Shown here: one piece after another, positions 1 through 64,000 of the stretch
How the letters are laid out: each line of letters opens with the position of its first letter
Position numbering within the stretch: the first letter of the stretch is position 1
From: an uncultured Pseudomonadota bacterium
GTDB lineage: Bacteria; Pseudomonadota; Gammaproteobacteria; Burkholderiales; SG8-39
Direction: 5' to 3'
DNA length: 64,000 nt
NCBI GenBank assembly: GCA_963817785.1
Contig: CAWFPL010000008.1
Location: 172,113 to 236,112, forward strand
Made by a program: the position numbers and the translations under genes
The notes under the pieces: model-generated
What the model was told of the DNA's origin: nothing
The model's input: the letters and a program-made list of their open reading frames with translations, nothing else
Database searches by the model: none

Positions 1-33
1 GAACACGCGCATCCCGTTCAGGCGGTCTTTCAT
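1..33 (-). CDS. LysR-type regulator, N-terminus only (runs off window)
   Basis: Reverse strand reads MKDRLNGMRVF, typical LysR HTH start, divergent from the cupin operon. Confidence 0.55.
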   Translation of the reverse strand, partial: MKDRLNGMRVF

Positions 34-125
34 TAGGCTGGTTTTTGCAACAATAGGTTTCAGTAAACACTATTTCTCATATCTTCGCAATTCCGTACAT
101 TCTCTCCCGGCAGCGACAACCCCTC

Positions 126-2033
126 GTCGGAGTAGGAATGACCATCGCTGATCACCCCCTCCACAGATCCGGACGAGCGGCTTTCCCGCATCCGGCTCTT
201 GCCTCAGGTGATGACGCCGAAGCGGCGTAGAGGATAGGGATGGCACACGCGGGCAAGAGGGAGCCAACGCTTGAGCAGACGCCGCATGCGGTCCCATCGC
301 ACGCGACCGTTCTGGCTGCGCCGGCACAGCGCGCGATGCCAGAGCCGGCCCACTTGGAACCGGAACACCTGCAGCGCCGGGCTGTTCATGGGCACCCCGT
401 AATAGCGGATGTGCCCCCCAACAACCGTGCCCAGCCATTGGCCCTGTGCAGGGATAGGCGCATGCATGCGTCGCCGCAGCTCGGCTTTCACCGCACGCAG
501 CTTCGCCTGCAGGCGCTTGCGCATCGTCTGCCGCAAGACCGTGAATCGTCCGTTGCTTCGCTTGGTCGCGCAGATGTGCGTGAAGCCAAGGAAGTTGAAC
601 GTCTCGGGCTTGCCCAAACCCCGACGGGCGCGGCGCTCGGCGGCATACGGGCCGAACTCCAGCAGCCGGGTCTTCTCGGGATGCAGTTCCAGCTTGAACT
701 TGGCCAACCGCTGGACCAGCTCGGCCCGGAACCGCTCGGCATCGGACTTCACCTGGAAGCCAAGCGCACTATCGTCCGCATAGCGCACGACGATCATCTC
801 GCCGCGCGCGTGCTTTCGACGCCACGCCCGTACCCACAGGTCAAACGCGTAGTGAAGGTAGATATTGGCCAAGAGCGGCGATGCGCTGCCGCCCTGCGGC
901 GTACCTTCCTCCGTACGCGTGCGCTTGCCATCCTCCAGCACGCCCGCGTTCAGCCATTTCTGGATGAGATGCACGATGCGCCGGTCCGCGATGCGATGTT
1001 CGATGAACTTCACCAACCACCCGTGATCGATCGAATCGAAGAACCCACGGATGTCCACATCGAGCACCCAGTTCACCGGTCTCGTGAGCAACCCCACGTA
1101 CAACGCATCCAGACAGTCATGCTGGCTGCGCCCGGGGCGAAACCCGTACGAGAACCCGAGGAAGTCCGTCTCGTAGATGGCGTTCAGCACCTCGACGGCG
1201 GCACGCTGGACGAGCTTGTCCTCCAGCGATGTCACGCCCAGCGGGCGTTGCCCGCCGCCGTCCTTGGCGATGTAGGCCCTACGCACCGGCCTTGCCCGGT
1301 ACGCTCCCCGCTTGAGCCGCTCCGAGAGGTCCCGGAGATGCTCTTCCAGGTCCTCGCCGTAGTGGCGCCAGGTCTCGCCGTCCACACCCGCGGCGGCTTC
1401 CTTCTTCAGGCTGAAGTAGGCCGTACGCAGCGTGTCCAAGCTATAGACATGGTGCAGGAGCGCGGTGAACCGCTTGGTCCTATCCTTCTTTGCCGCTTGA
1501 CGTACCCGCTCGAGCGCACTTTGCACGCTCACCCGGCTCAGCGTCCGGAGCGCGTTTTGCTCGGGCAGGTTCTCTTTGGCCAGACCCCTTCCCTCCATCC
1601 CCTCCGCCACCGGCGAACCGGCCTTGTTCAGGGACTTCGCCGGTACTACGGGCCTGTCCGACTTCCCTTGTCCGTACATCATCGGCGTACGTCTATCGAC
1701 TTCCCGACACGGCCCGCTGCTCTGGGCGAACAAGGGATCTCCCGGCTCCCGCGCGAGGTGTTTGCGTACATGCTCGGGGTCTGTGACCGCGCGGGGTCCC
1801 GTCGCGTCTCGCGATATCGACGCGCCGGGTGTGGCCTTCCGCTTCTCCTTACAGCGTCGGCACCCCGGAGGAAGGTTCTTTCGCGGCTCAATACCCGGCC
1901 CGCACGTACCCCTGTCAACGCTTCGACGCCGCCCTTGCGGGCGGCTCCGCATGACTCGCGGCCGGTGTGGCTCGCTACACCTTCACCGTATGAAACTTTC
2001 ATTCACAACACCTCGCCGGTTTAGCCGGCGCAC
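126..2033 (-). mobile_element. Group II intron (bacterial, no En domain)
   Basis: 5' GTGCG at 2033; domain V/VI GAGCCGGATGCGGGAAAGCCGCTCGTCCGGATCTG...CCTACTCCGAC ending at 126; encloses RT ORF. Confidence 0.9.
204..1682 (-). CDS. ltrA: Group II intron reverse transcriptase/maturase
   Basis: SYGFRPGRS, GTPQGG, RYADD motifs, maturase region ending HPYP; start at MMYG (1682) is an estimate. Confidence 0.93.
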   Translation of the reverse strand: MMYGQGKSDRPVVPAKSLNKAGSPVAEGMEGRGLAKENLPEQNALRTLSRVSVQSALERVRQAAKKDRTKRFTALLHHVYSLDTLRTAYFSLKKEAAAGVDGETWRHYGEDLEEHLRDLSERLKRGAYRARPVRRAYIAKDGGGQRPLGVTSLEDKLVQRAAVEVLNAIYETDFLGFSYGFRPGRSQHDCLDALYVGLLTRPVNWVLDVDIRGFFDSIDHGWLVKFIEHRIADRRIVHLIQKWLNAGVLEDGKRTRTEEGTPQGGSASPLLANIYLHYAFDLWVRAWRRKHARGEMIVVRYADDSALGFQVKSDAERFRAELVQRLAKFKLELHPEKTRLLEFGPYAAERRARRGLGKPETFNFLGFTHICATKRSNGRFTVLRQTMRKRLQAKLRAVKAELRRRMHAPIPAQGQWLGTVVGGHIRYYGVPMNSPALQVFRFQVGRLWHRALCRRSQNGRVRWDRMRRLLKRWLPLARVCHPYPLRRFGVIT

Positions 2034-2045
2034 AAGGAGATCGTC

Positions 2046-2474
2046 ATGAGCCAGCAGGTCGTCAAAATCGGGCAACTGGAAATCCGCTATCTCGTCGAGG
2101 GCGCGCGGAACGGCGGACTGGGCGTGTTCGAGATGAAGGTCCCCGCCGGTGCGCACGTCCCCCCGCCGCACAGCCACACGGACAACGAGGAGTGCGTCTA
2201 CGTGCTGGAAGGCACGCTCAGGTACTCGGTCGACGCAGAGACGCGGGACCTGAAGCCGGGCGAGTGGATGTCCACTCCGCGCGGCGCGGTGCACCACTTC
2301 AGCAATCAAGCGGCCGAAACCGCGCGCGTGCTCGTGATTCTCACGCCCGATATCGGCGAGGAGTACTTCCGCGAGGTCGCGGGCGTGGTGAACGCCGGCG
2401 GCCCGCCCGACCGCGCGAAACTCGGCCAGGTGATGGCCCGGTACGGGCTGCGTCCCGCCGCAGCGCAGCAATGA
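2046..2474 (+). CDS. Cupin domain protein
   Basis: PPPHSH...EE..YVLEG and PRGAVHHF motifs; AAGGAG RBS. Confidence 0.88.
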   Translation: MSQQVVKIGQLEIRYLVEGARNGGLGVFEMKVPAGAHVPPPHSHTDNEECVYVLEGTLRYSVDAETRDLKPGEWMSTPRGAVHHFSNQAAETARVLVILTPDIGEEYFREVAGVVNAGGPPDRAKLGQVMARYGLRPAAAQQ

Positions 2475-2926
2475 GCCGGACGAGCGGACCCGAGCCCCGG
2501 CATGCGCTCCGATTTCATTCCCACGCGTACTTCGATTACGCCGCGCCGGAGCGGGCCGAGCAAGCGCGCGCGTTCAGGGAGCTCATCCGCCGCACGTTCG
2601 CGACGAATGCCCATCTGGAAGTGCGTGCGTTCCATGCGGCCCCGGCGGGGCCGCATCCGCTCGGCAGCTTCGAGGTGCTGTTCACGCGCGAAGCGTTCGC
2701 CGATTACGTCTCCTGGCTCATGTTCGCGCGGCCTCAGGAGATCGACATCCTTGTTCATCCCCTCACCGGGTCGCAGGTGCTCGATCACACCGCGCGCGCC
2801 CTGTGGCTCGGCGTCCCGCTGCCGCTCGACCGGCGGATGCTGGAGGAGGAAGACGCCCGGCGGCTCGCCTCCGGCGCCATGTGCCACAACGCTGTTTGCA
2901 TTCCCGCCTTCCAGGCGCGAACTTGA
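2471..2926 (+). CDS. DOPA 4,5-dioxygenase family protein
   Basis: FHSHAYF, GPHP, ILVHPLTG...DHT..ALWLG motifs; ATGA overlap with cupin stop. Confidence 0.82.
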   Translation: MSRTSGPEPRHALRFHSHAYFDYAAPERAEQARAFRELIRRTFATNAHLEVRAFHAAPAGPHPLGSFEVLFTREAFADYVSWLMFARPQEIDILVHPLTGSQVLDHTARALWLGVPLPLDRRMLEEEDARRLASGAMCHNAVCIPAFQART

Positions 2927-3134
2927 ATGGTTGTGCCTAGCAGCGCCGCACGGTACCCTGAAACGCGCAGGTACCGCGCGCGTTCCGGGGCGTGGGCGCG
3001 AAGGAGGCCCCCATCTCTCTGACGCACGCGTGACGCAAGGGCGCGCGATTGCTCACTTCGTCGTTTTCGAAGTTGATCTCCGGGACGCGAAGCGGTATCA
3101 GGAATGAGTCCGTCGACTCGGAGGCTCCAGACAT

Positions 3135-4160
3135 ATGGACAAGCAGCTCGACCCCTCCCACATCATGCAGACCGCCACCGCGTTCTGGGCCTCGAAAGTC
3201 CTCCTGACCGCGGTCGAGTTTGACCTGTTCACCACCGTTGGCGACGGCAGGCTTTCCGCGTCACAGCTCGGCGAGAAGCTTGGACTGCATCCGCGCGGGA
3301 CCTACGATTTCTTCGATGCGCTAGTGGCGCTCAAGTTTCTCGACCGAGAAGGAGACGGGCCGCAAGGCAAGTACACGAACACGCCCCAGACGGCGGCCTT
3401 CCTCGACAAGAAGAGCCCCACCTACATCGGCGGCCTGCCCGAGATGCTGAACGCGCGCCTGTTCGGGTTCTGGAACGACCTCGGCAAAGCGCTGAAGACC
3501 GGCAAACCGCAGAATGAGGTTAAGCACGGAGGCAAGCCGATCTTCGAGGCGCTGTATTCAAACCAGGCCTCGCTCGGCCAGTTTCTCGACGCCATGACCG
3601 GTGCCCAAGCCGCCAATTTCGCCGCGCTGGCGGAGAAGTTCGACTTTTCGAAGTACAAGACCGTCAGCGACGTGGGAGGCGCCTTGGCCCTGCTCTCAAG
3701 AATTGTGGGGGCGCGCCATCTGCATCTGACATTCACCAGCTTCGATCTCCCGCCAGTTGCGCCACTCGCCGAGAAGCATATCAAGGCGGCGGGCATGGAA
3801 GGGCGGATCAAGGCGGTGGCGGGGGACTTCTTCAAGGACGACCTGCCCAAGGCGGACGTGATGACGATGGGCAATATCCTGCACGACTGGAACCTGGAGA
3901 ACAAAAAGCTCCTGATCCGCAAGGCCTACGACGCGCTCCCCGAAGGCGGGGCCTTCATCGCGATCGAAAACCTGATCGACGACGCACGGCGGGAAAACGT
4001 CTTCGGCCTGCTGATGTCACTCAATATGCTGATCGAATTGGGCGACGCGTTCGACTACACCGGCGCCGACTTCCGCGCCTGGTGCAGCGAAGCGGGATTC
4101 AAGCGCTTCGAGATCATCGGCCTCGCCGGCCCGGCGAGCGCCGCGGTCGCGTACAAGTAG
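3135..4160 (+). CDS. SAM-dependent O-methyltransferase (dimerisation + methyltransferase domains)
   Basis: DVGGA, AGDFFKDDLP, ILHDW motifs. Confidence 0.9.
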   Translation: MDKQLDPSHIMQTATAFWASKVLLTAVEFDLFTTVGDGRLSASQLGEKLGLHPRGTYDFFDALVALKFLDREGDGPQGKYTNTPQTAAFLDKKSPTYIGGLPEMLNARLFGFWNDLGKALKTGKPQNEVKHGGKPIFEALYSNQASLGQFLDAMTGAQAANFAALAEKFDFSKYKTVSDVGGALALLSRIVGARHLHLTFTSFDLPPVAPLAEKHIKAAGMEGRIKAVAGDFFKDDLPKADVMTMGNILHDWNLENKKLLIRKAYDALPEGGAFIAIENLIDDARRENVFGLLMSLNMLIELGDAFDYTGADFRAWCSEAGFKRFEIIGLAGPASAAVAYK

Positions 4161-4339
4161 CGGTCCGCCGGCCGGCGCCAGCATACGGTGAACGCAAGAG
4201 CGCCCGGCAGCGCGGCTCGGCGACCTGAAACACGCCGGCACCGGCTGCGTTTCGGGGCGGTGGTACGAAGGAATTTCCCATCCTTCAGCCGCACCCCATT
4301 TACCACCACGGTTCTCCCTCGGAGCGGCCGCTTTGGGTC

Positions 4340-4489
4340 GAGGCTGTGTGAAAACGCAAGACAGTGTCCGCCACACGGCAAATCCGTTCTCTCAAAAAAT
4401 CCAAAATGCAAAGAAACGCCTTCTAGAGGCCGCTACGTCGACTCATTAGCACTCCGCAAAAGAGAGTTCTAGCGTTTTCACACAGCCTC
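4340..4489. mobile_element. 150-bp MITE with IS1182-type ends
   Basis: IR GAGGCTGTGTGAAAACGC / GCGTTTTCACACAGCCTC; flanking 4-bp duplication GGTC; no transposase. Confidence 0.75.
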
Positions 4490-4635
4490 GGTCGGGTGCC
4501 GCCCGTCGCCGCTGACGAAAGCAGCTATTGACTCAGCGTACCACGGTAACGTCGGTAACCTGCGTGATACCAGTCATTCAACTGAGCCAACGCGAGCGGC
4601 GACTCTGGCCGAAAAGCAGAAGTCCGCTCATCGGC

Positions 4636-6249
4636 GATTCTGTTGAAGAACTCGACGTTGCGGCTGAACTGGTGCTTGGATATTGGCGGTAACGACGCGG
4701 GGTGATGGGCTTCGGTGCCCATCACTGGGCTTTGATGTCTTGTTTGTCGGTTAATCGGGAGGGTTTCACCTCATGCGGGCGCACCTATCCCGTGAAGCGG
4801 TGGTGCCTGTGAGACGAGCTTGGCCAGCCGGCGCAAATTCTGTGCAATAGCGGCAAGGGTGAATTCATCCGTGGCGCCACTGAGCCCGCGAAGCCGTAAG
4901 CGATCGAGCTTGAGAATGGATTTAAGGTGCGCGAAGAGCATCTCGACCTTCTTGCGCTCGTGGCGCGATCGTTGATACGCCGCCCTGGTGGCGATGCGCC
5001 GAGCGACGTCACGCGCTTACTCGTGAGTGCTGTGGGCAATCTTTCGAAAGGGCATATTCGGACAGCAGCGGGGTTCCATCGGACAGGCGGTGCAACTGCG
5101 CTCAGTTGCGCGATAGATGACGGTTTGGGGTTGGGTGATGTGCGTGCGCGGGTTCTTATATGGACGCCATTGGCTGCGCAACGCGTGGCCCTGCGGGCAG
5201 CGGTATTCGTCGGCGTCTTCGTCCCATTGAAAGGCGTCACGCTCGAAGGTGCCGTCCTTGCGCTCGGTCTTGTCCCACACCGGCACATGCGGCTCGATCG
5301 CCTTCTGTTCGACCATCCAGCCCAACATCGACGCCGAGCCATAGGCCGTGTCCGCGATGAGCCGCTGCGGTTTGAGATCGAAGCGCTCTTCGACCCGCTC
5401 GACCATGGTCTTGGTGGATTCGACCTCCGTCGTGCGGTGAGCGGGCGTCGCTTCCACGTCGAGGCTCACCCCATGAGCGACGTCGATCAGATAGTTGGTC
5501 GAGTAGGCGAAGAAGGCGACGCCTCCGGTCGCCGCCGTCCAGCGCGAGTGCGGGTCGCTTAGCGAGAGCTTGCGCGACGCTGCCGCGGCGAGCTCCTCAT
5601 CATCCAGTGCCGCCAGATACTCCCGCATCGCGCGCGTGTCAATTAGGGGATTGTTCCAATCGCAACGCTCGCCTGGCGCCACGCTGTGCTGACGGCTTGC
5701 GTTGGCGGCAACGAGACTCGCATCCACTGCAAAGCCCTCTGCCTTGACCCGGCCCGCAGCCATGCAGCGACGCACCACCTCCTCAAACACCCAGCGAAAC
5801 GCGCCGCTCTCGCGAAATCGCCCATGCCGGTTCTTGGAGAAGGTCGAATGCTCCGGTACGGCATCCTCCAGACCAAGACGACAGAACCAGCGATACGCGA
5901 GGTTCAGATGGACCTCCTCACACAGGCGCCGCTCCGAACGAATGCCGTAGCTGTAGCCGATGATCAGCATCCGCACCATCAGTTCCGGATCGACCGAGGG
6001 CCGACCCGTGTGGCTGTAATACTTGGCGAGGTGTTCGCGCAGCCCGCTCAGATCGAGGCATCGGTCGATGCCGCGCAGCAGGTGGTTCGCCGGAACGTGA
6101 TCTTCAAGATTGAACGAATAGAACAGTCGCTCTTGTCCGCCCGCTTGCTGTCCCATCATCTTGAAGCGCTCCGTCAACGCACTGGAAGATCGGACGCTTC
6201 ACGGGATCAAAGATTCGACGATTAGCGAGCTTTTTTTTTCAACAGAATC
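4636..6249 (-). mobile_element. IS1182-family insertion sequence
   Basis: IR GATTCTGTTGAA / TTCAACAGAATC; 4-bp duplication CGGC (4632-4635, 6250-6253). Confidence 0.85.
4771..6177 (-). pseudogene. IS1182 transposase with in-frame TAA at 5017
   Basis: GRPSVDPELMVRML, DASLV motifs; same frame continues past stop to RKKVEMLFAHLK...AQNLRRL. Confidence 0.85.
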
Positions 6250-6492
6250 CGGCCTCAGCGGTCACTGGCAATTTGACGGTGACTGGATCGACGGTTCCGA
6301 TTTGAACGTCCGCTTCCGAATCAAATTGAACTGGTGCTGTCGACCCCGTCGCTGCCGTTCGAGCGGCGGACTCGCCTTTCTTCCGCCGGCTCGCTTCCCG
6401 GGTTACTGATAAGCCCGACTCTCGCAGGATGCCGCAGCCGCGGACTTGCTCCGAGCGATCACAATCTGCGCGTATTGACTGACGGTCACTTA

Positions 6493-8651
6493 TTGAGTAT
6501 TTCCTAACCTCGTGACAACCGAATTGTTCCTCATGCGTTACTCGGGTGTTGGCATAACATCGGAGTTTGCGCATGAAGACGAAGAACAAAATCGATGCCG
6601 GGGCGAAGCGCCGGGTGCGGGCGGCGCGGCTGCTTCAGGCCGGTCACGCTCCCGCGCGGGTGGCTGCTATGGTGGGCGCGCCGCGCCAGACGGTATACCG
6701 CTGGAAGGGCGTGCTGGAGTCCGAGGGAATCGATGCGCTTCGGAGCGTGAGCAAGGGCGGGCGTCCCGCCCGACTCGGTGCCGAGGAACTGTCCAAGCTG
6801 CAAGTAGCTTTGCTCGAAGGCCCGACGGCACATGGCTTTGGCACGTCGCTCTGGACGATCAAGCGGGTGCGCGTGTTTATCGAGCGGCGCTTCGGCGTTC
6901 ACTACAGCGAGGTTCATGTCTGGCGGTTGCTCGGGCAGTTGGGCTTCTCCAGCCAGAAGCCCGATCGGCGTGCGCTGGAGCGCGATGATGTGGCCATCGA
7001 GCATTGGAAGCGGCACACCTGGCCCGGGCTTAAAAAAAGGCTCTGTCCTAGTTACGTGTTGGTAAGAGGCACGCCAATGGCGTCCAGCAAGAGTGTCTGC
7101 GGGTCTACGTTGAGTGACTTCCGGTCGAAGAATCGGAACCAGGCCAGGTAGCTTGGGAGGTGCTTCGTGGCGACGCCTCGGAACCTGCTCAAGCGGTCGC
7201 GAATCCGGCTATGCAGAGCGTTGACGTTCTGCACGTGGTACGGGCCGAGCTTGTGCGAGCCGCGGGGAATCTGGCGAACGGTGACGCCTAGTGCCTTCCC
7301 GACGGTCAGATAGGTCTTGAGAAGCGTCCGTGACGAGCACCGCGTCTGTCCGCAGCTTCGGACCCAACGCCATCGTGATGTCGCCGGCGTTCGGTGTCGA
7401 GGGCAGGACCTCGATGAAACTGTACGGGGAGCCGCGGGATACCGCGGTCTCGACGGCGACTTGCTCGGCCGATATGCCGCGCTTTCCGGCCCGCGTCCCG
7501 CGCCGATACGCCTTGCGCGGCAAGCCCTTCTTTTGGCCCTTGTACGACTTGCGGAAGAACATCTCATCCGCCTCGATAACCCCTTGCAAATCGGAGGGTT
7601 GGTGCTTCTCGAGCTCCGGCATCATCAGGTGCCGCAACCGGAAGGCGGTGTTGCGGTTAACGCCCAGTTTCTCGGCCGTCTCCCGCACCGACAGCCCCTC
7701 CTTCATGCAGAGCGCGTTCTGCAGGAGCTTCGGCTTGTTGCGGGCTCCCACCAGAGTGGTCCCGGTCAGGCTCGTGAACGTCTTCTCGCAGCCCGGGCGC
7801 TGGCACTGGTACCGCTGGCTACCGCTGACAGAATGCCCGAACCGAATGAACTCGGCGCCGCTGCACCAGGGGCACTTCGCGACCGCCTCTATGCGCTTTT
7901 CAAGCAGCCGGTGGACCTCCTGCCGGCCCTCCAGATGCCGAACCGCGTTCGACACCTTGCGCAGCTGGTTGGGACTCAGTTTGGTCAGCTCCTTTAGGAG
8001 CCGTTCGAGGTCTCGTTTGCGCATCGGAGGTCCGCCTTCTGCTACTCAGACCGCCAATTGTACCAACACGTAATTAGGACAGAGCCTAAAAAAAAGCCCG
8101 CCGCGAGGACCGGCTGATCGTCTTCATCGACGAATCGGGCCTGTCGCAGCGCCCCACGCGGGTGCGCACCTGGGCGGTGAGAGGCGAGACTCCGGTGCTC
8201 CAGTTCTGCTTCAACTGGGACCACGTCTCGGTGATCGCCGGAATGCACTATCGCGGCGTGTGCTTTCGGCTTCACGAAGGCTCGGTCAAGAAAGAGCAGG
8301 TCCTCGAGTTCCTCAAGGCGCTCAAAGCCCACTATCGCCGCCGGCTTCTCATCTTGTGGGATGGAGGCAGACCTCACCGCAGTCGCTTGGTGCGCGACTA
8401 CGTGGACTCGACCGACGGCGACATCCAGCTCGAGTTCCTGCCCGGCTACGCCCCGGAACTCAACCCCGTGGAGTACCTCTGGGCTTGGCTCAAGCGCCAT
8501 GCGCTGGCGAACTTCTGCCCCGAGACGTTGAGCGAACTCCAGCACACCGCTCGCGGCAAGCTGAAATCCGCCCAACGGCGCTCCGCCATCATCGCCTCCT
8601 GCTGGGAACAGGCTCAACTGTTCTAATGTCATGCGGTTAGGTAATACTCAA
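6493..8651 (+). mobile_element. IS630-family element (HTH ORF from 6573, DDE ORF to 8626) interrupted by IS1595
   Basis: 25-bp IR TTGAGTATT.CCTAACC...TGACA, TA duplication; FIDESG, WDG, PGYAPELNPVE motifs. Confidence 0.9.
7039..8086 (-). mobile_element. IS1595-family element, frameshifted transposase (7052-8024)
   Basis: IR GGCTCTGTCCTA.TTACGTGTTGGTA; 8-bp duplication TAAAAAAA; CPWC zinc finger, IEADEMFF, HVQNVNALHSR...FRGVATKHL; frame change near 7325. Confidence 0.88.
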
Positions 8652-8742
8652 TAGTATAACGTGCAGCTGAGAGGAGAGAGCGAGAGAGAGAGAGAGTCGG
8701 CAGCCCAGCAGCTCTTGGGCCGCTGGTGTGAGCACGGGCGCC

Positions 8743-9024
8743 CTACTTGCTTTTCTGCCCCGGCGGCACGTAGCCGGCGGCGGCGTCGGCGCCGCCGCTG
8801 AAGAGGTACTTCTCCATCTGCTGCGCGAGGTACTCGCGCGCCTTCCTGTCGGCGAGGTTGAGCCGATTCTCGTTCACCAGCATCTTCTGGTGCACGAGCC
8901 ACTGCCGCCACGCCTCCTTCGACACGCTCTCGAAGATGCGCTTGCCGAGCTCGCCCGGATACGGCGGGAAATCGAGCGCTTCCGCTTCGCGCCCAAGCTT
9001 GATGCACTTGACCATGCGCGCCAT
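8743..9024 (-). CDS. yggX: Oxidative damage protection / Fe(II)-trafficking protein
   Basis: [15 protein letters not shown]...[20 protein letters not shown]...[10 protein letters not shown]. Confidence 0.93.
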
Positions 9025-9211
9025 GGCCGAACTCCACTCGACCCTCGCCGCAGGCGCGGCGTTACGTCCGTCGATTGTAGCGTGCGTCGACGGCAGCGGG
9101 ATTCCCCGGTGAGCGGCTGGTTGCCACTGCAAGACCATGAAGCGGACAGAGTTTTTCCGGGCGGTCGACTCGCCTATGATATTCGGGTGACGATCACGAG
9201 GGATAACTGTG

Positions 9212-9619
9212 ATGGCAGGTAAGGGCCCCGGCACGACGACGCCGACCGAGATCAAGCTGCACCAAAAATCGCACGTGCTCGAAATCTCGTTTGCCGACGG
9301 CAAGACCTTTAGGCTGCCGTACGAATTCCTGCGCGTGTACTCGCCGTCTGCCGAAGCGCGCGGCCACGGACCGGGGCAGGAGGTGCTCCAGGCGGGCAAG
9401 AAAAACGTCGACATCGCCCGTGTCGAGCCGGTCGGCACCTATGCTATTCAGCTGTGCTTCTCGGACGGCCATGACACTGGCCTATACTCGTGGGAGCTGC
9501 TCTACGATTTCGGGCTGAATCATGACGAGATGTGGGGCGAGTATTTGAGGCGGCTCGAGCAGGCCGGCGCGAGCCGCGAGCCGCAGCCGGGCTTCGAGGC
9601 GCGGCCGAAGGCGAAATAG
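9212..9619 (+). CDS. DUF971 (gamma-butyrobetaine hydroxylase-like N-terminal) protein
   Basis: [11 protein letters not shown]...GHG...[21 protein letters not shown]. Confidence 0.88.
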
Positions 9620-9627
9620 AGGCAGCA

Positions 9628-11058
9628 ATGGCCCGCGAGATCCCCCACGGTGCCCACGCCCGGGAGGCCGGGCATCGGGTCGTCCTGATCAGTCCCTACG
9701 ACCTGGGCCGCCAGCCGTTCGCCCTCGCAGAGCCGGCGGCGCTGCTTGAGCGCGCCGGCTTCGAGGTGAGTTGCCTCGATTTGTCGCTGCAGAGACTCGC
9801 CGACATCGAATGGCGCGACCCGACGCTGGTCGCCATTCACCTTGGCATGCATACGGCCACGCGCATCGCGCTCGCTGCGCTGCCGCGCATTCGCACGCTC
9901 GCCCCACGTGCGCGCCTGTACGCCTACGGGCTGTATGCGCCGATGAATGCAATGCTACTGCGCGCGCATGGCGTAACCGAGGTCATCGGCGGGGAATACG
10001 AGGACGCGCTGGTCGCCGCCGCGAGGCGTAGCGGCGACAGCGCTGCCGCTGCCTCGCCGGCGTTCATCCACCGCGGTAAAGTCGACTTCGCGGTGCCGCA
10101 GCGCGCGCAGCTTCAACCGCTCGAGCGCTACGCGCGCCTCGTGCTACCGGAGGGCGGCGAGAAGACTGTCGGCTTCGCCGAAGCAAGCCGCGGCTGCAAG
10201 CACTGGTGCCGCCATTGCCCGGTGGTGCCGGTGTACCAGGGGCGCTTTCGTGCAGTGCCCGCCGCGATCGTCATCGCCGACATTCGCCAGCAGGTCGAAC
10301 GGGGCGCGCAGCACATCGCCTTTGGCGACCCGGATTTCCTCAACGGGCCGACGCATGCCCTCCGGATCGTGCGCGGGCTTCACGCAGAGTTCCCGGATCT
10401 TAGCTGGGATGCCACCATCAAGGTACAACACCTGCTCGAGCACGCCGCGCTGCTGCCCGAGCTCGCGCGTTGCGGCTGCCTGTTCATTACTTCCGCGGTC
10501 GAAGCGGTGGACGAGCGTATTCTGGAGTGCCTCGCCAAGAATCATACGCGTGCCGACTTCGAACGCGCCGTAGTGTTGCTGCGTGCGGCCGGCATCGCGC
10601 TCGCGCCGACTTTCGTCGCCTTTACGCCCTGGACCACGCTTGAGGGCTACCTCGAGCTGCTCGAGACCATTTTGCAGCTTAATCTGATCGAAAACGTGCC
10701 GCCGGTGCAGCTCGCGATCCGGCTGCTGGTGCCCGAGGGTTCTGAGCTGCTCAAGCTAGGCGGCTTTCGCGACCTGCTTGAGCCGTTCGACGCCAGGATG
10801 CTCGGCTATCCCTGGCGCCACCGCGACCCACGCGTCGACGGACTTCAGCAGGCGGTGCAGGATCAGGTCGCGCGCGCAGAGACCCAGGCCCTGCCGCGGC
10901 GCGAGACCTTCGCCGCAATCCGGCGCCTGGCGTATGAGGCTCTGGGACAACGCTCCCCTGCGATGGCGCCACGCAGGGCGGCGGAGGCGATCCCGCACCT
11001 CTCGGAGCCGTGGTATTGCTGCGCGGAGCCCACGCACGAGCAGCTGGCGGCATTCTGA
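9628..11058 (+). CDS. CUAEP/CCAEP-tail radical SAM protein (Cys form)
   Basis: RGCKHWCRHC CxxxCxxC motif; N-terminal B12-binding-like region; C-terminal EPWYCCAEP. Confidence 0.85.
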   Translation: MAREIPHGAHAREAGHRVVLISPYDLGRQPFALAEPAALLERAGFEVSCLDLSLQRLADIEWRDPTLVAIHLGMHTATRIALAALPRIRTLAPRARLYAYGLYAPMNAMLLRAHGVTEVIGGEYEDALVAAARRSGDSAAAASPAFIHRGKVDFAVPQRAQLQPLERYARLVLPEGGEKTVGFAEASRGCKHWCRHCPVVPVYQGRFRAVPAAIVIADIRQQVERGAQHIAFGDPDFLNGPTHALRIVRGLHAEFPDLSWDATIKVQHLLEHAALLPELARCGCLFITSAVEAVDERILECLAKNHTRADFERAVVLLRAAGIALAPTFVAFTPWTTLEGYLELLETILQLNLIENVPPVQLAIRLLVPEGSELLKLGGFRDLLEPFDARMLGYPWRHRDPRVDGLQQAVQDQVARAETQALPRRETFAAIRRLAYEALGQRSPAMAPRRAAEAIPHLSEPWYCCAEPTHEQLAAF

Positions 11059-11061
11059 ACC

Positions 11062-12399
11062 GTGAAGCCCTCACCCGCGCCGAGACAAAGTGTGTTGCTG
11101 CTATTGCCCGCCGCGTCGTATCGCAACGATGCCTTTCGCGTTGCAGCACACTTGCTCGATGTCGAGATCATTGCCGCCGCTGATTACTGCCACCGGCTCG
11201 CGCCGCAGTGGGGGCTGCATCCGCTGCTCGCGCTGCCCTTTGACCAGCCGCGGCGTGCGCTTCGGCTCGCATTACAAAACCTGGAGTCTAGGCCCGACGC
11301 CGTGCTAGCGGTGGACGACCACGGGGTGGAGCTCGCGGCGCTGCTCAACCGCAGACTGCGATTGCCCGGCAATCCGCTACGTAGCGTGAGCATGCTGCGT
11401 GACAAGCTCGCCTTCCGCCGGCTGCAGCAGCGCCACGGCATGAACCGCCCGTGGTTCCGGAATCTGCGCTCGGACGCCGACCCGGCGGAGATGCGCGCGG
11501 TGCGCTTTCCGGTGGTGGTCAAGGCGCGGCGCCTTGCCGCCAGCCGCGGCGTGATCCGCGCCGATAACCGCCGCGCGCTGGTCCGCGCGGTCGCGCAGGT
11601 GCGCCGCATCCAGGCGCGCGGTGACCGCGATGCGGCGCGTCTCGGGCTGCTAATCGAGGCGTTCATTCCCGGCCGCGAGTACGCGCTTGAGGGGCTGCTC
11701 ACGAACGGCAAGCTGCGGGTGCTAGCGCTCTTCGACAAGCCCGATGTGCTCGACGGCCCGTACTTCGAGGAGACGATCTACGTCACACCCTCGCAGCTCG
11801 CGCCGCCCGTTCAGCGCGCCGCGGCCGCCGCCGTCGAGCAGGCCTGTCGGCACGCCGGACTCGCCAACGGCCCGCTGCACGCGGAGTTTCGAATCAATGA
11901 GCGTGGCGTCTGGCTGCTCGAGATCGCGCCGCGCTCGATCGGCGGGCTGTGCGGCACGGTGCTTACGCAGGCGCTTGGCATGACGCTTGAGGAATTGATC
12001 GTGCGCCATGCGCTCGGCCGAACGCTGCCAGCGCCACGGCGCGGGGCAGCCTGCGGCGTGATGATGATTCCGATTCCGGCCCGCGGCATTTTCGACGGCG
12101 TGAGTGGCCTGGACCGGGCGCTTGCAGTGCAGGGCATCACGGGCATTCCGATCACCGCAGAGCGCGGCCAGATCGTCGCCCCGCCACCTGACGCCACGGG
12201 TTACTTCGGGTTCATTTTTGCGCGCGGGCGAAGCGCGCCCCGCGTCGTCGCCGCGCTGCGCGCCGCACACGCGCGACTAGACATCAAGCTGAGCCCGGCA
12301 GTCCCGTTGCGCGCAGCTTCCCTAGGCGCGCCCGACGACTCGATCGGTCGTACCACCCCGAGTGCACCGGCCGACATGCCGCGCGGGTCGTTCTTTTGA
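11062..12399 (+). CDS. ATP-grasp domain protein
   Basis: RDKL, FPVVVK..ASRGV, EAFIPGREY, HAEFR, EIAPR motifs. Confidence 0.88.
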   Translation: MKPSPAPRQSVLLLLPAASYRNDAFRVAAHLLDVEIIAAADYCHRLAPQWGLHPLLALPFDQPRRALRLALQNLESRPDAVLAVDDHGVELAALLNRRLRLPGNPLRSVSMLRDKLAFRRLQQRHGMNRPWFRNLRSDADPAEMRAVRFPVVVKARRLAASRGVIRADNRRALVRAVAQVRRIQARGDRDAARLGLLIEAFIPGREYALEGLLTNGKLRVLALFDKPDVLDGPYFEETIYVTPSQLAPPVQRAAAAAVEQACRHAGLANGPLHAEFRINERGVWLLEIAPRSIGGLCGTVLTQALGMTLEELIVRHALGRTLPAPRRGAACGVMMIPIPARGIFDGVSGLDRALAVQGITGIPITAERGQIVAPPPDATGYFGFIFARGRSAPRVVAALRAAHARLDIKLSPAVPLRAASLGAPDDSIGRTTPSAPADMPRGSFF

Positions 12400-12628
12400 G
12401 CGCCGAACAAGCGCAACGACCCGAGCCCTGCGATTGCCGAACGCCCCGCGCAGCCCCGCAAGCGGTTGAAATCCAGGGTATCGGTATGCGTCGGACAGAC
12501 GCTTTTGTTTCGATGAAGTGGGCATCGCAAAATCATGCCGACTTTTCGCATCCCGTCAATGACCCAATTTCCCTTTGTGGTGGGCCCAATTCGCCTCAAA
12601 AAGTACCCACACTTTTCCGCGAAGACCC
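12322..12628 (-). mobile_element. ISL3-family left-end remnant
   Basis: End GGGTCTTCGCGGAAAAGTGTGGGT at 12628; KRLSDAYRYPGFQP...RRSK then shifted frame ACRPVHSGWYDR (degenerate zinc finger). Confidence 0.65.
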
Positions 12629-12632
12629 TGGG

Positions 12633-12860
12633 ATGGAAGCCACGCATTCGAATCTGACGCCAGGAGATTTCGACTGGCTTCGCGAAATCCGGGCCGCTAC
12701 GCATGCGATACGGGATCCGCGGCCAGTGCCAATAGAAATCGTGGGTAAGCTTCTTACGTTTGGCTTTGTAACGCTTGACGGCCGCAGTAGGCTTGCAATT
12801 ACAGATCGGGGAAGCGAAGCGTTGCTGGAACAGGACATGCGGGACGCGGAAGACCGCTGA
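12633..12860 (+). CDS. Hypothetical protein (75 aa, possibly winged-helix-like)
   Basis: Co-oriented ORF with LLTFGFV...LAITDRG. Confidence 0.5.
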   Translation: MEATHSNLTPGDFDWLREIRAATHAIRDPRPVPIEIVGKLLTFGFVTLDGRSRLAITDRGSEALLEQDMRDAEDR

Positions 12861-12919
12861 ATCACTGACCCTGGCCCCAATGAACGCCGGGCAGGTCGCA
12901 CTCGTGCGCGGGGGGCTCT

Positions 12920-13576
12920 ATGGCTATATCGGGCAAGCACTCGTGGATTGAAAGCTCGGACGTCCTTTCGCTGTTTCCCACCTTGGTCTGGAAAATCCAA
13001 CTTCGCGCCGAGGTGCACGAACCGATCGACGCGAGCACACTCGGACTATTGCACTCGCTGCAGCAGCGAGAACCGGAGTTGAAGCCCGGCGAAGCCTGGC
13101 AGTCGGGCCATGGCCTGCATCGGCGGGAGGAGCTGCACGCGCTTTGCGACTGCGTCAGCCGGGCAGCTGCGCGCGTGCTTCAGTTCCTGAAAATCGAGGA
13201 ATCAGTGATCGAAATCACCGGCTGCTGGGCGAACGTGTATGCGCCGGGTGCCGCGCACCGCGCGCACAGCCATCCCAACAATTTCTTGAGCGCGGTGTAC
13301 TACGTGCGCACCCGACCCGGCGCTGACAGTATCAATTTTCACGACCCGCGCAGCCAGACCGGCGTCATCAGACCACCGGTCACGGAACTCACCTCCGCAA
13401 ATACCGATCAGGTCGTGGTGCGGGTGAGAAATGGCATGCTGCTCCTCTTCCCATCCTATCTGTATCACTCGGTTGATCCCAATACCAGCGGCGAGATTCG
13501 CGTAAGTCTGAGCTTCAACCTGATGTTTCCCACATTCACTGCTGCATTGAGCAAGCCGTTGTGGGGCGATGAATAA
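12920..13576 (+). CDS. Putative 2OG-Fe(II) oxygenase (TIGR02466-like)
   Basis: LFPT, WANV, HSHPNNFLSAVYY, LFPSYLYHSV...RVSLSFN. Confidence 0.85.
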   Translation: MAISGKHSWIESSDVLSLFPTLVWKIQLRAEVHEPIDASTLGLLHSLQQREPELKPGEAWQSGHGLHRREELHALCDCVSRAAARVLQFLKIEESVIEITGCWANVYAPGAAHRAHSHPNNFLSAVYYVRTRPGADSINFHDPRSQTGVIRPPVTELTSANTDQVVVRVRNGMLLLFPSYLYHSVDPNTSGEIRVSLSFNLMFPTFTAALSKPLWGDE

Positions 13577-15290
13577 GGCAGCGGGCGCACTCGATCCCCT
13601 GGAAGTGGTCATGCGCTACCACCAGGAGACGAAGCACCGCTTTTCCCGCTACGCGCGCGCACCCGGGTACATGGACTGGGCGAATCAGCCAGACCCCTTT
13701 CGACGATTCGATGGATCTCCACTTATTCACTTACCGATCCTGAAACGCGACGACCCTCCGTACTCGCCGCTCTATGAGGACCTGTATCGCCCGGGGGCGA
13801 TTGCGAGTTCGCCGGTCACCATGCCGGCGCTCTCGCGCTTTTTCGAATATGCGCTGGCGATCTCGGCCTGGAAGCAGGCCGGCGAGGTCCGTTGGGCGCT
13901 TCGTAGCAATCCCTCGAGCGGTAACCTGCATCCGACCGAAGGCTACCTGCTCATTGGTGAAGTGCCTGGCCTGTCACCATTCCCGGGTCTTTATCACTAT
14001 ACGGCCAGAGAACATGCGCTGGAACTGCGAGCACAGCTGCCGCAGGAGAGCTTCACGCCACTCTTGGAAGGATTCCCGCGCCATGCCTTCCTGCTCGGCA
14101 TCACGTCAGTGAACTGGCGGGAGACCTGGAAGTACGGTGAGCGTGCGTTCCGCTACTGTCAGCACGACGTGGGACACGCAATCGGCAGCGCCCGCATTGC
14201 GGCCCAGACGCTTGGCTGGCGCATGCTGTTGCTGGACGGTGTGTCGGATGACACGCTGGGTGCCTTGTTGGGCGTCGATCGAGACCAGGATTTCAACGGG
14301 GCGGAGCGGGAGCACCCGGATTGCCTCGCTGTTGTCTGGCCGTCCGACCTCGGAGCAGATTTTTCCGCCCGGAAGACGAACACGTTGCCTCTATTCCTTG
14401 CGCCTGATGGCATTGGCGAGTCGACGCGGCGAATTTGGCACGGCAAGGCGAACCGGCTGAGTCGAGACGATCCGGTGCGCTGGCAGTACCTCGAAGAAGT
14501 GGAAGTCGCCTCGTGGAAGTCGAGTACCGAGCAGGCGGTCGTCGAGCTCGATCGTGGGAGCAACGCAGGGCGGGTACCGGAGGTTGCTCCGGGCCTCTCA
14601 AGCGCCGGACAGTTGATTCGCCAGCGGCGAAGTGCGCTAGCGTTTGACGGCGAGACGTCAATCCCCGTCGACCGTTTCTTTACGATATTGGCCCGGGTCA
14701 TGCCACGGGTCGAGCGTGACCTGTGCCAGCGCCCGATGCCCTGGGATATGCTGCCCTGGGAACCGGCCATTCACCTTGCCGTGTTCGTCCATCGAGTGGA
14801 CGGCCTTGCGTCCGGTCTTTACGTATTGGCTCGCAATGCTGCGAAGATGAGCCCGCTCAGTCAGGCGATGCACCAGCAATTTGCCTGGACCCCGCCTCCG
14901 GGCTGCCCGGAGGACTTGCCTCTCTTTCTCCTGCAAGAGGGCGATGCCCGGAAAATGGCTGCTCAGGTCAGTTGCGGTCAGGCTATCGCCGGTGACAGCG
15001 CGTTTTCGCTGGGGATGATCGCGGAATTCGAATCAAGCCTGCGGCGCTACGGACCCTGGTTCTACCGAAGGCTTTTTTGGGAGACAGGCGTAATCGGTCA
15101 GGTGCTTTACCTGGAAGCGGAGGCGGCGGGCGTTCGCGCGACCGGAATCGGCTGCTTTTTCGATGACCCCGTCCATCAGGTGCTGGGTATAGGTGACGCG
15201 GCGTTCCAGTCGCTATATCACTTCACCACCGGTGGACCTGTCGATGATCCTCGCCTGACCACCTTGCCACCCTACGGTCTCGAGCATTAA
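13569..15290 (+). CDS. SagB/ThcOx-family two-domain nitroreductase-like dehydrogenase
   Basis: YHQETKH, LRSNPSSGNLHPTEGY, WKYGERAFRYCQHDVGH, TGIGCFFDD. Confidence 0.88.
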   Translation: MNKAAGALDPLEVVMRYHQETKHRFSRYARAPGYMDWANQPDPFRRFDGSPLIHLPILKRDDPPYSPLYEDLYRPGAIASSPVTMPALSRFFEYALAISAWKQAGEVRWALRSNPSSGNLHPTEGYLLIGEVPGLSPFPGLYHYTAREHALELRAQLPQESFTPLLEGFPRHAFLLGITSVNWRETWKYGERAFRYCQHDVGHAIGSARIAAQTLGWRMLLLDGVSDDTLGALLGVDRDQDFNGAEREHPDCLAVVWPSDLGADFSARKTNTLPLFLAPDGIGESTRRIWHGKANRLSRDDPVRWQYLEEVEVASWKSSTEQAVVELDRGSNAGRVPEVAPGLSSAGQLIRQRRSALAFDGETSIPVDRFFTILARVMPRVERDLCQRPMPWDMLPWEPAIHLAVFVHRVDGLASGLYVLARNAAKMSPLSQAMHQQFAWTPPPGCPEDLPLFLLQEGDARKMAAQVSCGQAIAGDSAFSLGMIAEFESSLRRYGPWFYRRLFWETGVIGQVLYLEAEAAGVRATGIGCFFDDPVHQVLGIGDAAFQSLYHFTTGGPVDDPRLTTLPPYGLEH

Positions 15291-15415
15291 GTCCGGGACA
15301 TTCGAACACAAGAAGCGAGCGATCGCGGGATCAATTTCTGCCGGGCACGCCAGCACTCGATGTCCGCCATCGAGCAAGCGCGGTCATTCGCGATGACCGG
15401 CAGTCCGGGGTTTTT

Positions 15416-15460
15416 GTTCGAGCCCTAGTCGGGGAGCCAACTGGATGCGAAACTGGGCAC
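15416..15460 (-). other. att junction of element A overlapping integrase 3' end; outer half resembles a tRNA-Asn 3' end
   Basis: GTTCGAGCCCTAGTCGGGGAGCCA followed by arm GCGAAACTGGGCAC. Confidence 0.75.
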
Positions 15461-17014
15461 GCCCGCCAGCGTGCCCGGTTTCTTTGCCGCCACCGCGTGC
15501 GCAAGCGCCGCATAGCTCCCGCGCATCTCAAGCTGCCGGTCCACGACGCGGATTTCGGACACCAGCAGCCGCAGGTATTGCTTGGCAAAGGGACGGTTCG
15601 CGCCGAGCCTCGATTTGAGAGCGCGCCCGAAGGCCTCGACCTGGCTCGCCTTGAGCGCCCTCAGAGGCGTTTCCGCCTGGCGCTTGAGTCCCGCGATCTC
15701 AAGCAGCACCTCCTGCCGCCTCGCCTGCAGCTTGTGCGCGCGTTCCTGAAGCGCCGCATCCAGGGGAAGGTGCCCCGACTCTACCGCCTCAAAGAGCCGC
15801 TCGCTGCGTGACTTCAGCTCGTTGAGTTCTTTGGCGAGTACCTTGAGCCGCGCGTCCTGCTCCGAATGCGTGTTCCGCATCCGCTCGCGCGCCCCGGCGA
15901 TCATGGACTTCAGCCGCTGCGGCGTGAACACCTTTTCGGCCAGGGCCTTGAGCACCAGCTCGTCGAGCTTCTCCATCGGGATGTTGCCGCTCAGGCAGCG
16001 CGTATTGCCCTTCGCAATGCGCGTCTGGCATTTGTAGTAGCGATACCGTCCGCCTTTGCCGGTCGCAAGCGTCATCCCGGCCCCGCAATGCCCGCACTTG
16101 AGAAGGCCGGTAAGCAGCGTGGGCGAGTTCACCACCCGCGGCGGCACCTTGGCCGGGGCGCGCGCCGCACGCAGCGCCTGCGCCCGCCTGTAGGTGCCTG
16201 CGTCGATGATCGGCTCGACGGCCACCCGGACCCACTCCGTTTCGGCCTTCACCTCGCCCGTCTTGTTGCTCGTGCGGTTAAAAACGTACTCGCCGCAGTA
16301 GGCGCTATTGGCGAGGAGGTTATGCACCTTGCCACGCGTCCACTTCTGACCCCGCAGACTCACGCCCTGGTCATTGAGAATCGCCGCAATGCCCTTCTCC
16401 CCGAGCGACGCACCCTTGTGGCCGTCCAGGTACAGATCGAACACCTTGCACACGATGGCTGCCTCGGCGGGGTCGATCTCCAGGCGCTTCTTCTTGCCCT
16501 TGCGGCCCGTCGCCTCCGTCTCCACCGTCCTATAGCCAAAGGGCGGTCGAGAGCCGTTGAAATAGCCCTGCCGGGCGTTTTCCTTCATCGCCCGCAGCGT
16601 GTGCTTGCCGTTCTCCTTGCTCTGGTACTCGTCGAACAGGCTAAAGATCGTGCGGGCCATCTCGCCCGCCGGGTCGTCGCTCGTTTGCTGCGTGATCGAG
16701 ATGACCTTTACCCCAGCGCGCTTGAGCGTGCGTTCGTAGCTGAGGAATTGAAACAGATCCCGGAAGAACCGCGAGCGGCTATGAACGATGATCGCCTCGT
16801 AGGGAGACGGCTCTAGCGTCGCCTCCGCAATCATCTGCTGGAACACCGGCCGCCGGTCGTCAGTGGCCGAAGCCCCAAGCTCCACGTATTCCACGGCGAC
16901 CGCGAGGCCATGGCCCTTGCACCAGTCCCGCATCTGGCGGAGCTGGTCGGGGATCGAGAGATCCTTTTCAGCCTGCTTCGTCGTCGATACCCGAGCGTAC
17001 AGCGCGACGGCCAT
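15425..17014 (-). CDS. Large serine recombinase (integrase), copy A
   Basis: YARVST catalytic Ser, SRSRFFR, PPFGY recombinase domain, LLKCGHCG..YYKC zinc ribbon, coiled coil; RBS AAGGAAAGGA. Confidence 0.95.
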   Translation of the reverse strand: MAVALYARVSTTKQAEKDLSIPDQLRQMRDWCKGHGLAVAVEYVELGASATDDRRPVFQQMIAEATLEPSPYEAIIVHSRSRFFRDLFQFLSYERTLKRAGVKVISITQQTSDDPAGEMARTIFSLFDEYQSKENGKHTLRAMKENARQGYFNGSRPPFGYRTVETEATGRKGKKKRLEIDPAEAAIVCKVFDLYLDGHKGASLGEKGIAAILNDQGVSLRGQKWTRGKVHNLLANSAYCGEYVFNRTSNKTGEVKAETEWVRVAVEPIIDAGTYRRAQALRAARAPAKVPPRVVNSPTLLTGLLKCGHCGAGMTLATGKGGRYRYYKCQTRIAKGNTRCLSGNIPMEKLDELVLKALAEKVFTPQRLKSMIAGARERMRNTHSEQDARLKVLAKELNELKSRSERLFEAVESGHLPLDAALQERAHKLQARRQEVLLEIAGLKRQAETPLRALKASQVEAFGRALKSRLGANRPFAKQYLRLLVSEIRVVDRQLEMRGSYAALAHAVAAKKPGTLAGVPSFASSWLPD

Positions 17015-17171
17015 GTCCTTTCCTTTCCACTGTGTCCCCGCCAATCCGCAGCTCGGCGAGGAGTTCCGGCAACACGGAGTAAATCAAGACCAGTTCCGCC
17101 TCCGACACCTTCGATTCGTCGAACCCTTCCCGATACCGAATTGCGAGTTTATCGGAATCCGTAATGGGCAC
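16968..17171 (-). CDS. Small hypothetical protein overlapping integrase start (copy A)
   Basis: 67-aa ORF conserved in copy B; AAGGAGG upstream. Confidence 0.65.
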   Translation of the reverse strand: MPITDSDKLAIRYREGFDESKVSEAELVLIYSVLPELLAELRIGGDTVERKGHGRRAVRSGIDDEAG

Positions 17172-17177
17172 GCATGG

Positions 17178-17405
17178 TCAACCTCCTTTCTTTGCGGTGT
17201 GGGCCTGCCCGTGCCCTATCCTATCCTTGTGCTCTTCGCGAAACACCCGTTCCAACTCCGACTCCAAGCCGCTACGCCCGAACTCGTCCAGGACGAGCTT
17301 ACGAAACGCTGCGAACTGGCCGGGCGCAAGCGCCAGCTCGCCGAATTCCAGGATGCGCTTCATCCGCGGTTTGATGAGGCCGAGGAGCGTATCGAGATCG
17401 ATCAT
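17178..17405 (-). CDS. Small hypothetical protein (copy A)
   Basis: MIDLDTLL..., ATGA-coupled to rep stop, conserved in copy B. Confidence 0.7.
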   Translation of the reverse strand: MIDLDTLLGLIKPRMKRILEFGELALAPGQFAAFRKLVLDEFGRSGLESELERVFREEHKDRIGHGQAHTAKKGG

Positions 17406-18598
17406 TGGCCAAGCTGCACGCACTGGATGCGCTTTGTCACATCGAGCCGCCAGGTGAGCTCGTCGTGCACCCTGCACAGCAAGCGTTGCAGCTCGGTGAG
17501 GGCCTTGTCATGGGGCATGCTGACCTGCCTTCGCTGCACGCAGCGCAGCGCCGCGAGCTGCTTGAGGTATCCGTTCAAGCTCAGGCCAATGCGGGCGATG
17601 CGCTCCTCGATTTGCCGCATCGGGTCGATGGCGCGATAGACCCCTTCGGCCTTGAATCGCTCGATTTGCCCCTGAAGATCGCGCCACAGCGGATGCAACG
17701 GCCAGCGCGAGCGGTTGCGGTCGCGCGTGCGTTTGCGCAGCGTGTCGTGCTCCGCGGCGAGGTAGCGCAGCAGCTCGCCCGCCTGGGCGTTCAGCTCGGC
17801 ATAGGTACGGATCCCGAAGCGGCGCAGGACCTCTTTACGAACCTGCCATTCGATGCGCCAGACGTCGCGGTCCTCACCCCACAGCTCGAAGAGCCAGACC
17901 TTCTCGCTTTGCTCAAAGATCTCGGCCACCTTGTCGTAGACGCGCAGCACCACCTCGTCCCGGCCGAAGGTGAAGGTCTGAACCGTGCCGTTTGCACGAT
18001 GTTGACTATCTTTCGTCGCGAGGCTGACAAACGCGTCCTCGTCGAAGTCCACCACGGGGAGGTGGTAATCGAAACAGAAGTCCACCCGCGAAAGCGTTTC
18101 CGGCCTGACGGGGGCGAATCCAATCCCCGCGGCCCATGCGAGAAACCGCCGATGGAGCGCCTCGGCGGGCTCGCGCCAGAGCGCCTCGCTGCGGCAGGTG
18201 ACGTAAAACGAGGGGTTGTTGAATTCCCCCAACTCGATGCGATAGTCGGCGTTGCTGAGCACGAACGGATAGCCCGAGGCGCTGCCGTGCGGGGCGAGCA
18301 GGAACTCCATGTCGCCGAGCTGGATCGGCTGCGGCTCGGGGGTCCTTGCCTCGCGTAGGCTCTCCCGCTGCGCGCGAAGTTGCACGAAGTCGATTTGCGC
18401 TTGGCCCCGAGGCAGCAAGTAGTAGGCGCACTGGATCGTGTCGATCCCGTGCAGCAGCAACCGCGGAGCGGGCGCCTTCGCTCGCTTCGAGGGAACCGCA
18501 GCCGCCTTACTCGGTGTCGTCCTCGTCGTCTTCAAGGCCAATCCCTTCCTCGTCCAGAATCTCATCCACCCACGCCCGCACCTCGGTGCGCGATTCAT
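17402..18598 (-). CDS. Rep_trans/MOBT-like rolling-circle initiator or relaxase (copy A; start uncertain)
   Basis: LHGIDT, LSRVDFCFD, TFTFG, LRVYDKVAE (candidate catalytic Tyr), VWRIEWQVR. Confidence 0.78.
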   Translation of the reverse strand: MNRAPRCGRGWMRFWTRKGLALKTTRTTPSKAAAVPSKRAKAPAPRLLLHGIDTIQCAYYLLPRGQAQIDFVQLRAQRESLREARTPEPQPIQLGDMEFLLAPHGSASGYPFVLSNADYRIELGEFNNPSFYVTCRSEALWREPAEALHRRFLAWAAGIGFAPVRPETLSRVDFCFDYHLPVVDFDEDAFVSLATKDSQHRANGTVQTFTFGRDEVVLRVYDKVAEIFEQSEKVWLFELWGEDRDVWRIEWQVRKEVLRRFGIRTYAELNAQAGELLRYLAAEHDTLRKRTRDRNRSRWPLHPLWRDLQGQIERFKAEGVYRAIDPMRQIEERIARIGLSLNGYLKQLAALRCVQRRQVSMPHDKALTELQRLLCRVHDELTWRLDVTKRIQCVQLGQ

Positions 18599-19403
18599 CC
18601 CCGGTCAGCGCCTTGAGCTCCTCGGTCACCACCGATTCAATGCGCCAGCGCTCGGATAAGTCCAGGTCCTCGATCGCCTCCAGCTCCTGCTCGGCGTACT
18701 CCAGGCCGTAACGCTGCAGTGCCTGCTGTCGCTGCGTGCGGGCCGCGGTCGCGTTCTGGCGCGCGAGCGCTTCGCCGTGGAGCCGGTCCCGGACTCCTTC
18801 GGCGATCTGCACCAGCTCTGCCTGAGGTAGCTCTTCGATAGGCAACGGAGCGAGCGCACGCTCGATCGCCTGGAGGATCTGCGCCTTGAGTTCCGTACTC
18901 AGGCGGTAACTGGCGGGCCAACGCTCCACGACGGCCTGCTTGGTGTCCTGGATAATCTGACGGCGCTTGGCCTTGTGCCGCTCCTTGGCTTCCTCGGCCC
19001 GGCGGCGCGATTCCGCCTCCAGGGCAGCGCTCGCCCGGGCGGCCTCGCGCTCGCGCTCGGGGGCGGCCCGAGCCGCGGCCTCGCGCGCCTGCTGCTCGGC
19101 CGCTGCGCGACGGCTCGCGTTCTCGCGGGCGTCCAGCTCCCCGTGCGCCTGGCGGATCTCGCGCAGCGTCAGGCGAAGCTTCTCCGCCGACACCTGCTGG
19201 CGCATCTTGGTCACGGGGTCGAAGTCCTCGGCTGGCAGATCAAAGGACGCGCCCGCCGGGGACTGCGTAGGCATGCCGCCGGCTGCCTCAGGCAGGAGCG
19301 CTTGCCTAGGGGCTCTGCCTAGATAGGCAGCGCATGCCTTGAGGTGCGCGCGCACGCCTTGCCTGCTGCCGAATTCCTGTCCGCAGAAGCGGCATACCGC
19401 CAT
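18507..19403 (-). CDS. Hypothetical protein: N-terminal C2HC zinc finger, coiled coil, acidic tail (copy A)
   Basis: CRFC..F.S.QGVRAHLKAC; Ala/Glu/Arg-rich helix; conserved in copy B. Confidence 0.75.
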   Translation of the reverse strand: MAVCRFCGQEFGSRQGVRAHLKACAAYLGRAPRQALLPEAAGGMPTQSPAGASFDLPAEDFDPVTKMRQQVSAEKLRLTLREIRQAHGELDARENASRRAAAEQQAREAAARAAPEREREAARASAALEAESRRRAEEAKERHKAKRRQIIQDTKQAVVERWPASYRLSTELKAQILQAIERALAPLPIEELPQAELVQIAEGVRDRLHGEALARQNATAARTQRQQALQRYGLEYAEQELEAIEDLDLSERWRIESVVTEELKALTGDESRTEVRAWVDEILDEEGIGLEDDEDDTE

Positions 19404-19573
19404 GACCCATGCCCTCGAAGCTGAAGCGACCGCTTTCCCATTTCGAGAAAGCCGCCGGGGCGAGGCCCTATGGGCCCGCCCCGCGGCGCACCGCGTTCAG
19501 TTGTCCCGACTCAGTGCGGGTGGCTGCGGTGCAGCGCTGAATCTGCGGCGCTTCGGCGATGGCGTCAAAGCAA

Positions 19574-20455
19574 TTAACCTCCCTCTTGCACGGGGGGTTT
19601 GCTCCGGGGCGCGGGTTTTTCTACTGCGTCGAGCAGGGGTCGAAGATCGGCGTGGTGCCAGCCAGCTTGTCGCAGCGCGATGCGAAGCACCTCCTTGAAT
19701 GGGCCGCGGCGCAGCGATGACAAGCGCGCGCCGAATCCCGCTTTGGCGAGCTTGTGAAATTCGACGACGAAGCCCTGCGCGCGCGGGGTGCGCGGCCGCC
19801 CACCGCTAGAATTGCGTGACACCGGGATAGATGCGGCATACGACAGCAGGCTTTGAAGCTTCGGAAGATTCTTCTCGAATTGGCCAAGCGATTCCAGTGG
19901 GTCGGGATATCTGATTCTGATTCCATGCAAATGCGTTGGCCTGCTTTCCAGTACCGAGCTCCAGGCCGCGGATAGCCGCGTGTGGCCAGGGAAATATTCG
20001 CGAGCCTTTGCATAGGCGGCGATCAGCTCTTCCGCCTTCTTCTTGGCGCGCTCAAGATGCGTAATCGCCTCGCGCTCACTGCGCAGCGTGTCTCGATCTT
20101 GTAAGCGCAAGATCTGGTACGTGCCGATCAGACGCACCAGCTCATCGATGAAGGGTTCGCTATTTGCCGTGAGCTCCGATCTATCCAGCAATGCGGCAAT
20201 TTCCAGGCGAACCTGCGGCGGCATTTGGTAGCTGAGCCGCTGCACCCCGACGCCTGATAGTGCGCCAACGTAAGTGACTGAAGGCGTCTGTTCGGGCGGA
20301 TTTATCGAAGCAGCGGCAGGTGAGCTGTCGGATGAGAAATCCGGCATTGGACTGCCGGTCGCTGATGGTGTGGCACCGGACCTATCAGAAGGTCCTTTGA
20401 TGCGTGCTTGGGCAGCCCGCTTGACTCTCACCGGCTTCGACTTTCGCATGTGCAA
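19574..20455 (-). CDS. Hypothetical protein (copy A backbone)
   Basis: 293-aa ORF intact in both copies; GGRPR motif. Confidence 0.7.
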   Translation of the reverse strand: MHMRKSKPVRVKRAAQARIKGPSDRSGATPSATGSPMPDFSSDSSPAAASINPPEQTPSVTYVGALSGVGVQRLSYQMPPQVRLEIAALLDRSELTANSEPFIDELVRLIGTYQILRLQDRDTLRSEREAITHLERAKKKAEELIAAYAKAREYFPGHTRLSAAWSSVLESRPTHLHGIRIRYPDPLESLGQFEKNLPKLQSLLSYAASIPVSRNSSGGRPRTPRAQGFVVEFHKLAKAGFGARLSSLRRGPFKEVLRIALRQAGWHHADLRPLLDAVEKPAPRSKPPVQEGG

Positions 20456-20520
20456 AGCCCTCCCTTCGAGCCGCTAAACGCCGCAAGACCCTATCCCATG
20501 CCGCATGACGGCTGCCCTGG

Positions 20521-20654
20521 ACGGCGGCCCTTGACTGTGGGGCCCGGGCGCCTGTGTTGGCCGCTTGCGACCTTGCCGGGGTGCCCTGCGGGCACCCCGC
20601 GCAAGCTCGCTTGACGCTAACACAGGCGCCTACCCTCAGATCAAGGGCCGCCGT
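20521..20654. other. 134-nt imperfect hairpin, candidate single-strand origin (copy A)
   Basis: Nested stems ACGGCGGCCCTTGA/TCAAGGGCCGCCGT, GGCGCCTGTGTTGGC/GCTAACACAGGCGCC, CGGGGTGCCC/GGGCACCCCG. Confidence 0.6.
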
Positions 20655-20668
20655 AGAATGTATCCGTA

Positions 20669-20694
20669 GCCCCCCGTGTTACACGAACGGGGGC
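20669..20694 (-). other. Candidate nick site (dso/oriT), copy A
   Basis: GCCCCCGTTCGTGTAACACGGGGGGC: C-run, TAACA, G-run like Tn916/ICEBs1 MOBT oriT. Confidence 0.6.
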
Positions 20695-20715
20695 CAAACG
20701 CCGCAGACCAATCAT

Positions 20716-21513
20716 ATGACCGTGCTGATTATTGCTGTCCTCTGCGTGGTGATTGCATATGCGTTGCTGAAATATATGCTCTACGCCCGCCGATACTCGG
20801 CCGCACTCAACGTAGTGCTAGCAAAAGTTACATTCGAGCGACTGCTCCCGACCAAGCAGGCTGAGGTCAATTCGAAAGCACACGAGATCCTGGCCCGTCT
20901 AATGACGCGCCCCCCGGAGACCTTCGAGACAGAGGTACATCGCTTTGGTTGGTACGCCCTCGCAATGGCCGAGTTAGGAATTCAGCCTGCATTTGAGGAA
21001 CCGAGGTGGATCCTTATACCTAATCCCTTCCTCGCCGTTGTCCCTGGCGATCCAGCCTTTAAGAGAATTGTTAAATACTTGAAGCGCAAGTATGGCATCG
21101 ATATCCAATTGAAGAACGAGAAGTGCCCCGAGATTAAAGTCGAGGAGAAACCGAAACCGGCAGGGCCGAGAAACCGCACGTACTTGGACGAATTTAATGA
21201 GGTCGCCGGTAGCGTTATAGTGGGTGGTTACCGGACAATCGCATCGCGGCAAGGATGCGCCCCGTCGGCAAGAACAACGGATGAAAAGATCGTTCAAATT
21301 TACGTCCAGGTCGGCAGCGCATTTCAGGAGGCTGCCAAACAGCGTGGCGAGCACATTCCCGCACAAGTACTTAACTTCGTCGTGCTGCATTTCTTGCAGC
21401 TTTATGAAACGGCAGACGAGCAAATGTTTCATGAACACCTACGCTACGAGATCGCGAACTATCTGAAATCTGGGCTCCGCACTGACTACCAGCGTGAGCT
21501 TCCCTTGATTTAG
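20716..21513 (+). CDS. Cargo A1: membrane-anchored hypothetical protein
   Basis: N-terminal hydrophobic helix; visibly lower GC than backbone. Confidence 0.7.
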   Translation: MTVLIIAVLCVVIAYALLKYMLYARRYSAALNVVLAKVTFERLLPTKQAEVNSKAHEILARLMTRPPETFETEVHRFGWYALAMAELGIQPAFEEPRWILIPNPFLAVVPGDPAFKRIVKYLKRKYGIDIQLKNEKCPEIKVEEKPKPAGPRNRTYLDEFNEVAGSVIVGGYRTIASRQGCAPSARTTDEKIVQIYVQVGSAFQEAAKQRGEHIPAQVLNFVVLHFLQLYETADEQMFHEHLRYEIANYLKSGLRTDYQRELPLI

Positions 21514-21602
21514 ACGGCCGCATCGAGCGCAAATCGACCTTCGTCTACGCGACCGAGTTATCCGACCTTTGGCCCGGCTATTACACGCAGAGGGCTCTGA
21601 CA

Positions 21603-22022
21603 ATGGACGAGGAAGACTATACGCGGTTTAGCAAGTGGCAAGACGTCACCCGCGAACAACTCGGTGCAACGTCGAACCTCCTTCTCGGCCTTGCCACCGG
21701 CCTACTAGGTTTTACTACCGTGCTCCTTCTTGATCGCAGGCTAATCGTTTCATGCGCTTTCGGTTTCGGCGTTACAGCGTCGATCCTTCTCGCATTGTCA
21801 GTAGCCCTTGCACTCTGGTGCACAACAAATCGGCTCGCAGATTTCCGTCTAACGGCGAAAATCGCACATCCGAAGACTTGCAACAGTCAACGCGATGAGT
21901 TGCGGGAAGCATCAAAGCATCTCGGCGAGCGCACGTGGGGCATTTTCCGTGGTCAAGTATGGAGTTTCGCATTCGGTGCCGGCGCTATTGCCGTCGGTAT
22001 CATCATCCAGGTATTTTCGTAG
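21603..22022 (+). CDS. Cargo A2: small membrane protein with ~3 TM helices
   Basis: Three hydrophobic segments; ends just before att. Confidence 0.7.
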   Translation: MDEEDYTRFSKWQDVTREQLGATSNLLLGLATGLLGFTTVLLLDRRLIVSCAFGFGVTASILLALSVALALWCTTNRLADFRLTAKIAHPKTCNSQRDELREASKHLGERTWGIFRGQVWSFAFGAGAIAVGIIIQVFS

Positions 22023-22136
22023 CGATTATCACGGTAGCCCCCGACGCTTCGAGAGAGACGCCCTCCCAGCAGGCTTCGCTCGAGGGCTGGGCAATTCGCG
22101 AGAAATACGTTAGCTAACCGGCACCCGAACGATCCA

Positions 22137-22176
22137 GTGCCCACCTTCGCCCCGGTTGGGGAGCCAAGAATAGGGC
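22137..22176 (-). other. att junction, cargo end of element A
   Basis: Arm GTGCCCACCTTCGC + core GGGGAGCCA. Confidence 0.75.
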
Positions 22177-22462
22177 ATTTTTCACGTAAGTAGGCACTTC
22201 AAGCCGAAACCCTGTAGGCGCCATGAAGGCAATCGCGGCGCCCGACGCGCTGAACATCGCCCAAAGGTGGCACACGGGGCGTCTTTTCGCACAAGGCACG
22301 ATGTCGAACGACCCTGACGGAAGGGCCCCTCGAGGATCGTTCAGAAGCCGCCAGGAGCGACGCGCCCCCGGGCCGCTACCAAAGAGGAGACCGCACCGCG
22401 CACCGTAGCATCCAGCCTCCGCCTCGGGTACGCTCGCAGGCATCGCGGAAAAAGGACGGGGT

Positions 22463-22825
22463 ATGGACTCCATTGAGGCGCTCTGGTCGATCGTCTTTGC
22501 ATCGAACGTACAGCTGCTGCCCGGACAACCGTCGGCGGGCGGCGGCATCGTCGTGTTCGAGACCGGCCGCGTCTTCGGCGGGGATTCGACGATGATCTAC
22601 GTTGGTCGCTACCGCTTCCCGCCGGAGAGCAAGCACTTGGAGGCCGAGGTCGAGGTCAACAGGTTCCTCGCGGGAGGCGTCTCCGTATTCGGGGCCATCG
22701 ACCACTTCCACCTCAAGCTCACGGGGCAGTACCAGCGCGATCGCTTTGTGATGGAGGGGCACATGGTCGAGAACCCGGCGCAGCGGATCGCGATCGAGTT
22801 CGTGAGGCGCGCAGAGCTGCCGTAG
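22463..22825 (+). CDS. GrlR-family beta-barrel protein
   Basis: GGGIVVFETGRVFGGDSTMIYVGRY matches the GrlR-like G.G..v..G.i.GGD....Y.G pattern; AAGGA RBS. Confidence 0.6.
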   Translation: MDSIEALWSIVFASNVQLLPGQPSAGGGIVVFETGRVFGGDSTMIYVGRYRFPPESKHLEAEVEVNRFLAGGVSVFGAIDHFHLKLTGQYQRDRFVMEGHMVENPAQRIAIEFVRRAELP

Positions 22826-22836
22826 GTCGAGCCGCG

Positions 22837-23341
22837 ATGGAATCGCAGCACGCCAACCTGCCACCCGGGCGCCCGGCGCGCCGCGCAGGACGAAGGCGCT
22901 CGTGCGCGGGGGTCGCTGCAGCGATCGTGCTGGGCTTCTTGCCGCTGCTGGTCCGCGCGCAGCAAAGTGACGCAGCCTCGCGCCTCCATCATGCTCGAAC
23001 TCTGAAGTTGTCAATTTGGCACCGGAACCGTTACCCAATGGGAGAAAGGCAAGCCCACAGTCCGCAGCATGTCCGGGGACAGTGAAGCGGTGTTCGACGC
23101 AATTGACCTTAAGAAACACACGGCGCGCGTTATTGGCAGCGTCGGAGCCGACGATGTTGTGGCGTTGCCGACCTTGGTCGGGGTTTCTTTCATCGAGTCA
23201 GGCGCGGTCTTTTCTACGACGACTGTGTTCTCGACATCGGCAGGCGCCGACGCGTTCCTCGCGGTCGACAGCAGGCAAGATAAGTTCGCCGGCACGACTT
23301 TCGCCGAACAGTACCCCGGGATTTGCAGAATCTTGCAGTGA
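22837..23341 (+). pseudogene. Secreted hypothetical protein split by +1 frameshift near 23008
   Basis: Signal-like VAAAIVLGFLPLLVRA; removing one T joins to CQFGTGTVTQWEKGKP...YPGICRILQ. Confidence 0.55.
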
Positions 23342-23571
23342 GCCCGAGTCCATACGACACCCGCGACGCAACCGAGCACGCCCAGGTCGTCGCGCTCCTC
23401 GAGCGGCTCCCCGCCCAGCACCCGGCGCGCGCGGCCTACGCCCGTGGCACCGGCACGCTGGAGCTGACGCACCTGGTCGCCGATCGCTCCGAGCTGGTCG
23501 AGGAACTTAAGGAAGCGTGGCTCGCCGGCTACCGGCGGCTGCTTGCGCGGTCGAGCGGATTTAGGCCGTAG
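23338..23571 (+). CDS. Hypothetical protein (77 aa)
   Basis: GTGA overlap with upstream stop; GC-rich third positions. Confidence 0.5.
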   Translation: MSPSPYDTRDATEHAQVVALLERLPAQHPARAAYARGTGTLELTHLVADRSELVEELKEAWLAGYRRLLARSSGFRP

Positions 23572-23628
23572 TCCCAGGGCCCGTGTTGGGCCACTCCAGG
23601 CACGTAAATTCCCGCCAACAGTACTCGC

Positions 23629-23672
23629 GTTCGAGCCCATTCTGGCTCCCCGAGGAGGGCAGAACTGGGCAC
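23629..23672 (+). other. att junction, cargo end of element B
   Basis: Core TGGCTCCCC + arm GCAGAACTGGGCAC. Confidence 0.75.
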
Positions 23673-23794
23673 TGGGTGGTTAGGGTCGAACTACGCTTAG
23701 GCTCATGTTACCTGGACGGTGCTGGGCAAGTGTAGAGCGGTCGGAAGCGCTCCCGCCCTTGAGCAGTCGTTGTTGGGCGTGTCGTTAGCACTCT

Positions 23795-24556
23795 TCATCG
23801 GTCCACGTTCTGTTTGTTAATTACGGCATTTCGCTTCAGGAATCGAATCAGAATGGTTTCGAACTTCTTTCGCAGTTCCGCCTCGGGTACCTTGATGTAT
23901 GCGGCCGTCGTGACGATGGGCGCCTTGAACCAGAACTTTTCCTCGTGCTCTTGAATTCGCTTTCTAATGCTTGTCCCTTGGCCTACGTAGATCGGGCGTT
24001 CTGAGATGTCATACAGGACATAGATGCCGGGAACGTCGGGCCAATCGTCTTTATCTAGCGGATCGAACTCGAAGAATTCCCCGACCCCCTCGACGGTAGC
24101 TTCATCGCGGATCTCTTGCTTCGTCTCTGCGGGAACCTCTTGTTCTAACGCCTTCTCAAGCCGGCGAACAGTTTCGACACGCGGATTCTCAATGCGCCCG
24201 GACTCAATGTTATATATGGCCGGAGCAGAAACATCTGCCTTTGCTGCCAACTCGCCAACCGACAAGCGCCGTTCCAAACGAACGCGGTTCAGCCATGAGC
24301 CGAAGGCGGATGGACCAGACTCCTGCTCTGTTCCGTCTTCGTCGCGTGCCTTTTGATCCGCGGCATTGTTTGTTCGCGATAACCCTAGTACCTCGCGGAT
24401 GTGGGCTTTCTGGGAACGATCTGGTATGACTTTGTCGTTCTCCCAGTTCGAGATCGTCATCTGGCTCACATCGAGCTTCTCGCCGAGCTCGCTTTGAGAC
24501 CAAGCGTTCTTGATGCGCGTCCGGCGCATTCGCTCGCCGAATGAGATATTGGCCAT
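23795..24556 (-). CDS. Cargo B2: tandem XRE-type HTH domains + GIY-YIG nuclease
   Basis: Two HTH (SQSELGEKLDVSQMTISNWE; SVGELAAKADVSAPAIYNIESG); PGIYVL..PIYVGQ..IRKRIQEH..E..N. Confidence 0.85.
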   Translation of the reverse strand: MANISFGERMRRTRIKNAWSQSELGEKLDVSQMTISNWENDKVIPDRSQKAHIREVLGLSRTNNAADQKARDEDGTEQESGPSAFGSWLNRVRLERRLSVGELAAKADVSAPAIYNIESGRIENPRVETVRRLEKALEQEVPAETKQEIRDEATVEGVGEFFEFDPLDKDDWPDVPGIYVLYDISERPIYVGQGTSIRKRIQEHEEKFWFKAPIVTTAAYIKVPEAELRKKFETILIRFLKRNAVINKQNVDR

Positions 24557-24632
24557 AGCTCACAGACCTCCTGGAGGAAATTGTCCGTGCTAGTCGCGGC
24601 ATTCAACTGGTCCGCGCGGCATACCGGTTAAA

Positions 24633-24983
24633 TCAAGACTGCCGATCGCGTATGAACTCGTACACTTCATTTGGCGAATGAACGACGAAGCTATCAGCGT
24701 TTCCAGGCGTCTTGTCTGCTGCAATGGATCGAAGAGCCTGCAAGAGTCTTACCGACACGGGCGTGATGTCTTGGGACGCTAACGACGGATTGACCTTTAT
24801 GACTTCGGACAGCATTCGGTCCGCATCGTGGCGACTCATGAAGAAGCGGACAGGCCGTCGACCGGGATAACGGTTGTCGGGGATCGTGAGGTATTTACCA
24901 CTTGGCTTCGACTGGAGGACCCACGCCTCGGAGGTTTCCGAGAATTCAGATAGGACAGTATCGAGGGGTAGCGGTCGCGCCAT
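24633..24983 (-). CDS. Cargo B1: hypothetical protein
   Basis: 116-aa ORF co-oriented upstream of the GIY-YIG gene. Confidence 0.65.
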   Translation of the reverse strand: MARPLPLDTVLSEFSETSEAWVLQSKPSGKYLTIPDNRYPGRRPVRFFMSRHDADRMLSEVIKVNPSLASQDITPVSVRLLQALRSIAADKTPGNADSFVVHSPNEVYEFIRDRQS

Positions 24984-25054
24984 CGGTTTGCGTGCTTCTG
25001 TCGTAGTCTAAGTTGAAGTAGCCGGCCTGCAGTCCAAGATCCAGCAAACCCACG

Positions 25055-25080
25055 GCCCCCGAGCGTGTAACACGGGGGGC
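25055..25080 (+). other. Candidate nick site (dso/oriT), copy B
   Basis: GCCCCCGAGCGTGTAACACGGGGGGC. Confidence 0.6.
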
Positions 25081-25094
25081 TTCGGATACATTGT

Positions 25095-25228
25095 ACGGCG
25101 GCCCTTGATCTGAGGGTAGGCGCCTGTGTTAGCGTCCAGCGAGCTTGGGCGGGGTGCCCGCAGGGCACCCCGGCAAGGTCGCAAGCGGCCAACACAGGCG
25201 CCCGGGCCCCACAGTCAAGGGCCGCCGT
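25095..25228. other. 134-nt imperfect hairpin, copy B
   Basis: Homolog of 20521-20654. Confidence 0.6.
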
Positions 25229-25293
25229 CCAAGGCAGCCGTCATGCGGCATGGGATAGGTTCTTGCGGCGTTTAGCGGCTCGAAGGGAGGGCT

Positions 25294-26178
25294 TTGCACA
25301 TGCGAAAGTCGAAGCCGGTGAGAGTCAAGCGGGCCGCTCAAGCACGCGTCAAAGGACCTTCTGATAGGTCCGGTGCCACACCATCAGCTACCGGCAGTCC
25401 AATGCCGGATTTCTCATCCGACAGCTCACTTGCCGCCGCTTCGATAAATCCGGCCGCACAGACGCCTTCAATCACTTACGTTGGCGCGTTGTCGGGCGTC
25501 GGCATGCAGCCGCTCAGCTACCAAATGCCGCCGCAGGTCCGTCTGGAAATTACCGCATTGCTGGATAAACTGAAGCTCACGGCAAATAACGAATCCTTCA
25601 TCGATGAGTTGGCGCGCCTGATCGGCACGTACCGGATCTTACACTCACAAGATCGAGACACGTTGCGCAGTGAGCGCGAGGCAATTACGCATCTTGAGCG
25701 CGCCAACAAGAAGGCGGAAGAACTCATTGCTGCCTACGTAGAGGCTTGCAAGTATTTCCCCGGCCACACGCGGCTGTCCGCAGCCTGGAGCTGGCTACTG
25801 GCAAGCAGGCCAACGCATTTGTATGGGATTCCAATCAAGTATCCCGATACGCCTTCGGAGTCACTTGGCCACTTCGAGAAGAATCTTCCGAAGCTTCAAA
25901 GCCTGCTGTCGTGCGCTGCATCCATGCCGATTTCTCGCAGTTCTACGGGCGGCCGACCGCGCAACCCGCGTGCGCAAGGCTTCGTCGTTGAATTTCGCAA
26001 GGTCGCTACAGAGAGATTCGGTGCGCGCTTGCCATCGCTTCGCCGCGGCCCATTCAAGGAGGTGCTCCGCATCGCGCTGCGAGAAGTTGGCTGGCACCAC
26101 GCCGATCTTCGGCCCCTCCTCGACGCAGTAGAAAAACCCGCGCCCCGGAGCAAACCCCCCGTGCAAGAGGGAGGTTAA
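25294..26178 (+). CDS. Hypothetical protein (copy B backbone)
   Basis: Homolog of 19574-20455. Confidence 0.7.
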   Translation: MHMRKSKPVRVKRAAQARVKGPSDRSGATPSATGSPMPDFSSDSSLAAASINPAAQTPSITYVGALSGVGMQPLSYQMPPQVRLEITALLDKLKLTANNESFIDELARLIGTYRILHSQDRDTLRSEREAITHLERANKKAEELIAAYVEACKYFPGHTRLSAAWSWLLASRPTHLYGIPIKYPDTPSESLGHFEKNLPKLQSLLSCAASMPISRSSTGGRPRNPRAQGFVVEFRKVATERFGARLPSLRRGPFKEVLRIALREVGWHHADLRPLLDAVEKPAPRSKPPVQEGG

Positions 26179-26348
26179 TTGCTTTGACGCCATCGCCGAA
26201 GCGCCGCAGATTCAGCGCTGCACCGCAGCCACCCGCACTGAGTCGGGACAACTGAACGCGGTGCGCCGCGGGGCGGGCCCAGAGGGCCTCGCCCCGGCGG
26301 CTTTCTCGAAACGGAAGGGCGTCGGTTGCAACGTCGAGGGCATGGATC

Positions 26349-27245
26349 ATGGCGGTATGCCGCTTCTGCGAAAAGGAATTTGGTAGCAGGCAGGCGGTGC
26401 GCGCGCACCTCAAGGCATGCGCTGCCTATCTAGGCAGATTCACAAGGCAGGCGGCGTTGCCTGAGGCAGCCGGCGCCATGCCTACGCAGTCTCCGGCGGT
26501 CGCGTCCTTTGATCTGCCCGCCGAGGACTTCGACCCCGTGACCAAGATGCGCCAGCAGGTGTCGGCGGAGAAGCTTCGTTTGACGCTGCGGGAGATCCGC
26601 CAAGCGCACGGGGAGCTGGACGCCAAGGAGCAGGCGAGCCGTCGCGCCGCGGCCGAGCAGCAGGCGCGCGAGGCCGCGGCCCGGGCCGCCCCCGAGCGCG
26701 AGCGCGAGGCCGTCCGGGCGCGCGCTACCCTGGAGGCGGAATCGCGCCGCCGGGCCGAAGAAGCCAAGGAGCGGCACAAGGCCAAGCGCCGTCAGATTAT
26801 CCAGGACACCAAGCAGGCCGTCGTGGAGCGTTGGCCCGCCAGTTACCGCCTGAGTACGGAACTCAAGGCGCAGATCCTCCAGGCGATCGAGCGTGCGCTC
26901 GCTCCGTTGCCTATCGAAGAGCTACCTCAGGCAGAGCTGGTGCAGATCGCCGAAGGGGTCCGGGATCGGCTCCACGGGGAAGCGCTCGCCCGTCAGAGCG
27001 CGTTGGAGGCCCGCACGCAGCGACAGCAGGCACTGCAGCGTTACGGCCTGGAGTACGCCGAGCAGGAGCTGGAGGCGATCGAGGACCTGGACTTATCCGA
27101 GCGCTGGCGCATTGAATCGGTGGTGACCGAGGAGTTCAAGGCGCTGACCGGGGATGAATTGCGCGCCCAGGTGCGGGCGTGGGTGGATGACATTCTGGAC
27201 GAGGAAGGGATCGGCCTTGAAGACGACGAGGACGACACCGAGTAA
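26349..27245 (+). CDS. Zinc-finger/coiled-coil hypothetical protein (copy B)
   Basis: Homolog of 18507-19403. Confidence 0.75.
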   Translation: MAVCRFCEKEFGSRQAVRAHLKACAAYLGRFTRQAALPEAAGAMPTQSPAVASFDLPAEDFDPVTKMRQQVSAEKLRLTLREIRQAHGELDAKEQASRRAAAEQQAREAAARAAPEREREAVRARATLEAESRRRAEEAKERHKAKRRQIIQDTKQAVVERWPASYRLSTELKAQILQAIERALAPLPIEELPQAELVQIAEGVRDRLHGEALARQSALEARTQRQQALQRYGLEYAEQELEAIEDLDLSERWRIESVVTEEFKALTGDELRAQVRAWVDDILDEEGIGLEDDEDDTE

Positions 27246-27884
27246 GGCGGCTGCGGGTCCCTCGAAGCGAGCGAAGGCGCCCGCTCCGCGGTTGCTGCTG
27301 CACGGAATCGACACGATCCAGTGCGCCTACTACTTGCTGCCTCGGGGCCAAGCGCAAATCGACTTCGTGCAACTGCGCGCGCAGCGGGAGAGCCTACGCG
27401 AGGTGAGGACCCCCGAGCCGCAGCCGATCCAGCTCGGTGACATGGAGTTTCTGCTCGCCCCGCACGGCAGCGCCTCGGGCTACCCGTTCGTGCTCAGTAA
27501 CGCCGACTATCGCATCGAGTTCGGGGAATTCAACAACCCCTCGTTTTACGTCACCTACCGCAGCGAGGCGCTCTGGCGCGAGCCCGCCGAGGTGCGGATT
27601 TCAGCGATCGCGGACGCTGATTTCAGCGTGATCGCGGACGGTGTTTCATCGTGATCGTGGACGATCAACGGGCCGCGGGAGTGACGGGGTTTATCTTATC
27701 GTAATCGTCCACGATCAGGTTGAAACGCAGCTCGGTGCCGATGCGCCGAAGGCGGTTCGGTGCTCGTGTCGCGGGGCGCAGGCTTGTCCACGGCGGCGGG
27801 CGGCGCCTGCGACGCACGAACGCCGCGGTGGGCAAGCCGTGTGGAGGAGCATGACGTTGGTGCTCGCCGGATTGCGCGAAGCGC

Positions 27885-28625
27885 TCATGCTTTGCCCTCG
27901 TGTTCGCGCATCGACTTGTTGCCCTTCAATGCGATGCGGTGCGCGGCGTGCACGATGCGATCGAGGATGGCGTCGGCCAGCGTCGGGTCGTCGAGCCAGG
28001 CGTGCCAGGAATTGACGGGCAACTGGCTCGTGATGAGCGACGAGCGCGAGCCGACGCGATCGTCGAGGAGCTCGAGCAGGTCGTTGCGCTCGCCCGGGCC
28101 GATCGGGGCGATAGCGAAGTCGTCCAGCGCGAGCAGGTCGATGCGGGCGAGCTGCGCCAGGCGCCGGCCGAAGCTGCCGTCGCCGTGGGCGACGCGCAAC
28201 TCCTCGAGCAGCCGCGGGGCGCGAGCGTAGAGCACGGTGAAGCCCAGGCGGGCTGCCTGCTGAGCGAGCGCGCACGCCAACCAAGTCTTGCCCGTACCGG
28301 TGGCACCGGTGATCAGGACGTTGCGGCCGTGGCGCAGCCAGTCGCCGCCGGCGAGCGCGCTGATCAGCGCCCGATCCAGGCCGCGTGAGACTCGCCAGTC
28401 GATGTCCTCGATGCAAGCGCTCGAGACCTTCAGGCGCGCAGCCTTCAGAAGTCTGGTGAGGCGCTTGGCGTCGCGCCAGTCGAGCTCGCGCTGCACGAGG
28501 AGTGCCAGGCGTTCCTCGAACGGCAGCGCCGCGGCTGCGCTCGTGCTCGCCGGGTCCTCGAGCGCGTGCACGATGCCGTCCAGGCGCAGGCTGCGAAGTT
28601 GTTCCAAGGTGTGTTCGTTAAGCAA
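27885..28625 (-). CDS. istB: IS21 helper ATPase
   Basis: GATGTGKT Walker A, LLALDDF, ITSQLP, DAILDR. Confidence 0.93.
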   Translation of the reverse strand: MLNEHTLEQLRSLRLDGIVHALEDPASTSAAAALPFEERLALLVQRELDWRDAKRLTRLLKAARLKVSSACIEDIDWRVSRGLDRALISALAGGDWLRHGRNVLITGATGTGKTWLACALAQQAARLGFTVLYARAPRLLEELRVAHGDGSFGRRLAQLARIDLLALDDFAIAPIGPGERNDLLELLDDRVGSRSSLITSQLPVNSWHAWLDDPTLADAILDRIVHAAHRIALKGNKSMREHEGKA

Positions 28626-28644
28626 GGTAGGTCTCCTTCGTGGG

Positions 28645-30198
28645 TCAGTGGTAGTACTCGGGGCCGCGCACGTTCTCGTGCAGCGGCAGGGTCTTCTGGG
28701 CGGGGGCCTCGGCGCTGGCGCTCTGTCGATCCAGGCCGGCGGCCAGGATCGAGGCGACGCTGCGGTAGGTGGGCGAGCCGATCGCCAGTGCTCGCGCGCA
28801 GGCGGCTTCCAGCCGTTCGGGGCCGAGCTGGCGCACCAGGCGCTTGAGGCCCAGGCACGCACGGTAGCCCTGCTCAGGATGCGGGCGGTGCTCCAGCTGC
28901 CAGCGCACGAGCGCCGCGCACTGCGCGCCGATGCGCTCGCCCCAGGCAATGAGCTTGGCCGGGGTCCACTCCAGGTGCGCGCGGTGCGAGGCCGGCATGT
29001 GCTCGGGCAGCGTCGTGTGCCTGCCCTGCAGGCGGCTATAGACGTGGCAGGCCACGCGGCTCTGGCCGAGGAACGCCTCGACCGTGGTGTCGGTCACGCG
29101 CACCTCGAGCTGGGCGTGCACCAGCCGATGCGGCACGCTGTAGAAGTGCCGATCGACCTCGAAGTGGTAGTCGATGTTCACGCGTGCGCGCACGAAGCGC
29201 GCGATCACCATGCGCGTGGCCGGCAGCGGCTTGAGCGCCGCACGATCCAGCGCCTCGAAGGCGCTTCGCCGAGTCCCGGGCAGCTTCTTGAAGGGCCGCG
29301 CGTTCAACTGCACGAGCAGCTCGGCGATCGCCGCGTTCGCCTCGGCCAGGCTGAACAGGCGCCGGTGGCGCAGGCGCGCGAGGATCCAGCGCTCGACCAC
29401 TTGCACGCCCACCTCGACCTTGGGCTTGTCGCGGGGATGCGCGGGCCGCGCCGGAAGCACGACCGTCGCGTAGTGGGCGCAGAACTCCTCGACCAGCCGG
29501 CTCGAGGTCGGCTCGTAGCGGTCGGGGTGCGCAATGAGCGCGCGCGTCTGGTCGGGCACGATCAGCCGCGTCACGCCGCCGATGAACTCCAGCGCCGCAA
29601 TCAGTGCCCCGATCCAGTCGGCCGCCGTCTGCGTGGCGGTGGCACACGCGTAGGTGAAGTTCGACGCCCCCAGCACCGCGACGAACACCTGCGCGGGCCG
29701 GATCTCGCCGGTGTCGGCGTCGATGATCGGAAGCGTCTGGCCAGCGTAGTCGACGAACAACCGCTCGCCGGCGGGGTGGGTCTGGCGCATCGAGCGCTTC
29801 AGGCGCGCCGCCCAGGCGCGATACTTCACGCAGAAGCTCGTGTACTTGTAGGCCGATTCGCCCGCCTGGGCGTGCGCGCGCTGGTACTCCTCCCAGAGCA
29901 GCTGCAGCGTCACCCCGGGGCGCTTGAGCTCCTGGTGGATGAGGGCGTAGTCGGGCTCGAGCTGGTGGCTGGAGCGCGCGACCGGCGCTCGGTAGAGCCG
30001 GTGCTCGAGCTCCTCGTCCGAGAGCGTCTGGGCCAGCGCCCAGTCCACGCCAGCGGCGCGCGCGAGCAGCACGATCTTGCCCACCGTGGCCTTGGCCATC
30101 GGGATGGCGCGGGCCACTTGGGCGTAGCTCAGGCCTGCTTCGAGGTGCAGGCGAAGGGTCTGTCGAATCTGGCGCATCGTGATCCTGGGTGTGGGCAT
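28645..30198 (-). CDS. istA: IS21 transposase
   Basis: GERLFVDYAG, IVPD, PRDKPKVE, FYSVP motifs. Confidence 0.93.
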   Translation of the reverse strand: MPTPRITMRQIRQTLRLHLEAGLSYAQVARAIPMAKATVGKIVLLARAAGVDWALAQTLSDEELEHRLYRAPVARSSHQLEPDYALIHQELKRPGVTLQLLWEEYQRAHAQAGESAYKYTSFCVKYRAWAARLKRSMRQTHPAGERLFVDYAGQTLPIIDADTGEIRPAQVFVAVLGASNFTYACATATQTAADWIGALIAALEFIGGVTRLIVPDQTRALIAHPDRYEPTSSRLVEEFCAHYATVVLPARPAHPRDKPKVEVGVQVVERWILARLRHRRLFSLAEANAAIAELLVQLNARPFKKLPGTRRSAFEALDRAALKPLPATRMVIARFVRARVNIDYHFEVDRHFYSVPHRLVHAQLEVRVTDTTVEAFLGQSRVACHVYSRLQGRHTTLPEHMPASHRAHLEWTPAKLIAWGERIGAQCAALVRWQLEHRPHPEQGYRACLGLKRLVRQLGPERLEAACARALAIGSPTYRSVASILAAGLDRQSASAEAPAQKTLPLHENVRGPEYYH

Positions 30199-30258
30199 GA
30201 CCGTCCGAAAAAATCGGCCAGCATGCCTGACAGTCAGGTCACTCGCGCGCCCCGCGAT

Positions 30259-30370
30259 CGTCCACGATCAGCTTGAAACGCCGTCCACGATCAGTCTGAA
30301 ACGGCGTCTACGATCAGCCTGAATTGCCGTCTACGATCCTCTGAAATGACCGTCTACGATGGGCTGAAAT
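30259..30370. repeat. Five ~23-bp tandem IS21 subterminal repeats
   Basis: CGTC(C/T)ACGAT....TGAA repeated five times. Confidence 0.8.
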
Positions 30371-31135
30371 ACGCACCGAGGCGCTCCATCGGCGGTTTCT
30401 CGCATGGGCCGCGGGGATTGGGTTCGCCCCCGTCAGGCCGGAAACGCTTTCGCGGGTGGACTTCTGTTTCGATTACCACCTCCCCGTGGTGGACTTCGAC
30501 GAGGACGCATTCGTGAGCCTCGCGACGAAAGATAGTCAACATCGTGCAAACGGCGCGGTTCAGACCTTCACTTTCGGCCGGGACGAGGTGGTGCTGCGCG
30601 TCTATGACAAGGTGGCCGAGATCTTTGAGCAAAGCGAGAAGGTCTGGCTCTTCGACCTGTGGGGTGAGGACCGCGACGTCTGGCGCATCGAATGGCAGGT
30701 TCGCAAGAACGCTCTGCGCCGCTTCGGCATTCGCACCTATGCCGAGCTGAACGCCCAGGCGGGGGAGCTGCTGCGCTACCTTGCGACCGAGCATGACACG
30801 CTGCGCAAGAGGACACGGGACCGCAACCGCTCGCGCTGGCTGCTGCATCCGCTGTGGCGCGATCTTCACGCGCAAATCGAGCGATTCAATGCCGAAGGGA
30901 TCGTTCGGGTCATCGATCCGATGCGCCAAATCGAGGAGCGCATCGCCCGCATCGGCCTCGCCTTGAACGGATACCTCAAGCAGCTTGCGGCGCTGCGCTG
31001 CGTGCAGCGAAGGCAGGACAGCATGCCCCATGACAAGGTCCTCACCGAGCTGCAACGGTTGCTGTGCAGGGTGCATGACGAGTTCACCTGGCGGCTCGAT
31101 GTGACAAAGCGCATCAAGTTCGTACGGCTTGGCCA

Positions 31136-31324
31136 ATGATTGATCTCGATACGCTCCTCGGTCTCATCAAACCGCGGATGAAGCGCATTCTGGAATTCGG
31201 CGAGCTGGCGCTTGCGCCCGGCCAGTTCGCAGCGTTTCGTAAGCTTGTCCTGGACGAGTTCGGGCGCAGCGGCTTGGAGTCGGAGCTGGAACGGGTGTTT
31301 CGCGAAGAGCACAAGGATAGGTAG
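31136..31324 (+). CDS. Small hypothetical protein (copy B; shorter than A by a 1-nt indel)
   Basis: Homolog of 17178-17405. Confidence 0.65.
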   Translation: MIDLDTLLGLIKPRMKRILEFGELALAPGQFAAFRKLVLDEFGRSGLESELERVFREEHKDR

Positions 31325-31368
31325 GGCACGGGCAGGCCCACACCGCAAAGAAAGGAGGTTGACCATGC

Positions 31369-31572
31369 GTGCCCATTACGGATTCCGATAGACTTGCCAT
31401 TGAGTATCGGGAAGGTTTCGATGAATCGAAGGCTTCGGCGGCGGAACTGGTCTTGATTAACTCCGTGCTGCCGGAACTCCTCGCCGAGCTGCGGATTGGC
31501 GGGGAAACACTGGAAAGGAAAGGACATGGCCGTCGCGCTGTACGCTCGGGTATCGACGACAAAGCAGGCTGA
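31369..31572 (+). CDS. Small hypothetical protein overlapping integrase start (copy B)
   Basis: Homolog of 16968-17171. Confidence 0.65.
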   Translation: MPITDSDRLAIEYREGFDESKASAAELVLINSVLPELLAELRIGGETLERKGHGRRAVRSGIDDKAG

Positions 31573-33160
31573 AAAGGATCTCTCGATCCCCGACCAGCTC
31601 CGCCAGATGCGGGACTGGTGCAAGGGCCAGGGCCTTGCGGTCGCCGTGGAATACGTGGAGCTTGGGGCTTCGGCCACCGACGACCGGCGGCCGGTGTTCC
31701 AGCAGATGATTGCGGAGGCGACGCTAGAGCCGTCTCCCTACGAGGCGATCATCGTTCATAGCCGCTCGCGGTTCTTCCGGGATCTGTTTCAATTCCTCAG
31801 CTACGAACGCACGCTCAAGCGCGCTGGGGTAAAGGTCATCTCGATCACGCAGCAAACGAGCGACGACCCGGCGGGTGAGATGGCCCGCACGATCTTTAGC
31901 CTGTTCGATGAGTACCAGAGCAAGGAGAACGGCAAGCACACGCTGCGGGCGATGAAGGAGAACGCCCGGCAAGGCTATTTCAACGGCTCTCGGCCGCCCT
32001 TTGGTTACAAGGCGGTCGAGACCGAAGCCACGGGCAGGAAGGGCAAGAAGAAGCGCTTGGAGATCGATCCCGCCGAGGCGGGAATCGTGCGCAAGGTGTT
32101 CGATCTGTACCTGGACGGCCACAAGGGCGCGCCGCTCGGGGAGAAGGGCATCGCGGCGATTCTCAATGACCAGGGCGTGAGCCTGCGGGCTCAGAAGTGG
32201 ACGCGCGGCAAGGTGCATAACCTGCTTGCCAATAGCGCCTACTGCGGCGAGTACGTCTTCAACCGCACGAGCAACAAGACGGGCGAGGTGAAGGCCGAAA
32301 CGGAATGGGTCCGGGTGGCCGTCGAGCCGATCATCGACGCAGACACCTACAGGCGGGCGCAGGCGCTGCGTGCGGCGCGCGCCCCGGCCGAGGTGCCGCC
32401 TCGGGTGGTGAACTCGCCCACGCTGCTAACGGGCCTTCTCAAGTGCGGGCATTGCGGGGCCGGGATGACGCTTGCCACGGGCAAAGGCGGGCGGTATCGC
32501 TACTACAAGTGCCAGACGCGCATTGCGAAGGGCAACACGCGCTGCCCGAGCGGCAACATCCCGATGGAGAAGCTCGACGAGCTGGTGCTCAAGGCCCTGG
32601 CCGAAAAGGTGTTCACGCCGCAGCGGCTGAAGTCCATGATCGCCGGGGCGCGCGAGCGCATGCGCCGTGCGCACACGGACCAGGATGCGCGGGTCAAGGT
32701 GCTGAGCAAGGAGCTGAACGAGCTGAAGGCGCGTAGCGACCGGCTCTTTGAGGCCGTGGAGTCGGGGCACCTTCCCCTGGATGCGACGCTTCAGGAACGC
32801 GCGCACAAGCTCCAGGCGAGGCGCCAGGCGCTGCTCCTTGACATCGCCGGGCTCAAGCGTCAGGCGGAAACCCCGTTAAGCGCGCTCAAAGCGAGCCAAG
32901 TGGAGACCTTCGGGCGCGCTCTCAAATCGAGGCTCGGCGCGAACCGTCCCTTTGCCAAGCAATACCTGCGGCTGCTGGTGTCCGAAATCCGAGTCGCGGA
33001 CCGGCAGCTTGAGATGCGCGGAAGCTATGCAGCGCTCGCGCACGCCGTGGCGGCGGGTCAACCGGGCACCCGCGAGGGCGTGCCCAGTTTTGCATCCAGT
33101 TGGCTCCACAACCATTGCAAATCTGGACATGGGCGGGTGGTGAGAATCGACTTGAGCTAA
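31526..33160 (+). CDS. Large serine recombinase (integrase), copy B
   Basis: Same motifs as copy A; diverges after SSWL at the att core. Confidence 0.95.
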   Translation: MAVALYARVSTTKQAEKDLSIPDQLRQMRDWCKGQGLAVAVEYVELGASATDDRRPVFQQMIAEATLEPSPYEAIIVHSRSRFFRDLFQFLSYERTLKRAGVKVISITQQTSDDPAGEMARTIFSLFDEYQSKENGKHTLRAMKENARQGYFNGSRPPFGYKAVETEATGRKGKKKRLEIDPAEAGIVRKVFDLYLDGHKGAPLGEKGIAAILNDQGVSLRAQKWTRGKVHNLLANSAYCGEYVFNRTSNKTGEVKAETEWVRVAVEPIIDADTYRRAQALRAARAPAEVPPRVVNSPTLLTGLLKCGHCGAGMTLATGKGGRYRYYKCQTRIAKGNTRCPSGNIPMEKLDELVLKALAEKVFTPQRLKSMIAGARERMRRAHTDQDARVKVLSKELNELKARSDRLFEAVESGHLPLDATLQERAHKLQARRQALLLDIAGLKRQAETPLSALKASQVETFGRALKSRLGANRPFAKQYLRLLVSEIRVADRQLEMRGSYAALAHAVAAGQPGTREGVPSFASSWLHNHCKSGHGRVVRIDLS

Positions 33161-33372
33161 TAGTTCGCATCACTGGCGCACGATCCTTTTACGTGCGCCG
33201 GCGTGAATGTGCGGGGTCGTTGTCAATCTGCGATATCCGCTTCTAGGCGAAGCGCATATATCCGTGCTTCGAGGTCGCGGTCCTTGGCTCGTACCGTGGC
33301 AAGTCTATTCAGGAGGGCATGCTCAGCCACTATTTCGATGACGGTTGTTCGCGGCTCGTCGCCAAGGTGCCA

Positions 33373-33995
33373 GTTAAATGACCCCCGGCAAAGCCGGGGG
33401 CTTATCAATTGAGCGCCTCAAAGGCGCTGGTAAACCATGAGCCGCCCAAGGCGGCTACACGCCTAGTTTCATTTGGTCGTAGCGTTCGTCCTCGTCCTCC
33501 TGGTTGCGGATGTACGCCCTGACCATCGCTTCATCAAGTCCGACCGTTGATACGAAATATCCGCGGGCCCAAAACACCTCACCCGTGAAATTCCGCGCCC
33601 GCCCGCCGAAGTGCCTCGCTATCGCTATCGCACTCTTGCCCTTGATGTAACCCACCACGTTCGACACCGCATACTTCGGCGGAATACTCAGGCACATGTG
33701 CACGTGGTCCCCCATCAGGTGCCCTTCCAGAACTTGCGACTCCTTCTGCTTCGCCAACTCGCGCAATATCTCCCCGAGATGCCGTCGCAGTGCCTCGAAT
33801 ATCTTCTTCTTCCGCGTCTTCGGAATGAACACCACGTGATACTTACAGTCCCATCGCGTGTGGCTCAGACTCTGGTACTCTTTCATCGTGAATCTCCATC
33901 TCTTGGTCGAGACGACAGATTCACAATGACCGTCGTATAGGTCAAACCTTGGTGAGTCCCCCGGCAAAGCCGGGGGCTTACCTCACTGAGTTAAA
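33373..33995 (-). mobile_element. IS200/IS605-family element (tnpA only)
   Basis: Subterminal hairpins CCCCCGGCAAAGCCGGGGG near 33382 and 33958; TTAA at both boundaries (approximate). Confidence 0.8.
33455..33886 (-). CDS. tnpA: IS200 Y1 HUH transposase
   Basis: CKYHVVFIPK, DHVHM, IKGKS, FWARGYFVSTVG, YIRNQ. Confidence 0.93.
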   Translation of the reverse strand: MKEYQSLSHTRWDCKYHVVFIPKTRKKKIFEALRRHLGEILRELAKQKESQVLEGHLMGDHVHMCLSIPPKYAVSNVVGYIKGKSAIAIARHFGGRARNFTGEVFWARGYFVSTVGLDEAMVRAYIRNQEDEDERYDQMKLGV

Positions 33996-34073
33996 GGCCG
34001 CAGCGGCCAGCGCATTTCAGGACTTCAGTCCTTCGGAAAGACGCACATGAGGTTGAAAGCATAAGAAGGATGC

Positions 34074-34883
34074 TCAATCATTTGCCCGGAAGCTACTCTT
34101 CGTCCCTCGCGCTGTCTTGCGCTCAAAGAACGTGGCCAACGCCTGCTTGTGGTCTTCCGTGGTGGAGACTAGGGCACGCAGCGCCGCGTTGATCGCGATG
34201 CCCGCCTTCACATCGCGCCCCTCGGCCTGGTTCACCGCCATTTTGCCCAACATGAGCGCGGGCAGACTGCGGCCGGCAATACTGCGCGCCATGCTTCCCA
34301 CGACAAGTTCGAGATTATCGTGCGGCACGACAAGGTCCACTAGGCCAATGCGTTCCGCCTCGTGCGCATCGATCGTCTCGCCAGTGAAAATCATCTTGAG
34401 AGTGCGGCTCTTGCCGATGATGCGCGGCAGCAAATATGTTGCTCCTGATCCCGGATAGACAGCGAGGTCCACTTCCGTGAGCGCAAAAGTAGACCGGTCG
34501 GAAGCTATGCGTATGTCGCACGCAGCTGCAAGCTCGCATCCTCCTGCCAGCGCAAAGCCGTTGATCATGGCGATGACTGGCTTCTCGAAGTCCTCCATGG
34601 GGCCATAAAGGAAGCGGCCGCTTTCCCGCAGCTCCCAATCCTCGATAGCGGTTGTTTGCAGGCGTTGAAATTCCTTGAGATCCCGGCCTGTGCAGAAGCT
34701 ACGTCCGCGACCCGTGATCACGACGACCTTGATCTCACGATCGCGACGCGCCGCCTCGAAGGCACTGATCAGTTCGGCGGTGAGCTCTACGTTAATTGCA
34801 TTCAGCACGTACGGGCGATTCAGCGTGAGGGTGCACACGCCAGCTTCCACGTGATACAGAAGATGTTTGTACTCGATAGTCAT
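34074..34883 (-). CDS. Enoyl-CoA hydratase/isomerase
   Basis: LTLNRP..LNA, FCTGRDL, KPVIAMINGFALAGGCEL. Confidence 0.9.
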   Translation of the reverse strand: MTIEYKHLLYHVEAGVCTLTLNRPYVLNAINVELTAELISAFEAARRDREIKVVVITGRGRSFCTGRDLKEFQRLQTTAIEDWELRESGRFLYGPMEDFEKPVIAMINGFALAGGCELAAACDIRIASDRSTFALTEVDLAVYPGSGATYLLPRIIGKSRTLKMIFTGETIDAHEAERIGLVDLVVPHDNLELVVGSMARSIAGRSLPALMLGKMAVNQAEGRDVKAGIAINAALRALVSTTEDHKQALATFFERKTARGTKSSFRAND

Positions 34884-35244
34884 CGAAGCTCCTCGTTCAT
34901 GGATCGCATAGAGCGCTGCGCAAGTGGCTTCAGGGCGTTACGCGGCGCGTCACCCAAGGGTGGTAGTGAGCCGTCCTTGAATTCGGCTGACAATGCGGCA
35001 AAGAGAAAAGCGAATCGCGTGAATTGACCACGGCCTAGAAACTGAGGACTTCTGTCGCAAGCAGCTTGGAGACGGATTTCCCAGTTCCCTGAACAAAGCT
35101 CCGCACCGCATATTCCATTGATGCGCTCGCAGACGGCGAGATGCTCCGGCGGTCTGGCGCTTCCCCGCCGCGTCGCGGCCACCGAGCACATCGGCGCATT
35201 TGCGCCTCGGCGTAATGTCTTCGGCTTCGCGTTTCTAGCGCATT

Positions 35245-35466
35245 TCACACCTCGAGGATCGCGACGATCTGGCCCTCGGAAACGGAATCGCCTTCTTTGA
35301 CCAAGAGCTCCTTCAGCGTTCCATTCGCCTCGGCTATGACGGGTATCTCCATCTTCATTGACTCCAGGATCATGATCGTGTCGTCCTCGGCGACGGACTG
35401 CCCCGGGTGCTTGAGGACTTTCCAGAGCGAGCCCGTGATCTCGGAGCGGATTTCCTTTATTGCCAT
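35245..35466 (-). CDS. Biotin carboxyl carrier protein
   Basis: ILESMKMEIPV biotinylation motif. Confidence 0.88.
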   Translation of the reverse strand: MAIKEIRSEITGSLWKVLKHPGQSVAEDDTIMILESMKMEIPVIAEANGTLKELLVKEGDSVSEGQIVAILEV

Positions 35467-35488
35467 GGAATTCTCTCTTGGATGGTGA

Positions 35489-35785
35489 TCAGACAATTCC
35501 GCGCGTTCGCAACGCCTCGATGTCCGCCTTGGCGAGTAGCCTGAAGAAGCAATCGCGGCCTTTCACGGCATTCAGATCCAGGGCGAACGTGTTCGTCCCG
35601 CGATTGGGAGGTTTTCGGATCGCAGGCCGCACGTGGTCCCCGAGCCTCGGATCCTTGATCTCGATCACATGCGCGCCTGGGTCTGCGAGGTCCTGTGCGC
35701 AGGGCGGCCCAGCAGTCGCGACAGGTCGAGCACGTGTACGCCGCAGCGCGGCGGCGAGCGCTTCGCCTCGGATAGGTGCCCCATC
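35489..35785 (-). pseudogene. CaiB/BaiF CoA transferase remnant with internal deletion
   Basis: QDLADPGAHVIEIKDPRLGD...NRG...LDL...LLAKAD joined to C-terminal IEALRTRGIV. Confidence 0.55.
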
Positions 35786-35796
35786 TTCACGCAGCT

Positions 35797-36528
35797 CTAG
35801 ATGATGAATGTCTGGAACCGCTTGAGCGTGCGAACTGCGCTGCGGATGTTCTCGCGCCGCAGCCGCTCGGCCTTTTCCGCATCACCGGCGCGCATAGCCA
35901 TGACGAACGCCCGGTGCTCCGCAAGGCCCTGGGCCGCTCGGCCTGGAAGGATCTGGACGCGCCGCATAATCACGCGCGTTTTCTCAAGGATGCTGTCGAG
36001 CATCCCTGCGAGCACGGGATTATCGGCGGTATCGATGATCTGCAGCCGCAGTCGGACATAGGTCTGAAAATACCCCTCGATGTCACCCTTCTCCAGAAGC
36101 TTTTCCATAGGACCGCCCTCCCGAAGTTTGTCGACCCATTCCTGCCATATCTCCGGGGGGGCCTTTTGGGTAGCAAGCCGCACGCACATGCCCTCAAGCG
36201 CCTCGCGCGCGTCGTAGATCTCGAACACCTGCGCGAGGTCGAGGCGGACAACCTCCGCGCCATGGTTTGGGATGCGCCGAATGAGCCCGCGAAACTCGAG
36301 TTCCTTGAGCACCTCTCGCATGCGTGTCCTCGAGACCCCGTATTCCTTGGCGAGTGCCGCCTCCCGGAGCTTCGCACCAGGGGGGATCGAGTGGCTTGAG
36401 ATGCGATCACGTAGGGCTTGCACCGTGTCCGCTTCCGGACCGTTGAGCTTTTGCGGTCGCGATTTCTTCGTCGTTGCGGTTCGCATGGCGGAACCGACAC
36501 GGCGGCCTTGCTGCGCTGCGATTGCCAT
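35797..36528 (-). CDS. GntR-family (FCD) regulator
   Basis: PGAKLREAALAKEYGVSRTRMRE; AAGGAGG RBS. Confidence 0.9.
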   Translation of the reverse strand: MAIAAQQGRRVGSAMRTATTKKSRPQKLNGPEADTVQALRDRISSHSIPPGAKLREAALAKEYGVSRTRMREVLKELEFRGLIRRIPNHGAEVVRLDLAQVFEIYDAREALEGMCVRLATQKAPPEIWQEWVDKLREGGPMEKLLEKGDIEGYFQTYVRLRLQIIDTADNPVLAGMLDSILEKTRVIMRRVQILPGRAAQGLAEHRAFVMAMRAGDAEKAERLRRENIRSAVRTLKRFQTFII

Positions 36529-36688
36529 TGCCGCCTCCTTTGCGGAGTATTTTGTCTTGCGAGCGTGACGCAAAAGCGTCGTTACTATAGTCGAACAAAA
36601 TGTTGACATATTTTCCGACAGAGGTGTAGCGTTCTCCGTGGGCTGCGTCGCCTCTGGTCTCGGCGCACCGTGGATGTGAGGAGGAGAA

Positions 36689-37933
36689 ATGACCCGAGGC
36701 ATGGCCGGTCCGCTTACCGGTATTCGTGTGCTCGAGCTGGGCTCGAGCGTTGCCGGGCCTTTTTGCGGGCGTCTGCTCGCGGATTTCGGCGCCGACGTGA
36801 TCAAAGTCGAGGTCGCTGAGGGCGACGCAGTACGCAGCATGGGCAAGCGGCTGGGGGGCAAATCCCTCTACGCTGCCAGCATCTTTCGCAATAAGCGGCT
36901 AGTAAGTATCGATCTTAGAGCACCGCGTGGGCGCAAGCTCGCATCCGCCTTAGCCGCCAAGTGCGATGTCATCGTGGAGAACTTCCGCCCAGGGACTATG
37001 GAGCGACTTGGGCTAGGTTACGAAGCGCTCAGTGCGAAGAATCCCGGTTTGGTCATGGTGCGCATAAGTGGTTTCGGGCAAACGGGACCCTATGCCCAGC
37101 GTGCCGGCTACGGCGCAATTGGCGAGGCGCTAAGCGGTCTGAGGCATCTAACTGGCGATCCCGATCGCACCCCCGCACGCATCTCTGCCTCGGTCACAGA
37201 CGAGGTGACCGCCATCTACGGGGCACTGGGCGCAGTGATGGCGCTCTATTCGCGGACGCACACCGGTCGAGGCCAAGTCGTCGATGCCTGCCTTTACGAG
37301 TCGGCCTTCAGCCTCATCGAGCCACACGTGCCCGCCTTCGACAAGCTTGGCATCGTTGCCAATCGCACGGGCTCGCGGCTGCCCGACTCGGCGCCGAATA
37401 ATACTTATGTGACGCGCGACCGCCGCTACCTGCACATCACTGCGATGGGCGACGCGGTGTTCGCCCGCTTGGCGGGCGCCATTGGTCGGCCCGAGCTCGC
37501 GACGGACCCGGATTATGCGACGCAGCTAGCCCGCTCCGCGAACGAAGAGCACCTAGACAAGATTATAGGCGCCTGGGCCGTAGCACGTTCGCTTGACGTG
37601 GTGATGGAAGCTCTGAACGCCGCCGGGATTCCCGCAGCGCCCATATACACCGTCGAGGACATCTTCAAGGACGAGCACTTCAAGGCACGCGAAATGCTAG
37701 TGCGCGCGCCCGATGAGGATTTTGGGACCGTGGCGCTGACCGGCGTGGTGCCCAAGCTCTCTGTCACGCCCGGGCAGATCGTCCATGCCGGCCATGATGT
37801 CGGCGAGGATACCGTGGACGTGCTGACGGAGGTACTCGGCCTCACGCCGGACGAGATTGAGCGGCTCGAACGTGAGTATGTGATCGCCACCGCACCTGTG
37901 GAAAACGACCGCATGGTGGAGAACGCCGCATGA
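36689..37933 (+). CDS. CaiB/BaiF family III CoA transferase
   Basis: LTGIRVLEL..AGPFC..LADFGADVIKVE, RNKR, ENFRPG. Confidence 0.92.
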   Translation: MTRGMAGPLTGIRVLELGSSVAGPFCGRLLADFGADVIKVEVAEGDAVRSMGKRLGGKSLYAASIFRNKRLVSIDLRAPRGRKLASALAAKCDVIVENFRPGTMERLGLGYEALSAKNPGLVMVRISGFGQTGPYAQRAGYGAIGEALSGLRHLTGDPDRTPARISASVTDEVTAIYGALGAVMALYSRTHTGRGQVVDACLYESAFSLIEPHVPAFDKLGIVANRTGSRLPDSAPNNTYVTRDRRYLHITAMGDAVFARLAGAIGRPELATDPDYATQLARSANEEHLDKIIGAWAVARSLDVVMEALNAAGIPAAPIYTVEDIFKDEHFKAREMLVRAPDEDFGTVALTGVVPKLSVTPGQIVHAGHDVGEDTVDVLTEVLGLTPDEIERLEREYVIATAPVENDRMVENAA

Positions 37934-39495
37934 GTGCGAACTCCACAGTGATGGGTGACGACTACGCGCGAGCCCTCGACGACGAATTTGAGCGCCGTCG
38001 GACTAAGGCGCTGTCGATGGGTGGCCCGGAGAAGCTCGCCCGGAGAGCGAAGCCAGGCATTCTTGATGCGCGAGCCCGGATCGATCGCCTCTTTGACTCG
38101 GGCACTTTCACGGAATCGGGCCTTTTCAGCACCTCGATCCGTTCGCCGGAGGACGCCGAGCGCTCTCCCTGCGACGGCAAAATCACTGGCTACGGGCGAA
38201 TACAAAGCCGCTGGGTAGCTGTCGTGTCGAACGATTTCACCGCGATGGGCGCATCCAGCAGTGCAACGAACGTGCGCAAGATCGCGCACATGAAGCGCGT
38301 AGCTACGCAGCGCGGCATGCCGATGGTCTTTCTAGGTGAGTCCTCCGGCGCGCGCATGCCGGACACGATGGGCGCCCGCGGCATGGGGCTCGGCCTCGGC
38401 AATGATTCTGCCCAGTACCAGCGTATGCGCGAAACCCCCTGGGCGGCAGCAGTGCTAGGTATGTGCTACGGCTCGTCGTTTCTGTATACGTGCTGCTCGG
38501 ACTTTCGCGTGATCCGCAAGGGAGCGGTGATGGCGGTATCGAGCCCGCGGCTCATTGAGCTTGCGACAAACGAGAAGATCGATGCCGAGCAGTTGGGCGG
38601 CTGGCAGGTGCACACCGAAGTCACGGGCCTCATCGACATGGTAGTCGACAATGACGAGGATGCGATCGACGCGGTAAGGCGCTTTTTGTCTTACTTGCCC
38701 TCGAATCACAACGAGCCGCCTGCGGTGCATGCGATACCAGCCGGGTCAGGCGATGGCATGGCCGACATTTTGAATCTCGTGCCGTCGAATCGCACACAGG
38801 TCTACGACATGCGCAAAGTCATCGCCCGCATCGTCGACAAGGACAGCGTCTTTGAGCTCAAGCCGAGATTCGGCAAGGTACTGGTGACAGCGCTCGCGCG
38901 GCTCGGCGGGAAAAGCGTCGGCATCATTGCCAATAACCCGCTCTTCAAGGGGGGCGTTCTCGACACCGACGCGGCCGACAAAGCGATCTCTTTCATCGTG
39001 ATGTGCGACTCGTTCAACATCCCGATGGTGCTGCTCGTGGATACACCGGGATTCGCAATCGGCTCCGAAGCGGAAAAGAAGAAGGCCACGGGCAAGATCG
39101 TCAACTTTATGAATGCGCTGCAGCTCGTTACGGTGCCAAAGCTCTCCGTGATCATCCGCAAGACTTTCGGGCAGGCATACCTGAACATGGGTGGCGGCCG
39201 CAATTCCGACGAGGTTGCGGCCTGGCCCACCGCGGAGGTAAGTTTCATGACACCGCAGTTCGCGGTCACTATCGTCCATGGCACGCGGCCTGGCGACCCC
39301 GGCTTCGAGGAGCAGCTCGCCGAAATGGAGAAGGACAACAACGCCTACGAGATCGCGCGCACGTACGCCGTACAGAACGTGATCCGGCCGCAGGAGACGC
39401 GCGATTACCTGATCAAGATGCTCGACATCCACTCCCTTAAGCTCTCTGGCGGGATCGGTCAGCACCTGATGCGCGGCTGGCCTACCAGTTACTAG
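37930..39495 (+). CDS. Acyl-CoA carboxylase carboxyltransferase subunit
   Basis: ARARIDRLFD, ESSGARM, DTPGF, AAWPTAEV. Confidence 0.9.
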   Translation: MSANSTVMGDDYARALDDEFERRRTKALSMGGPEKLARRAKPGILDARARIDRLFDSGTFTESGLFSTSIRSPEDAERSPCDGKITGYGRIQSRWVAVVSNDFTAMGASSSATNVRKIAHMKRVATQRGMPMVFLGESSGARMPDTMGARGMGLGLGNDSAQYQRMRETPWAAAVLGMCYGSSFLYTCCSDFRVIRKGAVMAVSSPRLIELATNEKIDAEQLGGWQVHTEVTGLIDMVVDNDEDAIDAVRRFLSYLPSNHNEPPAVHAIPAGSGDGMADILNLVPSNRTQVYDMRKVIARIVDKDSVFELKPRFGKVLVTALARLGGKSVGIIANNPLFKGGVLDTDAADKAISFIVMCDSFNIPMVLLVDTPGFAIGSEAEKKKATGKIVNFMNALQLVTVPKLSVIIRKTFGQAYLNMGGGRNSDEVAAWPTAEVSFMTPQFAVTIVHGTRPGDPGFEEQLAEMEKDNNAYEIARTYAVQNVIRPQETRDYLIKMLDIHSLKLSGGIGQHLMRGWPTSY

Positions 39496-39590
39496 GATGA
39501 AACAACATTCTAAGCGATTGAATTCAGGTCACATCGGACCGGCGTGTTTCATTCGACGCGGGTTGCGCACCGCACAGTGGGGCAACTGAT

Positions 39591-39923
39591 ATGTTCTTCA
39601 ATGCCGTTCTCGTCGCTAACCGCGTGCGCCGCGCGCCACGCGGCAAAGATGTTCACGTCGAGAACGCCCACCGCGAGCGCAACCCCATCGCGCCTCGCTA
39701 CGACTCGATTATCGCCAAGGTGATTGCGCGTGGACCTACGCACGACGAGGCCATTGAGCGGCTCGACTACGCGTTCGTCGCGTTCGAGATCATAGGGGTG
39801 AAGATCACCGTCCCGGCGGAGCGCATGGTGCTCGCAGCCGAGCCGTTCCGCGAAGACTGGGTGCAGTCGCGGCCGAAGCAGGAATGCTTTGCTGCCACCT
39901 GCGCCGCGAGGGTCGCCCCGTGA
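39591..39923 (+). pseudogene. Biotin carboxylase remnant (N-terminus fused to C-terminus)
   Basis: VLVANR followed almost directly by PRYDSIIAKVIARG. Confidence 0.7.
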
Positions 39924-41494
39924 GCGCTGTGTCTCCCTGGGACCCGGAGATCGACGAGTTACGTCAGCGCCGCCTTTGGGCGGATGGCCTGGGCGGTCCC
40001 GAAGCTGTGGCCAAGCATATGGCGGGCGGCCGGCTCACTATACGTGGACGCATCGAGCAGCTTGCCGACCCCGGGTCGTTCCGTGAGGTGGGCAAATTGA
40101 CAGGTACCGGACAATACACTGGTCCCAAGGTCGAGCGCGTAGTGCCTGCACCGTACGTAATGGGAATTGCGAAGATCCGCGGGCGTCCCGTCGCGATCGG
40201 CGGCGAGGATTTTACGGTTCGTGGCGGAACTAGCTGGGGCAGCGACAGGCGTAAGGGTGGGCAGGGAGGATTCATCGAGGACTTTGCGGCCAACTACCGC
40301 ATACCGCTCGTTAACCTGATCGACGGCTCCGGAGGCAGTGTGGCTTCGATCAAGAAGCGGGGCCACGCCGTATTCCCTGGTGTGCATGGTTTTGAGAAGT
40401 CTGTGGAGTTAATGGGCATCGTCCCGGTTGTGAGCGCCGTGATGGGGGTGGCCGCGGGCGGACCAGCGGGACGCGCGATCCTCGCGCACTGGTCGGTGAT
40501 GGTGAACGGCCAGAGCCAGGTGTTCGCGGCCGGGCCGCCGATTGTGGAGCGCGCGCTTGGCCTCAAGGTGACGCGCGAGGCGCTGGGCGGCTCAAAAATG
40601 GCGGTGGAGTCGGGCGGCACCATCGACAACGCCGCAGCCTCCGAGCAGGAATGCCTACGCATGGTCGCGGATTTTCTCTCGTATCTGCCGCAGAACGTGT
40701 GGGAAATGCCGCCGATCATGCCGTGCGACGACCCCATTGATCGCCGCGACGAGGGGCTTGCCACGATTATTCCGCGCAATCGCCGCAAGCCCTATGACAT
40801 GCGCCGCATCATGCGGGGCGTCTTCGACGTTGATTCGCTTTTCGAGATCCAGCCTTGGTGGGGCAAGGGCGTGATCACGTGCTTTGCGCGCCTCGCTGGC
40901 CGCCCCGTCGGCGTAGTCGCCAACAACCCGATGGTGTACGCGGGCGCCATGGATGCGCGCTCGGCGCGCAAGCAGGGTCACTTCGTCGAGCTATGCGACA
41001 CCTTTCACGTGCCGCTCATCTACCTCGTCGATCAACCGGGTTTTCTTGTCGGTCCCGAAGCCGAAGCTGCCGGAACCCTGCGCGATGGCATGCGCGCCGT
41101 GTATATCGGCATGCAGGCGACGGTGCCCGCACTAACCCTCGTGGTGCGTAAGTGCTATGGAATGGCTGGCATGGCGGCGTGCGACAAGGCAGGCATTAAC
41201 TTCAAGATCGCTTGGCCAAGCGCCGAAATCGGAAACCTGCCTGTCCAGGGCGGCGCGCGAGCTGCATTTCGGCGCGAGATAGAGGCGGCAGCCGATCCGG
41301 CAGCCCGTGAGGCGGAAATTGAGGCCGAGCTCGCTGCCCTGTGCTCGCCTTTTCGCATGGCCGAGGCCTTCGCCGTCGAAGACATCATCGATCCGCGCGA
41401 GACCCGGGCGTACTTGGCAAGCTTCATCGAGACTGCATATTCGACCTTGCCCACGAAGCTAGGGCCTAAGCCGCGATACGGCGTGCGTCCTTGA
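39920..41494 (+). CDS. Second acyl-CoA carboxylase carboxyltransferase subunit
   Basis: GRLTIRGRI, EDFTVRGG, DQPGF, DIIDPRETR. Confidence 0.9.
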   Translation: MSAVSPWDPEIDELRQRRLWADGLGGPEAVAKHMAGGRLTIRGRIEQLADPGSFREVGKLTGTGQYTGPKVERVVPAPYVMGIAKIRGRPVAIGGEDFTVRGGTSWGSDRRKGGQGGFIEDFAANYRIPLVNLIDGSGGSVASIKKRGHAVFPGVHGFEKSVELMGIVPVVSAVMGVAAGGPAGRAILAHWSVMVNGQSQVFAAGPPIVERALGLKVTREALGGSKMAVESGGTIDNAAASEQECLRMVADFLSYLPQNVWEMPPIMPCDDPIDRRDEGLATIIPRNRRKPYDMRRIMRGVFDVDSLFEIQPWWGKGVITCFARLAGRPVGVVANNPMVYAGAMDARSARKQGHFVELCDTFHVPLIYLVDQPGFLVGPEAEAAGTLRDGMRAVYIGMQATVPALTLVVRKCYGMAGMAACDKAGINFKIAWPSAEIGNLPVQGGARAAFRREIEAAADPAAREAEIEAELAALCSPFRMAEAFAVEDIIDPRETRAYLASFIETAYSTLPTKLGPKPRYGVRP

Positions 41495-41505
41495 TTGGAG
41501 AGCCG

Positions 41506-42939
41506 ATGGCCGCTATCCCGAAACCGCAACGCGGCGCCACTCCTGTTACCCTCGCTGAGCGCCTCGTCGACCAGTGGTACTCGATCGACAACCGCGCGAT
41601 TCCGAACGACGTACTGGCGCGGGCCGCACTCTGCGTGAAGGACACGCTCGGGGTAGCGATTGCTGCTCGCACGGTAGGTGTGGGAATGGCGGCAACCCGA
41701 ATGGCGCTTGAGGCCGGAGGTCCGGAGCACGCTGCACTTTGGGGCGCAGGCCGCGCGGTGTCGGCCGAGGACGCTGCGCTCGCCAACGGTATGCTCGCGC
41801 ACGCGCTTGATTTCGACGACACCCACGCAGCAGCGATCGTGCATTCGAGCTCGGTAATCGTTCCGGTGGCGCTTGCCCTGGGCGAAGCGGTTAAGGCGCC
41901 AGGGCGCGAAATCCTTGCCGCGCTGATCGTCGGTTACCAGGTGGCCGCGCGTCTCGGGCGACTCGCGCCCGGACCCTTCCAGGACAATGGCTTCCAGGCA
42001 ACCTCAGTACTGGGAACCTTCGCGGCGGCCACCGTAGCCGCGCGCCTTCTGAAGCTCACGCCTGGTGACGCGGTGCATGCGCTCGGCACGGCGGGCAGCA
42101 TGGCATCGGGACTGATGGCGTATCTCTCTGACGGCAGCGATGTGAAGCAAATGCATCCTGGATGGGCAGCCATGTCGGGTATCCGGGCGGCGCGCCTCGC
42201 GATGGCGGGCTTCCGCGGACCGAGTGCAGTGTTTGAGTACAAGCTCGGCGTGTTCAAGTCGTTTGCCCGGGTGGATATCTCGGATAAGTGGCAGGCGGCT
42301 GACGGCGCGCCATGGGAAGTCGAGCTTATGGCGCCCAAGCCTTACCCGGCGTGCCTCTGTGTGCACGCGCCAGTGCAGGCGATCCTCAAGTTGCGCGAGG
42401 CGGGCAAGATCTCGCCCGAACGCGCAAGCGAAATCGTGAACATCCATTGCGACGCGCCGAGTTGGTACGTGGACTTGGTCTTTGAGCCGACGGCAACAAA
42501 GACTGCGCCGCGCACAGCCTACGAAGCGCGCTTCAGTGCGCAGTGGACCATGGCGCGCGCGCTGCTCGATGGCCGCCTCGACGTTTGGAGCTTCGGTCCC
42601 GAGAAGCTCGCAGACCCTGCGGCCCTTACGCTCGCTGCCCGAACCACCTACAAAGTCGAGGCGCTTCCTGAGTTCCCCGCTTCGTTTCCGGCGCGCGTGA
42701 CGGTGACGTTGCTTTCCGGTAAGAAGCACACCGAGTACGTGGCCCATAACCTTGGCACCCCGGGCAATCCCATGAGCGCCGGGGACATCGCCCGCAAGTT
42801 CGCCTCATGCGCTATCCCGGGTCTCGGCCCGCAACACGCCGCCGAGCTTTCTGGACTCACCGATTCATTGGCAGAACACGAGGGATCAGCCCGCCTATTT
42901 CATCTGCTGCGCCGCCTCGAGATTGCGACACCCCGCTAA
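41506..42939 (+). CDS. MmgE/PrpD family protein
   Basis: AALANGMLAHALDFDDTH, KQMHPG, KPYPAC, GTPGNPMS. Confidence 0.9.
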   Translation: MAAIPKPQRGATPVTLAERLVDQWYSIDNRAIPNDVLARAALCVKDTLGVAIAARTVGVGMAATRMALEAGGPEHAALWGAGRAVSAEDAALANGMLAHALDFDDTHAAAIVHSSSVIVPVALALGEAVKAPGREILAALIVGYQVAARLGRLAPGPFQDNGFQATSVLGTFAAATVAARLLKLTPGDAVHALGTAGSMASGLMAYLSDGSDVKQMHPGWAAMSGIRAARLAMAGFRGPSAVFEYKLGVFKSFARVDISDKWQAADGAPWEVELMAPKPYPACLCVHAPVQAILKLREAGKISPERASEIVNIHCDAPSWYVDLVFEPTATKTAPRTAYEARFSAQWTMARALLDGRLDVWSFGPEKLADPAALTLAARTTYKVEALPEFPASFPARVTVTLLSGKKHTEYVAHNLGTPGNPMSAGDIARKFASCAIPGLGPQHAAELSGLTDSLAEHEGSARLFHLLRRLEIATPR

Positions 42940-42961
42940 CAAACTATAACAGGAGGAGCCT

Positions 42962-43972
42962 ATGCAAAAACAGTTTCGCACCATTGCCGCCGGTCTCGCA
43001 CTTACGCTCGGGATCGCGCTACCCGCTGCCGCTGCCACTGTCCAGGTCGCCGAAGGCCTCACCATCGAGACGAATCCGAAGGTCACCGGCACCTATGAGT
43101 TCGCTCACGGCTACGGCCTGATCTATGGTCCGATGCCGGTCGCTCGGGAGCTCGGTATCGTCGAGAAGATGTTCCCCAACGCAAAGATCGAATGGCAAAG
43201 AATTTTCACGACGCCCCAGCAGCGCGACGCCATGCTCGCCGGACGGCTCGATTTCGGCTCGTGCACTCCGGGACCTTACCTGCAGGCATGGGATAAGGGT
43301 GTTGACTGGAAATGGCTCCAGACCACGTCCGGGTTCGACGGTTACTTGATGGTACGCCCCAATGGTCCCAATAGCGTGCTCGATTTCTTGGGAACCTCGA
43401 AGACACTTTCACCCGGTCCGAATACGGCGCAATACTTCACTGTCCAGGAAATTCTGCGACGCGCCGGCAAGGATGTGCATGCGCTCGACCGGAACTGGGT
43501 CAACTTGCCGCACCCCGATGCGATGCAGGCGCTCATCGCCGGCCAGCTCGATGGGCACTTCGCGACCGCGGACTTCGCCCTGCGCCTTGAGGAGCTGCAC
43601 ATGAAAAAGATCGCATCGTTCAAGGACGTGTGGGGATCGCTCTATGCCGTCGGGGCCTGCGCGCTGACCAAGACGATTCGGGAGCACCCCGATGTCGCCA
43701 GCGGTTACGCGCTTGCGTTGCGCAAAGTGGTCGCCTGGATGAAGGCCTATCCAGAAAACGCAGCCGAGATGATGAGCAAATCGACTGACAACAAGGAGTC
43801 CGCGGCCAACTTCTTGAAATACATGAAGTCGACGACGTATGACAGCTATACGCAGAATGCGGGCCTGAAAGTCCAGGCGGAGGCGATGAAGGCCTTGGGT
43901 GCGATCCACCGCGTGCCGAAGGGGCCGGAGGATTTCTACGCTTATCCCGCCGAGGCAGGGCCAAATTGGTAG
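42962..43972 (+). CDS. ABC transporter substrate-binding protein (NitT/TauT type)
   Basis: Signal peptide; DAMLAGRLDF; LPHPDAMQALIAG. Confidence 0.85.
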   Translation: MQKQFRTIAAGLALTLGIALPAAAATVQVAEGLTIETNPKVTGTYEFAHGYGLIYGPMPVARELGIVEKMFPNAKIEWQRIFTTPQQRDAMLAGRLDFGSCTPGPYLQAWDKGVDWKWLQTTSGFDGYLMVRPNGPNSVLDFLGTSKTLSPGPNTAQYFTVQEILRRAGKDVHALDRNWVNLPHPDAMQALIAGQLDGHFATADFALRLEELHMKKIASFKDVWGSLYAVGACALTKTIREHPDVASGYALALRKVVAWMKAYPENAAEMMSKSTDNKESAANFLKYMKSTTYDSYTQNAGLKVQAEAMKALGAIHRVPKGPEDFYAYPAEAGPNW

Positions 43973-44796
43973 CAGTGTTGCAGCGGATGCGTCCTGATAA
44001 CCGACTGGCATCGCAACCGAAGGGCCAGGGGGATCTCCTGGCGATGGATCACGTGTCTATCGCGTTCCCCGGCTCTCGCGGGCGTGGTCGGGTTGTCGCA
44101 GTCGAAGACGTGTCCTTCTCGATCCGGCGTGGCGAGAAATTCGTGATTCTCGGGCCTTCAGGCTGTGGAAAGTCCACGCTGCTCACGGCCATCGGCGGCT
44201 TCATCCCGGTGGCGGGTGGTGAGATCAGCGTGGACGGCAAAGTGGTGAAGAGACCGTCAATGAACCGCGTCCTGGTGTTTCAGGACTTCGGCCAGCTGTT
44301 GCCTTGGCGCACCGTTACCGCCAACGTCGCGTGGGCATTGGGCAAGCGCTGGCCGAAAATGCCGGCGGCGGAACGCAGGACGCGGGCGCGGGAATACGTT
44401 CAGCTAGTGGGCCTAGGTCCACAAGCCGAGCAATATCCTAGCACCCTGTCCGGGGGACAGAAGCAGCGGTGCGCCATCGCGCGTGCGTTCGCAGTGCAAC
44501 CGGAGATCCTGCTCATGGACGAGCCGTTCGGCGCACTGGACGCGATCAACCGCGAGCGGATGCAGTCTGAGCTCAACGCCGTCTGGGCGGCGCAAAGCGA
44601 GCGCGTCACCATCGCTTTCGTGACCCATGACGTAAACGAGGCGGTGCACCTGGGACACCGCATTATGGTGATGAGCCGCGGGCCGGGAAGGCTTCGCGCC
44701 CTCATCGACAACCCGAGCGTCGGCAGCCCACCGCATGATGCTACCGCGCTTAAACTCGTGGGTGAACTGCGCGACCTCCTCAAGGATCCCTCCTGA
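43966..44796 (+). CDS. ABC transporter ATP-binding protein
   Basis: GPSGCGKS, LSGGQKQR, LLMDEPFGALD. Confidence 0.92.
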   Translation: MVAVLQRMRPDNRLASQPKGQGDLLAMDHVSIAFPGSRGRGRVVAVEDVSFSIRRGEKFVILGPSGCGKSTLLTAIGGFIPVAGGEISVDGKVVKRPSMNRVLVFQDFGQLLPWRTVTANVAWALGKRWPKMPAAERRTRAREYVQLVGLGPQAEQYPSTLSGGQKQRCAIARAFAVQPEILLMDEPFGALDAINRERMQSELNAVWAAQSERVTIAFVTHDVNEAVHLGHRIMVMSRGPGRLRALIDNPSVGSPPHDATALKLVGELRDLLKDPS

Positions 44797-45635
44797 TGGC
44801 GTCCGTCGATATATCCGCTAACCCCGCCCGGGGCAACGCGTTTCTTACGCAACTGCTTAACGCCGACGCGCTGAAGAAGTTGCTGGTGCTGGTGTTGCTC
44901 TGCGCCGCTTGGGAGGGGACGGTGCGGATTTTCAACGTCAACAAGCTCCTGTTCCCGCCATTAACAGATGTGGCCGTGCGACTCGTGCGAGGACTTGGCA
45001 TCGGCGGTCGCGGTGAGCTCTGGGGTTATATCTGGCAGACGCTTTCGGTCATCCTTGAGTCGTTCGCGATTAGTATCGTGCTCGCCATTGTGTTGACGGG
45101 TCTCGCCGTCAGTAGCGGCTGGATGCGCCAGATCTTGAGCGTCATGACCGGTGTTTTCCAGCCGCTGCCGTCAATCGCCCTCCTGCCCATGGCGATCCTG
45201 TGGTTCGGCTTTTCCCGAGAGTCAGTGGTGTTTGTCGTCGTCATGGCAATGATCTGGCCCATTGCCTCGTCACTCACTGTGGGCTTCGCGACGATCTCGC
45301 CGACGCTGCTTCGACTGGGGCGAAATTACGAGCTTGGCCGTGTGACCATGATGACCGAGATCCTGCTACCGGCAGCGCTGCCGATGATGATTTCCGGGCT
45401 GCGCATAGGTTGGGGGTTCGGCTGGCGCACGGTCGTTGCGGCTGAGCTTGTCTTCGGCGCAACGGGTACCGGCGGTGGTATCGGCTGGTTCATCAACAAC
45501 AGCCGTCTCTTTATGAACATAAGCGACGGCTTTGCCGGTATTCTGCTTGTAATCATTGTGGGCTTACTTACCGAAAGCATCTTCCGACTACTGCAGTACT
45601 TCACCACCCACAAGTGGGGCATCGAGAGTTTCTGA
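44796..45635 (+). CDS. ABC transporter permease
   Basis: Multiple TM, QPLPSIALLP, WRTVVAAEL. Confidence 0.9.
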   Translation: MASVDISANPARGNAFLTQLLNADALKKLLVLVLLCAAWEGTVRIFNVNKLLFPPLTDVAVRLVRGLGIGGRGELWGYIWQTLSVILESFAISIVLAIVLTGLAVSSGWMRQILSVMTGVFQPLPSIALLPMAILWFGFSRESVVFVVVMAMIWPIASSLTVGFATISPTLLRLGRNYELGRVTMMTEILLPAALPMMISGLRIGWGFGWRTVVAAELVFGATGTGGGIGWFINNSRLFMNISDGFAGILLVIIVGLLTESIFRLLQYFTTHKWGIESF

Positions 45636-45950
45636 GCGATGGCGCGGCTTCGCAAGAGCCGTGCTAAGTATGGTGTGGGTGCCCTATGCCTCAGTGCGCC
45701 AGTTTCAGCAACGCGGGCTGCAGGACTGCTCGGAACTGATCGGTCGAGTACCAGCCGTCGGCGATAGCTACGGTTAGGGATTCAATGCGCCGTAAGAGTA
45801 TGTGGGCTCAGGGCGTCGAGAACTGTGCGCCCGAAATTGCGCGCCTCATCTAAGCCCGCCATCGCCGAGAGAATCGTCCGGACCACTTCGACTTCGGGCG
45901 CTTCCGTACTGCCCGCCAAAGCGCCGAGTCGCTTGCATCTTTGCAGCAAT

Positions 45951-47566
45951 TGACCTGCCCCCCCTAAGTGGGCATTTCCATAAATATGGCAATGTATATA
46001 TTTGCCAGTTACGGCGGCGTATGGCGTCTTCACGGCGGACGATCACCGGGAGGTACGCATGCCGAGAAAGAGTCCATTTAGCATCGATCTCACGCGGAAC
46101 GAGGCAATCGAGTTACACCGCAGAGCAAACAAGTATACGTTGCCGTACTTCGAGGTCGTTCGAGCCAGGATGATCCTGATGGCGGCCGATGGGTTGGGCA
46201 ACGATGAGATCGCCGCGCGACTGGACACGGGCCGGGACGTGGTCAGCCAATGGCGCAAGCGCTTCTTCAAGGAGCGATTGGCGGGGCTCGAAGAACGATC
46301 CCGCCCGGGGCGCCCCCGGGCCTTTCCCCCCAGAGCTCAGCGTTGAGGTCAAGGCGCTGGCATGCGAGTTGCCGTGCACGCTGGGGGTGCCGCTGTCACG
46401 GCTGAGCGTGGCCGACGTGCGCCAGCAGGTCGAGCAACGCGGGCTGGTGGCGCGCATCAGTGACAGCACGATCTGGCGCTGGCTGCATGAGGACGCTATC
46501 CGGCCCTGGCAGCACCGCTTGCTGGATCTTCCCGCGCGATCCCGAGTTCCAGGTCAAGGCCGCTCGCATCCTTGATCTGTACGAGCGCCGCTGGCAGGGG
46601 CAGCGCTTGCGCGACGATGAGTTCGTCGTCTCCACCGACGAGAAGACCAGCATCCAGGCGCGCATCCGCATTCACCCGAGCCTGCCACCGCGGTCGACGC
46701 GACCGATGCGCATCGAACACGAGTACGCCCGCGGCGGCGCGTGGGCCTATCTGGCCGCGCTCGATGTGCATCGCGCCAAGGTGTTCGGACGCTGTGAGCC
46801 CACCACCGGCATCGCGCCGTTTGCGCGACTGGTCGATCAAGTCATGCGCCAGTGGCCCTACCGCGAAGCCCGCCGGGTCTTCTGGATCATGGACAACGGC
46901 TCCTCGCACCGCGGCGAGGCCTCGGTGCAACGGCTGACACAGGCGCACCCCCGGCTGGTGCCGGTGCACGGCCCCGTGCACGCGAGCTGGCTCACCCAGA
47001 TCGAGATCTACTTCTCCATCGTCCAGCGCAAGGTGCTCACGCCCAATGACTTCCCCGACCTGCAGGCCATCGCGCAGCGGCTGGCCGACTTCGAACGCTA
47101 CTACGAAAGCATCGCGCACCCGTTCGAGTGGAAGTTCACGCGCGCGGACCTCAACGCCTTGCTCGCCCGCATGCGCTGGCGCTATGCGCATGCCCAGCCC
47201 CTCAAGCTGGCGGCTTGAAAATACGTGGTCGAACTTCTGAAGTGGAGTACTAAGACGCTACCAGGAGGAAGTTAGTAAAGTCGGTTTTCGGAGGAGAAGA
47301 CGGGCATGAAGAAGACGCGTTTTACGGAGCAACAGATCATCGGGTTTCTGAAGGAGGCCGAGGCCGGGATGCCAGTCAAGGAGCTTTGCCGGAAGCACGG
47401 TTTCAGCGACGCGGCGTTTCTATGGCTGGCGCTCGAAATACGGGGGTCTGCAGGTCAATGAGGCCAGGCGGTTACGGGAGCTCGAAGCCGAGAACGCGAA
47501 GCTGAGGAAGCTCTTGGCGGAGGCGCACCTGGACGTAGAGGCGCTCAAGGTCGCCTTCGGGGTAAA
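45951..47566 (+). mobile_element. IS3-family remnant: left end and frameshifted orfA (47306-47566), split by IS630
   Basis: TGACCTGCCCCC end; MKKTRFTEQQIIGFLKEAEAG...RLRELEAENAKL; orfB absent. Confidence 0.75.
45967..47250 (+). mobile_element. IS630-family element (second type), transposase 46059-47218 in three frames
   Basis: DEKTSIQAR, EHEYARGG, MDNGSSH, HASWL.QIEIYF; CTAAG at both flanks; ends approximate. Confidence 0.8.
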
Positions 47567-49060
47567 GGGCGGAGTTTCAGCGTTAGTTGGACACTTGAGT
47601 TTCAGCGTTAGTTGGACACCGAGTGCTCGAAAGACATTGCGCGGGGGAAATGGAGGGAGCCCGTAGGGCGACCGGAATTTCCCCCGCGCGGCAACTCGCG
47701 CGCTCGGGGCTGCGGGTCGCCGGATTAGCCCCCCCTGCTTCGTAGCGCGTGCTCGCTTGCTGTAGCGTTCTCGGATTTCGATAGGTGAGTGCGATGGCTA
47801 AAAACATTCGGTCGAACAACGCCGCCACCAGCTCGTTCAGGCGGTTCGCTCGGGGCGAAGCTTGCGCTCGGTAGCGACGCAATTCGGGGTCAGCCGTGGC
47901 GCGGTGGCCTACTGGGTTTCGCATGCCCTCGGTAGACGCATTGACCGAGTGCCGTTCGCTAACCGCAAGCCCGGCAGGGCCTCTAACCGCACGCCTGCGC
48001 GGCTGGAACGGCTCATCTTGAGCACGCGCCGTGCGCTGCGGGACAAAAGCGTCTTGGGCGAGACGGGCCCCAGGCCATCAGCTTGGCCCTGCAGCACAAC
48101 CGTACTGCCGAGCAGCTGCCGTCGCGCATCACCATCTACCGAGTGCTTGCGCGTCACGGGGTACTCGATGGCGTGCATCGGCAACGCCGGCCGGCACCGC
48201 CCAAGGGCTGGTATCTGCCCGATCTGGCCGCGGGACAAGCCGAGCTCGACAGCTTCGATTTCATCGTGGAGCTCAAGATCGCTGCAGGACCCCTTGTCGA
48301 TGTGCTCACCGGCACCAGCCTGCACGGCGCACTGGCCGAGGCCTGGGTCATGCAGCGGCCCAGCGCACGGGCCACGCTGCAAGCCCTGCTTGAGCGCTGG
48401 CGCCGCGAGGGGCTGCCCACCTACGCGCAGTTTGACAACGACACGATCTTCCAGGGAGCCCACCAGTTCGCCGACACCGTCGGGCGTATCACCAGGCTGT
48501 GTCTGGCACTGGGAGTGGTCCCGGTGTTCGCCCCACCGCGCGAGCCGGGCTTCCAGAACGCCATCGAAGGCTTCAATGCCCTGTGGCAAAGCAAGGTCTG
48601 GCAGCGCCACCGCTGCCCCGATGTCGAAGCCTTGGCGGCTGTCTCCGCACGTTACATCGCGGCCTATCGCGCCAAGACTGCTACCCGCCGGGAAACCGCC
48701 CCCAGGCGGCGCAGCTTCCCCAAAGGCTTCAAGCTCAACCTCGGCACCCCACTCAAGGGAACCATGATCTTCCTGCGTCGCAGCGATGATCACGGCAGCG
48801 TTCATCTGCTCGGCAGAGCCCTCCCTGTCGCTCAACATTGGCCTCATCGGCTCGTTCGCTGCGAAGTTGACTTCACGCATCAGCGCATCCGCTTTTACGC
48901 ACTACGCCGACGTGACCCCGCTCGCCAACCGCTGCTACGTGAGCTTGCATACCCTCGCCCAAAAAAACCATTCCAAGGCAAACCATGAGTGTCCAAACAA
49001 CGCTGAAACTTTGTCACATCGACGTCAAAAAAGTGTCCAACTAACGCTGAAACTCGCCCC
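47567..49060 (+). mobile_element. DDE insertion sequence (IS481-like, family uncertain), frameshifted transposase ~47790-48988
   Basis: Repeated IR GAGTTTCAGCGTTAGTTGGACAC at both ends; HTH, QFDND, QNAIEGFN. Confidence 0.7.
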
Positions 49061-49372
49061 ACTCCGCATAAGCATGATGCGTTTCCAAGGCGATTCCCAA
49101 GGAGGAGGAGGTCATGTTTGAGAAGTTTTTCGATTCATCTGCGGATGGTCTGGCGCGTGTGCGCACCCTGCAATCTGGCGCCTTCGTCCTTACTCAGGGC
49201 CGACGAAGCGCCGACGCAACGCAGGTTCGGCGTGTACGAAGTCTGTGCCTAATGTGCCACCTCTGACCGAGCGCCGGTCGCTTCCCTTCGCCCCACAAGT
49301 GCAAGGCTGTCCACTATCAAAGCGTTGCTGCGCGAAGAAGTCGCGCTGCTTGATTCCAATTCGCTAGCGACC

Positions 49373-49732
49373 TTATCTTCCCACGTCGCTTCCCAAGTCG
49401 CGAATGAAGCGGTTGTTCTTGTCGACCAGAATGATCCTGGGATTGAGCGGACGGTCAGTTAGTTCAAAACCCATAATGATGATTTGCTCGCCGGCCTTAA
49501 TAAGATGTGCCGCCGCGCCGTTCATGCAAATATTGCCAGATGCTGGCATGCCTGCAATAGTGTAAGTCTCAAGTCTCGCGCCGGTGGTATTGCTCACCAC
49601 CATCACCTTTTCACCAACCCAGAGGCCCGCACGTTCCATCAGGTCGGCGTCGATGGTGATGCTTCCTATATAGGCGACGTTCGCTTCAGTTACCGTAGCG
49701 TTGTGAATCTTGGATCGGATAGCGAAGCGCAT
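49373..49732 (-). CDS. panD: Aspartate 1-decarboxylase
   Basis: SKIHNATVT..YIGSITID cleavage motif, GARLETY, CMNGAAAH. Confidence 0.92.
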   Translation of the reverse strand: MRFAIRSKIHNATVTEANVAYIGSITIDADLMERAGLWVGEKVMVVSNTTGARLETYTIAGMPASGNICMNGAAAHLIKAGEQIIIMGFELTDRPLNPRIILVDKNNRFIRDLGSDVGR

Positions 49733-49766
49733 ACAAAATACGATAAGAGATTACTCAGCAAGACTA

Positions 49767-49900
49767 GAATCTATCTCAAAATCGTTTCAGCAGCATCGTG
49801 ATCGACGCCAACTGCACGAATCCAAGGAAATTGGCCGCGTAGTACTCCCATCGAACCAGCAAGCGACGCTTCCAATGCAGCCATGCGAAGAACCGGGCCA
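49767..49900 (-). pseudogene. IS5-family transposase 3' remnant
   Basis: RFFAWLHWKRRLLVRWEYYAANFLGFVQLA followed by TTTTGAGATAGATTCTAG end. Confidence 0.7.
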
Positions 49901-49919
49901 TCACGAAACGTGACCGCTC

Positions 49920-50076
49920 TCAGGGGGTACTCGCCTCGCAACCGAGCAACGCCTTCGCGAAGAAGATCAGCTCGGAAACGATGACGGACTCACCTGCGGC
50001 GATGAAGAGTTTCCAGGAGAACGAGACCGCGACGTTCCGGCGCATTGCCGAGGCCGCGGGGCTGAAGGCGGAATGA
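49920..50076 (+). pseudogene. Bug/TctC substrate-binding protein C-terminal remnant
   Basis: SPAAMKSFQENETATFRRIAEAAGLKAE*. Confidence 0.5.
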
Positions 50077-50103
50077 ACGCGCTCGATCGCAGCCCGAGAA
50101 GGC

Positions 50104-50931
50104 CTAGTAGACGCGGCCCGCGGTCGAAGTGACAAACTTCTGCGGCAGGGCCTCCATGTACTCACGATGCAGTCGCACCACGCGGCGCAGCGCGGTCAGG
50201 CAGTTCTGCTTTTCCGCGCGCAGCTTCGAGATCCTGCCACCCAGACCCAGCACCATCGGCGGCTGGTGCTGCGGCGCCGCCAGTAGCATCGTGATAATGC
50301 CGGAGCCCGGCGTCGCCAAGCCCTCGCTGTAGGCGTAGCCGCGGTCGCGGCATGCGTCGAGCTTGACGACTAGGTCGTCGAGTCGCACTTTGTTCGCTTC
50401 TGGCTCCTGCGCGTTGATCCGGACCGTCAATGCGCGCACCTCGGCCTTCGACTTCAACGTCAGGATCACATGGCCCATCGCCGAGCGCAGCAGCGGGCGC
50501 AAGGCGCCGGTATTGACGTCGGTGCGCACCTCTTCGGTGCCCTTCACGACATGGATGTACTGAACGTGAAAACCACTCTGGACGCCGAGCACCGCCGTGC
50601 AGCCAGTCTCGTCGCGCAGCTTATACATCAGCCGCACAATCGTGCCGTCGCTGAGTAGCGCATCGTTCACCCAGATGCCCAGCAACGCGGCCCGCACCGT
50701 GGGCACGAATGTACGGTCACCTTGCGCATAGTCGAGATAGCCGAGGTCGCGCAAGGTATTGAGCAATGCAAACGTGCTCGATGCTGGATAGCTGAGGGAA
50801 TTAGAGATCTGCGTAAGGGTGGCTGGCGCCCGGCGCCGCGCGAAGTACTCGAATACTTCGACGACACGCTGCGCGGATTTCACGGGTCGAGGCATGAGAT
50901 GGCCTTTCTGTCGGAAAGGCTTATCGTACAC
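50104..50931 (-). CDS. IclR-family regulator
   Basis: VKSAQRVVEVFE..LTQI...YPASSTFALLNTL; SAMGHVIL; RDRGYA. Confidence 0.88.
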   Translation of the reverse strand: MYDKPFRQKGHLMPRPVKSAQRVVEVFEYFARRRAPATLTQISNSLSYPASSTFALLNTLRDLGYLDYAQGDRTFVPTVRAALLGIWVNDALLSDGTIVRLMYKLRDETGCTAVLGVQSGFHVQYIHVVKGTEEVRTDVNTGALRPLLRSAMGHVILTLKSKAEVRALTVRINAQEPEANKVRLDDLVVKLDACRDRGYAYSEGLATPGSGIITMLLAAPQHQPPMVLGLGGRISKLRAEKQNCLTALRRVVRLHREYMEALPQKFVTSTAGRVY

Positions 50932-51008
50932 GGCGCAAGCCTACGAACTGAAGCGAACGGGCACCCAATGATGGTGATGACACGCCTCGAAAATGCAGCC
51001 CATCCGAC

Positions 51009-52340
51009 TCAGAGCTTAACGAAGCCTATCCCGTTCCTGAACGCTATTTCTGTGCCGAATGGAGTTGACAACTCACCAACATAATTTATGATGCGCTCGC
51101 CTTCCTCATTGTCTGCGAGCATGGGGAACCCGCTTGCCGAACGAGGCGTTAGGACAAGAGTCACAGGGTAAAGTCTCAACTCAAGGAGGTTCCATCCTTC
51201 CCCGAAGGAACAAACAGCAACCACGGCTGCGTTAGGAATGGGCGGAGAAACGAGGCCATCTCGTTGTCCTGCCTGTCTTGGCATCTTCTCCCGAGCATCG
51301 TATACATCTGCAGGTGTCGCTTCAGATGCCACTGTATTGAGGCGAAACTGAGGTGACATATAAACCTCTGCAGGGAGTCTCGTGACCGTGTTATTCATTT
51401 TGATAAAATCTCCCGGATCATAAAATATAGGCTTGCCTCGATACAGTTCTATCCCCCTGAGTGGGTGGTGGCACCCCTCAGCAACAAACATGTCTGCTCC
51501 TGCATCCACGCATGCCTTGGCAAAAGGTGGTAAAAATTTTGGTGGGGCATACATACCTTTGTCGGGATCCCACTCATGGTTGTGGAGGTGCACAAGCACG
51601 TAATCCGCTTGCCTTCTTGCCTCCCTCACGGCGCGAAGATTGCCCTCAGCATCTTCTTCCTCGACGACTGTCGATGCTCCTGGTCCGTCACCCTGCACGA
51701 ATTTGGTGATTGTATTTTCCGCGCCCGGTATGCTGAAGAAGAATGACCGCCCGACTTGTTGGGTCTTCCATCCAATCTTAGGACCCAATTGCTTCAGGAT
51801 CTCTATTGTCGCCAAATCGACCACATGGTAGAAACGAAGCGGATTTACTCCCGGCCTGCCTTTTATGTCCTTCCTTGCCTCACCTGCCCTGCCCCATCTA
51901 GGGAAGCTAGATGTCATCGATATAAGAGCTATTCTTCCCATTTTCGTATCAATGTAGGCGGGTTCCCTTGCCTCCGCCAGGTTTCTGCCGGTTCCGGCAT
52001 GGGGTAGTTTGGCCTCATTCAATGCCTTCCAAGTAGAAAAAAGGCCTCCATAAGAATAATCCAGGCAATGATTATGAGCGAGCGAAACGATATCGAAGCC
52101 CGCCCATTTCAATTCTTCAGCCACAAAACTTGGCGATCGCATGGGCGTTCTCCCCGGTTCGGCGGCCGGATATAGCTCATCGCCTTCATAGTCGTGGATT
52201 ATCGTTTCAAAATGAGTGTATGCAACATCAGCATCCCTGAGGATGTTGACCAGTGAGAGAAACCTCTCTTCTGTGTGGACGGAAAGCCGTCTGTTGATGA
52301 TTGCATCACCAGTGATCGCAAGAGTAAATTTCTTTTCCAT
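51009..52340 (-). CDS. CapA-family (metallophosphoesterase-like) protein
   Basis: TGD, HFET, SLAHNHCLDY, VHLHNHE, GIELYRGKPIFY; low GC. Confidence 0.85.
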   Translation of the reverse strand: MEKKFTLAITGDAIINRRLSVHTEERFLSLVNILRDADVAYTHFETIIHDYEGDELYPAAEPGRTPMRSPSFVAEELKWAGFDIVSLAHNHCLDYSYGGLFSTWKALNEAKLPHAGTGRNLAEAREPAYIDTKMGRIALISMTSSFPRWGRAGEARKDIKGRPGVNPLRFYHVVDLATIEILKQLGPKIGWKTQQVGRSFFFSIPGAENTITKFVQGDGPGASTVVEEEDAEGNLRAVREARRQADYVLVHLHNHEWDPDKGMYAPPKFLPPFAKACVDAGADMFVAEGCHHPLRGIELYRGKPIFYDPGDFIKMNNTVTRLPAEVYMSPQFRLNTVASEATPADVYDAREKMPRQAGQRDGLVSPPIPNAAVVAVCSFGEGWNLLELRLYPVTLVLTPRSASGFPMLADNEEGERIINYVGELSTPFGTEIAFRNGIGFVKL

Positions 52341-52604
52341 CTAATAGAACTCCCCCACGCACTCAAAAAACAGTTGCGCGCCTCGCTGCTCAGCCATTAC
52401 CCGCCGCGCACGTCATCCTGTTGCTTACTGCTGCCTGGCAATCCTGTTAATCTTATGAATTTTCTCGCAAATGGACTTGAGCAGTTGCAGGATTAGCAAA
52501 AAATTGCTGCACCAACATCGTGATTCGTAAACATTCAGTGAGTCACACGGTAAGTCCGACAGTGACGCGCCAACAGATTGCCGGATGCATAATCATCTGC
52601 GGAC

Positions 52605-54041
52605 TTACAGGCGCAACGTGACACACTTCAACTGCGTGTAATGGTGCAGCGCCTCAAGGCCCTTCTCGCGACCGTAGCCGCTCAACTTGTAGCCACCTAG
52701 CGGGGTTTCTATGCCACCAGCCAGATACTCGTTGACGTAGATCTGCCCCGCATCGATTTGCGCAGCAACCCGATGCGCGCGTGACAAATCGCGCGTCCAG
52801 ATCCCTGCCGCTAGACCATAGCCAGTATCGTTAGCGATTTCGATCGCCTGCATTTCGTCATCAAACGGCATCACACAGGCTATCGGCCCGAAGATTTCCT
52901 CGCGAGCGATTCGCATGCTATTGCTAACCCCGCTATAGATCGTGGGCGATACAAACCATCCGCCCTTCAGCGTCGGATCCTGCGGAAGTGATCCTCCAAC
53001 TTCCGCCACAGCACCTTCCATGCGCGCCACGGCGTAATACTCCTGCACCTTCTCGTACTGAGCACGAGTGGTCATCGGCCCTACAACGCTTTCTTCACCA
53101 CCGACCGTATATACCCCTATGGCCTCTTTCATTGCTTGAATGAACTCGTCATGGATTAACCGCTCGACGAGAATTCGTGTACCAGCCAGGCAGATTTGGC
53201 CGGCATGCTGGAGAAATCCCTTCAAGACTCCAGGCACTGCCGCCGCGACATCGGCATCGGCAAACACAATGTTGGGCGACTTGCCACCCAATTCCAACGT
53301 CAGGGGTAGAATTCGGTCGGCGGCGACTTTGCCGATCTCACGCCCGGCGCGCAAGGATCCGGTAAAAGCCACCTTGCGTACGTCCCTATGTAGAACGAGG
53401 CTTTCACCGGCCTCTTTGCCAAATCCCGTGACCACGTTCAATACGCCTGCCGGCAGACCACACTCCTGAACCGCTATCCGCGCCAATTCGAGCAATGATG
53501 CTGACGTGGCCTCGGAGGGCTTGGCCACCACTGTGTTACCTGCCGCAAGCGCTGGAGCGCAAGCCCGTCCCGCCTGATTGAGCGGCGCATTCCAGGGAAG
53601 AATTACGCCCACAACACCGAACGGTTCTCGACGAGTGTACGAGTGATAGCCTGCTCCCAGATCGATCGTATTCCCTTGAATCGCATTGACCAGTCCGCCG
53701 TAGAACTCGAAGTACTGCGCGGCTACCTCCGCGTCGCCCTTGGCCATCGGCATTGACCTGCCCGTCTCGCGACACACAATTCCAGCAAGTCCGGCTAAAT
53801 GCTCCCGGATCTTGCGTACGATCTCCATCAGGATGCGACCACGCACACTTGGTCGCAAATTCCGCCAAGCAGGTAGTGCAGCACGTGCAGCAGCTACGGC
53901 GCGATCGACATCACTAGCATTTCCACGTGCCACCCGAGAGATTACCTGCCCGTTCCTCGGGTTATACCCATCAAGATAGAGGCCACTGGTTGGCGGCATG
54001 GATTGGCCGTCTATGAAATGCTCCAATTGGGTCATCGCCAT
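52605..54041 (-). CDS. Aldehyde dehydrogenase
   Basis: PWNAP, FTGS, LELGGKSP, GQIC, EEIFGP. Confidence 0.93.
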   Translation of the reverse strand: MAMTQLEHFIDGQSMPPTSGLYLDGYNPRNGQVISRVARGNASDVDRAVAAARAALPAWRNLRPSVRGRILMEIVRKIREHLAGLAGIVCRETGRSMPMAKGDAEVAAQYFEFYGGLVNAIQGNTIDLGAGYHSYTRREPFGVVGVILPWNAPLNQAGRACAPALAAGNTVVAKPSEATSASLLELARIAVQECGLPAGVLNVVTGFGKEAGESLVLHRDVRKVAFTGSLRAGREIGKVAADRILPLTLELGGKSPNIVFADADVAAAVPGVLKGFLQHAGQICLAGTRILVERLIHDEFIQAMKEAIGVYTVGGEESVVGPMTTRAQYEKVQEYYAVARMEGAVAEVGGSLPQDPTLKGGWFVSPTIYSGVSNSMRIAREEIFGPIACVMPFDDEMQAIEIANDTGYGLAAGIWTRDLSRAHRVAAQIDAGQIYVNEYLAGGIETPLGGYKLSGYGREKGLEALHHYTQLKCVTLRL

Positions 54042-54339
54042 AACTTTTGTGCTCCTCAATAAATTGCTCGTTAATTTGGCAATACTCTCGATCACATGCA
54101 CGACCGCGCCATTGTCGGAGATTAGACGGTCCGATAACCAAATCGCTCCTATTGCCGCTCAATATGCCAATACTATCGAGGCGAGGGGAATAGCGTCACG
54201 AGCGAATGGCCGCCACCCTGTGTCAGTACTGCGCGGTTCAAATAGAGGTTGAGCTGCTACAGTCCATGATTGGAGAGGTTTCGAGCGATGAAGGGTGTCG
54301 TCGATTTACACGATGAAGGCCGGTGCGAGCAATCTCCAG

Positions 54340-54470
54340 ACGCCCGTAACCAGTTGGACCCTCGCCTGCGAGAGCTGGCGATTCTCCAGGTGAGATGGCT
54401 CGCACCTTCGCTCTGCGCATTCTCACAGCACTCGGAGATCGCGCGTGGGTTCTCTATCAGAATTACATCA
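54340..54470 (+). pseudogene. Carboxymuconolactone decarboxylase/AhpD-like fragment
   Basis: LDPRLRELAILQV.WLA....F.QH. Confidence 0.5.
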
Positions 54471-54545
54471 CTGCGCGAGGCACCGCGCACCACGGCCTGG
54501 AGTGAACCGGCCAGCAGCGTCGACGCAGAGCGAATCTGCTACAGG

Positions 54546-56180
54546 TCACGCAGCCTGAGCATCTTCACGGATCATGTCGGCCGCCTTCTCCCCAATCATG
54601 ATCGATGGCGCATTTGTGTTGCCGCTCACAATGGTGGGCATGATCGAGGCGTCCACCACGCGCAAGTTTGGAACACGGTGCACGCGGAGGCGATCATCGA
54701 CCACGGCCTCAGGGTCCGACCCCATCTTGCATGTGCCGACAGGATGGAAAAGTGTCTGGCCGCATTTGCGTACGAAATTAAGCAATTCTTCATCGCTCCG
54801 GTTTTCCGGTCCAGGCAGATCCTCTCGGCGCACTATGTCTCTTAGCGGCGCCAATCCGGCAATGCGACGTATCCATTGAATTGCTGCCACCGCGCACCGT
54901 TCATCTTCCGCCGAGCTCAGGTAATTGGCATGAATAGACGGTGCGTTCGTCGGATCAGCGGAACGCAGACGAATGGCGCCCCGCGATTCGGGTCGCAGAA
55001 CAGCTCCGGCAAACTGGATGCCGGGGAAAGGATGAATTTGCCTGCCACCGTCGCTCCCGAAGCCAAGGCTCAGCGGCCTGAACGTGATCTGGAGATCCGG
55101 CGTAGCGACTGTCGAGGTACTCCGAACGAAAGCAACGGCGTGCGAAACGCCGACGGCGAGAGGCCCTTTCTTGGTCAGAAGGTAACGTGCACCGCTCGCC
55201 AGCTTCCGCAGACCGCGCAGTTCTCTGTTCCGCGACATGCCCGCTATGGTTTCATAGCCGACATTCATTGTTATGTGATCCTGTAGGTTTGCCCCGACCC
55301 CGGGCAGATGATTACTAATGGTAAGTCCCAGTGCCTGCAACTGATCGCCGGGGCCAATGCCCGAGAGCATCAGGATTTGCGGCGAGCCGATGGCGCCTGC
55401 ACTCAGAATGGCCTCGCGACGAACCCGCACGTCGAAGCGTGCACCGCCGCACTCGTATCTGATGCCAACAACGTGCCCGCCATTGATGTGTACTCGGTGC
55501 ACCAGCGCATCACTGATGATGGTCAGATTCTTCCGCTGACGCACGGGACGCAAATAGGCCCGCGCTGCCGAGAACCTAATGCCATCGCTAATTGTGTGCT
55601 GAATGTAGCCGACTCCATCCTGAACACCGCTGGTGACGTCAGGATTAAGCGCAAGACCCGCGGCGATACTGGACTGGACGAATGCATCTGTTGCCGGGTG
55701 CTGGTCCGCCGGCCGCGAAACACGCAGGGGCCCGGAAGTGCCTCGATGGTCACCGGCGAGATCGCTGCTTTCCGCCTTCTTGAAATATGGCAACACATCC
55801 GACCACGACCATCCGCGGTTCCCAAGTTCGCTCCAGCGGTCGTAATCGGCTGCCTCGCCTCGTATGTAGACCATGCCGTTGATCGCGCTGGTGCCGCCTA
55901 CCACCTTGCCGCGCGGCCAGTAGATACGGCGTCCGTCTAGCCCAGGCTCTTCGTCCGTCCAGAATTTCCAGTTGACCCTTTCGTCAAGGAAAAGGGTCCC
56001 TACTCCCGCGGGCGTTCGAATCCAGAAAGGCTCCCGGTCTGGACCTGCCTCCAGTAGAAGCACGCTGACATCAAGGTCGGCGCTAAGTCGGTTGGCCAGT
56101 ACACAGCCCGCAGAGCCTGCGCCCACAATGATGTAATCGTAAGATGGCGAACCATTGAGGGAGTTGTCTGGCATATTCAT
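54546..56180 (-). CDS. GMC oxidoreductase (choline dehydrogenase-like)
   Basis: GAGSAG, RGKVVGGTSAINGM, NLQDH, HPVGTCKMG, GNTNAP. Confidence 0.93.
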   Translation of the reverse strand: MNMPDNSLNGSPSYDYIIVGAGSAGCVLANRLSADLDVSVLLLEAGPDREPFWIRTPAGVGTLFLDERVNWKFWTDEEPGLDGRRIYWPRGKVVGGTSAINGMVYIRGEAADYDRWSELGNRGWSWSDVLPYFKKAESSDLAGDHRGTSGPLRVSRPADQHPATDAFVQSSIAAGLALNPDVTSGVQDGVGYIQHTISDGIRFSAARAYLRPVRQRKNLTIISDALVHRVHINGGHVVGIRYECGGARFDVRVRREAILSAGAIGSPQILMLSGIGPGDQLQALGLTISNHLPGVGANLQDHITMNVGYETIAGMSRNRELRGLRKLASGARYLLTKKGPLAVGVSHAVAFVRSTSTVATPDLQITFRPLSLGFGSDGGRQIHPFPGIQFAGAVLRPESRGAIRLRSADPTNAPSIHANYLSSAEDERCAVAAIQWIRRIAGLAPLRDIVRREDLPGPENRSDEELLNFVRKCGQTLFHPVGTCKMGSDPEAVVDDRLRVHRVPNLRVVDASIMPTIVSGNTNAPSIMIGEKAADMIREDAQAA

Positions 56181-56327
56181 AGGATTCGACCCTACCTGAA
56201 CAAGTGAGAATATGAGTAATTACTCAGGTGGCCATTACCAGTGAGCCCATCCGGTTAACAATTACAGAGCTCGCGCTTGAGTATATCTGCCCCATAGGCC
56301 GCTCCGCTCAACTCTGCGCTGTGAGAT

Positions 56328-56470
56328 ATTCCGGATCATTCTCTGCCTGCTCGAAGGCCACGACCAGTTCCTTAAAGGCATCGAGCTCATGCGCGCTGCG
56401 CACTTCCGGTACGGTTCAGGATGACGCGCCAAACGACGCCCGTATTGTCAGTTCGCACGAACTTGAACAT
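56328..56470 (-). pseudogene. Enoyl-CoA hydratase N-terminal remnant
   Basis: MFKFVRTD..GVVWRVILNR(fs)PEVRSA...AFEQAENDPE. Confidence 0.5.
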
Positions 56471-56807
56471 CGCTTGCCACAAAAGCCGTTGAACTCCAGG
56501 CCGTTGAACTCCAGGCCACTCTTCTTTGGATCGGCAGTCCGATAGGCAGAGAATGATTCCACTGGCAGATTCGCGCGAGCCGGCATCTTCTGTCCTGCTC
56601 GAATGATTGTTCCTCAGTCTGCGTAAATCTTGGATTCAAGTATGTGAATCGACATCGAGTTAGGCAAGCAATTTTGAGCGTATTTCATATACGAGAAAGA
56701 GAATTTATATATGTGAATCGAACTCCGGCCCGGTCGCCGGAGAATGTAGAGTGGAAGAATATACGGAACCCAATCCTAGGTCATTTATTTGACGGGGTAA
56801 CGTTGCC

Positions 56808-58295
56808 ATGGACGTATCTTTTGTCGACACGACGTTTCGCGACGGATCGCAGAGCCTTTGGGCGACGCGGATCACGACCGGCATGATGGACGTCGTCGCC
56901 ACGCAGATGGAGGGGGCCGGGTTCAAGGCGATCGAGCTTCCGGCTAATCCGATCTATTTCAAAAAGTTCGTGCGGGACCTGAGAGAAGACCCGTGGGAAA
57001 TGCTGCGCCTGATAGCGAAGCGGCTACCTAACACGCCGAAAAGCTGCATGACCGGTGCGAGGATTCATTCCTTTGAGGCACTATCACCGCCCCGAGAGCT
57101 CGTCAGGCTTTTCTATGCGCGTGTGGCGGCCACCGGAGCTCTGAACCGCGGTCAGTTCATAGCGAACACGATGGACCAGCGCAAGCGCGACTTCCCGTGG
57201 CTGATTCCGATGTTCCGGGAGTTCGGCGTCCAGGCGGCAATCGCTTTGGCGTATCAAGTATCCCCCCGCCATACCGACGAGTATTACGCGCAATTGACAC
57301 GCGAGGTTCTGCAGTTCAAGCCTGATGCGATCTACCTCAAGGATCAGGGCGGACTGGTCACGCCGGACCGGCTGCGAACACTGATTCCGGCCATCGTGAA
57401 CAATGCGCAGGACGTGCCGGTGGAATTCCACTCGCACTGTACGACAGGCCTAGCACCGCTCTGTTACCTGGAGGCCGTTCCTTTGGGAATCCAGACGCTG
57501 CACACGGCAGTGCCCCCGCTGGCCAACGGGTCCTCGCAGCCGTCGATCTTCAACGTCGCGCGCAATCTCCGGCTGATGGGGCACTCGCCGAGGGTCAACG
57601 TCGAGGTGCTCGAGCGGGTATCGGAGCGGCTCACCTCGATTGCAAAACGCGAGCACCTGCCGATCGGGGCGCCTCTGGAATACGACCACGCGCAATTCAT
57701 ACACCAGGTGCCGGGGGGCGTAATCTCCAACCTGGCCCACCAGCTTGTCGAACTGCGCATCCAGCACCGGCTGCGCGAAGTGCTTGATGAGGTGGTCCAC
57801 GTCCAGAAGGAACTGGGCTACCCGATCATGATCACGCCGTACTCGCAATTCGTCGTGACGCAAGCCGCGATCAACGTCGCCACCGGAGAGCGCTATAAGC
57901 TCGTGCTCGACCCCATCATCCTGTTCGCGATGGGAACCTTCGGCGAGGATTCTGGCTGCACCTGGATGGACCAGAACCTGCGGGACATGCTGCTCTCGCT
58001 GCCGCGCGCCAAGGAGTTGGCGAGCCGCGGTGCCACGCAGCCGTCCTTCAAGGAGATTCGCCAAACCTACGGCACAAGCGGCCTGTCCGACGAGGAATTC
58101 CTTTTGCGCTACATCATGCAGGGGGACAAGGACATCCAGGCGCTGCGTGCAGCCGGGCCGCCCAGGCAGTATTACAACGCCTCGCTTCCGCTGATCACGC
58201 TGCTACAGGAGCTCGGCAAGCACAAGAGCGTGCGCTATATCCATGTCCGACGAGGGAGCGATTCGCTCGCCATCCAGGGCCGCATTTTGACGTGA
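56808..58295 (+). CDS. Pyruvate/oxaloacetate-type carboxyltransferase (PycB/OadA-like)
   Basis: DTTFRDGSQSLWA, YLKDQGG, FHSHCTTG, HQVPGGVISN, GYPIMITPYSQ. Confidence 0.9.
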   Translation: MDVSFVDTTFRDGSQSLWATRITTGMMDVVATQMEGAGFKAIELPANPIYFKKFVRDLREDPWEMLRLIAKRLPNTPKSCMTGARIHSFEALSPPRELVRLFYARVAATGALNRGQFIANTMDQRKRDFPWLIPMFREFGVQAAIALAYQVSPRHTDEYYAQLTREVLQFKPDAIYLKDQGGLVTPDRLRTLIPAIVNNAQDVPVEFHSHCTTGLAPLCYLEAVPLGIQTLHTAVPPLANGSSQPSIFNVARNLRLMGHSPRVNVEVLERVSERLTSIAKREHLPIGAPLEYDHAQFIHQVPGGVISNLAHQLVELRIQHRLREVLDEVVHVQKELGYPIMITPYSQFVVTQAAINVATGERYKLVLDPIILFAMGTFGEDSGCTWMDQNLRDMLLSLPRAKELASRGATQPSFKEIRQTYGTSGLSDEEFLLRYIMQGDKDIQALRAAGPPRQYYNASLPLITLLQELGKHKSVRYIHVRRGSDSLAIQGRILT

Positions 58296-58328
58296 CCGCT
58301 TTCACACCACGCGTGGAGGGAATGCCGC

Positions 58329-58859
58329 TTGAATAAACCTTTAGCTGCACTAGGCGATGAGGAAGTTCGCCAGATCGCGCTTCTGGTCGAAACGCTGGAG
58401 CACTCCACATTCGACTTTCTGCAGCTGGAGTTGGGCGACCTGAAGGTAACCATCGGCAAGGGAAGCGCGCCGCCAAGCAAGGAAGCAGCGGCACCCGCGC
58501 CTTCGGCCAGCGTTGCGCCGCCGGCGGCTGCCGTTCAATCGGCGCCACCCTCCCCCGCAGTAGCGGAACCAAAGAGCCCAGCGATTCCCGAAGCCAAGAC
58601 AAGCCCCGGTCAGAACGGTACGGTCGCGATAGTGGCGCCCATGATCGGGCAGTTCTATGCGAAGCCGGAGCCCGGTGCAGCGCCATTCGTCTCGGTCGGA
58701 ACCGAGGTGAACCCGGATTCCACGGTTGCGCTGATTGAAGTGATGAAGGTGTTCAGTGCGGTGCGCGCCGGCGTACAAGGCGTCGTCACGGAGATCTGCG
58801 TACAGGATGGACAGCTGGTCGAGTACGAGCAGGTGCTGTTCCGCATCCGCCCGAAATGA
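58329..58859 (+). CDS. accB: Biotin carboxyl carrier protein
   Basis: Pro/Ala linker, APMIGQFY, IEVMKVF. Confidence 0.88.
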   Translation: MNKPLAALGDEEVRQIALLVETLEHSTFDFLQLELGDLKVTIGKGSAPPSKEAAAPAPSASVAPPAAAVQSAPPSPAVAEPKSPAIPEAKTSPGQNGTVAIVAPMIGQFYAKPEPGAAPFVSVGTEVNPDSTVALIEVMKVFSAVRAGVQGVVTEICVQDGQLVEYEQVLFRIRPK

Positions 58860-59063
58860 TTCGGCCTCCCATTGAGGAGAAAGGCCGTTTCGTTTGTGCT
58901 TCGGAATTCCAAGGAGGAGAGTCCGTGCCAAGCAAGCGAACGTGGTGGTCGGTTCTAGCAAGCGCTTTTTTTCCTTTCCCAGCCTGCCCGTTGTGCTGCG
59001 CCTTCCAGGGAGCCGATCCCGCTAGGTGAGATCAGATCCCGGAGCGGCGCTTTCGCCATAATA

Positions 59064-60166
59064 TTGATATTTCCGTAACCGTGTGACATCAGAACAGGTC
59101 AGCCTGCGTCCAACAGGAGGCGACGATCGCCGAGCGCCGCTGCGCCGATTTGAGCTTGCCGCGCGCGGTGTGCTCGAGCTCGGTGAGCGTCGCGGGGCAG
59201 AAGTTCGCGAGCGCGTGGCGCTTGAGCCAAGCCCACAGGTACTCGACGGGGTTGAGCTCGGGGGCGTAGCCCGGCAGGAACTCGATGTGAATGTAGCCCG
59301 CGCTCGAGGCGACGTAGTCGCGCACGAGCCGGGCGCGATGGGGCTTGGCCCCGTCCCACAGGATGAGCAGCGGCTGCCGATAATGGGCTTTGAGCGCCTT
59401 GAGGAATGCGAGCACCTGTTCTTTTGCGACCGAGCCTTCGTGCAGCCGAAAGCACACTCCCTTGAAGTGCATTCCGGCGATGATCGAGATGTGGTCCCAG
59501 TTGAAGCAGAACTGCACCACGGGGCTCTCGCCCTTGGGGGCCCAGGTGCAAACGCGCGTGGGGCGCTGCGACAGGCCCGATTCGTCGACGAAGACGATCA
59601 GCCGCCCCTTGCGGCGGGCTTTTTTCTAAGCCGCGGCCAGGTGCGCTTCTTCCAGTGCGAAATGGCCGCTTCATCGCGCTCCAAGGCGCGCCGCTCGGGC
59701 TTCTGGCTGGAGAACCCAAGCTGTCCCAGCAGGCGCCAGACATGAACCTAGCTGTAGCGAACGCCGAAGCTGCGTTCGATGAAAAGACGCACCCGCTTGA
59801 TCGTCCACAGCGGCGTGCCGAAGCCGTGTGCGGCGGGACCCTCGAGCAGCGCGACCTGCAGCCGCGCCAGCTGCTCGGCGCCCAGCCGGGCCGCACGCCC
59901 GCCCTTGCTCATGTCGCGCAGCGCATCGATCCCCTCGGCTTCGAGCACGCCCTTCCAGCGGTACACCGTCTGGCGCGGTGCGCCCACCATCGCCGCGACT
60001 TGTGCCGGAGCGTGGCCGGCCTGAAGCAACCGCGCGGCGCGCACTCGGCGCTTGGCCCCGGCTTCCACTTTGTTCTTTGTCTTCATGCGCAAACTCCGAT
60101 GTTATGCCAACACCGAAGTAACGCACGAGGAGCAATTCCGTTGTCACGAGGTTACGGAATTCTCAA
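59064..60166 (-). mobile_element. IS630-family element related to 6493-8651; HTH ORF has TAG at 59748
   Basis: IR TTGA.A.TTCCGTAACC...TGACA, TA flanks; AGAAAAAAG at the frame change. Confidence 0.88.
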
Positions 60167-60189
60167 TAAACGGCGGCCACAAGGGTGCG

Positions 60190-60440
60190 TAACTGGCGGC
60201 CGAGCAAATCTACGCGGCGGGCGGCGGGCGGCGGGCGGCGGGCTCGAGCAGCCGCTGCAGCTCGTGTGGGAGGACGATAAGTCCAACCCTTCCGAGGGAA
60301 CCAAGATCTTCCGCGAGCTTGCCTCGAAAAAAGTCCTGGTGATTCTCGGGAATTCCGGCCCGACCACCTTCGCGAGCCCCATCTCACTCGCCGAGCTGGA
60401 AGCAAGCGACAAGCTGAGGCGCACCTACCTCCCAGTGTGA
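60190..60440 (+). pseudogene. Branched-chain amino acid ABC substrate-binding fragment
   Basis: EQIYAAGG...[16 protein letters not shown]. Confidence 0.5.
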
Positions 60441-60474
60441 AATCCCTACAGCCCTCCTCTCAAAGATTCCTCAC

Positions 60475-61880
60475 GTTGACGCCCTTCCGGGTCCTCATAG
60501 CCAATCGCGATGAAATCGCCATGTGCATCATGCGGGCTTGCCGCTCGCTCGGAATCGATACAGCGCTGGCCGTCTCGCAGGCCGACCGCGACAGCCAGCC
60601 TCCCGGCCCGCAGGCAGCACAGTGCATATCGGCCCGGCGAGCCCGGGTGAGAGTACTTTGAATTTCAAGGCGATCATTGCCACCGCCCAGGGTATGCACC
60701 CGGACGCCGTACATCCCGGTTGCGGATTCCTGGCCGAATCCCCGCAGTTTGCCCAAGCTTGCACCGCGTAGGGAATCACGTTCGTGGGACCGAGGCCCAA
60801 GCAGATCCGTCAGATGAGCAACAAGCTGCAGGCGCCCACCCCTGCCCTGCAGTATGGCGTCCCAACGCTTCCCGGATCGGCGAAAGTGAATTCCTACGAG
60901 GAAGGCGCCGCGGTCGCCAAGCAGATTGGTTTCCCCGTCATGTTGAAAGCGGCCGCTGGCAGCGGCCGCGGTAAGAAAATCGTGCGCTATCCCGACGAAA
61001 TGCGGCCGATGTTCGCCTCGGCCGCTGCAGAGGCGCGCACCGCATTCAAGGACGACACGTTCTGTGTCGAGCGCTTCATCCCGAGCACACCAAACATCGA
61101 GGTGCAGGTGCCCGGCGATCGCTTCGGGCATATCGTGCACCCGGGCGCACGCGACTGCTCGCGGCAGCGGCATCATCAGAAGCTGATCGAGGAATCCCCG
61201 GCATCGGGTATCAGCGAGGTCCTGTGCGAAGAAATCCGGCACACCGCCGTGACATTCACAAGAAGGATCAGGCACGAGAACGCAGGCACCATGGAGTTCA
61301 TCGTCGATCAGGACGCCGGTGGCTTCTATTTCCTGGAATTAAATACCCGTATCCCGCTCGAGCATCCGGTCACCCAGGCAGTCACCGGGGTGGACCTCGT
61401 TCTCAGGAACAGCTGCGCATGGCGAGGGGCGAGCCGCTGCGGTTTTACTAAACCGAGCTGTTCCTGCGCGGCCATGCGGTCGAACGTCGCATCAATGCCG
61501 AGTTGCCGCACGAGGGATTTCGTGCCCGACCCGGGCCGGATCGTGCAGTGGTCTCTGCCTGAAGGCCCTAACATCCGGGTCGACTCCCATGGCTATGCCG
61601 GCTACAACGTCCCGATGTTCTATGACTCGATGCTCGGAAAGCTCATCGTCTACCGGTTCAACCGCGCCGAGCAGTTGAACCAAGGCGGCGTGCGCTCGAG
61701 CAGTTCTCGATCGAGGGCGTCGGTACGACCATCGATTTCCTGCGCTTCGTCATGGCCCATCGCGAGTTTGCCGACGGCAAAGTCAACACCTACCTCGTGA
61801 AAGACCTGATCTCGCAGATGCTAAAAGCAGAGCAGGCAGGCACGCAGACGGGTGAAGACGCGATCCGGAAGTCCCCATGA
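60475..61880 (+). pseudogene. accC: Biotin carboxylase, multiply frameshifted
   Basis: [20 protein letters not shown] + TAG, LKAAAGSG, RDCSRQR, FLELNTR..EHPVT, FYDSMLGKLIV across frames. Confidence 0.85.
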
Positions 61881-61944
61881 ACTAAAACCGATGCGTTTCA
61901 ATACTGTCCACCTTGATGAATAAGCCCAGGCTAAAGGAGCATCG

Positions 61945-62652
61945 ATGATCAACAAGACCATGGCCACCTGCCTCGAAGCGGTGGCGGGGGTGTTCGACGG
62001 GGCGACCGTCATGATCGGCGGTTTCGGGAGTCCGGGGACTCCGGCTCAACTGGCTGAAGCGCTGCGCGAGCAGGGGGCCACCGATCTCGTTATCGTGAGC
62101 AATGGCGCCGGCAACGACGACTGGGCCCTCGGCGGGCTGATCAAGGACGGACGCGTGCGCAAACTCGTCTGCTCCTTCCCCAACTACCCGACCGCAACGG
62201 CTTTTCGGGATCGCTATCTCAAAGGGAAGCTCGAACTCGAGTTGCTGCCTCAGGGAACGCTGGTCGAACGCATCCGCGCCGCGGGTGCAGGCCTTGGCGG
62301 GTTTTATACGCCTACCGCCGCAGGCACCGAGCTCGCAGCCGGCAAGGAGCTGCGCGTGATCAATGACCGTGAATACGTGTTCGAGGAGCCGTTGCATGCC
62401 GACTTCGCCTTGATCAAGGCACACCGTGGAGACCGCCTCGGGAATCTGAGCTACCGGCTCGCCATGCGAAACTTCAACCTGATCATGGCCACCGCGGCCA
62501 AAGCCGTGATCGCCGAAGTCGATGAAATGCTGCCGGCGGGCGGGATTTCCCCCGAGGAAATCCATACCCCTGGCATTTTCGTCGACCGCGTGGTCAAGGT
62601 TAAGCGCCATCCGCAGCTGTTCATACCTCGCAAGGAGGCGAACGCGTTATGA
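61945..62652 (+). CDS. 3-oxoacid CoA-transferase subunit A
   Basis: DGATVMIGGFG, PQGTLVERIRAAGAG, RNFN. Confidence 0.92.
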   Translation: MINKTMATCLEAVAGVFDGATVMIGGFGSPGTPAQLAEALREQGATDLVIVSNGAGNDDWALGGLIKDGRVRKLVCSFPNYPTATAFRDRYLKGKLELELLPQGTLVERIRAAGAGLGGFYTPTAAGTELAAGKELRVINDREYVFEEPLHADFALIKAHRGDRLGNLSYRLAMRNFNLIMATAAKAVIAEVDEMLPAGGISPEEIHTPGIFVDRVVKVKRHPQLFIPRKEANAL

Positions 62653-63365
62653 GTCTTACCCGAGAAGGCATCGCTTACCGTGTGGCCCGAGACCTGCCCG
62701 AAGGCAGTTACGTCAATCTCGGTGTCGGGATCCCCGTGCTGGTTGCGGCTTATCTGCCGAAGGACCGCGAAATCTTTCTTCACAGTGAAAACGGCATCTT
62801 GGGCGCGGGACCCCAGGCGCGTCCTGGCTCTGAGGATCCGGATCTCATGAACGCCGATAAGCACTATGTCGGGCTGGTTACGGGCGGCAGCGTGTTTGAT
62901 CATGCGCTTTCCTTCACCATGATCCGCGGCGGTCATCTCACCCATGCCGTCATCGGCGCGATTGAGGTGGCAGCAAACGGTGATTTGGCCAACTGGCGAG
63001 TGCCGGGGCACAACGTAGTGCCCGGGGTAGGCGGTGCGATGGACCTCGCCTTCGGGGTGAAGAATGTCCATGTCGCCATGAATCATGTGACCAACAAGGG
63101 GGAGCCGAAAATCGTCGCCCGATGCCGATGTCCGCTCACCGCGCCCCGCTGCGTGAAGTGGATCTACACGGACATGGCTTTGATCGAAGTGATGCCCGAA
63201 GGCCTGGTGCTGCGTGAATTCGCCCCGGGACTCGACCCATCGGCGGTTCAGGCCCGCACCGGCGTGCCGCTGCGCGTGGCGCAAGACTGTACCGAAATGG
63301 ATATCCCGGCCGCTTTCAACGGCACCACACTCGTCGGACAAAAAGCCGAAGTCCCGGGGCTCTGA
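62649..63365 (+). CDS. 3-oxoacid CoA-transferase subunit B
   Basis: YVNLGVGIP, HSENG catalytic Glu, GGAMDL. Confidence 0.92.
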   Translation: MSLTREGIAYRVARDLPEGSYVNLGVGIPVLVAAYLPKDREIFLHSENGILGAGPQARPGSEDPDLMNADKHYVGLVTGGSVFDHALSFTMIRGGHLTHAVIGAIEVAANGDLANWRVPGHNVVPGVGGAMDLAFGVKNVHVAMNHVTNKGEPKIVARCRCPLTAPRCVKWIYTDMALIEVMPEGLVLREFAPGLDPSAVQARTGVPLRVAQDCTEMDIPAAFNGTTLVGQKAEVPGL

Positions 63366-63412
63366 ACGGGACACCCATCCCCGGTCGGGTCCCGCAACCC
63401 AAGGAGGCCATC

Positions 63413-64000
63413 TTGCTGCAAGCCATCGACATGCATACCCATATCAACACGGGAGACAAAGCCGCCTTCAACTCCACGCAGATGATGAAGGCCGGTGTCC
63501 CGCTCAACATCGGCAAGTACAACCACCACCCGGACGCGATGGCCGAGATGTACCAGAGGCTCAACATGATGGCCGTCATCTTTGACGTCGACGCCGAAAC
63601 GCGCACCGGAGTGAAGATTTCCAATGCCGAAACCGCCGGCTGGGTGAAGAAGTACCCCGACACCTTCATCGGCTTCGGCAGCGTGGATCCCTGGAAAGGC
63701 CCCTCGGCGGTGAAGGAGGTACAAAGCTGCGCCGACCTGGGATTGCGCGGCATGAAGTTCCAGCAGGCCGTCCAGGCATTCCAGCCGACTGGGCTCCGAT
63801 TCTTTCCGATTTACGAAGCGTGCGCGCGCCTCAACCTTCCAGTCATTTTCCACACCGGCACGACAGCCATCTCGGCCGGCACACCGGGCGGCAACGGATT
63901 GCTGCTGGAATATTGCCGGCCCATCCCTTATATTGACGAACTCGCTGCGCGCTATCCGGAGCTGCGCATAATCATGGCGCACCCTGCATGGCCCTGGCAC
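63413..64000 (+). CDS. Amidohydrolase family protein (partial, runs off window)
   Basis: TTG start after AAGGAGG; AIDMHTH, FGSVDP, GMKF, VIFHTG, IIMAHPAWPW. Confidence 0.85.
   Translation, partial: MLQAIDMHTHINTGDKAAFNSTQMMKAGVPLNIGKYNHHPDAMAEMYQRLNMMAVIFDVDAETRTGVKISNAETAGWVKKYPDTFIGFGSVDPWKGPSAVKEVQSCADLGLRGMKFQQAVQAFQPTGLRFFPIYEACARLNLPVIFHTGTTAISAGTPGGNGLLLEYCRPIPYIDELAARYPELRIIMAHPAWPWH

Follow-up and report, generated by a model that had tools for sequence, protein, structure and literature searches.

Results

Structure of the locus

The window, by which we mean the whole 64,000-nucleotide stretch of DNA analysed, contains two head-to-head (inverted) copies of one small mobile element, copy A (~15437-22166, minus strand) and copy B (23643-33103, plus strand); the 1476 bp between their inner att sites (22167-23642) are part of neither. 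The backbones measure 5.27 kb; when the arms (15428-20695 in A; 25054-27595 and 30376-33112 in B) are aligned, 375 of 5280 columns differ, 13 of these through indels, for an identity of ~93%. The gene order common to both is a large serine recombinase (SR), two small ORFs, a Rep-like ORF, a 298-aa ORF, a 293/294-aa ORF, a 134-nt hairpin and a small stem-loop. A preliminary description of this DNA had recognised the inverted pair and its gene order, including the succession of att site, antisense cargo and nick motif, and in both respects it was right; the att sites that it placed at the outer ends and the centre also exist, and four have been located. It had further regarded the copies as independent family members, with which their 7% divergence, unrelated cargo and different flanks agree. 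Its picture of scattered substitutions among intact ORFs holds for the substitutions but not for the ORFs, since the rep gene of copy B is split by an insertion.

This insertion (27593-30375, minus strand; 2.8 kb) has the characters of the IS21 family: an IstA DDE transposase with rve and Mu-transpos_C_2 domains (istA, 28645-30198), an IstB ATPase (istB, 27885-28949; 229.6 bits), terminal inverted repeats and a short target duplication (6 bp, CCGAGG). It separates the 5' part of rep (27154-27592) from the 3' part (30376-31139; total span 27154-31139, plus strand), and probably cripples copy B.

The substitutions between A and B favour third codon positions in the SR (19/14/77), rep (11/15/44) and the 293-aa ORF (23/24/50), and these three are therefore coding. 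The 293-aa ORF (19574-20455, minus strand) has a 35% identical homologue in locus L117, and the 298-aa ORF (18507-19403, minus strand), a zinc-finger and charged-helix protein with an N-terminal C-x2-C...H-x3-C motif, has a 53% identical one there and others in L118, L119 and L132; the latter ORF is absent from all 80 genome loci. Both are accessory and limited to a subfamily; their counterparts in B (294 and 298 aa; 25294-27245, plus strand) are 85% and 93% identical to the A proteins. As the preliminary description had stated, capsid, Zot, T4SS and coupling-protein families find no match among the element's ORFs in Pfam, PHROGs, NCBIfam or PADLOC.

The recombinase of A (539 aa; 15425-17044, minus strand) matches Pfam Resolvase, Recombinase and Zn_ribbon_recom (98.9, 62.6 and 64.7 bits) and PHROG 95 integrase (E 1e-106); the three Pfam domains, which together characterise large serine recombinases, exceed their cut-offs in both copies. 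Its stop codon lies inside the flanking tRNA fragment, past the crossover, and the recombinase of B (554 aa; 31496-33160, plus strand) runs 15 codons more into a flank that is not tRNA-like. Of the two small ORFs, one (67 aa; 16968-17171, minus strand) is a weak gene call, with tblastn homologues in just a few loci and substitutions (5/4/6) that show no third-position excess. The other, orf99 (17178-17477, minus strand; start probably Met25), is conserved: in 68 of 80 genome loci tblastn places a match immediately downstream of rep. It has no family match in Pfam, PHROGs or NCBIfam, and is a candidate directionality or accessory factor. The homologues of both in copy B occupy 31064-31569 (plus strand).

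Attachment sites and the tRNA target

The attR of A (15417-15439, plus strand) consists of the 3' part of a tRNA-Asn (TTCGAGCCCTAGTCGGGGAG + CCA) and includes the att site TGGCTCCCCGAC (15428-15439, minus strand); crossover falls within TGGCTC, read on the minus strand. It has one mismatch to the 3' end of this genome's true tRNA-Asn(GTT) gene (C6:159351-159426). The attL of A, or P' arm (22105-22166, minus strand), reads TGG + CTCCCCAAC ... TGGGCACTGG, where CTCCCCAAC imitates a tRNA acceptor end, and includes the att site TGGCTCCCCAAC (22155-22166, minus strand). The P' arm of B (attL; 23643-23702, plus strand) reads TGG + CTCCCCGAG ... TGGGCACTGG, includes the att site TGGCTCCCCGAG (23643-23654, plus strand), and is homologous to that of A (43 of 60 nt identical) and ~80% identical to the left end of a copy at C4:145412-145475. 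The attR of B (TGGCTCCACAAC; 33101-33112, plus strand) is a secondary site with no tRNA-like flank. In the reconstructed attP an inverted pair, GTGCCCA/TGGGCAC, surrounds TGGCTC, and attL and attR share just 6-14 nt; such imperfect inverted arms about a short crossover, with no long direct repeats, are the marks of serine integrase att sites.

Sixty loci retain both the whole SR and its flank and could be tested. In 42 of them (30 Asn, 9 Arg and 3 Glu) the last codons of the SR overlap, by 2-11 nt, the 3' end of a convergent tRNA gene, and in three more a tRNA lies 230-355 nt away. A 14-mer repeat of the attR core is found left of the stem-loop motif in 25 of 83 loci, in ~20 of these followed by ...ATCTGGGCACTGG, and this repeat agrees with the target tRNA type: in the P' arm the acceptor end of the tRNA is copied over 11-14 nt, and the copy varies with the target (Asn, Arg). 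In 14 of the 29 loci from the genus Dechloromonas, tRNA-Asn lies within ~300-900 nt of moaA, and a Dechloromonas relative has an empty moaA/tRNA-Asn site that defines a 5.1-kb insert: L199 aligns to L066 up to ~6049 and resumes at 11166, TGGCTC stands at both junctions, and the insert's left arm copies the tRNA acceptor end. In the window itself, contigs of run X8 depart from the sequence exactly after 15438 and after 22166, the predicted edges of A. The empty site, the inverted att arms and these breakpoints fit integration and excision by the serine recombinase, in line with the earlier proposal. That proposal had looked to circles or empty sites as its test; an empty site was found, and none of the 80 metagenome contigs overlaps at its ends, so that no free circle was seen.

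The Rep-like protein and its candidate origins

A profile comparison of rep with PF02486, suggested in the preliminary description, does return Rep_trans, although at a score under the threshold: the Rep-like protein of A (398 aa; 17402-18598, minus strand) reaches 20.8 bits against a gathering cut-off of 29.6. Of 35 family members, 14 match Rep_trans (best E 2.3e-5) and four match Phage_CRI (G2P of filamentous phages), all weakly. Rep aligns to PDB 4cij with E-values of 0.049 and 0.13, and its ten best family-bearing matches in the ESM Atlas all belong to Rep_trans or its clan. There is no PHROG match and, at E<=0.01, no NCBIfam match, the MobT model NF041493 included. Nine of ten more distant Rep profile matches have no Pfam match and the tenth a weak one; a Bacillus protein annotated "replication initiation factor" and linked to Rep by BLAST likewise has none. 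As candidates for an active-site tyrosine, Y59, Y221 and Y279 are invariant across the 35 sequences, and Y221 falls within R-x-Y-D-K-x-x-E, which may resemble the pT181 RepC motif. By these comparisons Rep appears to be only a distant, sub-threshold relative of Rep_trans/G2P, and for this reason we can only infer that the element replicates by rolling circle and how it passes from cell to cell.

The left edge of the similarity between A and B coincides with a stem-loop (CCCCCGT-N4-GTAAC-ACGGGGG then CTAnnnATACAT; 20658-20695, minus strand in A), a candidate Rep nick site and double-strand origin. The motif is present in 72 of 80 genome loci, and each of the seven positions of its left arm, a part that the pattern used for searching did not include, is paired in 93-117 of 118 distinct instances; because the motif is almost invariant, this pairing represents conservation and not covariation. 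Next to it lies the 134-nt hairpin (20521-20654, minus strand), a candidate single-strand origin, whose DNA fold of -80.6 kcal/mol (z -9.46) was equalled by none of 200 shuffles. Strong structure (z below -3) in the 180 nt after the motif is found in 39 of 121 family loci versus 3 of 95 control stretches. In copy B the stem-loop (25054-25091) and long hairpin (25095-25228) were mapped from A via the alignment (25054-25228, plus strand).

A variable cargo slot

The cargo of A (20696-22154, plus strand) consists of two ORFs antisense to the backbone, of 319 aa (20554-21513) and 139 aa (21603-22022), neither with a family match, and across it the GC content drops to 0.53-0.59. That of B (23703-25053, minus strand) comprises a 253-aa protein (23795-24556) that combines two Xre-type HTH domains with a GIY-YIG-like C-terminus, and a 116-aa ORF (24633-24983); the two cargoes have no blastn match to each other. 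Elsewhere the cargo includes HicA/HicB, Mrr and HTH proteins, and in the Dechloromonas insert HicA/HicB sits between the left arm and the near-invariant stem-loop. The backbones of L016 and L022 are 98.7% identical and those of L186 and L190 98.1%, and in each pair the DNA to their left differs. Such alignments show that a cargo slot does exist between the left att arm and the stem-loop and that its content varies, as had been proposed.

Distribution of the family

Of 8000 candidates scored in the family search, 1234 proteins had E<=0.001. The preliminary description had recommended that genomes of the same synteny be collected; the backbone of Rep, small ORF and large serine recombinase recurs in 154 species genomes, which represent many phyla, and in 407 contigs from metagenomes. 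In 75 of 80 genome loci Rep has the SR downstream of it. Hosts include Pseudomonadota, Desulfobacterota, Nitrospirota, Nitrospinota, Armatimonadota and other groups, mostly diderm phyla, and the members are compact (about 4-7 kb). The element has in common with integrative mobilisable elements (IMEs) an integrase and att sites of its own and the absence of a conjugation apparatus. We found no published description of this tRNA-targeting family in the literature, which favours the earlier suggestion that it is undescribed.

Discussion

A model for the element

We think it probable that each copy, ~6.7 kb long, belongs to a widespread family of small integrative elements that insert at specific sites and operate as follows. 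The layout runs from the P' att arm through antisense cargo to the conserved stem-loop with its long hairpin; then come one or more ORFs of variable kind, regulatory or accessory, followed by Rep, the small ORF and the large serine recombinase, whose last codons contain the P att arm. The recombinase would excise a circle; Rep would nick the stem-loop and copy the circle by a rolling-circle mechanism; the long hairpin would prime the second strand; and the single strand, or multimers, would be moved to new cells by a helper encoded outside the element. In this genome the two copies occupy pseudo-sites that resemble the tRNA-Asn end, and the true tRNA-Asn gene is unoccupied. Their flanks cannot be joined into two simple halves of a single target, and an odd flank (GTTCGAGCCC) is common to several of the genome's left arms, a sign that copies have been rearranged with one another. 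These flanks count against the model, as do the sub-threshold Rep matches, the absence of circles and the near-absence of the family from viral and phage collections.

A different, though rather unlikely, role for Rep is mainly that of a conjugative relaxase acting on the stem-loop as oriT, so that the element would be an IME that hijacks a helper T4SS, much as the MOBT/Rep_trans IMEs of streptococci do. Transfer genes are absent from the element; on a Bacillus plasmid, one locus has a parallel order of Rep-like protein, HTH_17 and tyrosine integrase; and PMC5704250 documents IMEs that combine Rep_trans-type relaxases with tyrosine or serine integrases, as well as MobT proteins that double as relaxase and replication initiator. 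However, Rep does not match the MobT model, and the few such mobilisations described in that source also employ the TcpA-type coupling proteins of Firmicute elements (PMC5704250), whereas the hosts here are mostly diderm.

Alternatively, both copies could be decayed, immobile relics and their inverted arrangement a by-product of recombination between old insertions. The split rep of B would fit such decay, as would the positions of A and B in pseudo-sites and their ill-matched flanks; in addition, extra left arms stand in the genome without a recombinase, and orf99 is cut short in the C4 copy. Against this, every ORF of copy A is open and shows purifying selection in the comparison with B, its att arms are intact, and one X8 contig has a junction that lacks copy A; we accordingly hold the relic interpretation to be possible but not likely.

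RS1 and TLC of Vibrio are precedents for satellites of filamentous phages, and a stripped-down phiRSM would be comparable. That Rep makes single-stranded circles whose long hairpin is a packaging signal for a filamentous or other helper virus is nevertheless improbable: the hairpin does adjoin the candidate origin, some Rep relatives weakly match Phage_CRI, and phiRSM pairs a serine recombinase with a 13-bp copy of the tRNA-Ser 3' end according to PMC4471427, but the element has no Zot-type ATPase or coat gene, no coat or assembly gene occurs at any locus examined, Zot (PF05707) was found in none of four carrier genomes, and the family has one match among 2.9 million viral contigs (IMG/VR) and none in 50,697 phage records.

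Relation to known systems

The integrative rolling-circle element that we favour can be set beside several known systems. Helper-dependent small elements are thought to form a large and poorly charted share of bacterial mobile DNA. In mobilisable transposons of the Tn4451 type a large serine recombinase (TnpX) excises a circle that bears a mobilisation protein and an oriT; they differ from the present family in their Mob/Pre relaxase, low target specificity and Firmicute host.

The closest known relatives in kind are the Firmicute IMEs with Rep_trans relaxases and the phage phiRSM. [quoted passage not shown] But those elements belong to Firmicutes, have a Rep that the Rep_trans model recognises and, when equipped with a serine integrase, insert within genes and not at tRNA ends (PMC5704250); the family here has mostly diderm hosts, a sub-threshold Rep, a tRNA 3'-end target and a stem-loop nearly invariant across phyla. 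The phages phiRSM1 and phiRSM3 of Ralstonia share with it a serine recombinase, an attP that copies ~13 bp of a tRNA 3' end and a rolling-circle replicon, the last being conjectural in our case; as characterised in PMC4471427, they have a small resolvase/invertase-type enzyme and a full set of virion and assembly genes, in place of a large serine recombinase and no structural genes. The tycheposons of Prochlorococcus resemble the family in tRNA targeting, small integration and replication modules and exchangeable cargo; in the account consulted (bioRxiv 10.1101/2020.12.28.424599) they mostly have tyrosine recombinases, with a minority of large serine recombinases, and they differ in replication modules of primase, helicase and polymerase instead of a Rep nickase, in their size of mostly 10-20 kb and in protein family.

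The family carries toxin-antitoxin, nuclease and regulator genes, and its cis elements (one stem-loop and two att arms, one imitating a tRNA end) are easy to recognise. Its compact size, wide spread and recognisable cis elements make three questions directly testable: what allows a large serine integrase to recognise the end of a tRNA, whether in diderm bacteria DNA is replicated or mobilised by a Rep as divergent as those of this clade, and how cargo cassettes are exchanged. The integrases and their predicted att pairs may also interest genome engineers.

On the last of these we offer a more ambitious scheme, which we regard as a long shot. Its elements would be self-contained integrative rolling-circle replicons across many phyla, in which recombinase and Rep jointly delimit an exchangeable cassette of P' arm and cargo, the crossover on one side and the Rep nick site on the other; in tandem arrays, a Rep that began at one origin and finished at the next would exchange the cassettes. 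The recombinases would be re-aimable at tRNA ends, and, if so, would constitute a natural set of large serine integrases redirectable to such targets. Since the recombinase gene reads across attP, excision would also rewrite its C-terminal tail, from one residue after WLP when integrated in A to a conserved G-H-W-x-V-R-V when excised, and this could serve as a built-in switch between integration and excision.

Two Diverged Copies of One Element

A repeat search of the window returned four collinear pairs of inverted arms, which resolve into two copies of the same element, A (15428-20695) and B (25054-27595 and 30376-33112). The preliminary description had proposed exactly this, and its anatomy and main reading hold: two copies in inverted orientation, bounded by att sites and carrying antisense cargo in an exchangeable slot. 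In a global alignment of 5280 columns the copies differ at 375, of which 13 are indel columns. The substitutions at codon positions 1, 2, and 3 number 19/14/77 in the recombinase, 11/15/44 in rep and 23/24/50 in the 293-aa ORF, and this excess at third positions indicates that the genes have been under selection since A and B separated. The claim that the ORFs are intact is nonetheless wrong for B, since its rep is interrupted by an IS21-family element (27593-30375) with IstA and IstB, terminal repeats, and a 6-bp duplication, CCGAGG.

The source genome (5.26 Mb in 8 contigs, GC 64-68%) holds two more relatives of A and B, both on contig C4. The first, at 91% identity, breaks off within orf99, the conserved small ORF downstream of rep; the second has a Rep that is only 53% identical and a recombinase that is 88% identical, and is therefore a mosaic. 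The two lie within one composite (C4:145412-162690). Its first part consists of a left arm, 2.7 kb of cargo, the stem-loop, the 298-aa ORF, and a Rep 93% identical, and is cut off within orf99; then follow ~8 kb that include a 1065-aa ORF, and at the distal end come the 53% Rep and the 88% recombinase, the latter abutting a 36-nt fragment of tRNA-Asn.

Boundaries and Target

In the first boundary model the left end was placed at the stem-loop, because the similarity among the copies A, B, and C ends there and a GG dinucleotide occurs at both junctions. This model was refuted by an empty site in Dechloromonas and by a scan for attL, which carry the element 0.6-3.5 kb further to the left. In the genus Dechloromonas, tRNA-Asn lies a few hundred bases from moaA in 14 of 29 loci, and the closest of these 14 (L199) aligns with the occupied locus L066 up to ~6049 and again from 11166, which defines an insert of 5.1 kb. 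Its attL reads host...CATTTTTCTTT-TGG-CTCGCCGAC... and its attR ...GTGCCCAAATCTGTATTCGGT-TGG-CTCCCCGACC(tRNA); the insert also carries HicA and HicB, which are encoded antisense to the backbone on the left side of the stem-loop. DNA matching the left flank of L066 was absent from 60 family genomes, and for the source genome no empty site was found, the central 4.4 kb being without counterpart in 40 relatives. Of the circles or empty sites to which the preliminary description had pointed, an empty site is at hand, and no circle was seen, terminal overlap occurring in 0 of 80 metagenome loci.

When 83 loci were scanned for a repeat of the attR 14-mer, 25 matches were obtained, against roughly one that we calculate for chance alone, and about 20 of the 25 continue into ...ATCTGGGCACTGG. 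In the window this signature falls at 22155-22166 (-) in A and 23643-23654 (+) in B. The attL repeat tracks the target: Asn elements have a form resembling CTCCCCGACC, and Arg elements one resembling TGCGCCCGGAG or CGCGCCCGAGA. The P arm at the recombinase end, GTGCCCAG-N14-TGG, and the P' arms form an inverted pair around TGGCTC, an arrangement that would be expected of a serine-integrase attP.

Of the 60 loci in which both the recombinase and its flank are complete, 42 have a convergent tRNA gene (30 Asn, 9 Arg, 3 Glu) that overlaps the last 2-11 nt of the recombinase, and tRNA-like fragments occur at many of the others. Within the window no tRNA gene was found, the flanks holding fragments only: the outer flank of A is a fragment of 23 nt that matches the end of this genome's tRNA-Asn at all but one position, and that of B is unrelated. 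The genome's true tRNA-Asn site is unoccupied.

The recombinase ORF itself crosses the crossover (15425-15439 and 22105-22166 in A; 33101-33160 and 23643-23730 in B). As integrated, it ends in WLPD* in A and extends 15 codons into host DNA in B; in the excised forms the predicted tails into the P' arm, ...GGHWIVRV... (A, read by hand) and ...TGHWVVRV... (B), are related.

Further sites resembling the P' arm (GGCTCCCC...TGGGCAC) were noted at C8:482691 (-), 257239 (-), 1222583 (-), and 150088 (-); matches to the P-arm pattern were confined to A, B, and the C4 copy and offered these four no partner. Four left arms (B, C4:145412, C8:482691, and C8:257239) share the flank GTTCGAGCCC-N5, and because this flank repeats the tRNA T-arm in inverted orientation, the target looks palindromic. 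Contigs of the metagenome run X8 leave the window sequence precisely at positions 15438 and 22166, and one of 284 nt joins window positions 15186-15438 directly to the flank of the left-arm-like site C8:257239 (30 of 30 nt); the runs were compared as contigs, in which depth and absence carry no weight. A population therefore exists whose occupancy of A's site differs from that in this genome. The site C8:257239 lies 21 kb past the window's end and 69.7 kb from A's attR, and in view of the direct junction these 69.7 kb, most of the window included, may constitute one composite island running from A's recombinase end to a distal left arm.

Exchange of the Left Arm and Cargo

The proposed swappable cargo slot is borne out by near-identical backbones with different DNA to their left. 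For example, L016 and L022 share 98.7% identity across their backbones, yet similarity ends 265 nt left of the stem-loop motif, whereas the attL of L016 lies beyond that point, 1205 nt left of the motif; L186 and L190 (98.1% identical) behave in the same way. In several independent sets (A/B/C, L025/L040, L129 with L140-142, L131/L170, and L060/L061/L066) the start of similarity and the left edge of the hairpin are no more than ~20 nt apart. The P arms of A and B are near-identical, differing at a single position among the last 25 nt, whereas their P' arms are only 72% identical (43 of 60 nt). These break points and the unequal divergence of the arms suggest that the exchanged unit comprises the P' arm and the cargo and extends from the crossover to the putative origin at the stem-loop. 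Precisely these break points would arise if, in tandem arrays, Rep started at one origin and stopped at the following one. Two motifs in direct order, the arrangement that this idea requires, occur within single loci at 4735 and 7668 (L020) and at 7189 and 7587 (L028). Clustering of 680 ORFs left of the motif revealed no cargo family in more than four loci.

The stem-loop, CCCCCGT-N4-GTAAC-ACGGGGG followed by CTAnnnATACAT, was found in 72 of the 80 genome loci and mostly lies 330-700 nt upstream of rep. Although the search pattern left out the left arm, this arm pairs with the right in 93-117 of 118 distinct instances at each of the seven positions; it hardly varies, so that the pairing reflects conservation and not covariation. 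In A a 134-nt hairpin follows the stem-loop; of 121 instances of the motif, 39 have comparable structure after them, versus 3 of 95 controls.

The Rep Protein and Its Neighbors

The 539/554-aa protein of A/B is a textbook large serine recombinase. The 398-aa Rep of A does match Rep_trans (PF02486), as had been supposed, but its score of 20.8 bits falls short of the 29.6 cut-off; searches of PHROGs and of NCBIfam, whose models include MobT, gave no match. Among 35 relatives Pfam gave Rep_trans in 14 and Phage_CRI in 4, all weakly, and a profile of these 35 (alignment A1) matched one solved protein, the Rep of 4cij, at E 0.13. In the ESM Atlas a stored homologue falls among clusters carrying Rep_trans, and the ten best family-carrying matches all share Rep_trans or its clan (scores 0.95-0.98). 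Searched against 1.84 billion representatives, the Rep profile matched 3361 clusters (E<=0.001). No transitive link to Rep_trans could be made: a Bacillus "replication initiation factor" had no Pfam match, nor did nine of ten full-length distant profile matches, the tenth being weak. Given these sub-cut-off matches and failed links, we would place Rep in a divergent clade close to, but outside, Rep_trans/G2P. Two distant paralogues in Geobacter sp. AOG1 (C1:2296070-2297110 and 2927030-2927860; 28-30% identity, frames open, 436-437 aa) hint at sister families.

The 293-aa, 298-aa, and small ORFs received no assignment in Pfam, PHROGs, or NCBIfam. Both larger ORFs were found in none of 80 genome loci; locus L117 has homologues of them (35% and 53% identical, respectively), and the 298-aa ORF additionally occurs in L118, L119, and L132. 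Directly upstream of Rep stand ORFs of several unrelated types, some ribbon-helix-helix- or HTH-like.

Distribution and Known Systems

Among 8000 scored candidates, 1234 are Rep relatives at E<=0.001, mostly 55-60% identical and without names; 154 relatives come from one-per-species genomes, 407 from metagenome contigs, and one from IMG/VR. We examined the loci of 80 of the 154 and 80 of the 407. The named hosts include Burkholderiales, Nitrosomonas, Geobacter, Syntrophobacter, Nitrospira, Nitrospinota, Armatimonadota, Mariprofundus, and one Patescibacteria bin. The recombinase lies downstream of Rep in 75 of 80 genome loci, with orf99 between them in 68. Plasmid records held no near-identical DNA, and a protein search of phage records returned no family member.

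No transfer or virion genes were found in the elements, in agreement with the reported lack of capsid, Zot, and transfer functions, and Zot was absent from all four carrier genomes searched. Firmicute IMEs that combine Rep_trans-type relaxases with serine or tyrosine integrases are described in PMC5704250; as portrayed there, those with a serine integrase insert within genes, whereas the family here uses tRNA ends. The phage phiRSM pairs 13 bp of a tRNA-Ser end with a small serine recombinase (PMC4471427), and the Tycheposons, as outlined in bioRxiv 2020.12.28.424599, have their modular logic in common with this family. By term search, tRNA does not figure in the main text of the large serine-integrase survey PMC10083194. 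The literature search found no description of the family, in keeping with its proposed status as a candidate undescribed one, supplementary files, which might list such elements, being outside its scope. The family is widespread and, within the literature searched, undescribed. It is best placed among integrative, helper-dependent rolling-circle elements, with the rolling-circle step and transfer route putative.

Neighboring Features

A group II intron (Rfam RF02005, 189.9 bits, and RF00029) occupies 126-1999 (-) and encloses a 582-aa ORF at 204-1952. Just outside A, a run of biosynthesis-like genes at 9532-15290 (+) encodes radical SAM/B12-binding, ATP-grasp ligase, 2OG-Fe(II) oxygenase, and 573-aa nitroreductase-family proteins, and may be a peptide-modification cluster. 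Just outside B lies an IS200-type Y1 transposase (33455-33967, -). Between A and B, an 82-aa ORF with high third-position GC (23323-23571, +) has copies, 71-76% identical, at four other places in the genome.

Follow-up and report, generated by a model that had tools for sequence, protein, structure and literature searches.

The window, a 64,000-nucleotide stretch of a genome from an uncultured member of the Burkholderiales, carries two mobile elements, A and B (Table 1). We read integrated IntA from the ATG used in its homologs; the longest ORF begins at 17044. Directly upstream lies a gene whose window copy, together with six of ten homologs, gives sub-threshold Pfam matches to Rep_trans and Phage_CRI, and whose homologs adjoin int in 18 of 25 other elements; by its sequence it appears to be a distant relative of rolling-circle replication initiators. 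Searches with the ORFs of A, called as longest ORF only and in GC-rich DNA, gave no Pfam or PHROGs match beyond these sub-threshold ones. No RDF candidate was found in A, where the small ORF between rep and int is without a family match. An assignment of A to the Inoviridae, as a filamentous prophage, was rejected: next to a gpII-like Rep one would expect coat genes and a morphogenesis gene for a Zot/pI-like ATPase, and these searches matched neither. A and B each represent a copy of the same small integrative element, 3.6-9.9 kb long in their relatives, whose conserved part consists of the rolling-circle-type rep-like gene followed by an outward-pointing, terminal integrase gene.

IntA and IntB, which are 94% identical, are large serine recombinases (LSRs). 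Both combine the Resolvase, Recombinase and Zn_ribbon_recom domains, with E = 3.5e-28 and 1.4e-28 for the Resolvase catalytic domain (PF00239) and scores exceeding the cut-offs for PF07508 and PF13408. The nucleophilic Ser within Y-A-R-V-S-T is invariant in 53 sequences, and the zinc-ribbon cysteines C317, C320, C339 and C350 are all invariant. AlphaFold2 models place two long antiparallel helices (375-422 and 430-457 in IntB) between the zinc-ribbon elements, which is the coiled-coil motif. Foldseek matched structures of the SPbeta, Bxb1, phiC31 and LI integrases (E = 4e-23 to 1e-13), the first three as full-length enzymes, with a sequence identity of only 16-18% in the structural alignments to canonical serine integrases, and phmmer matched the SPbeta integrase (E = 4e-14). 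The att sites of both elements span 51 bp with arms inverted at 12 of 14 (A) and 13 of 14 positions (B), as expected of an LSR attP and with the same arm matches as in the initial annotation. Domain order, fold and a short inverted-repeat att site are shared with the canonical large serine integrases (phiC31, Bxb1, SPbeta, A118/LI), which differ from A and B in deriving directionality from a separate RDF protein. In the canonical systems attP is intergenic, and attB mostly lies inside protein-coding genes.

Element B is defective, its rep-like gene being split by an IS21-family element and its right junction being non-canonical. Only 7 nt are common to its two core copies, and its integrase side is without a tRNA-like half-site. 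Beyond the right-hand core lies a third, degenerate P'-like arm, which matches B's own P' arm at 10 of 14 positions and is left over from a neighbouring element since lost. As the right junction is thereby attP-like, with P arm and core followed by the degenerate arm, intB carries a long hybrid tail: its ORF in the window ends WLHNHCKSGHGRVVRIDLS-stop, and the short integrated tail implied by the initial annotation does not hold for this copy. The P' side of B was correctly read as WLPEEGRTGHWVVRVEL... (with a stop after 30 codons), but the excised form to which that tail was ascribed is hypothetical, as B is defective and has the hybrid tail. The left flank of B forms a palindrome-like B half-site.

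Table 1. Positions of the features of elements A and B in the window
Feature	Position	Strand	Remarks
Element A	15431-22167		Mobile element with large serine recombinase gene
A: B' half-site	15416..15430	+	tRNA-Asn-like 3' fragment (T-loop and part of T-stem)
A: core/direct repeat, integrase end	15431..15440	.	Encodes W-L-P of IntA; 9-nt core at 15431-15439
A: core/direct repeat, far end	22158..22167	.	Identical to the 10 nt at the integrase end; 9-nt core at 22158-22166
A: P arm	15447..15460	-	Within int, codons V-P-S-F-A
A: P' arm	22137..22150	-	12/14 inverted relative to P arm
intA, integrated form	15425..17014	-	Large serine recombinase, 529 aa (P0002)
A: orphaned tail-coding segment	22110..22166	-	18 codons and stop, from core Trp
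A: rep-like gene	17402..18598	-	Directly upstream of intA; conserved; sub-threshold Pfam matches
Element B	23643-33107		Mobile element with large serine recombinase gene
B: left flank	23629..23642	+	Inverted copy of T-arm motif, 5 nt from core
B: far-end junction	23643..23735	+	Core (23643-23651), spacer, P' arm (23659-23672), 30-codon tail-coding segment
B: rep-like gene, halves	27154-27591 and 30375-31136		Split by IS21-family element
B: IS21-family insertion sequence	27885..30198	-	istB 27885-28949, istA 28645-30198
intB	31526..33160	+	544 aa from homologous ATG; long hybrid tail
B: right junction	33080..33130	+	P arm 33080-33093, core 33101-33107, degenerate P'-like arm 33117-33130

Attachment sites and their tRNA targets

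Across the family, attP is about 51 bp long, comprising a 14-nt arm, 7 nt, a 9-nt core, 7 nt and an inverted 14-nt arm, and it spans the end of int, with V-P-S-F encoded by the P arm and W-L-P by the core. In A, each arm lies 7 nt away from the core. Among 108 homologous loci whose sequence extends 1.5 kb or more upstream, a search with the reverse complement of each locus's own P arm found the P' arm upstream in 23, always 16 nt after the core start; the controls gave 0-2 loci for each of 20 arm shuffles, none for the reversed arm and three for a direct copy. Direct repeats at the element ends are 7-18 nt long in these 23 loci. Motif counts within the window alone are weak evidence against chance (four arm matches with 1.32 expected, reached by 5 of 100 shuffles; three cores with 0.99 expected, reached by 8 of 100), and the whole architecture recurs in the homologous loci. 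The junctions of A and B and the homologous loci thus bear out the initial annotation's claim that attP lies within the 3' end of int and that integration swaps the residues past the core Trp.

The core corresponds to the tRNA-Asn 3' end in reverse complement, with the CCA, and its conserved Trp codon is this CCA read antisense. ARAGORN found no tRNA within the window; the genuine tRNA-Asn sequence is located at C6:159352, and the fragment abutting A, taken with the core, matches the last 24 nt (3' end) of tRNA-Asn in this genome with one mismatch. Both A and a third copy (contig C4) adjoin tRNA-Asn-like fragments, and the single intact tRNA-Asn gene of the genome is occupied by none of the three copies. 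Of 131 homologous loci, 83 have an intact tRNA in antisense orientation where int ends, and the Trp codon is the exact end point of 80 of the 85 tRNA calls; the calls at int 3' ends are Asn (36), Arg (27), Glu (8), Ser (6), Ala (4), Lys (2) and His (2). In situ tails are tRNA complement in 112 of the 144 loci with a recognisable Trp. These sequences indicate that a tRNA gene, at its 3' end and in antisense reading, serves as attB, a point beyond the initial annotation, and that the integrated tail is simply tRNA complement; the tRNA sequence through CCA is left intact when the element recombines with it. For integrated IntA, the tRNA-Asn-like fragment supplies the TAG stop, and the protein ends ...WLPD-stop, as had been claimed. 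Integrated tails stop 3 codons past the Trp in the present lineage and carry 2 to more than 20 unrelated residues in relatives. A single stretch of DNA here stands under three constraints, as protein-binding half-site, as coding sequence and as antisense of a tRNA acceptor end.

A comparable target is described for the Int of the Ralstonia filamentous phages phiRSM1 and phiRSM3, a serine recombinase of small elements with rolling-circle replication: the attP/attB core is the tRNA-Ser 3' end reversed and, like the core of A and B, starts with TGG, the antisense of CCA (PMC3816273). The same arrangement, a tRNA 3' end reversed relative to the recombinase-side core, is found in the A/B family. 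The phiRSM Int is, however, described there as a small resolvase/invertase-type enzyme with attP between ORF14 and ORF15, outside int (PMC3816273), and we rejected a phiRSM-type assignment, as the enzyme of A is a 529-aa LSR with Recombinase, zinc-ribbon and coiled-coil regions and with attP inside its coding sequence. A 2014 database paper held that tRNA-gene targeting was not known among serine-family integrases; the present family indicates that LSRs can specialise on tRNA gene 3' ends (Asn, Arg, Glu, Ser, Ala, Lys and His), independently of any function of the tail.

In-frame conservation of the excised tail

Translated from the core Trp, the orphaned segment at the far end of A reads WLPNRGEGGHWIVRVPVS-stop; according to our reconstruction of the circle, it would complete int at its 3' end in the excised state alone. 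Tail conservation was assessed in 26 reconstructed attP sites, which were picked by arm and core only, so that the tail statistics are independent of site selection; some of them are close relatives by descent (L005/L006/L059/L154 and L041/L178/L179 are examples), which makes the effective sample smaller than 26. An in-frame stop falls 15-25 codons past the Trp in 24 of the 26 sites, against 5 and 4 in the other two frames (Fisher p = 1e-10 over these related sites), and none of the antisense frames across the tail is consistently open (11-19 of 26). The tails have a median length of 18 residues, core Trp counted, with about 14-17 swapped on integration, and follow the pattern W-x4-[D/G]-[E/K]-x-G-[H/Q]-W-x-E-x-hydrophobic-x-hydrophobic-(0-2 residues)-stop, in which the P' arm DNA itself fixes [D/G]-[E/K]-x-G-H.

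The second Trp of this pattern stands just beyond the P' arm in 21 of the 26 sites, and within two codons in four of the remaining five. In the 21 sites, a set defined by that Trp and in which TGG is therefore invariant by construction, the fourth and sixth codons past it show mean pairwise identities of 0.81 and 0.82 at the second base and of only 0.24-0.31 at the first and third, and encode hydrophobic residues in 20/21 and 21/21 cases, respectively. Length differences between G-H and W are always whole codons, one extra codon being present in four of the eight sites of the source genome and in L062, and Geobacter-type relatives keep L-S-L through other codons for Leu and Ser. The length of the tail is not strictly fixed, with a stop after 30 codons in B and 36 in L121, and the distal tail can be lost, since P0054, a natural attP-type protein from a Nitrosomonas genome, ends right after G-H. 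The initial annotation had suggested a peptide conserved beyond the DNA arm and had proposed in-frame tail conservation as a check; we ran this check, and the conservation is present among homologs of 43-63% identity. As judged from these comparisons, the anatomy together with protein-level selection on the tail is very probable.

In AlphaFold2 models, the tail follows the last strand-strand-helix of the zinc-ribbon domain, beyond the coiled coil. Residues past the last helix have pLDDT <50 (IntB 521-554; P0112 508-544), from an alignment almost without tail information; both models predict the tail to be disordered and give no structural hint of contacts.

Possible roles of the exchanged tail

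Recombination joins int, past the Trp codon, to antisense tRNA sequence and leaves the native 3' end stranded at the other end of the element. We propose that full-length integrase would then be made only from the excised circle, the state for attP x attB integration, and the integrated copy would make a tail-less isoform. Since integrated tails differ completely between target tRNAs, the action of the integrated isoform presumably cannot depend on its tail, and the conserved tail would consequently have to serve the excised state. There, as a flexible peptide past the last element of the zinc ribbon, its most likely role is to adjust the integrase for integration, in activity, directionality or level, and its loss would make the prophage isoform different, in parallel to IntP/IntX of Myxococcus phage Mx8. 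In phiC31 integrase, the extreme C-terminus belongs to the RDF-binding surface, and structures of the excisive complex were obtained with RDFs fused to the integrase C-terminus. For the element itself, neither an excised circle nor an empty site or attP joint was seen. Taken as a whole, from anatomy and tail selection to a state-specific role, this reading seems to us evenly balanced between right and wrong.

In Mx8, as in A and B, attP lies within the int coding sequence and the prophage gene gets a new 3' end, and the integration-modified integrase is reported to have altered properties (PMC6070905, PMC4383910). The Mx8 Int is a tyrosine recombinase, whereas the enzyme of A and B is an LSR with a short symmetric attP of ~51 bp, which targets the extreme 3' end of tRNA genes antisense and swaps a ~14-17-residue tail that a large family conserves. 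All domains found in the integrases of A and B are of the serine recombinase type, and the likeness is therefore one of mechanism, not homology. SSV-type archaeal integrases also have their recombination site in the integrase ORF, and integration alters the gene (PMC7253208); they are tyrosine recombinases whose gene is split into two large parts, whereas in A and B the tail alone is exchanged and the domains remain in one ORF.

A stronger version of our proposal is that recombination itself sets directionality by adding or removing the conserved C-terminal peptide, the long circle isoform being locked into integration and the tail-less prophage isoform being excision-competent, which would make a separate RDF needless; we think this stronger version improbable. 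Integration could also be one-way, if the tail were needed for any activity, so that the element is locked in unless integrase is supplied in trans, and its copies decay. The genome is indeed rich in decayed P' ends and in junctions of tandem or hybrid type (C8:150083, 257219, 482671 and 1222578, as well as the right end of B), an IS has inactivated B, and SSV-type integrases that disrupt their own gene on integration are termed 'suicidal' (PMC7253208). However, the loss amounts to only ~14 residues of a disordered extension and leaves all recognised LSR domains intact. Moreover, the family is widespread and patchy, with element-family relatives making up 572 of 598 pattern matches in genome_contigs and 572 of 599 in metagenome_contigs and with presence in 5 of 61 related genomes (source genome counted), which argues for continued mobility and hence for excision by the integrated isoform. 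Such a one-way fate appears unlikely.

The hydrophobic, disordered tail might alternatively be a ClpXP- or Lon-type degradation or recognition tag, making the free-state integrase short-lived or remodelled, or the reverse. Both the predicted disorder and the tail end, hydrophobic-x-hydrophobic and then 0-2 residues, would suit a tag, and cluster G mycobacteriophages such as BPs provide a parallel: C-terminal ssrA-like tags are present on their integrase and on their repressor, attP lies in the repressor coding sequence, and integration removes the degradation tag, giving integration-dependent immunity. In those phages, however, the altered gene is a repressor, the integrase is a tyrosine integrase and the degradation tag is known, whereas the altered gene of A and B is the integrase itself. 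The terminal residues of the tail also vary (...SL, ...TL, ...IP, ...AP, ...VS, ...NEN, ...NQI), and an invariant Trp and an acidic position are atypical of such tags; we regard this role as doubtful. Lastly, the tail may have no protein function, the attP/int overlap arising from compactness and its conservation from a constraint on the DNA, for example an extended attP, a terminator or a promoter. The P' arm does encode five conserved tail residues, the integrated integrase tolerates any tail, and tail length varies in 2 of the 26 sites. Yet beyond the arm conservation is confined to second codon positions, the first and third being no better than background, a single frame shows a conserved stop position, and indels are whole codons. 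The arm, moreover, ends 25 bp from the site centre, which is the usual half-site length of LSR attP sites (40-50 bp overall), and the triplet flanking the P arm, symmetric to the TGG flanking the P' arm, is neither conserved nor its mirror image. An explanation by DNA constraint alone is, in our view, distinctly improbable.

Genome engineering counts serine integrases among its major tools; these enzymes act in one direction, and it normally takes a separate RDF protein to reverse them. The elements described here represent a natural family in which the integrase C-terminus is rewritten by the enzyme's own reaction, so that the predicted enzyme differs between the free and integrated states. 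If the tail matters, it would act as a self-contained memory of state, would give a new means of controlling directionality or stability, and would suggest a ready-made design for integrases whose action depends on state. For annotation, database endings of the type '...W-L-P-D-L-G-S-N-Q-G-P-x-D' are integrated-state artefacts and not the native C-terminus.

Anatomy of an attachment site inside the integrase gene

The initial annotation placed the phage-type attachment site (attP) of two integrated elements, A and B, within their integrase genes (int), described arms inverted at 12/14 positions in A, with 7-nt spacers, and at 13/14 in B, and proposed that integration swaps the C-terminal tail of the integrase; on re-reading both junctions, all of its sequence statements on the ends of A and B were borne out. 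The two ends of A share 10 identical nucleotides, and the attP consists of a P arm, a core and an inverted P' arm that straddle the 3' end of int. IntA, the large serine recombinase (LSR) of A, ends in the integrated state as W-L-P-D-stop, and the other tail lies at the far end of the element, where 22110-22166 (-), translated from the core Trp (the W of W-L-P), reads WLPNRGEGGHWIVRVPVS and then stops. B has the same layout but on the plus strand. Counts of arm and core motifs in the window alone are unconvincing against chance, and the significance of the architecture comes instead from its recurrence across homologous loci. A 144-aa ORF (22114-22548, minus strand) starts outside integrated A and continues across the junction, reaching the orphaned tail-coding stretch; in this GC-rich DNA it is probably spurious. 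Assembled contigs from four sequencing runs gave fragmented cover without a joint at either att site and are uninformative on excision; one of 740 nt matches the assembled left junction.

Features of the window and of related junctions in the same genome (C4 and C8 are contigs of that genome)
Feature	Location	Strand	Description
IntA ORF	15425-17044	-	large serine recombinase; 15425-17014 from homologs' internal ATG, 529 aa
Core, int end of A	15431-15439	-	9 nt; 7-nt spacer from P arm, stop after core
P arm of A	15447-15460	-	14 nt, within int end
P' arm of A	22137-22150	-	12/14 inverse of P arm
Core, far end of A	22158-22166	-	same 9 nt, then 7 nt, then P' arm
Far-end junctions with inverted T-arm motif	window 23629-23642; C4:145427; C8:257219(-); C8:482671(-)
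HTH regulator	23795-24556		in B
IS21-family insertion sequence	27885-30198	-	IstA with rve and Mu-transposase C domains; IstB E = 5e-68
IntB ORF	31496-33160	+	large serine recombinase; 31526-33160 from homologs' internal ATG, 544 aa
IS200-like Y1 transposase gene	33455-33967	-	E = 2.4e-35; just right of B
Enoyl-CoA hydratase gene	34074-34883		adjoins IS200-like Y1 transposase gene

IntA and its counterpart in B (IntB) are 94% identical, both carry Resolvase, Recombinase and Zn_ribbon_recom domains (Pfam, above cut-offs), and a third copy on contig C4 of the same genome is 88% identical. AlphaFold2 models of IntB and of a database homolog, P0112 (mean pLDDT 77.5 and 78.2), predict the usual order of a catalytic domain, a long helix, a recombinase domain, a zinc ribbon into which a coiled coil of two helices is inserted, and a final strand-strand-helix. 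The IntB model groups with the SPbeta, Bxb1, phiC31 and LI integrases (Foldseek, E = 4e-23 to 1e-13), and the SPbeta integrase was also matched at 4e-14 by phmmer.

tRNA complementarity and recurrence across genomes

The core matches the final bases of tRNA-Asn(GTT) in reverse complement, encoded CCA included, and the genome's genuine tRNA-Asn carries the core sequence too; CCA read in antisense thus gives the Trp codon of W-L-P, and the TAG stop of integrated int comes from the T-stem in this lineage. The window holds no detected tRNA gene; A adjoins a 24-nt tRNA-Asn-like 3' fragment and the C4 copy a fragment of about 35 nt, and on its integrase side B is without a tRNA-like half-site, the junction there being attP-like. 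The sole intact tRNA-Asn gene of the genome, on contig C6, is free of an A/B-type element.

Homologs of 41-85% identity were collected at 189 loci from one-genome-per-species contigs, IMG/VR and JGI metagenomes, and each of two large collections held at least 572 confirmed relatives among the roughly 600 pattern matches listed. The int 3' end was present in 157 of the 189 loci, with a recognisable Trp in 144, and 112 of these carry tRNA-complement tails in situ (pattern W-[L/R]-[P/A]-..-[D/G]-S-N-..), the others being very short (11), of another kind (17) or cut by the contig end (4). The GHW-type tail expected of the excised circle was found in situ at none of the 157 loci, and the 29 IMG/VR loci showed neither terminal repeats nor an excised-type tail in situ. 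Of the 131 loci whose flank was long enough, 83 have an intact opposite-strand tRNA at the int 3' end by ARAGORN, and the tRNA 3' end fell exactly at the Trp codon in 80 of 85 calls; the targets are tRNAs for Asn (36), Arg (27), Glu (8), Ser (6), Ala (4), Lys (2) and His (2). Among the best ~120 database proteins (n = 121), 102 have tRNA-type endings, 15 have other endings and 4 lack the Trp, with no clear GHW tail by pattern in any of the 121. Two of the 15 are natural attP-type forms: P0112, with the tail WLPGKIKYEQWEENVSSI, and P0054 (Nitrosomonas oligotropha according to the source), whose ORF stops directly behind the G-H that the P' arm encodes and which has thus lost the distal tail. 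A second recurrent in situ ending, W-L-P-x-[L/M]-Y-[P/A]-L-R-T-[L/I]-x-F-x-[V/I/L]-[P/A]-R, differs from both the tRNA complement and the GHW tail (loci L127 and L146, proteins P0106 and P0109) and may mark a conserved non-tRNA target. Closer to home, 5 of 61 related genomes, this one included, have a homolog; outside this genome the 61 yielded none above 64% identity and no close empty site.

For the 108 loci that extend 1.5 kb or more upstream of int, attP was reconstructed by looking there for the locus's own 7-nt core followed by its own P arm in reverse complement (at least 9/14 matches). A P' arm was found in 23 of the 108, the search reaching over a 10-kb flank and longer elements lying outside it, and every time the arm began 16 nt past the core start. 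The implied elements measure 3.6-9.9 kb and have direct repeats of 7-18 nt. Shuffled arms gave 0-2 matches per trial (20 trials), the reversed arm none and a direct copy 3.

The attP-in-int arrangement is real and, beyond the two copies here, holds for a large family. As a concept it is already known from Mx8: Mx8 and SSV integrases extend across attP (PMC4383910), and among tyrosine integrases a direct precedent for an int altered by integration is Mx8 IntP/IntX (PMC4383910, PMC6070905). The phiRSM phages use a small serine recombinase and a 13-nt core equal to the reversed tRNA-Ser 3' end, with an intergenic attP (PMC3816273), whereas that of the A/B family lies within int. The full-text literature, incomplete for subscription journals and without supplements, yielded neither an LSR whose own gene contains attP nor a tRNA-gene-specific LSR family. 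The A/B family adds a new form of the concept, with another class of enzyme, a core that codes in antisense to a tRNA, and a swapped tail that is conserved.

Conservation and possible role of the swapped tail

Since the sites were picked on arm and core alone, the tail, that is the residues after the core Trp, is an independent read-out in the 26 sites (23 reconstructed, plus A, B and the C4 copy). The initial annotation proposed to test whether the tail is conserved in frame, at codon level, among homologs, and stop position, second-base identity and whole-codon indels agree that it is. The first in-frame stop falls 15-25 codons past the Trp at 24 of 26 sites (median 18), against 5/26 and 4/26 in the other two frames (Fisher p = 1e-10, the 26 sites being phylogenetically related); the two longer tails are those of B (30 codons) and locus L121 (36 codons). 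At 21 sites a Trp is kept in register, and the codon just outside the P' arm is TGG in all 21, an invariance by construction as this Trp defines the set; the mirror position beside the P arm is variable. At the 4th and 6th codons after this Trp, second bases reach a mean pairwise identity of 0.81 and 0.82, while first and third bases stay at 0.24-0.31, and the residue is hydrophobic in 20/21 and 21/21 sites, respectively. Length variants are whole codons (G-H-W, G-H-S-W, G-H-H-W, G-H-R-W), and Geobacter-type relatives keep L-S-L with different codons. The resulting consensus, W-x4-[D/G]-[E/K]-x-G-[H/Q]-W-x-E-x-hydrophobic-x-hydrophobic-(0-2 residues)-stop, agrees with I-V-R-V-P-V-S and V-V-R-V-E-L in the window tails. 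An overlapping antisense gene as the source of this conservation was ruled out, as no antisense frame over the tail is consistently open in the 26 sites. Up to G-H the tail is also P'-arm DNA and therefore doubly constrained; for the stretch past the arm, coding alone explains the conservation. Two tails end in Q-L-S-L, a clamp-binding-like ending; Gln is absent from most tails.

Integrated tails comprise 2 to more than 20 unrelated residues that vary with the target tRNA, so that no function of the integrated isoform can depend on its tail. The GHW-type tail exists only in the circle yet is conserved, and so should act in the excised state, whose task is attP x attB integration; the conserved tail would serve there. 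By chain order it follows the zinc-ribbon and coiled-coil module, which governs directionality in LSRs. In phiC31 integrase, the extreme C-terminus contributes to the surface that binds the recombination directionality factor (RDF), and excisive-complex structures were obtained with RDFs fused through the integrase C-terminus. Given this chain position and the role of the phiC31 C-terminus, it is plausible that the tail tunes directionality, activity or stability, and we hypothesise a functional switch between the two isoforms. Other accounts must be weighed beside such tuning: loss of the tail on integration could cripple the enzyme, the tail could be a degradation tag, or it could be without function. 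In both models pLDDT is below 50 throughout the region after the last helix, the underlying alignments being nearly without long-form tails; a tail without function has to be set against the in-frame conservation.

Element content, further copies and flanking DNA

Directly upstream of int lies a conserved backbone gene (355-398 aa), present in 18 of 25 other elements, with repeated sub-threshold matches to Rep_trans and the filamentous-phage gpII family. The left parts of the elements are variable and without family matches, and no cargo gene of A or B has a Pfam or PHROGs family except the HTH regulator in B. On sequence grounds they look like small integrative elements replicating by rolling circle; on the evidence at hand they do not count as inoviruses.

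B resembles A, but its rep-like gene is split by the IS21-family element, at a local GC of ~0.71. Its right junction comprises P arm, core and P'-like arm, as do those at locus L059 and at C8:150083, and is of attP type, as expected within a tandem array; IntB therefore keeps a long, degenerate tail, and B is probably unable to excise. The site at C8:150083 (-) is an intact attP-like P arm-core-P' arm, 1 nt shorter than that of A, with the tail G-H-W-M-Q-V-V-C-I-P-R-stop; beside it tblastn with IntA detected no homologous integrase, the nearest match lying ~20 kb off, and the site resembles a fossil tandem junction. The third copy, C4:145427-162675, is a 17.2-kb composite with one integrase but two rep-like genes, which share 93% and 53% identity with that of A, and so probably consists of two fused elements.

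Four far-end junctions of the genome carry the tRNA T-arm motif in inverted orientation on the outer flank, 5-6 nt from the core, as does a distant relative (L027), whose reconstituted target is symmetric at 17/25 positions; the target reconstituted at such flanks is a near-palindromic pseudo-site. At the other 22 loci the sequence downstream of the tRNA shows no such relation (6-11 of 25). A palindromic central dinucleotide behind these flanks was rejected on inspection of the sequences, as a GC crossover predicts 10 nt from motif to core and 5-6 are seen. At C6:144508-159426, a 45-nt tRNA-Asn 3' fragment and the sole intact tRNA-Asn gene are 15 kb apart; the pair is the mark of another island at this tRNA, which presumably uses a tyrosine integrase. 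To the left of A, window 12920-15290 (+) encodes a 2OG-Fe(II) oxygenase and a nitroreductase-domain protein of 573 aa, and the tRNA-like fragment starts ~125 nt past the gene for the latter.

Follow-up and report, generated by a model that had tools for sequence, protein, structure and literature searches.

A presumed nick-site hairpin of a Rep_trans-fold initiator at the edge of a defence-cargo slot in small integrative elements

Two copies of a small integrative element, inverted relative to each other, are present in the window (the whole stretch of 64,000 nucleotides analysed here). The DNA from a GC-rich hairpin to the attP' arm is a replaceable slot for cargo, 0.7-5 kb long. Relatives mostly carry anti-phage defence genes in it, pointing away from the hairpin. 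As a presumed nick site, the hairpin would serve a Rep_trans-fold initiator as double-strand origin and/or oriT. Taken as a whole, the reading of a nick hairpin of this initiator bordering a defence-cargo slot, with the route of exchange as an inferred part, is narrowly favoured by the sequences at hand.

Two inverted copies and their shared edge

Each element has the order attL, cargo, GC hairpin with a GTAACAC loop, long palindrome, ORF1, ORF2, Rep, large serine recombinase and attR (Table 1). The backbone of Rep_trans protein and serine recombinase takes up only ~4.3-4.6 kb.

Table 1. Features of the two elements, with positions in the window.
Feature	Position	Strand	Remarks
Element A	15428..22166	-	complete, ~6.7 kb; inverted repeat with B, TGGCTCC cores at both ends, Pfam gene content
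Large serine recombinase A, 539 aa	15425..17044	-	Pfam Resolvase 3.5e-28, Recombinase 4.4e-17, Zn_ribbon_recom 1e-17
attR of A	15433..15460	-	P arm GTGCCCAGTTTCGCATCCAGT and core TGGCTCC, inside recombinase gene 3' end
Rep A, 398 aa	17402..18598	-	Rep_trans-fold rolling-circle initiator or relaxase candidate
ORF2 A, 298 aa	18507..19403	-	N-terminal Cys/His motif, acidic tail
ORF1 A, 293 aa	19574..20455	-	second replaceable backbone position
Long imperfect palindrome A, ~135 nt paired	20508..20667	-	nested inverted repeats; adjoins nick hairpin
Hairpin A, GCCCCCGTTCGTGTAACACGGGGGGC	20669..20694	-	presumed nick site (dso/oriT) of Rep; outer edge of conserved backbone
Cargo A	20696..22136	+	two ORFs for predicted membrane proteins (20716-21513, 21603-22022), pointing away from hairpin
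attL of A	22137..22166	-	core TGGCTCC (22160-22166) and P' arm CCAACCGGGGCGAAGGTGGGCAC
Inter-element segment, 1476 nt	22167..23642	.	outside both elements
Element B	23643..33112	+	backbone 92-94% identical to A; different cargo; IS21 inside rep
attL of B	23643..23672	+	core TGGCTCC and P' arm CCGAGGAGGGCAGAACTGGGCAC
Cargo B	23795..24983	-	253-aa protein (23795-24556) and 116-aa ORF (24633-24983), reading away from hairpin
Hairpin B, GCCCCCGAGCGTGTAACACGGGGGGC	25055..25080	+
Long palindrome B	25083..25240	+	ssDNA fold z -9.7
IS21-family insertion	27587..30375	-	istA 28645-30198, istB 27885-28949; Pfam rve, Mu-transpos_C_2, IstB_IS21; terminal inverted repeats
Serine recombinase B, 554 aa	31496..33160	+	attR (core 33101-33107) in 3' end

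The two stems quoted in the initial annotation were recovered as exact 26-mers on opposite strands, and a match to the 26-mer was reached in 0 of 100 shuffles. The stems mark the inner ends of a large inverted repeat with arms at 15428-20695 and 25054-33112, which are 92-94% complementary; the second arm is broken by the IS21-family insertion. The insertion cuts the rep gene of copy B into 27154-27586 and 30376-31139, and a contig of run X4 connects 27586 directly to 30376. Beyond the stems the G at 20695/25054 is the last shared base. In the hairpin-att stretches (20696-22159 in A, 23650-25053 in B) no significant similarity between the copies was detected by blastn or tblastx, except for ~21 nt of an att arm. 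Homology picks up again only at the TGGCTCC att core, ~1.45 kb from the stems. The earlier claim that the copies are unrelated from one base past the stem until att thus held, save for this part of the arm.

The att sites implied by the initial annotation are real: TGGCTCC occurs at 22160-22166 (-) and 23643-23649 (+), and each recombinase gene has a further core in its 3' end, at 15433-15439 (-) and 33101-33107 (+). The core is tRNA-3'-end-like. Beyond attR of A the flank copies 24 nt of a tRNA 3' end, and the flank right of B's attR looks like a P' arm. The rejoined attP is an imperfect palindrome, the P' arm being an imperfect reverse complement of the P arm (19/24, by eye). Between A and B, attL differs at 8 of 30 positions and the P arms at 1 of 28. 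About 50 relatives have the same P-arm type 3.3-3.9 kb right of the hairpin, and the P' arm type is likewise the same in relatives.

No Pfam family was matched by ORF1 or ORF2 of A. ORF2 is conserved in A, B and C4-1, and the A protein and its C4-1 homologue are 88% identical. The place of ORF1 is often taken in relatives by small proteins that look ribbon-helix-helix-like by eye. The single-stranded fold of palindrome A has an energy of -80.6 kcal/mol (z -10.6); the palindrome is a candidate Rep binding site or single-strand origin.

Rep and its presumed nick hairpin

Rep has a Rep_trans fold and a YDK catalytic motif, R219-V-Y221-D-K223-x-x-E226 in copy A. The match of Rep A to Pfam Rep_trans (E 3.3e-4) scores 20.8 bits, below the curated cut-off of 29.6 bits, a difference from MOBT and pT181 proteins; the family is matched by 7 of 12 relatives. 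With the AF2 model (pLDDT 78.6), the top six Foldseek matches are Rep_trans initiators (4cij at E 2.4e-10, 4cwc, 4cwe), and a profile search of PDB sequences with Rep returned a weak match (E 0.39). Invariant in 12 homologues are Y221-x-K223-x-x-E226, S170-R171-x-D173, D177 and W247-R248-x-E250. The spacing matches that of motif III of RelSt3, Y252-K254-E257, as given in the available text of PMC6499999.

The proposed resemblance of the stems to a MOBT oriT was supported. The hairpin spans 26 bp with 7-bp GC-rich arms and a 12-nt loop carrying (C/G)T'AA, the design that the accessible part of PMC9371924 gives for MOBT/Rep_trans nick hairpins, including IR1 of ICESt3 and the nic hairpin of ICEBs1. 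The ICESt3/ICEBs1/Tn916 oriT and the pT181-type dso share this size, these arms and an xTAA loop. Further likenesses to MOBT systems are that the hairpin precedes, on the same strand, the gene of a Rep_trans-fold protein with Y-x-K-x-x-E (PMC9371924 and PMC6499999, in the portions available), and that a second inverted repeat follows downstream, IR2 in ICESt3 as far as that source goes. Among 80 loci fetched by protein similarity alone, the hairpin lies upstream of rep, on the rep strand, in 68. In L110 and L112 it lies further upstream, and 7 of the other 10 have <1 kb of upstream sequence.

A sister Rep family gave further evidence. Its loop, TAGTAACACA, is invariant while the stem covaries, with compensatory changes at 5 of 7 pairs; 90.5% of cells are paired, against 25-37% when the stem is slid, a value reached by 0 of 500 shuffles. 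No serine recombinase was found within the flanks at any of its 18 loci, so the hairpin goes with Rep; a tyrosine integrase stands beside rep in both loci examined. In two loci the hairpin lies inside rep, a likeness to pT181-type plasmids, and pT181 has its origin inside its rep gene. RelSt3, in the sections of PMC9371924 on its activity, performs strand transfer, and a substrate without the 5' arm yields no strand-transfer product; the whole hairpin is therefore probably needed.

The cargo slot in the two copies and in relatives

Neither a Pfam nor a PADLOC family was matched by cargo A. The 253-aa protein of cargo B contains two HTH domains and a weak GIY-YIG domain (Pfam HTH_3 1.8e-18, GIY-YIG 6e-4); PADLOC matched the HTH parts, plus PDC-S14 at 1.4e-6. 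Anti-phage defence families were found by PADLOC in 11 of 19 slots scanned. Matches include dCTP deaminase (1e-165), retron II-A, Pycsar, DRT8 (9e-120), PDC-M36A (8e-240) and SIR2-STAND, among others, and a slot usually holds one single system.

Breakpoints across family members, whose mapping the initial annotation had proposed, were placed in 17 related pairs from other genomes, each homologous over at least 150 nt across the hairpin and the left end measured from its first C. The outcome agreed with the prediction: thirteen pairs end <=4 nt from the hairpin and the remaining four at -9, +9, +11 and -35; further left only ~60 nt at attL match. In all three other copies of the same genome, homology to A begins at query bases 1772-1775, the first bases of the hairpin. 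In a Nitrospira subgroup the boundary lies at -36, the edge of an extra hairpin. The hairpin and the structured region to its right form the outermost conserved block of the backbone, and in unrelated genomes the cargo slot abuts the hairpin within a few bases. No pair sharing cargo but not backbone was found. The hosts of relatives are Gram-negative lineages, including Burkholderiales, Geobacter and Nitrospira, and 2.9 million viral contigs contain only 2 close matches.

The slot had been described as bounded by nic and att. It does lie between hairpin and att, but on the att side, in three pairs aligned, homology continues 45-60 nt inward of the crossover core and stops where the P' arm has its inner edge. 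For two of these pairs, L084/L086 and L060/L108, similarity in the P' arm is about that of the backbone, so no crossover is placed at the att core. A second variable segment lies across the origin block: between A and C4-1 the hairpin region and ORF2-Rep are alike (88-93%) and the ORF1s unrelated, and a shared hairpin region with a differing ORF1 place recurs in L084/L086, L060/L108, L035/L099 and L063/L065. Exchange at the nick cannot produce variation in this second segment. In the two sister-family loci with the hairpin inside rep, the defence cargo starts beyond ORF1, >1 kb off; a defence slot thus need not touch the nick.

Exchange of cargo and comparison with known systems

That the sharp boundary is an assembly artefact, or chance between two copies, is hardly credible. 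The DNA may come from a metagenome, repeats misassemble easily and the contigs of the best-matching run are short, but another contig has two further copies with the same boundary, independent genomes of many lineages show it as well, a contig of run X1 (24206-25123) crosses the junction of cargo B and hairpin, and the shuffles gave no motif match. It is improbable that the hairpin is not the nick site of Rep and serves as a terminator or insulator, a recombinase or directionality-factor site, or a single-strand origin, with Rep acting elsewhere, for example at the long palindrome. This is allowed by a nick-site assignment made from sequence, by the very stable long palindrome 14 nt away, and by a loop of GTAA where the available part of PMC9371924 reports CTAA for MOBT. 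Against it, the hairpin goes with Rep and not with the recombinase: loop and covarying stem are retained in the sister family, whose flanks contain no serine recombinase at 18 of 18 loci. Strong structure to the right occurs in only 9 of 18 sampled loci while the hairpin is near-universal. Nor does the stem resemble a terminator: it is followed by no T-run, the terminator scan reports nothing there, and the genes on either side read away from it.

With the hairpin taken as the nick site, a nick-to-nick rolling-circle route is tentatively considered the most likely way of exchange. Rep would nick the loop near GT/AAC and replicate or transfer rightwards, taking ORF1, rep, the recombinase gene and att first and the cargo last. 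Cargo exchange would occur when related elements sit together in one chromosome, by a crossover inside the origin block or at its edge: initiation at the nick of one element and termination at that of the next would give a circle of backbone 1, P-P' att and cargo 2, as for tandem CTXphi prophages. Davis and Waldor, in 2000, are said to have found hybrid genomes as the products of that CTXphi process. The integrase would build tandem arrays and integrate the hybrid circle. C4-1 and C4-2, in the same orientation, are evidence that arrays exist; L063 and L065 lie on one contig, L106 has an orphan hairpin-plus-cargo unit beside a full element, and the P'-like flank right of B's attR points the same way. 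A and B are inverted, so that nick-to-nick synthesis between them is impossible. Exchange by Rep and integrase strand transfer, as initially proposed, found no support; the att-side boundary at the P' arm edge, the ORF1 slot, the -36 subgroup and the sister family count against it.

Any recombination mechanism, homologous recombination included, is expected to leave the end of homology at the border of a functional block that is under selection. It is possible, if doubtful, that the hairpin is the nick site and that recombination, either homologous (RecA) or based on short homology, exchanges cargo and ORF1 by way of the few blocks that all members conserve, namely the origin block, att arm and rep; homology would then seem to stop at the hairpin because this is the outermost block under selection. 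Such ordinary modular shuffling fits the variable segments on both sides of the origin block, the att-side boundary at the P' arm rather than the core, the shift to -36 where an extra conserved hairpin occurs, the sister family's defence slot without contact to the nick, and the several copies often present in one genome. It is opposed by block length: ~13 nt are conserved left of the nick and the full hairpin measures 26 nt, neither exceeding what RecA usually requires for efficient exchange. It is also opposed by the close left ends of the 13 pairs, where no scars of earlier cargo are left. The differences between A and C4-1, at 4 of 13 bases left of GTAACAC and 0 of 60 right of it, are consistent with a crossover inside the loop; alternatively, the loop bases on the left may just be unconstrained. 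The nick hairpin as the edge of the defence-cargo slot stands much firmer than the nick-to-nick route.

The elements differ from known MOBT systems in the GTAACAC loop, which is not the CTAA given in the source text available, and in a Rep that lacks the N-terminal HTH found in most MOBT relaxases. Genes for a TcpA-like coupling protein or a T4SS were not found in the element, unlike in MOBT ICEs. MOBT is described as a Firmicutes family in the literature available, whereas the hosts here are Gram-negative. Streptococcal IMEs with Rep_trans/MobT, as far as PMC5704250 presents them, are similarly small and integrated, with a site-specific recombinase, a rolling-circle initiator or relaxase and few cargo genes, and often lie at tRNA or ribosomal-protein gene ends. 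Those tabulated there have tyrosine integrases and Firmicutes hosts, whereas the present elements have a large serine recombinase with the attP core inside the 3' end of its own gene; the available part of that paper describes no fixed cargo slot abutting nic. CTXphi/RS1 of Vibrio cholerae is also an integrated rolling-circle replicon. In the portion of PMC4439123 available, its RstA initiator nicks the apical loop of a hairpin, and free genomes arise between tandem prophages by an RCR-like process that runs from one integrated copy into the next and can join parts of two neighbours. CTXphi is, however, a filamentous phage that host XerCD integrates at dif and that cannot excise; the present elements have their own serine recombinase, a Pfam search recognised no virion genes in them, and hybrid formation is hypothetical.

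The elements resemble defence hotspots, such as those of P4-like satellites and the SXT ICE, in combining a conserved backbone for mobility with a single defined site at which unrelated defence systems take each other's place. A defence hotspot is likewise described for pipolins in the source text available, and defence genes lie close to oriT in ICEs and IMEs according to the accessible part of bioRxiv 10.64898/2026.01.13.699239. In the present elements the backbone consists of Rep_trans protein and serine recombinase, and the slot edges coincide with the presumed nick hairpin and the attP' arm. The elements look like a widespread and apparently undescribed family.

Two inverted copies of a compact integrative element

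The 26-mers carrying the hairpins of copies A and B each occur once in the window, and 0/100 shuffles contained them. Each lies at the inner end of one arm of a large inverted repeat; the arms are 92-94% complementary over four collinear blocks, and the right one has a 2.8-kb insertion. In the orientation of the element, each copy is arranged as hairpin, 14-nt spacer, long imperfect palindrome, ORF1, ORF2, Rep-like protein and large serine recombinase; all three Pfam domains of the recombinase (Table) scored above the cut-off. The insertion in B was delimited from a contig of another metagenome run, which joins position 27586 directly to 30376 as an uninterrupted rep site with ~95% identical flanks.

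At the outer ends, the copies remain homologous up to and including GCATCCAGTTGGCTCC, which lies in the final codons of the recombinase genes. The core TGGCTCC recurs twice in the middle of the window, each time followed by an arm ending in TGGGCAC, and is present at both ends of A and of B. The cores and arms thus mark the ends of the two elements, which are separated by 1476 nt of other DNA. When the two ends of A are joined, the sequence GTGCCCAGTTTCGCATCCAGTTGG-CTCC-CCAACCGGGGCGAAGGTGGGCAC is obtained, with arms complementary at 19/24 positions, as expected for a serine-integrase attP (an imperfect palindrome with a small core). A's attR is flanked by 24 nt that copy a tRNA 3' end, and intact tRNA ends with the same core are present elsewhere in the genome. 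No tRNA genes were found in the window, its att flanks being tRNA-like fragments only. L106, a related locus from another genome, is integrated at an apparently complete tRNA 3' end, as judged by eye.

The same arm types are seen in many relatives, 3.3-3.9 kb to the right and 0.67-4.9 kb to the left of the hairpin. These att calls were made by motif scan, which found attL in only ~30 loci, with at least one call (L097) probably wrong. In five loci (L060, L078, L089, L091, L108), attL and attR of one element both carry the core variant TGGCGC, and this joint change at the two ends supports the att assignment. A sixth case, L097, is doubtful since its attL call is probably wrong. The DNA right of B's attR core resembles the family P' arm consensus and not a tRNA, so that this junction looks attP-like, as if B lay beside the remnant of another element; to its right no hairpin or rep follows, and an IS200-type tnpA does.

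Several other features of the window were recorded. Two inverted repeat pairs (82-83%) represent copies of one element, of which one ORF has transposase-type HTH domains; a DUF772 transposase and a DDE_3 ORF make the region rich in insertion sequences. The radical SAM, ATP-grasp ligase, 2OG-Fe(II) oxygenase and nitroreductase-family genes left of A may together form a peptide-modification cluster. About 215 nt of the inter-element segment recur at four other places in the genome (contigs C8, C2 and C4) with 71-76% identity. Rfam searches over 15000-33600 at E up to 0.1 matched no family, the recurring segment included.

Features of the window and of related loci (L-numbers, loci from other genomes, L006 excepted; C4-1, a further copy in the same genome)
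Feature	Location	Description
Element A	15428-22166	
Element B	23643-33112	
Inverted-repeat arms	15428-20695; 25054-33112	
26-mer, copy A	20669-20694 (-)	inner tip of the repeat
26-mer, copy B	25055-25080 (+)	inner tip of the repeat
Mid-window TGGCTCC cores	22160-22166 (-); 23643-23649 (+)	
ORF1	19574-20455	293 aa; after the long palindrome
ORF2		298 aa; between ORF1 and the Rep-like protein
Rep-like protein		398 aa; after ORF2
Large serine recombinase		539 aa; after Rep; Resolvase, Recombinase, Zn_ribbon_recom
IS21-family element	27587-30375	istA, istB, multiple terminal inverted repeats; inside rep of copy B
Cargo genes near the hairpin	20696-20716; 24983-25054; L033-L112 slots	almost always reading away
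Flank of B's attR core	33101-33135	ACAACCATTGCAAATCTGGACAT
IS200-type tnpA	33455-33967	
Recurring inter-element segment	23355-23569	
Inverted repeat pairs, copies of a repeated element	6490-8657; 59058-60169	
ORF of the repeated element	6567-7151	transposase-type HTH domains
DUF772 transposase	5017-6177	
DDE_3 ORF	46460-47218	
Gene cluster left of element A	9532-15290	
C4-1 (L006)	G000 C4:148126-151283	hairpin, shortened palindrome, different ORF1, ORF2, intact Rep; recombinase absent
ORF1 of C4-1	G000 C4:148296-149003 (L006:8296-9003)	unrelated to ORF1 of the window
Orphan unit of L106	L106:5132-9690	att-like site, cargo, hairpin; rep and recombinase absent
Extra hairpin, Nitrospira-type	L040:7300-7400; L106:6650-6760, 9590-9690; L107:9580-9680; L110:2360-2460; L112:6290-6390	
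Sister-family loci	L117 (G293 C1:674000-692000); L118 (G212 C1:680000-698000); L014-L032	

Rep and its putative nick site

The Rep of the window scored 20.8 bits (E 3.3e-4) against Pfam Rep_trans (PF02486), below the gathering cut-off of 29.6; 7/12 of the Rep homologues matched PF02486 at E up to 0.1, the best at 6.9e-7. A profile search of PDB sequences with Rep returned only 4cij, at E 0.39. An AF2/AlphaFold model built on 12 sequences (pLDDT 78.6, pTM 0.70) was therefore searched with Foldseek for its structural neighbours. The top six matches, all with probability 1.00, were 4cij chains (E 2.4e-10 to 1.1e-9), 4cwc and 4cwe, that is, three solved Rep_trans initiators over an E range of 2.4e-10 to 2.7e-6; the next matches were TBP-like, at E >1e-3. 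As modelled, Rep has the Rep_trans fold.

R219, Y221, K223 and E226 are invariant in the 12 Rep sequences. The Y-x-K-x-x-E of Rep (Y221/K223/E226) has the same spacing as Y252/K254/E257 of RelSt3, in which the Tyr and Lys of the motif are essential, according to the available text of PMC6499999. Invariant D53, D173/D177 and E250 are candidates for the three metal-binding acidic residues of motifs N', I and IV, taken from the 12-sequence alignment rather than from the modelled active site; E250 lies 29 residues after the Tyr, compared with 28 in RelSt3. Most MOBT relaxases have an N-terminal HTH binding IR2 of oriT. Rep differs in being without one: no HTH family was found in it, and its residues 7-40 were modelled with pLDDT <50 and without helices.

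According to the excerpted text of PMC9371924, the nic of ICESt3 spans 26 bp: a 7-bp GC-rich repeat, perfectly inverted, encloses 12 bases that include the conserved CT'AA. In ICEBs1, as in the origins of Rep_trans plasmids, the nick falls within a hairpin loop, the hairpin being conserved and GC-rich, and RelSt3 binds a second inverted repeat, 68 bp downstream of nic (same excerpts). The likeness of the window stem to a MOBT oriT, proposed in the initial annotation, stands in part: total length, arms and loop size equal those of the ICESt3 nic as described there, and the loop deviates, GTAACAC having GT-AA (GTAA) in place of CT-AA (CTAA). After the window stem comes another palindrome, which is very stable (ssDNA fold z -10.6 and -9.7 in the two copies). 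A scan of 20350-25400 gave no terminator at the hairpins.

A protein-based scan with one genome per species found 158 relatives, of which 80 loci were kept. The large serine recombinase gene directly follows rep in 74/80. The motif C3-7..TAACA..G3-7 is present on the rep strand upstream of rep in 68/80 loci, mostly 350-900 nt away, and lies farther upstream in L110 and L112. Among the remaining loci, seven have <1 kb of upstream sequence and three show no hairpin.

A sister Rep group (~470 aa) is more distant, with ~23-30% identity. Its members carry TAGTAACACA in a hairpin loop, with a stem that differs between members: 5/7 pairs have compensatory changes, and pairing holds in 90.5% of cells, compared with 25-37% in slid controls; 0/500 shuffles came up to this value. 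In this group the hairpin is part of the rep reading frame, its loop coding for P-S-N-T. No serine recombinase was found in the 1.5-kb flanks of sister-family loci (18/18), and a tyrosine integrase follows rep in the two loci examined. On sequence grounds the hairpin belongs to Rep, because it is linked to Rep in the relatives and is kept in the sister family without the serine recombinase. The identification of the stem is well supported, and there is a strong case that this hairpin is the nick site of Rep.

A single cargo slot abutting the hairpin

The homology between A and B runs one base past the stem and stops. From there to att, ~1.45 kb are without likeness at the DNA and protein level, except for ~21 nt of the att arm. 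The end of homology noticed in the initial annotation is thereby confirmed in the alignments, and it extends to other members. C4-1 and C4-2, two further copies on another contig of the same genome, have Reps 93% and 56% identical to that of A; C4-1 is cut off after rep and C4-2 is complete. Against all three other copies of this genome, the homology of A begins at the first hairpin bases.

In an all-against-all comparison of the 80 loci and the four own copies, 18 pairs shared >=150 nt across the hairpin. The pair L076/L077, the same element cut by a contig end, was dropped and 17 pairs were counted, which correspond to about nine unrelated groups, kin not being independent. Relative to the first C, the left homology ends lie at 0, -9, -1, -4, +9, -2, +2, +2, 0, +1, +1, -35, +2, 0, +1, 0 and +11. 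Breakpoints scattered among other members, which would have contradicted the original proposal, were not seen, 13/17 pairs ending within 4 nt of the first C. Backbone identity in these pairs is 64-96%. Left of the hairpin, only ~60 nt around attL match, at unequal distances (e.g. 3.1 kb vs 1.2 kb, 2.0 kb vs 3.8 kb). In the Nitrospira subgroup, the nick hairpin is immediately preceded on its left by a second hairpin of ~30 nt, whose stem covaries in its own right; this second hairpin has two stem versions (CCGCCCGATCCGGC.. and CTCCGCGCCGC..), pairing is kept in both, and the homology of these members ends at its outer edge, -36.

The variable slot lies between the hairpin and att, and on the att side the homology extends past the core by 45-60 nt inward. 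Between A and B there are differences at 1/28 positions in the P arms and at 8/30 in the P' arms, which hints, for this comparison only, that the P' arm may have travelled with the cargo; in L084/L086 and L060/L108 P' arm and backbone are equally similar.

A further replaceable position is that of ORF1. Between A and C4-1 the hairpin and palindrome match and no homology follows over the next ~1 kb; the two ORF1s are unrelated, ORF2 is shared (88% at the protein level), and the DNA from ORF2 through Rep is 91% identical. A variable ORF1 between shared blocks is also seen in L084/L086, L060/L108, L035/L099 and L063/L065. In relatives, its place is often taken by small proteins of several unrelated types, ribbon-helix-helix-like by eye. 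As aligned, the origin block (hairpin and palindrome) is flanked by variable DNA on both sides.

The cargo of A consists of two predicted membrane proteins with no family match. That of B has a 116-aa ORF and a protein in which two HTH domains are accompanied by a weak GIY-YIG match; in both copies the cargo genes point away from the hairpin. In 28 loci with an attL call the slot measures 0.67-4.9 kb, most of its ORFs lie on the strand opposite to rep, and many start 20-150 nt from the hairpin. With cargo starting so near and reading away, its promoter may be in or beside the conserved origin block. A promoter scan of 20350-25400 gave no sigma-70-like consensus site, a result that says nothing on how the cargo is expressed.

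When the larger slot ORFs were scanned with Pfam and PADLOC, defence-family matches were obtained in 11/19 loci: dCTP deaminase (1e-165), retron II-A RT + NDT, Pycsar cyclase with a TM effector, DRT8 (9e-120), a PD-T4-6-like kinase, PDC-M36A (8e-240), PDC-S31, PDC-S52, PDC-S60, SIR2-STAND and a caspase. The other slots (8/19) held nothing recognisable. The slot call of L097 is probably wrong, because its contents are host-like genes. In the sister family a weakly conserved ORF precedes rep, and defence genes lie beyond that ORF; in two loci the defence cargo starts beyond ORF1, >1 kb from the hairpin. The cargo there includes TIR-TM, a PDC-M36A-like protein, SIR2/ThsA-like proteins and a BamHI-type type II restriction-modification pair. 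From the slot contents, sister family included, the family is therefore a compact defence-gene carrier.

Routes of cargo exchange and their meaning

Elements of the family often adjoin one another, as in C4-1/C4-2, L063/L065, the orphan unit of L106 and the P'-like arm right of B's attR; L096 and L108 have several attL-like sites each. Immediately downstream of the orphan unit comes a complete element; from the unit to the next att-like site there are ~730 nt. The arrays of C4-1/C4-2 and L106 are in direct orientation. The element works like the streptococcal Rep_trans/MobT IMEs and like integrated rolling-circle replicons. MOBT relaxases, on which conjugative transfer depends, act together with a TcpA-type coupling protein and a T4SS; no gene for these is present among the ORFs of the element.

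The initial annotation had proposed cargo exchange by Rep and integrase strand transfer. In such a route Rep would nick the hairpin loop, and replication or transfer would then proceed through backbone, att and cargo, an order that follows the direction of ICEBs1. If synthesis began at the nick of one element and ended at that of its neighbour, the product set free would consist of backbone 1, a P-P' att and cargo 2. A precedent is found in CTXphi, whose genomes are produced by an RCR-like process between tandem prophages, with RstA nicking the apical loop of a hairpin (available portion of PMC4439123). Hybrid formation of the CTXphi type needs direct copies, as in C4-1/C4-2 and L106; A and B are inverted, so exchange between these two by nick-to-nick synthesis is impossible. 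We consider the nick-to-nick route possible but somewhat doubtful. Homologous or short-homology recombination between conserved blocks has a similar likelihood and better explains the ORF1 swaps.

The sharp hairpin boundary fits both. According to the accessible text of PMC9371924, RelSt3 strand transfer requires the nic hairpin's 5' arm; selection would thus act on the left arm, and with any crossover mechanism the homology would extend to the outer edge of that arm. Taken together, the limits say that in these sequences the slot abuts functional blocks, and they do not indicate the enzyme that made the joints. No pairs sharing cargo but not backbone were found among the 84 sequences. Contigs of four metagenome runs compared with 15000-33500 gave no excision, circle or hybrid junction, rare forms being beyond what contigs can show; shares in runs X2-X5 were <0.2, and no habitat claim is drawn. 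C4-1 was considered as a natural hybrid and rejected: it is simply cut off after rep, where a host-like CHASE-PAS-GGDEF-EAL gene follows. A phage or satellite nature is without support, with two close matches in viral contigs; one of these, L113, is an integrated fragment starting just right of the hairpin.

The fullest reading joins these elements into an undescribed, widespread minimal class of integrative rolling-circle element, a single-slot anti-phage carrier with a Rep_trans-type Rep and a large serine recombinase (a tyrosine recombinase in the sister group) in Proteobacteria, Nitrospirota, Desulfobacterota, NC10 and Armatimonadota. Its slot would be reloaded by replicative cassette exchange: Rep would run from one hairpin to that of the neighbour, and the resulting circle of backbone 1, a P-P' att made by the recombinase, and cargo 2 would be inserted by the integrase at a tRNA end. 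As a whole this reading is unlikely.

The accessible portion of PMC5704250 describes Rep_trans/MobT IMEs in Firmicutes only, and the part available of a 2026 preprint (bioRxiv 10.64898/2026.01.13.699239) reports that in six clinical species ICEs and IMEs have defence genes near oriT. No description of the present family was found in literature on MOBT/Rep_trans oriT, on Rep_trans with serine recombinase and defence, or on initiation factors and genomic islands, in a search that covered few subscription journals.

The family is compact, with a ~4.5-kb backbone and relatives across several phyla, and it would carry the MOBT/Rep_trans kind of nick hairpin into Gram-negative lineages. As the single slot is defence-rich and 8/19 slots are unrecognisable, it is a cheap place to seek new defence genes. 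It also allows a clean test of whether rolling-circle initiators, beyond recombinases and homologous recombination, shape mosaic integrated elements, a question of long standing. If the nick-to-nick route is true, it would be a simple path for defence genes between backbones of different integration or host specificity. Were replicative cassette exchange true, MOBT-like nick sites would be neither confined to Firmicutes nor devoted to transfer only, and would also drive the shuffling of defence genes.
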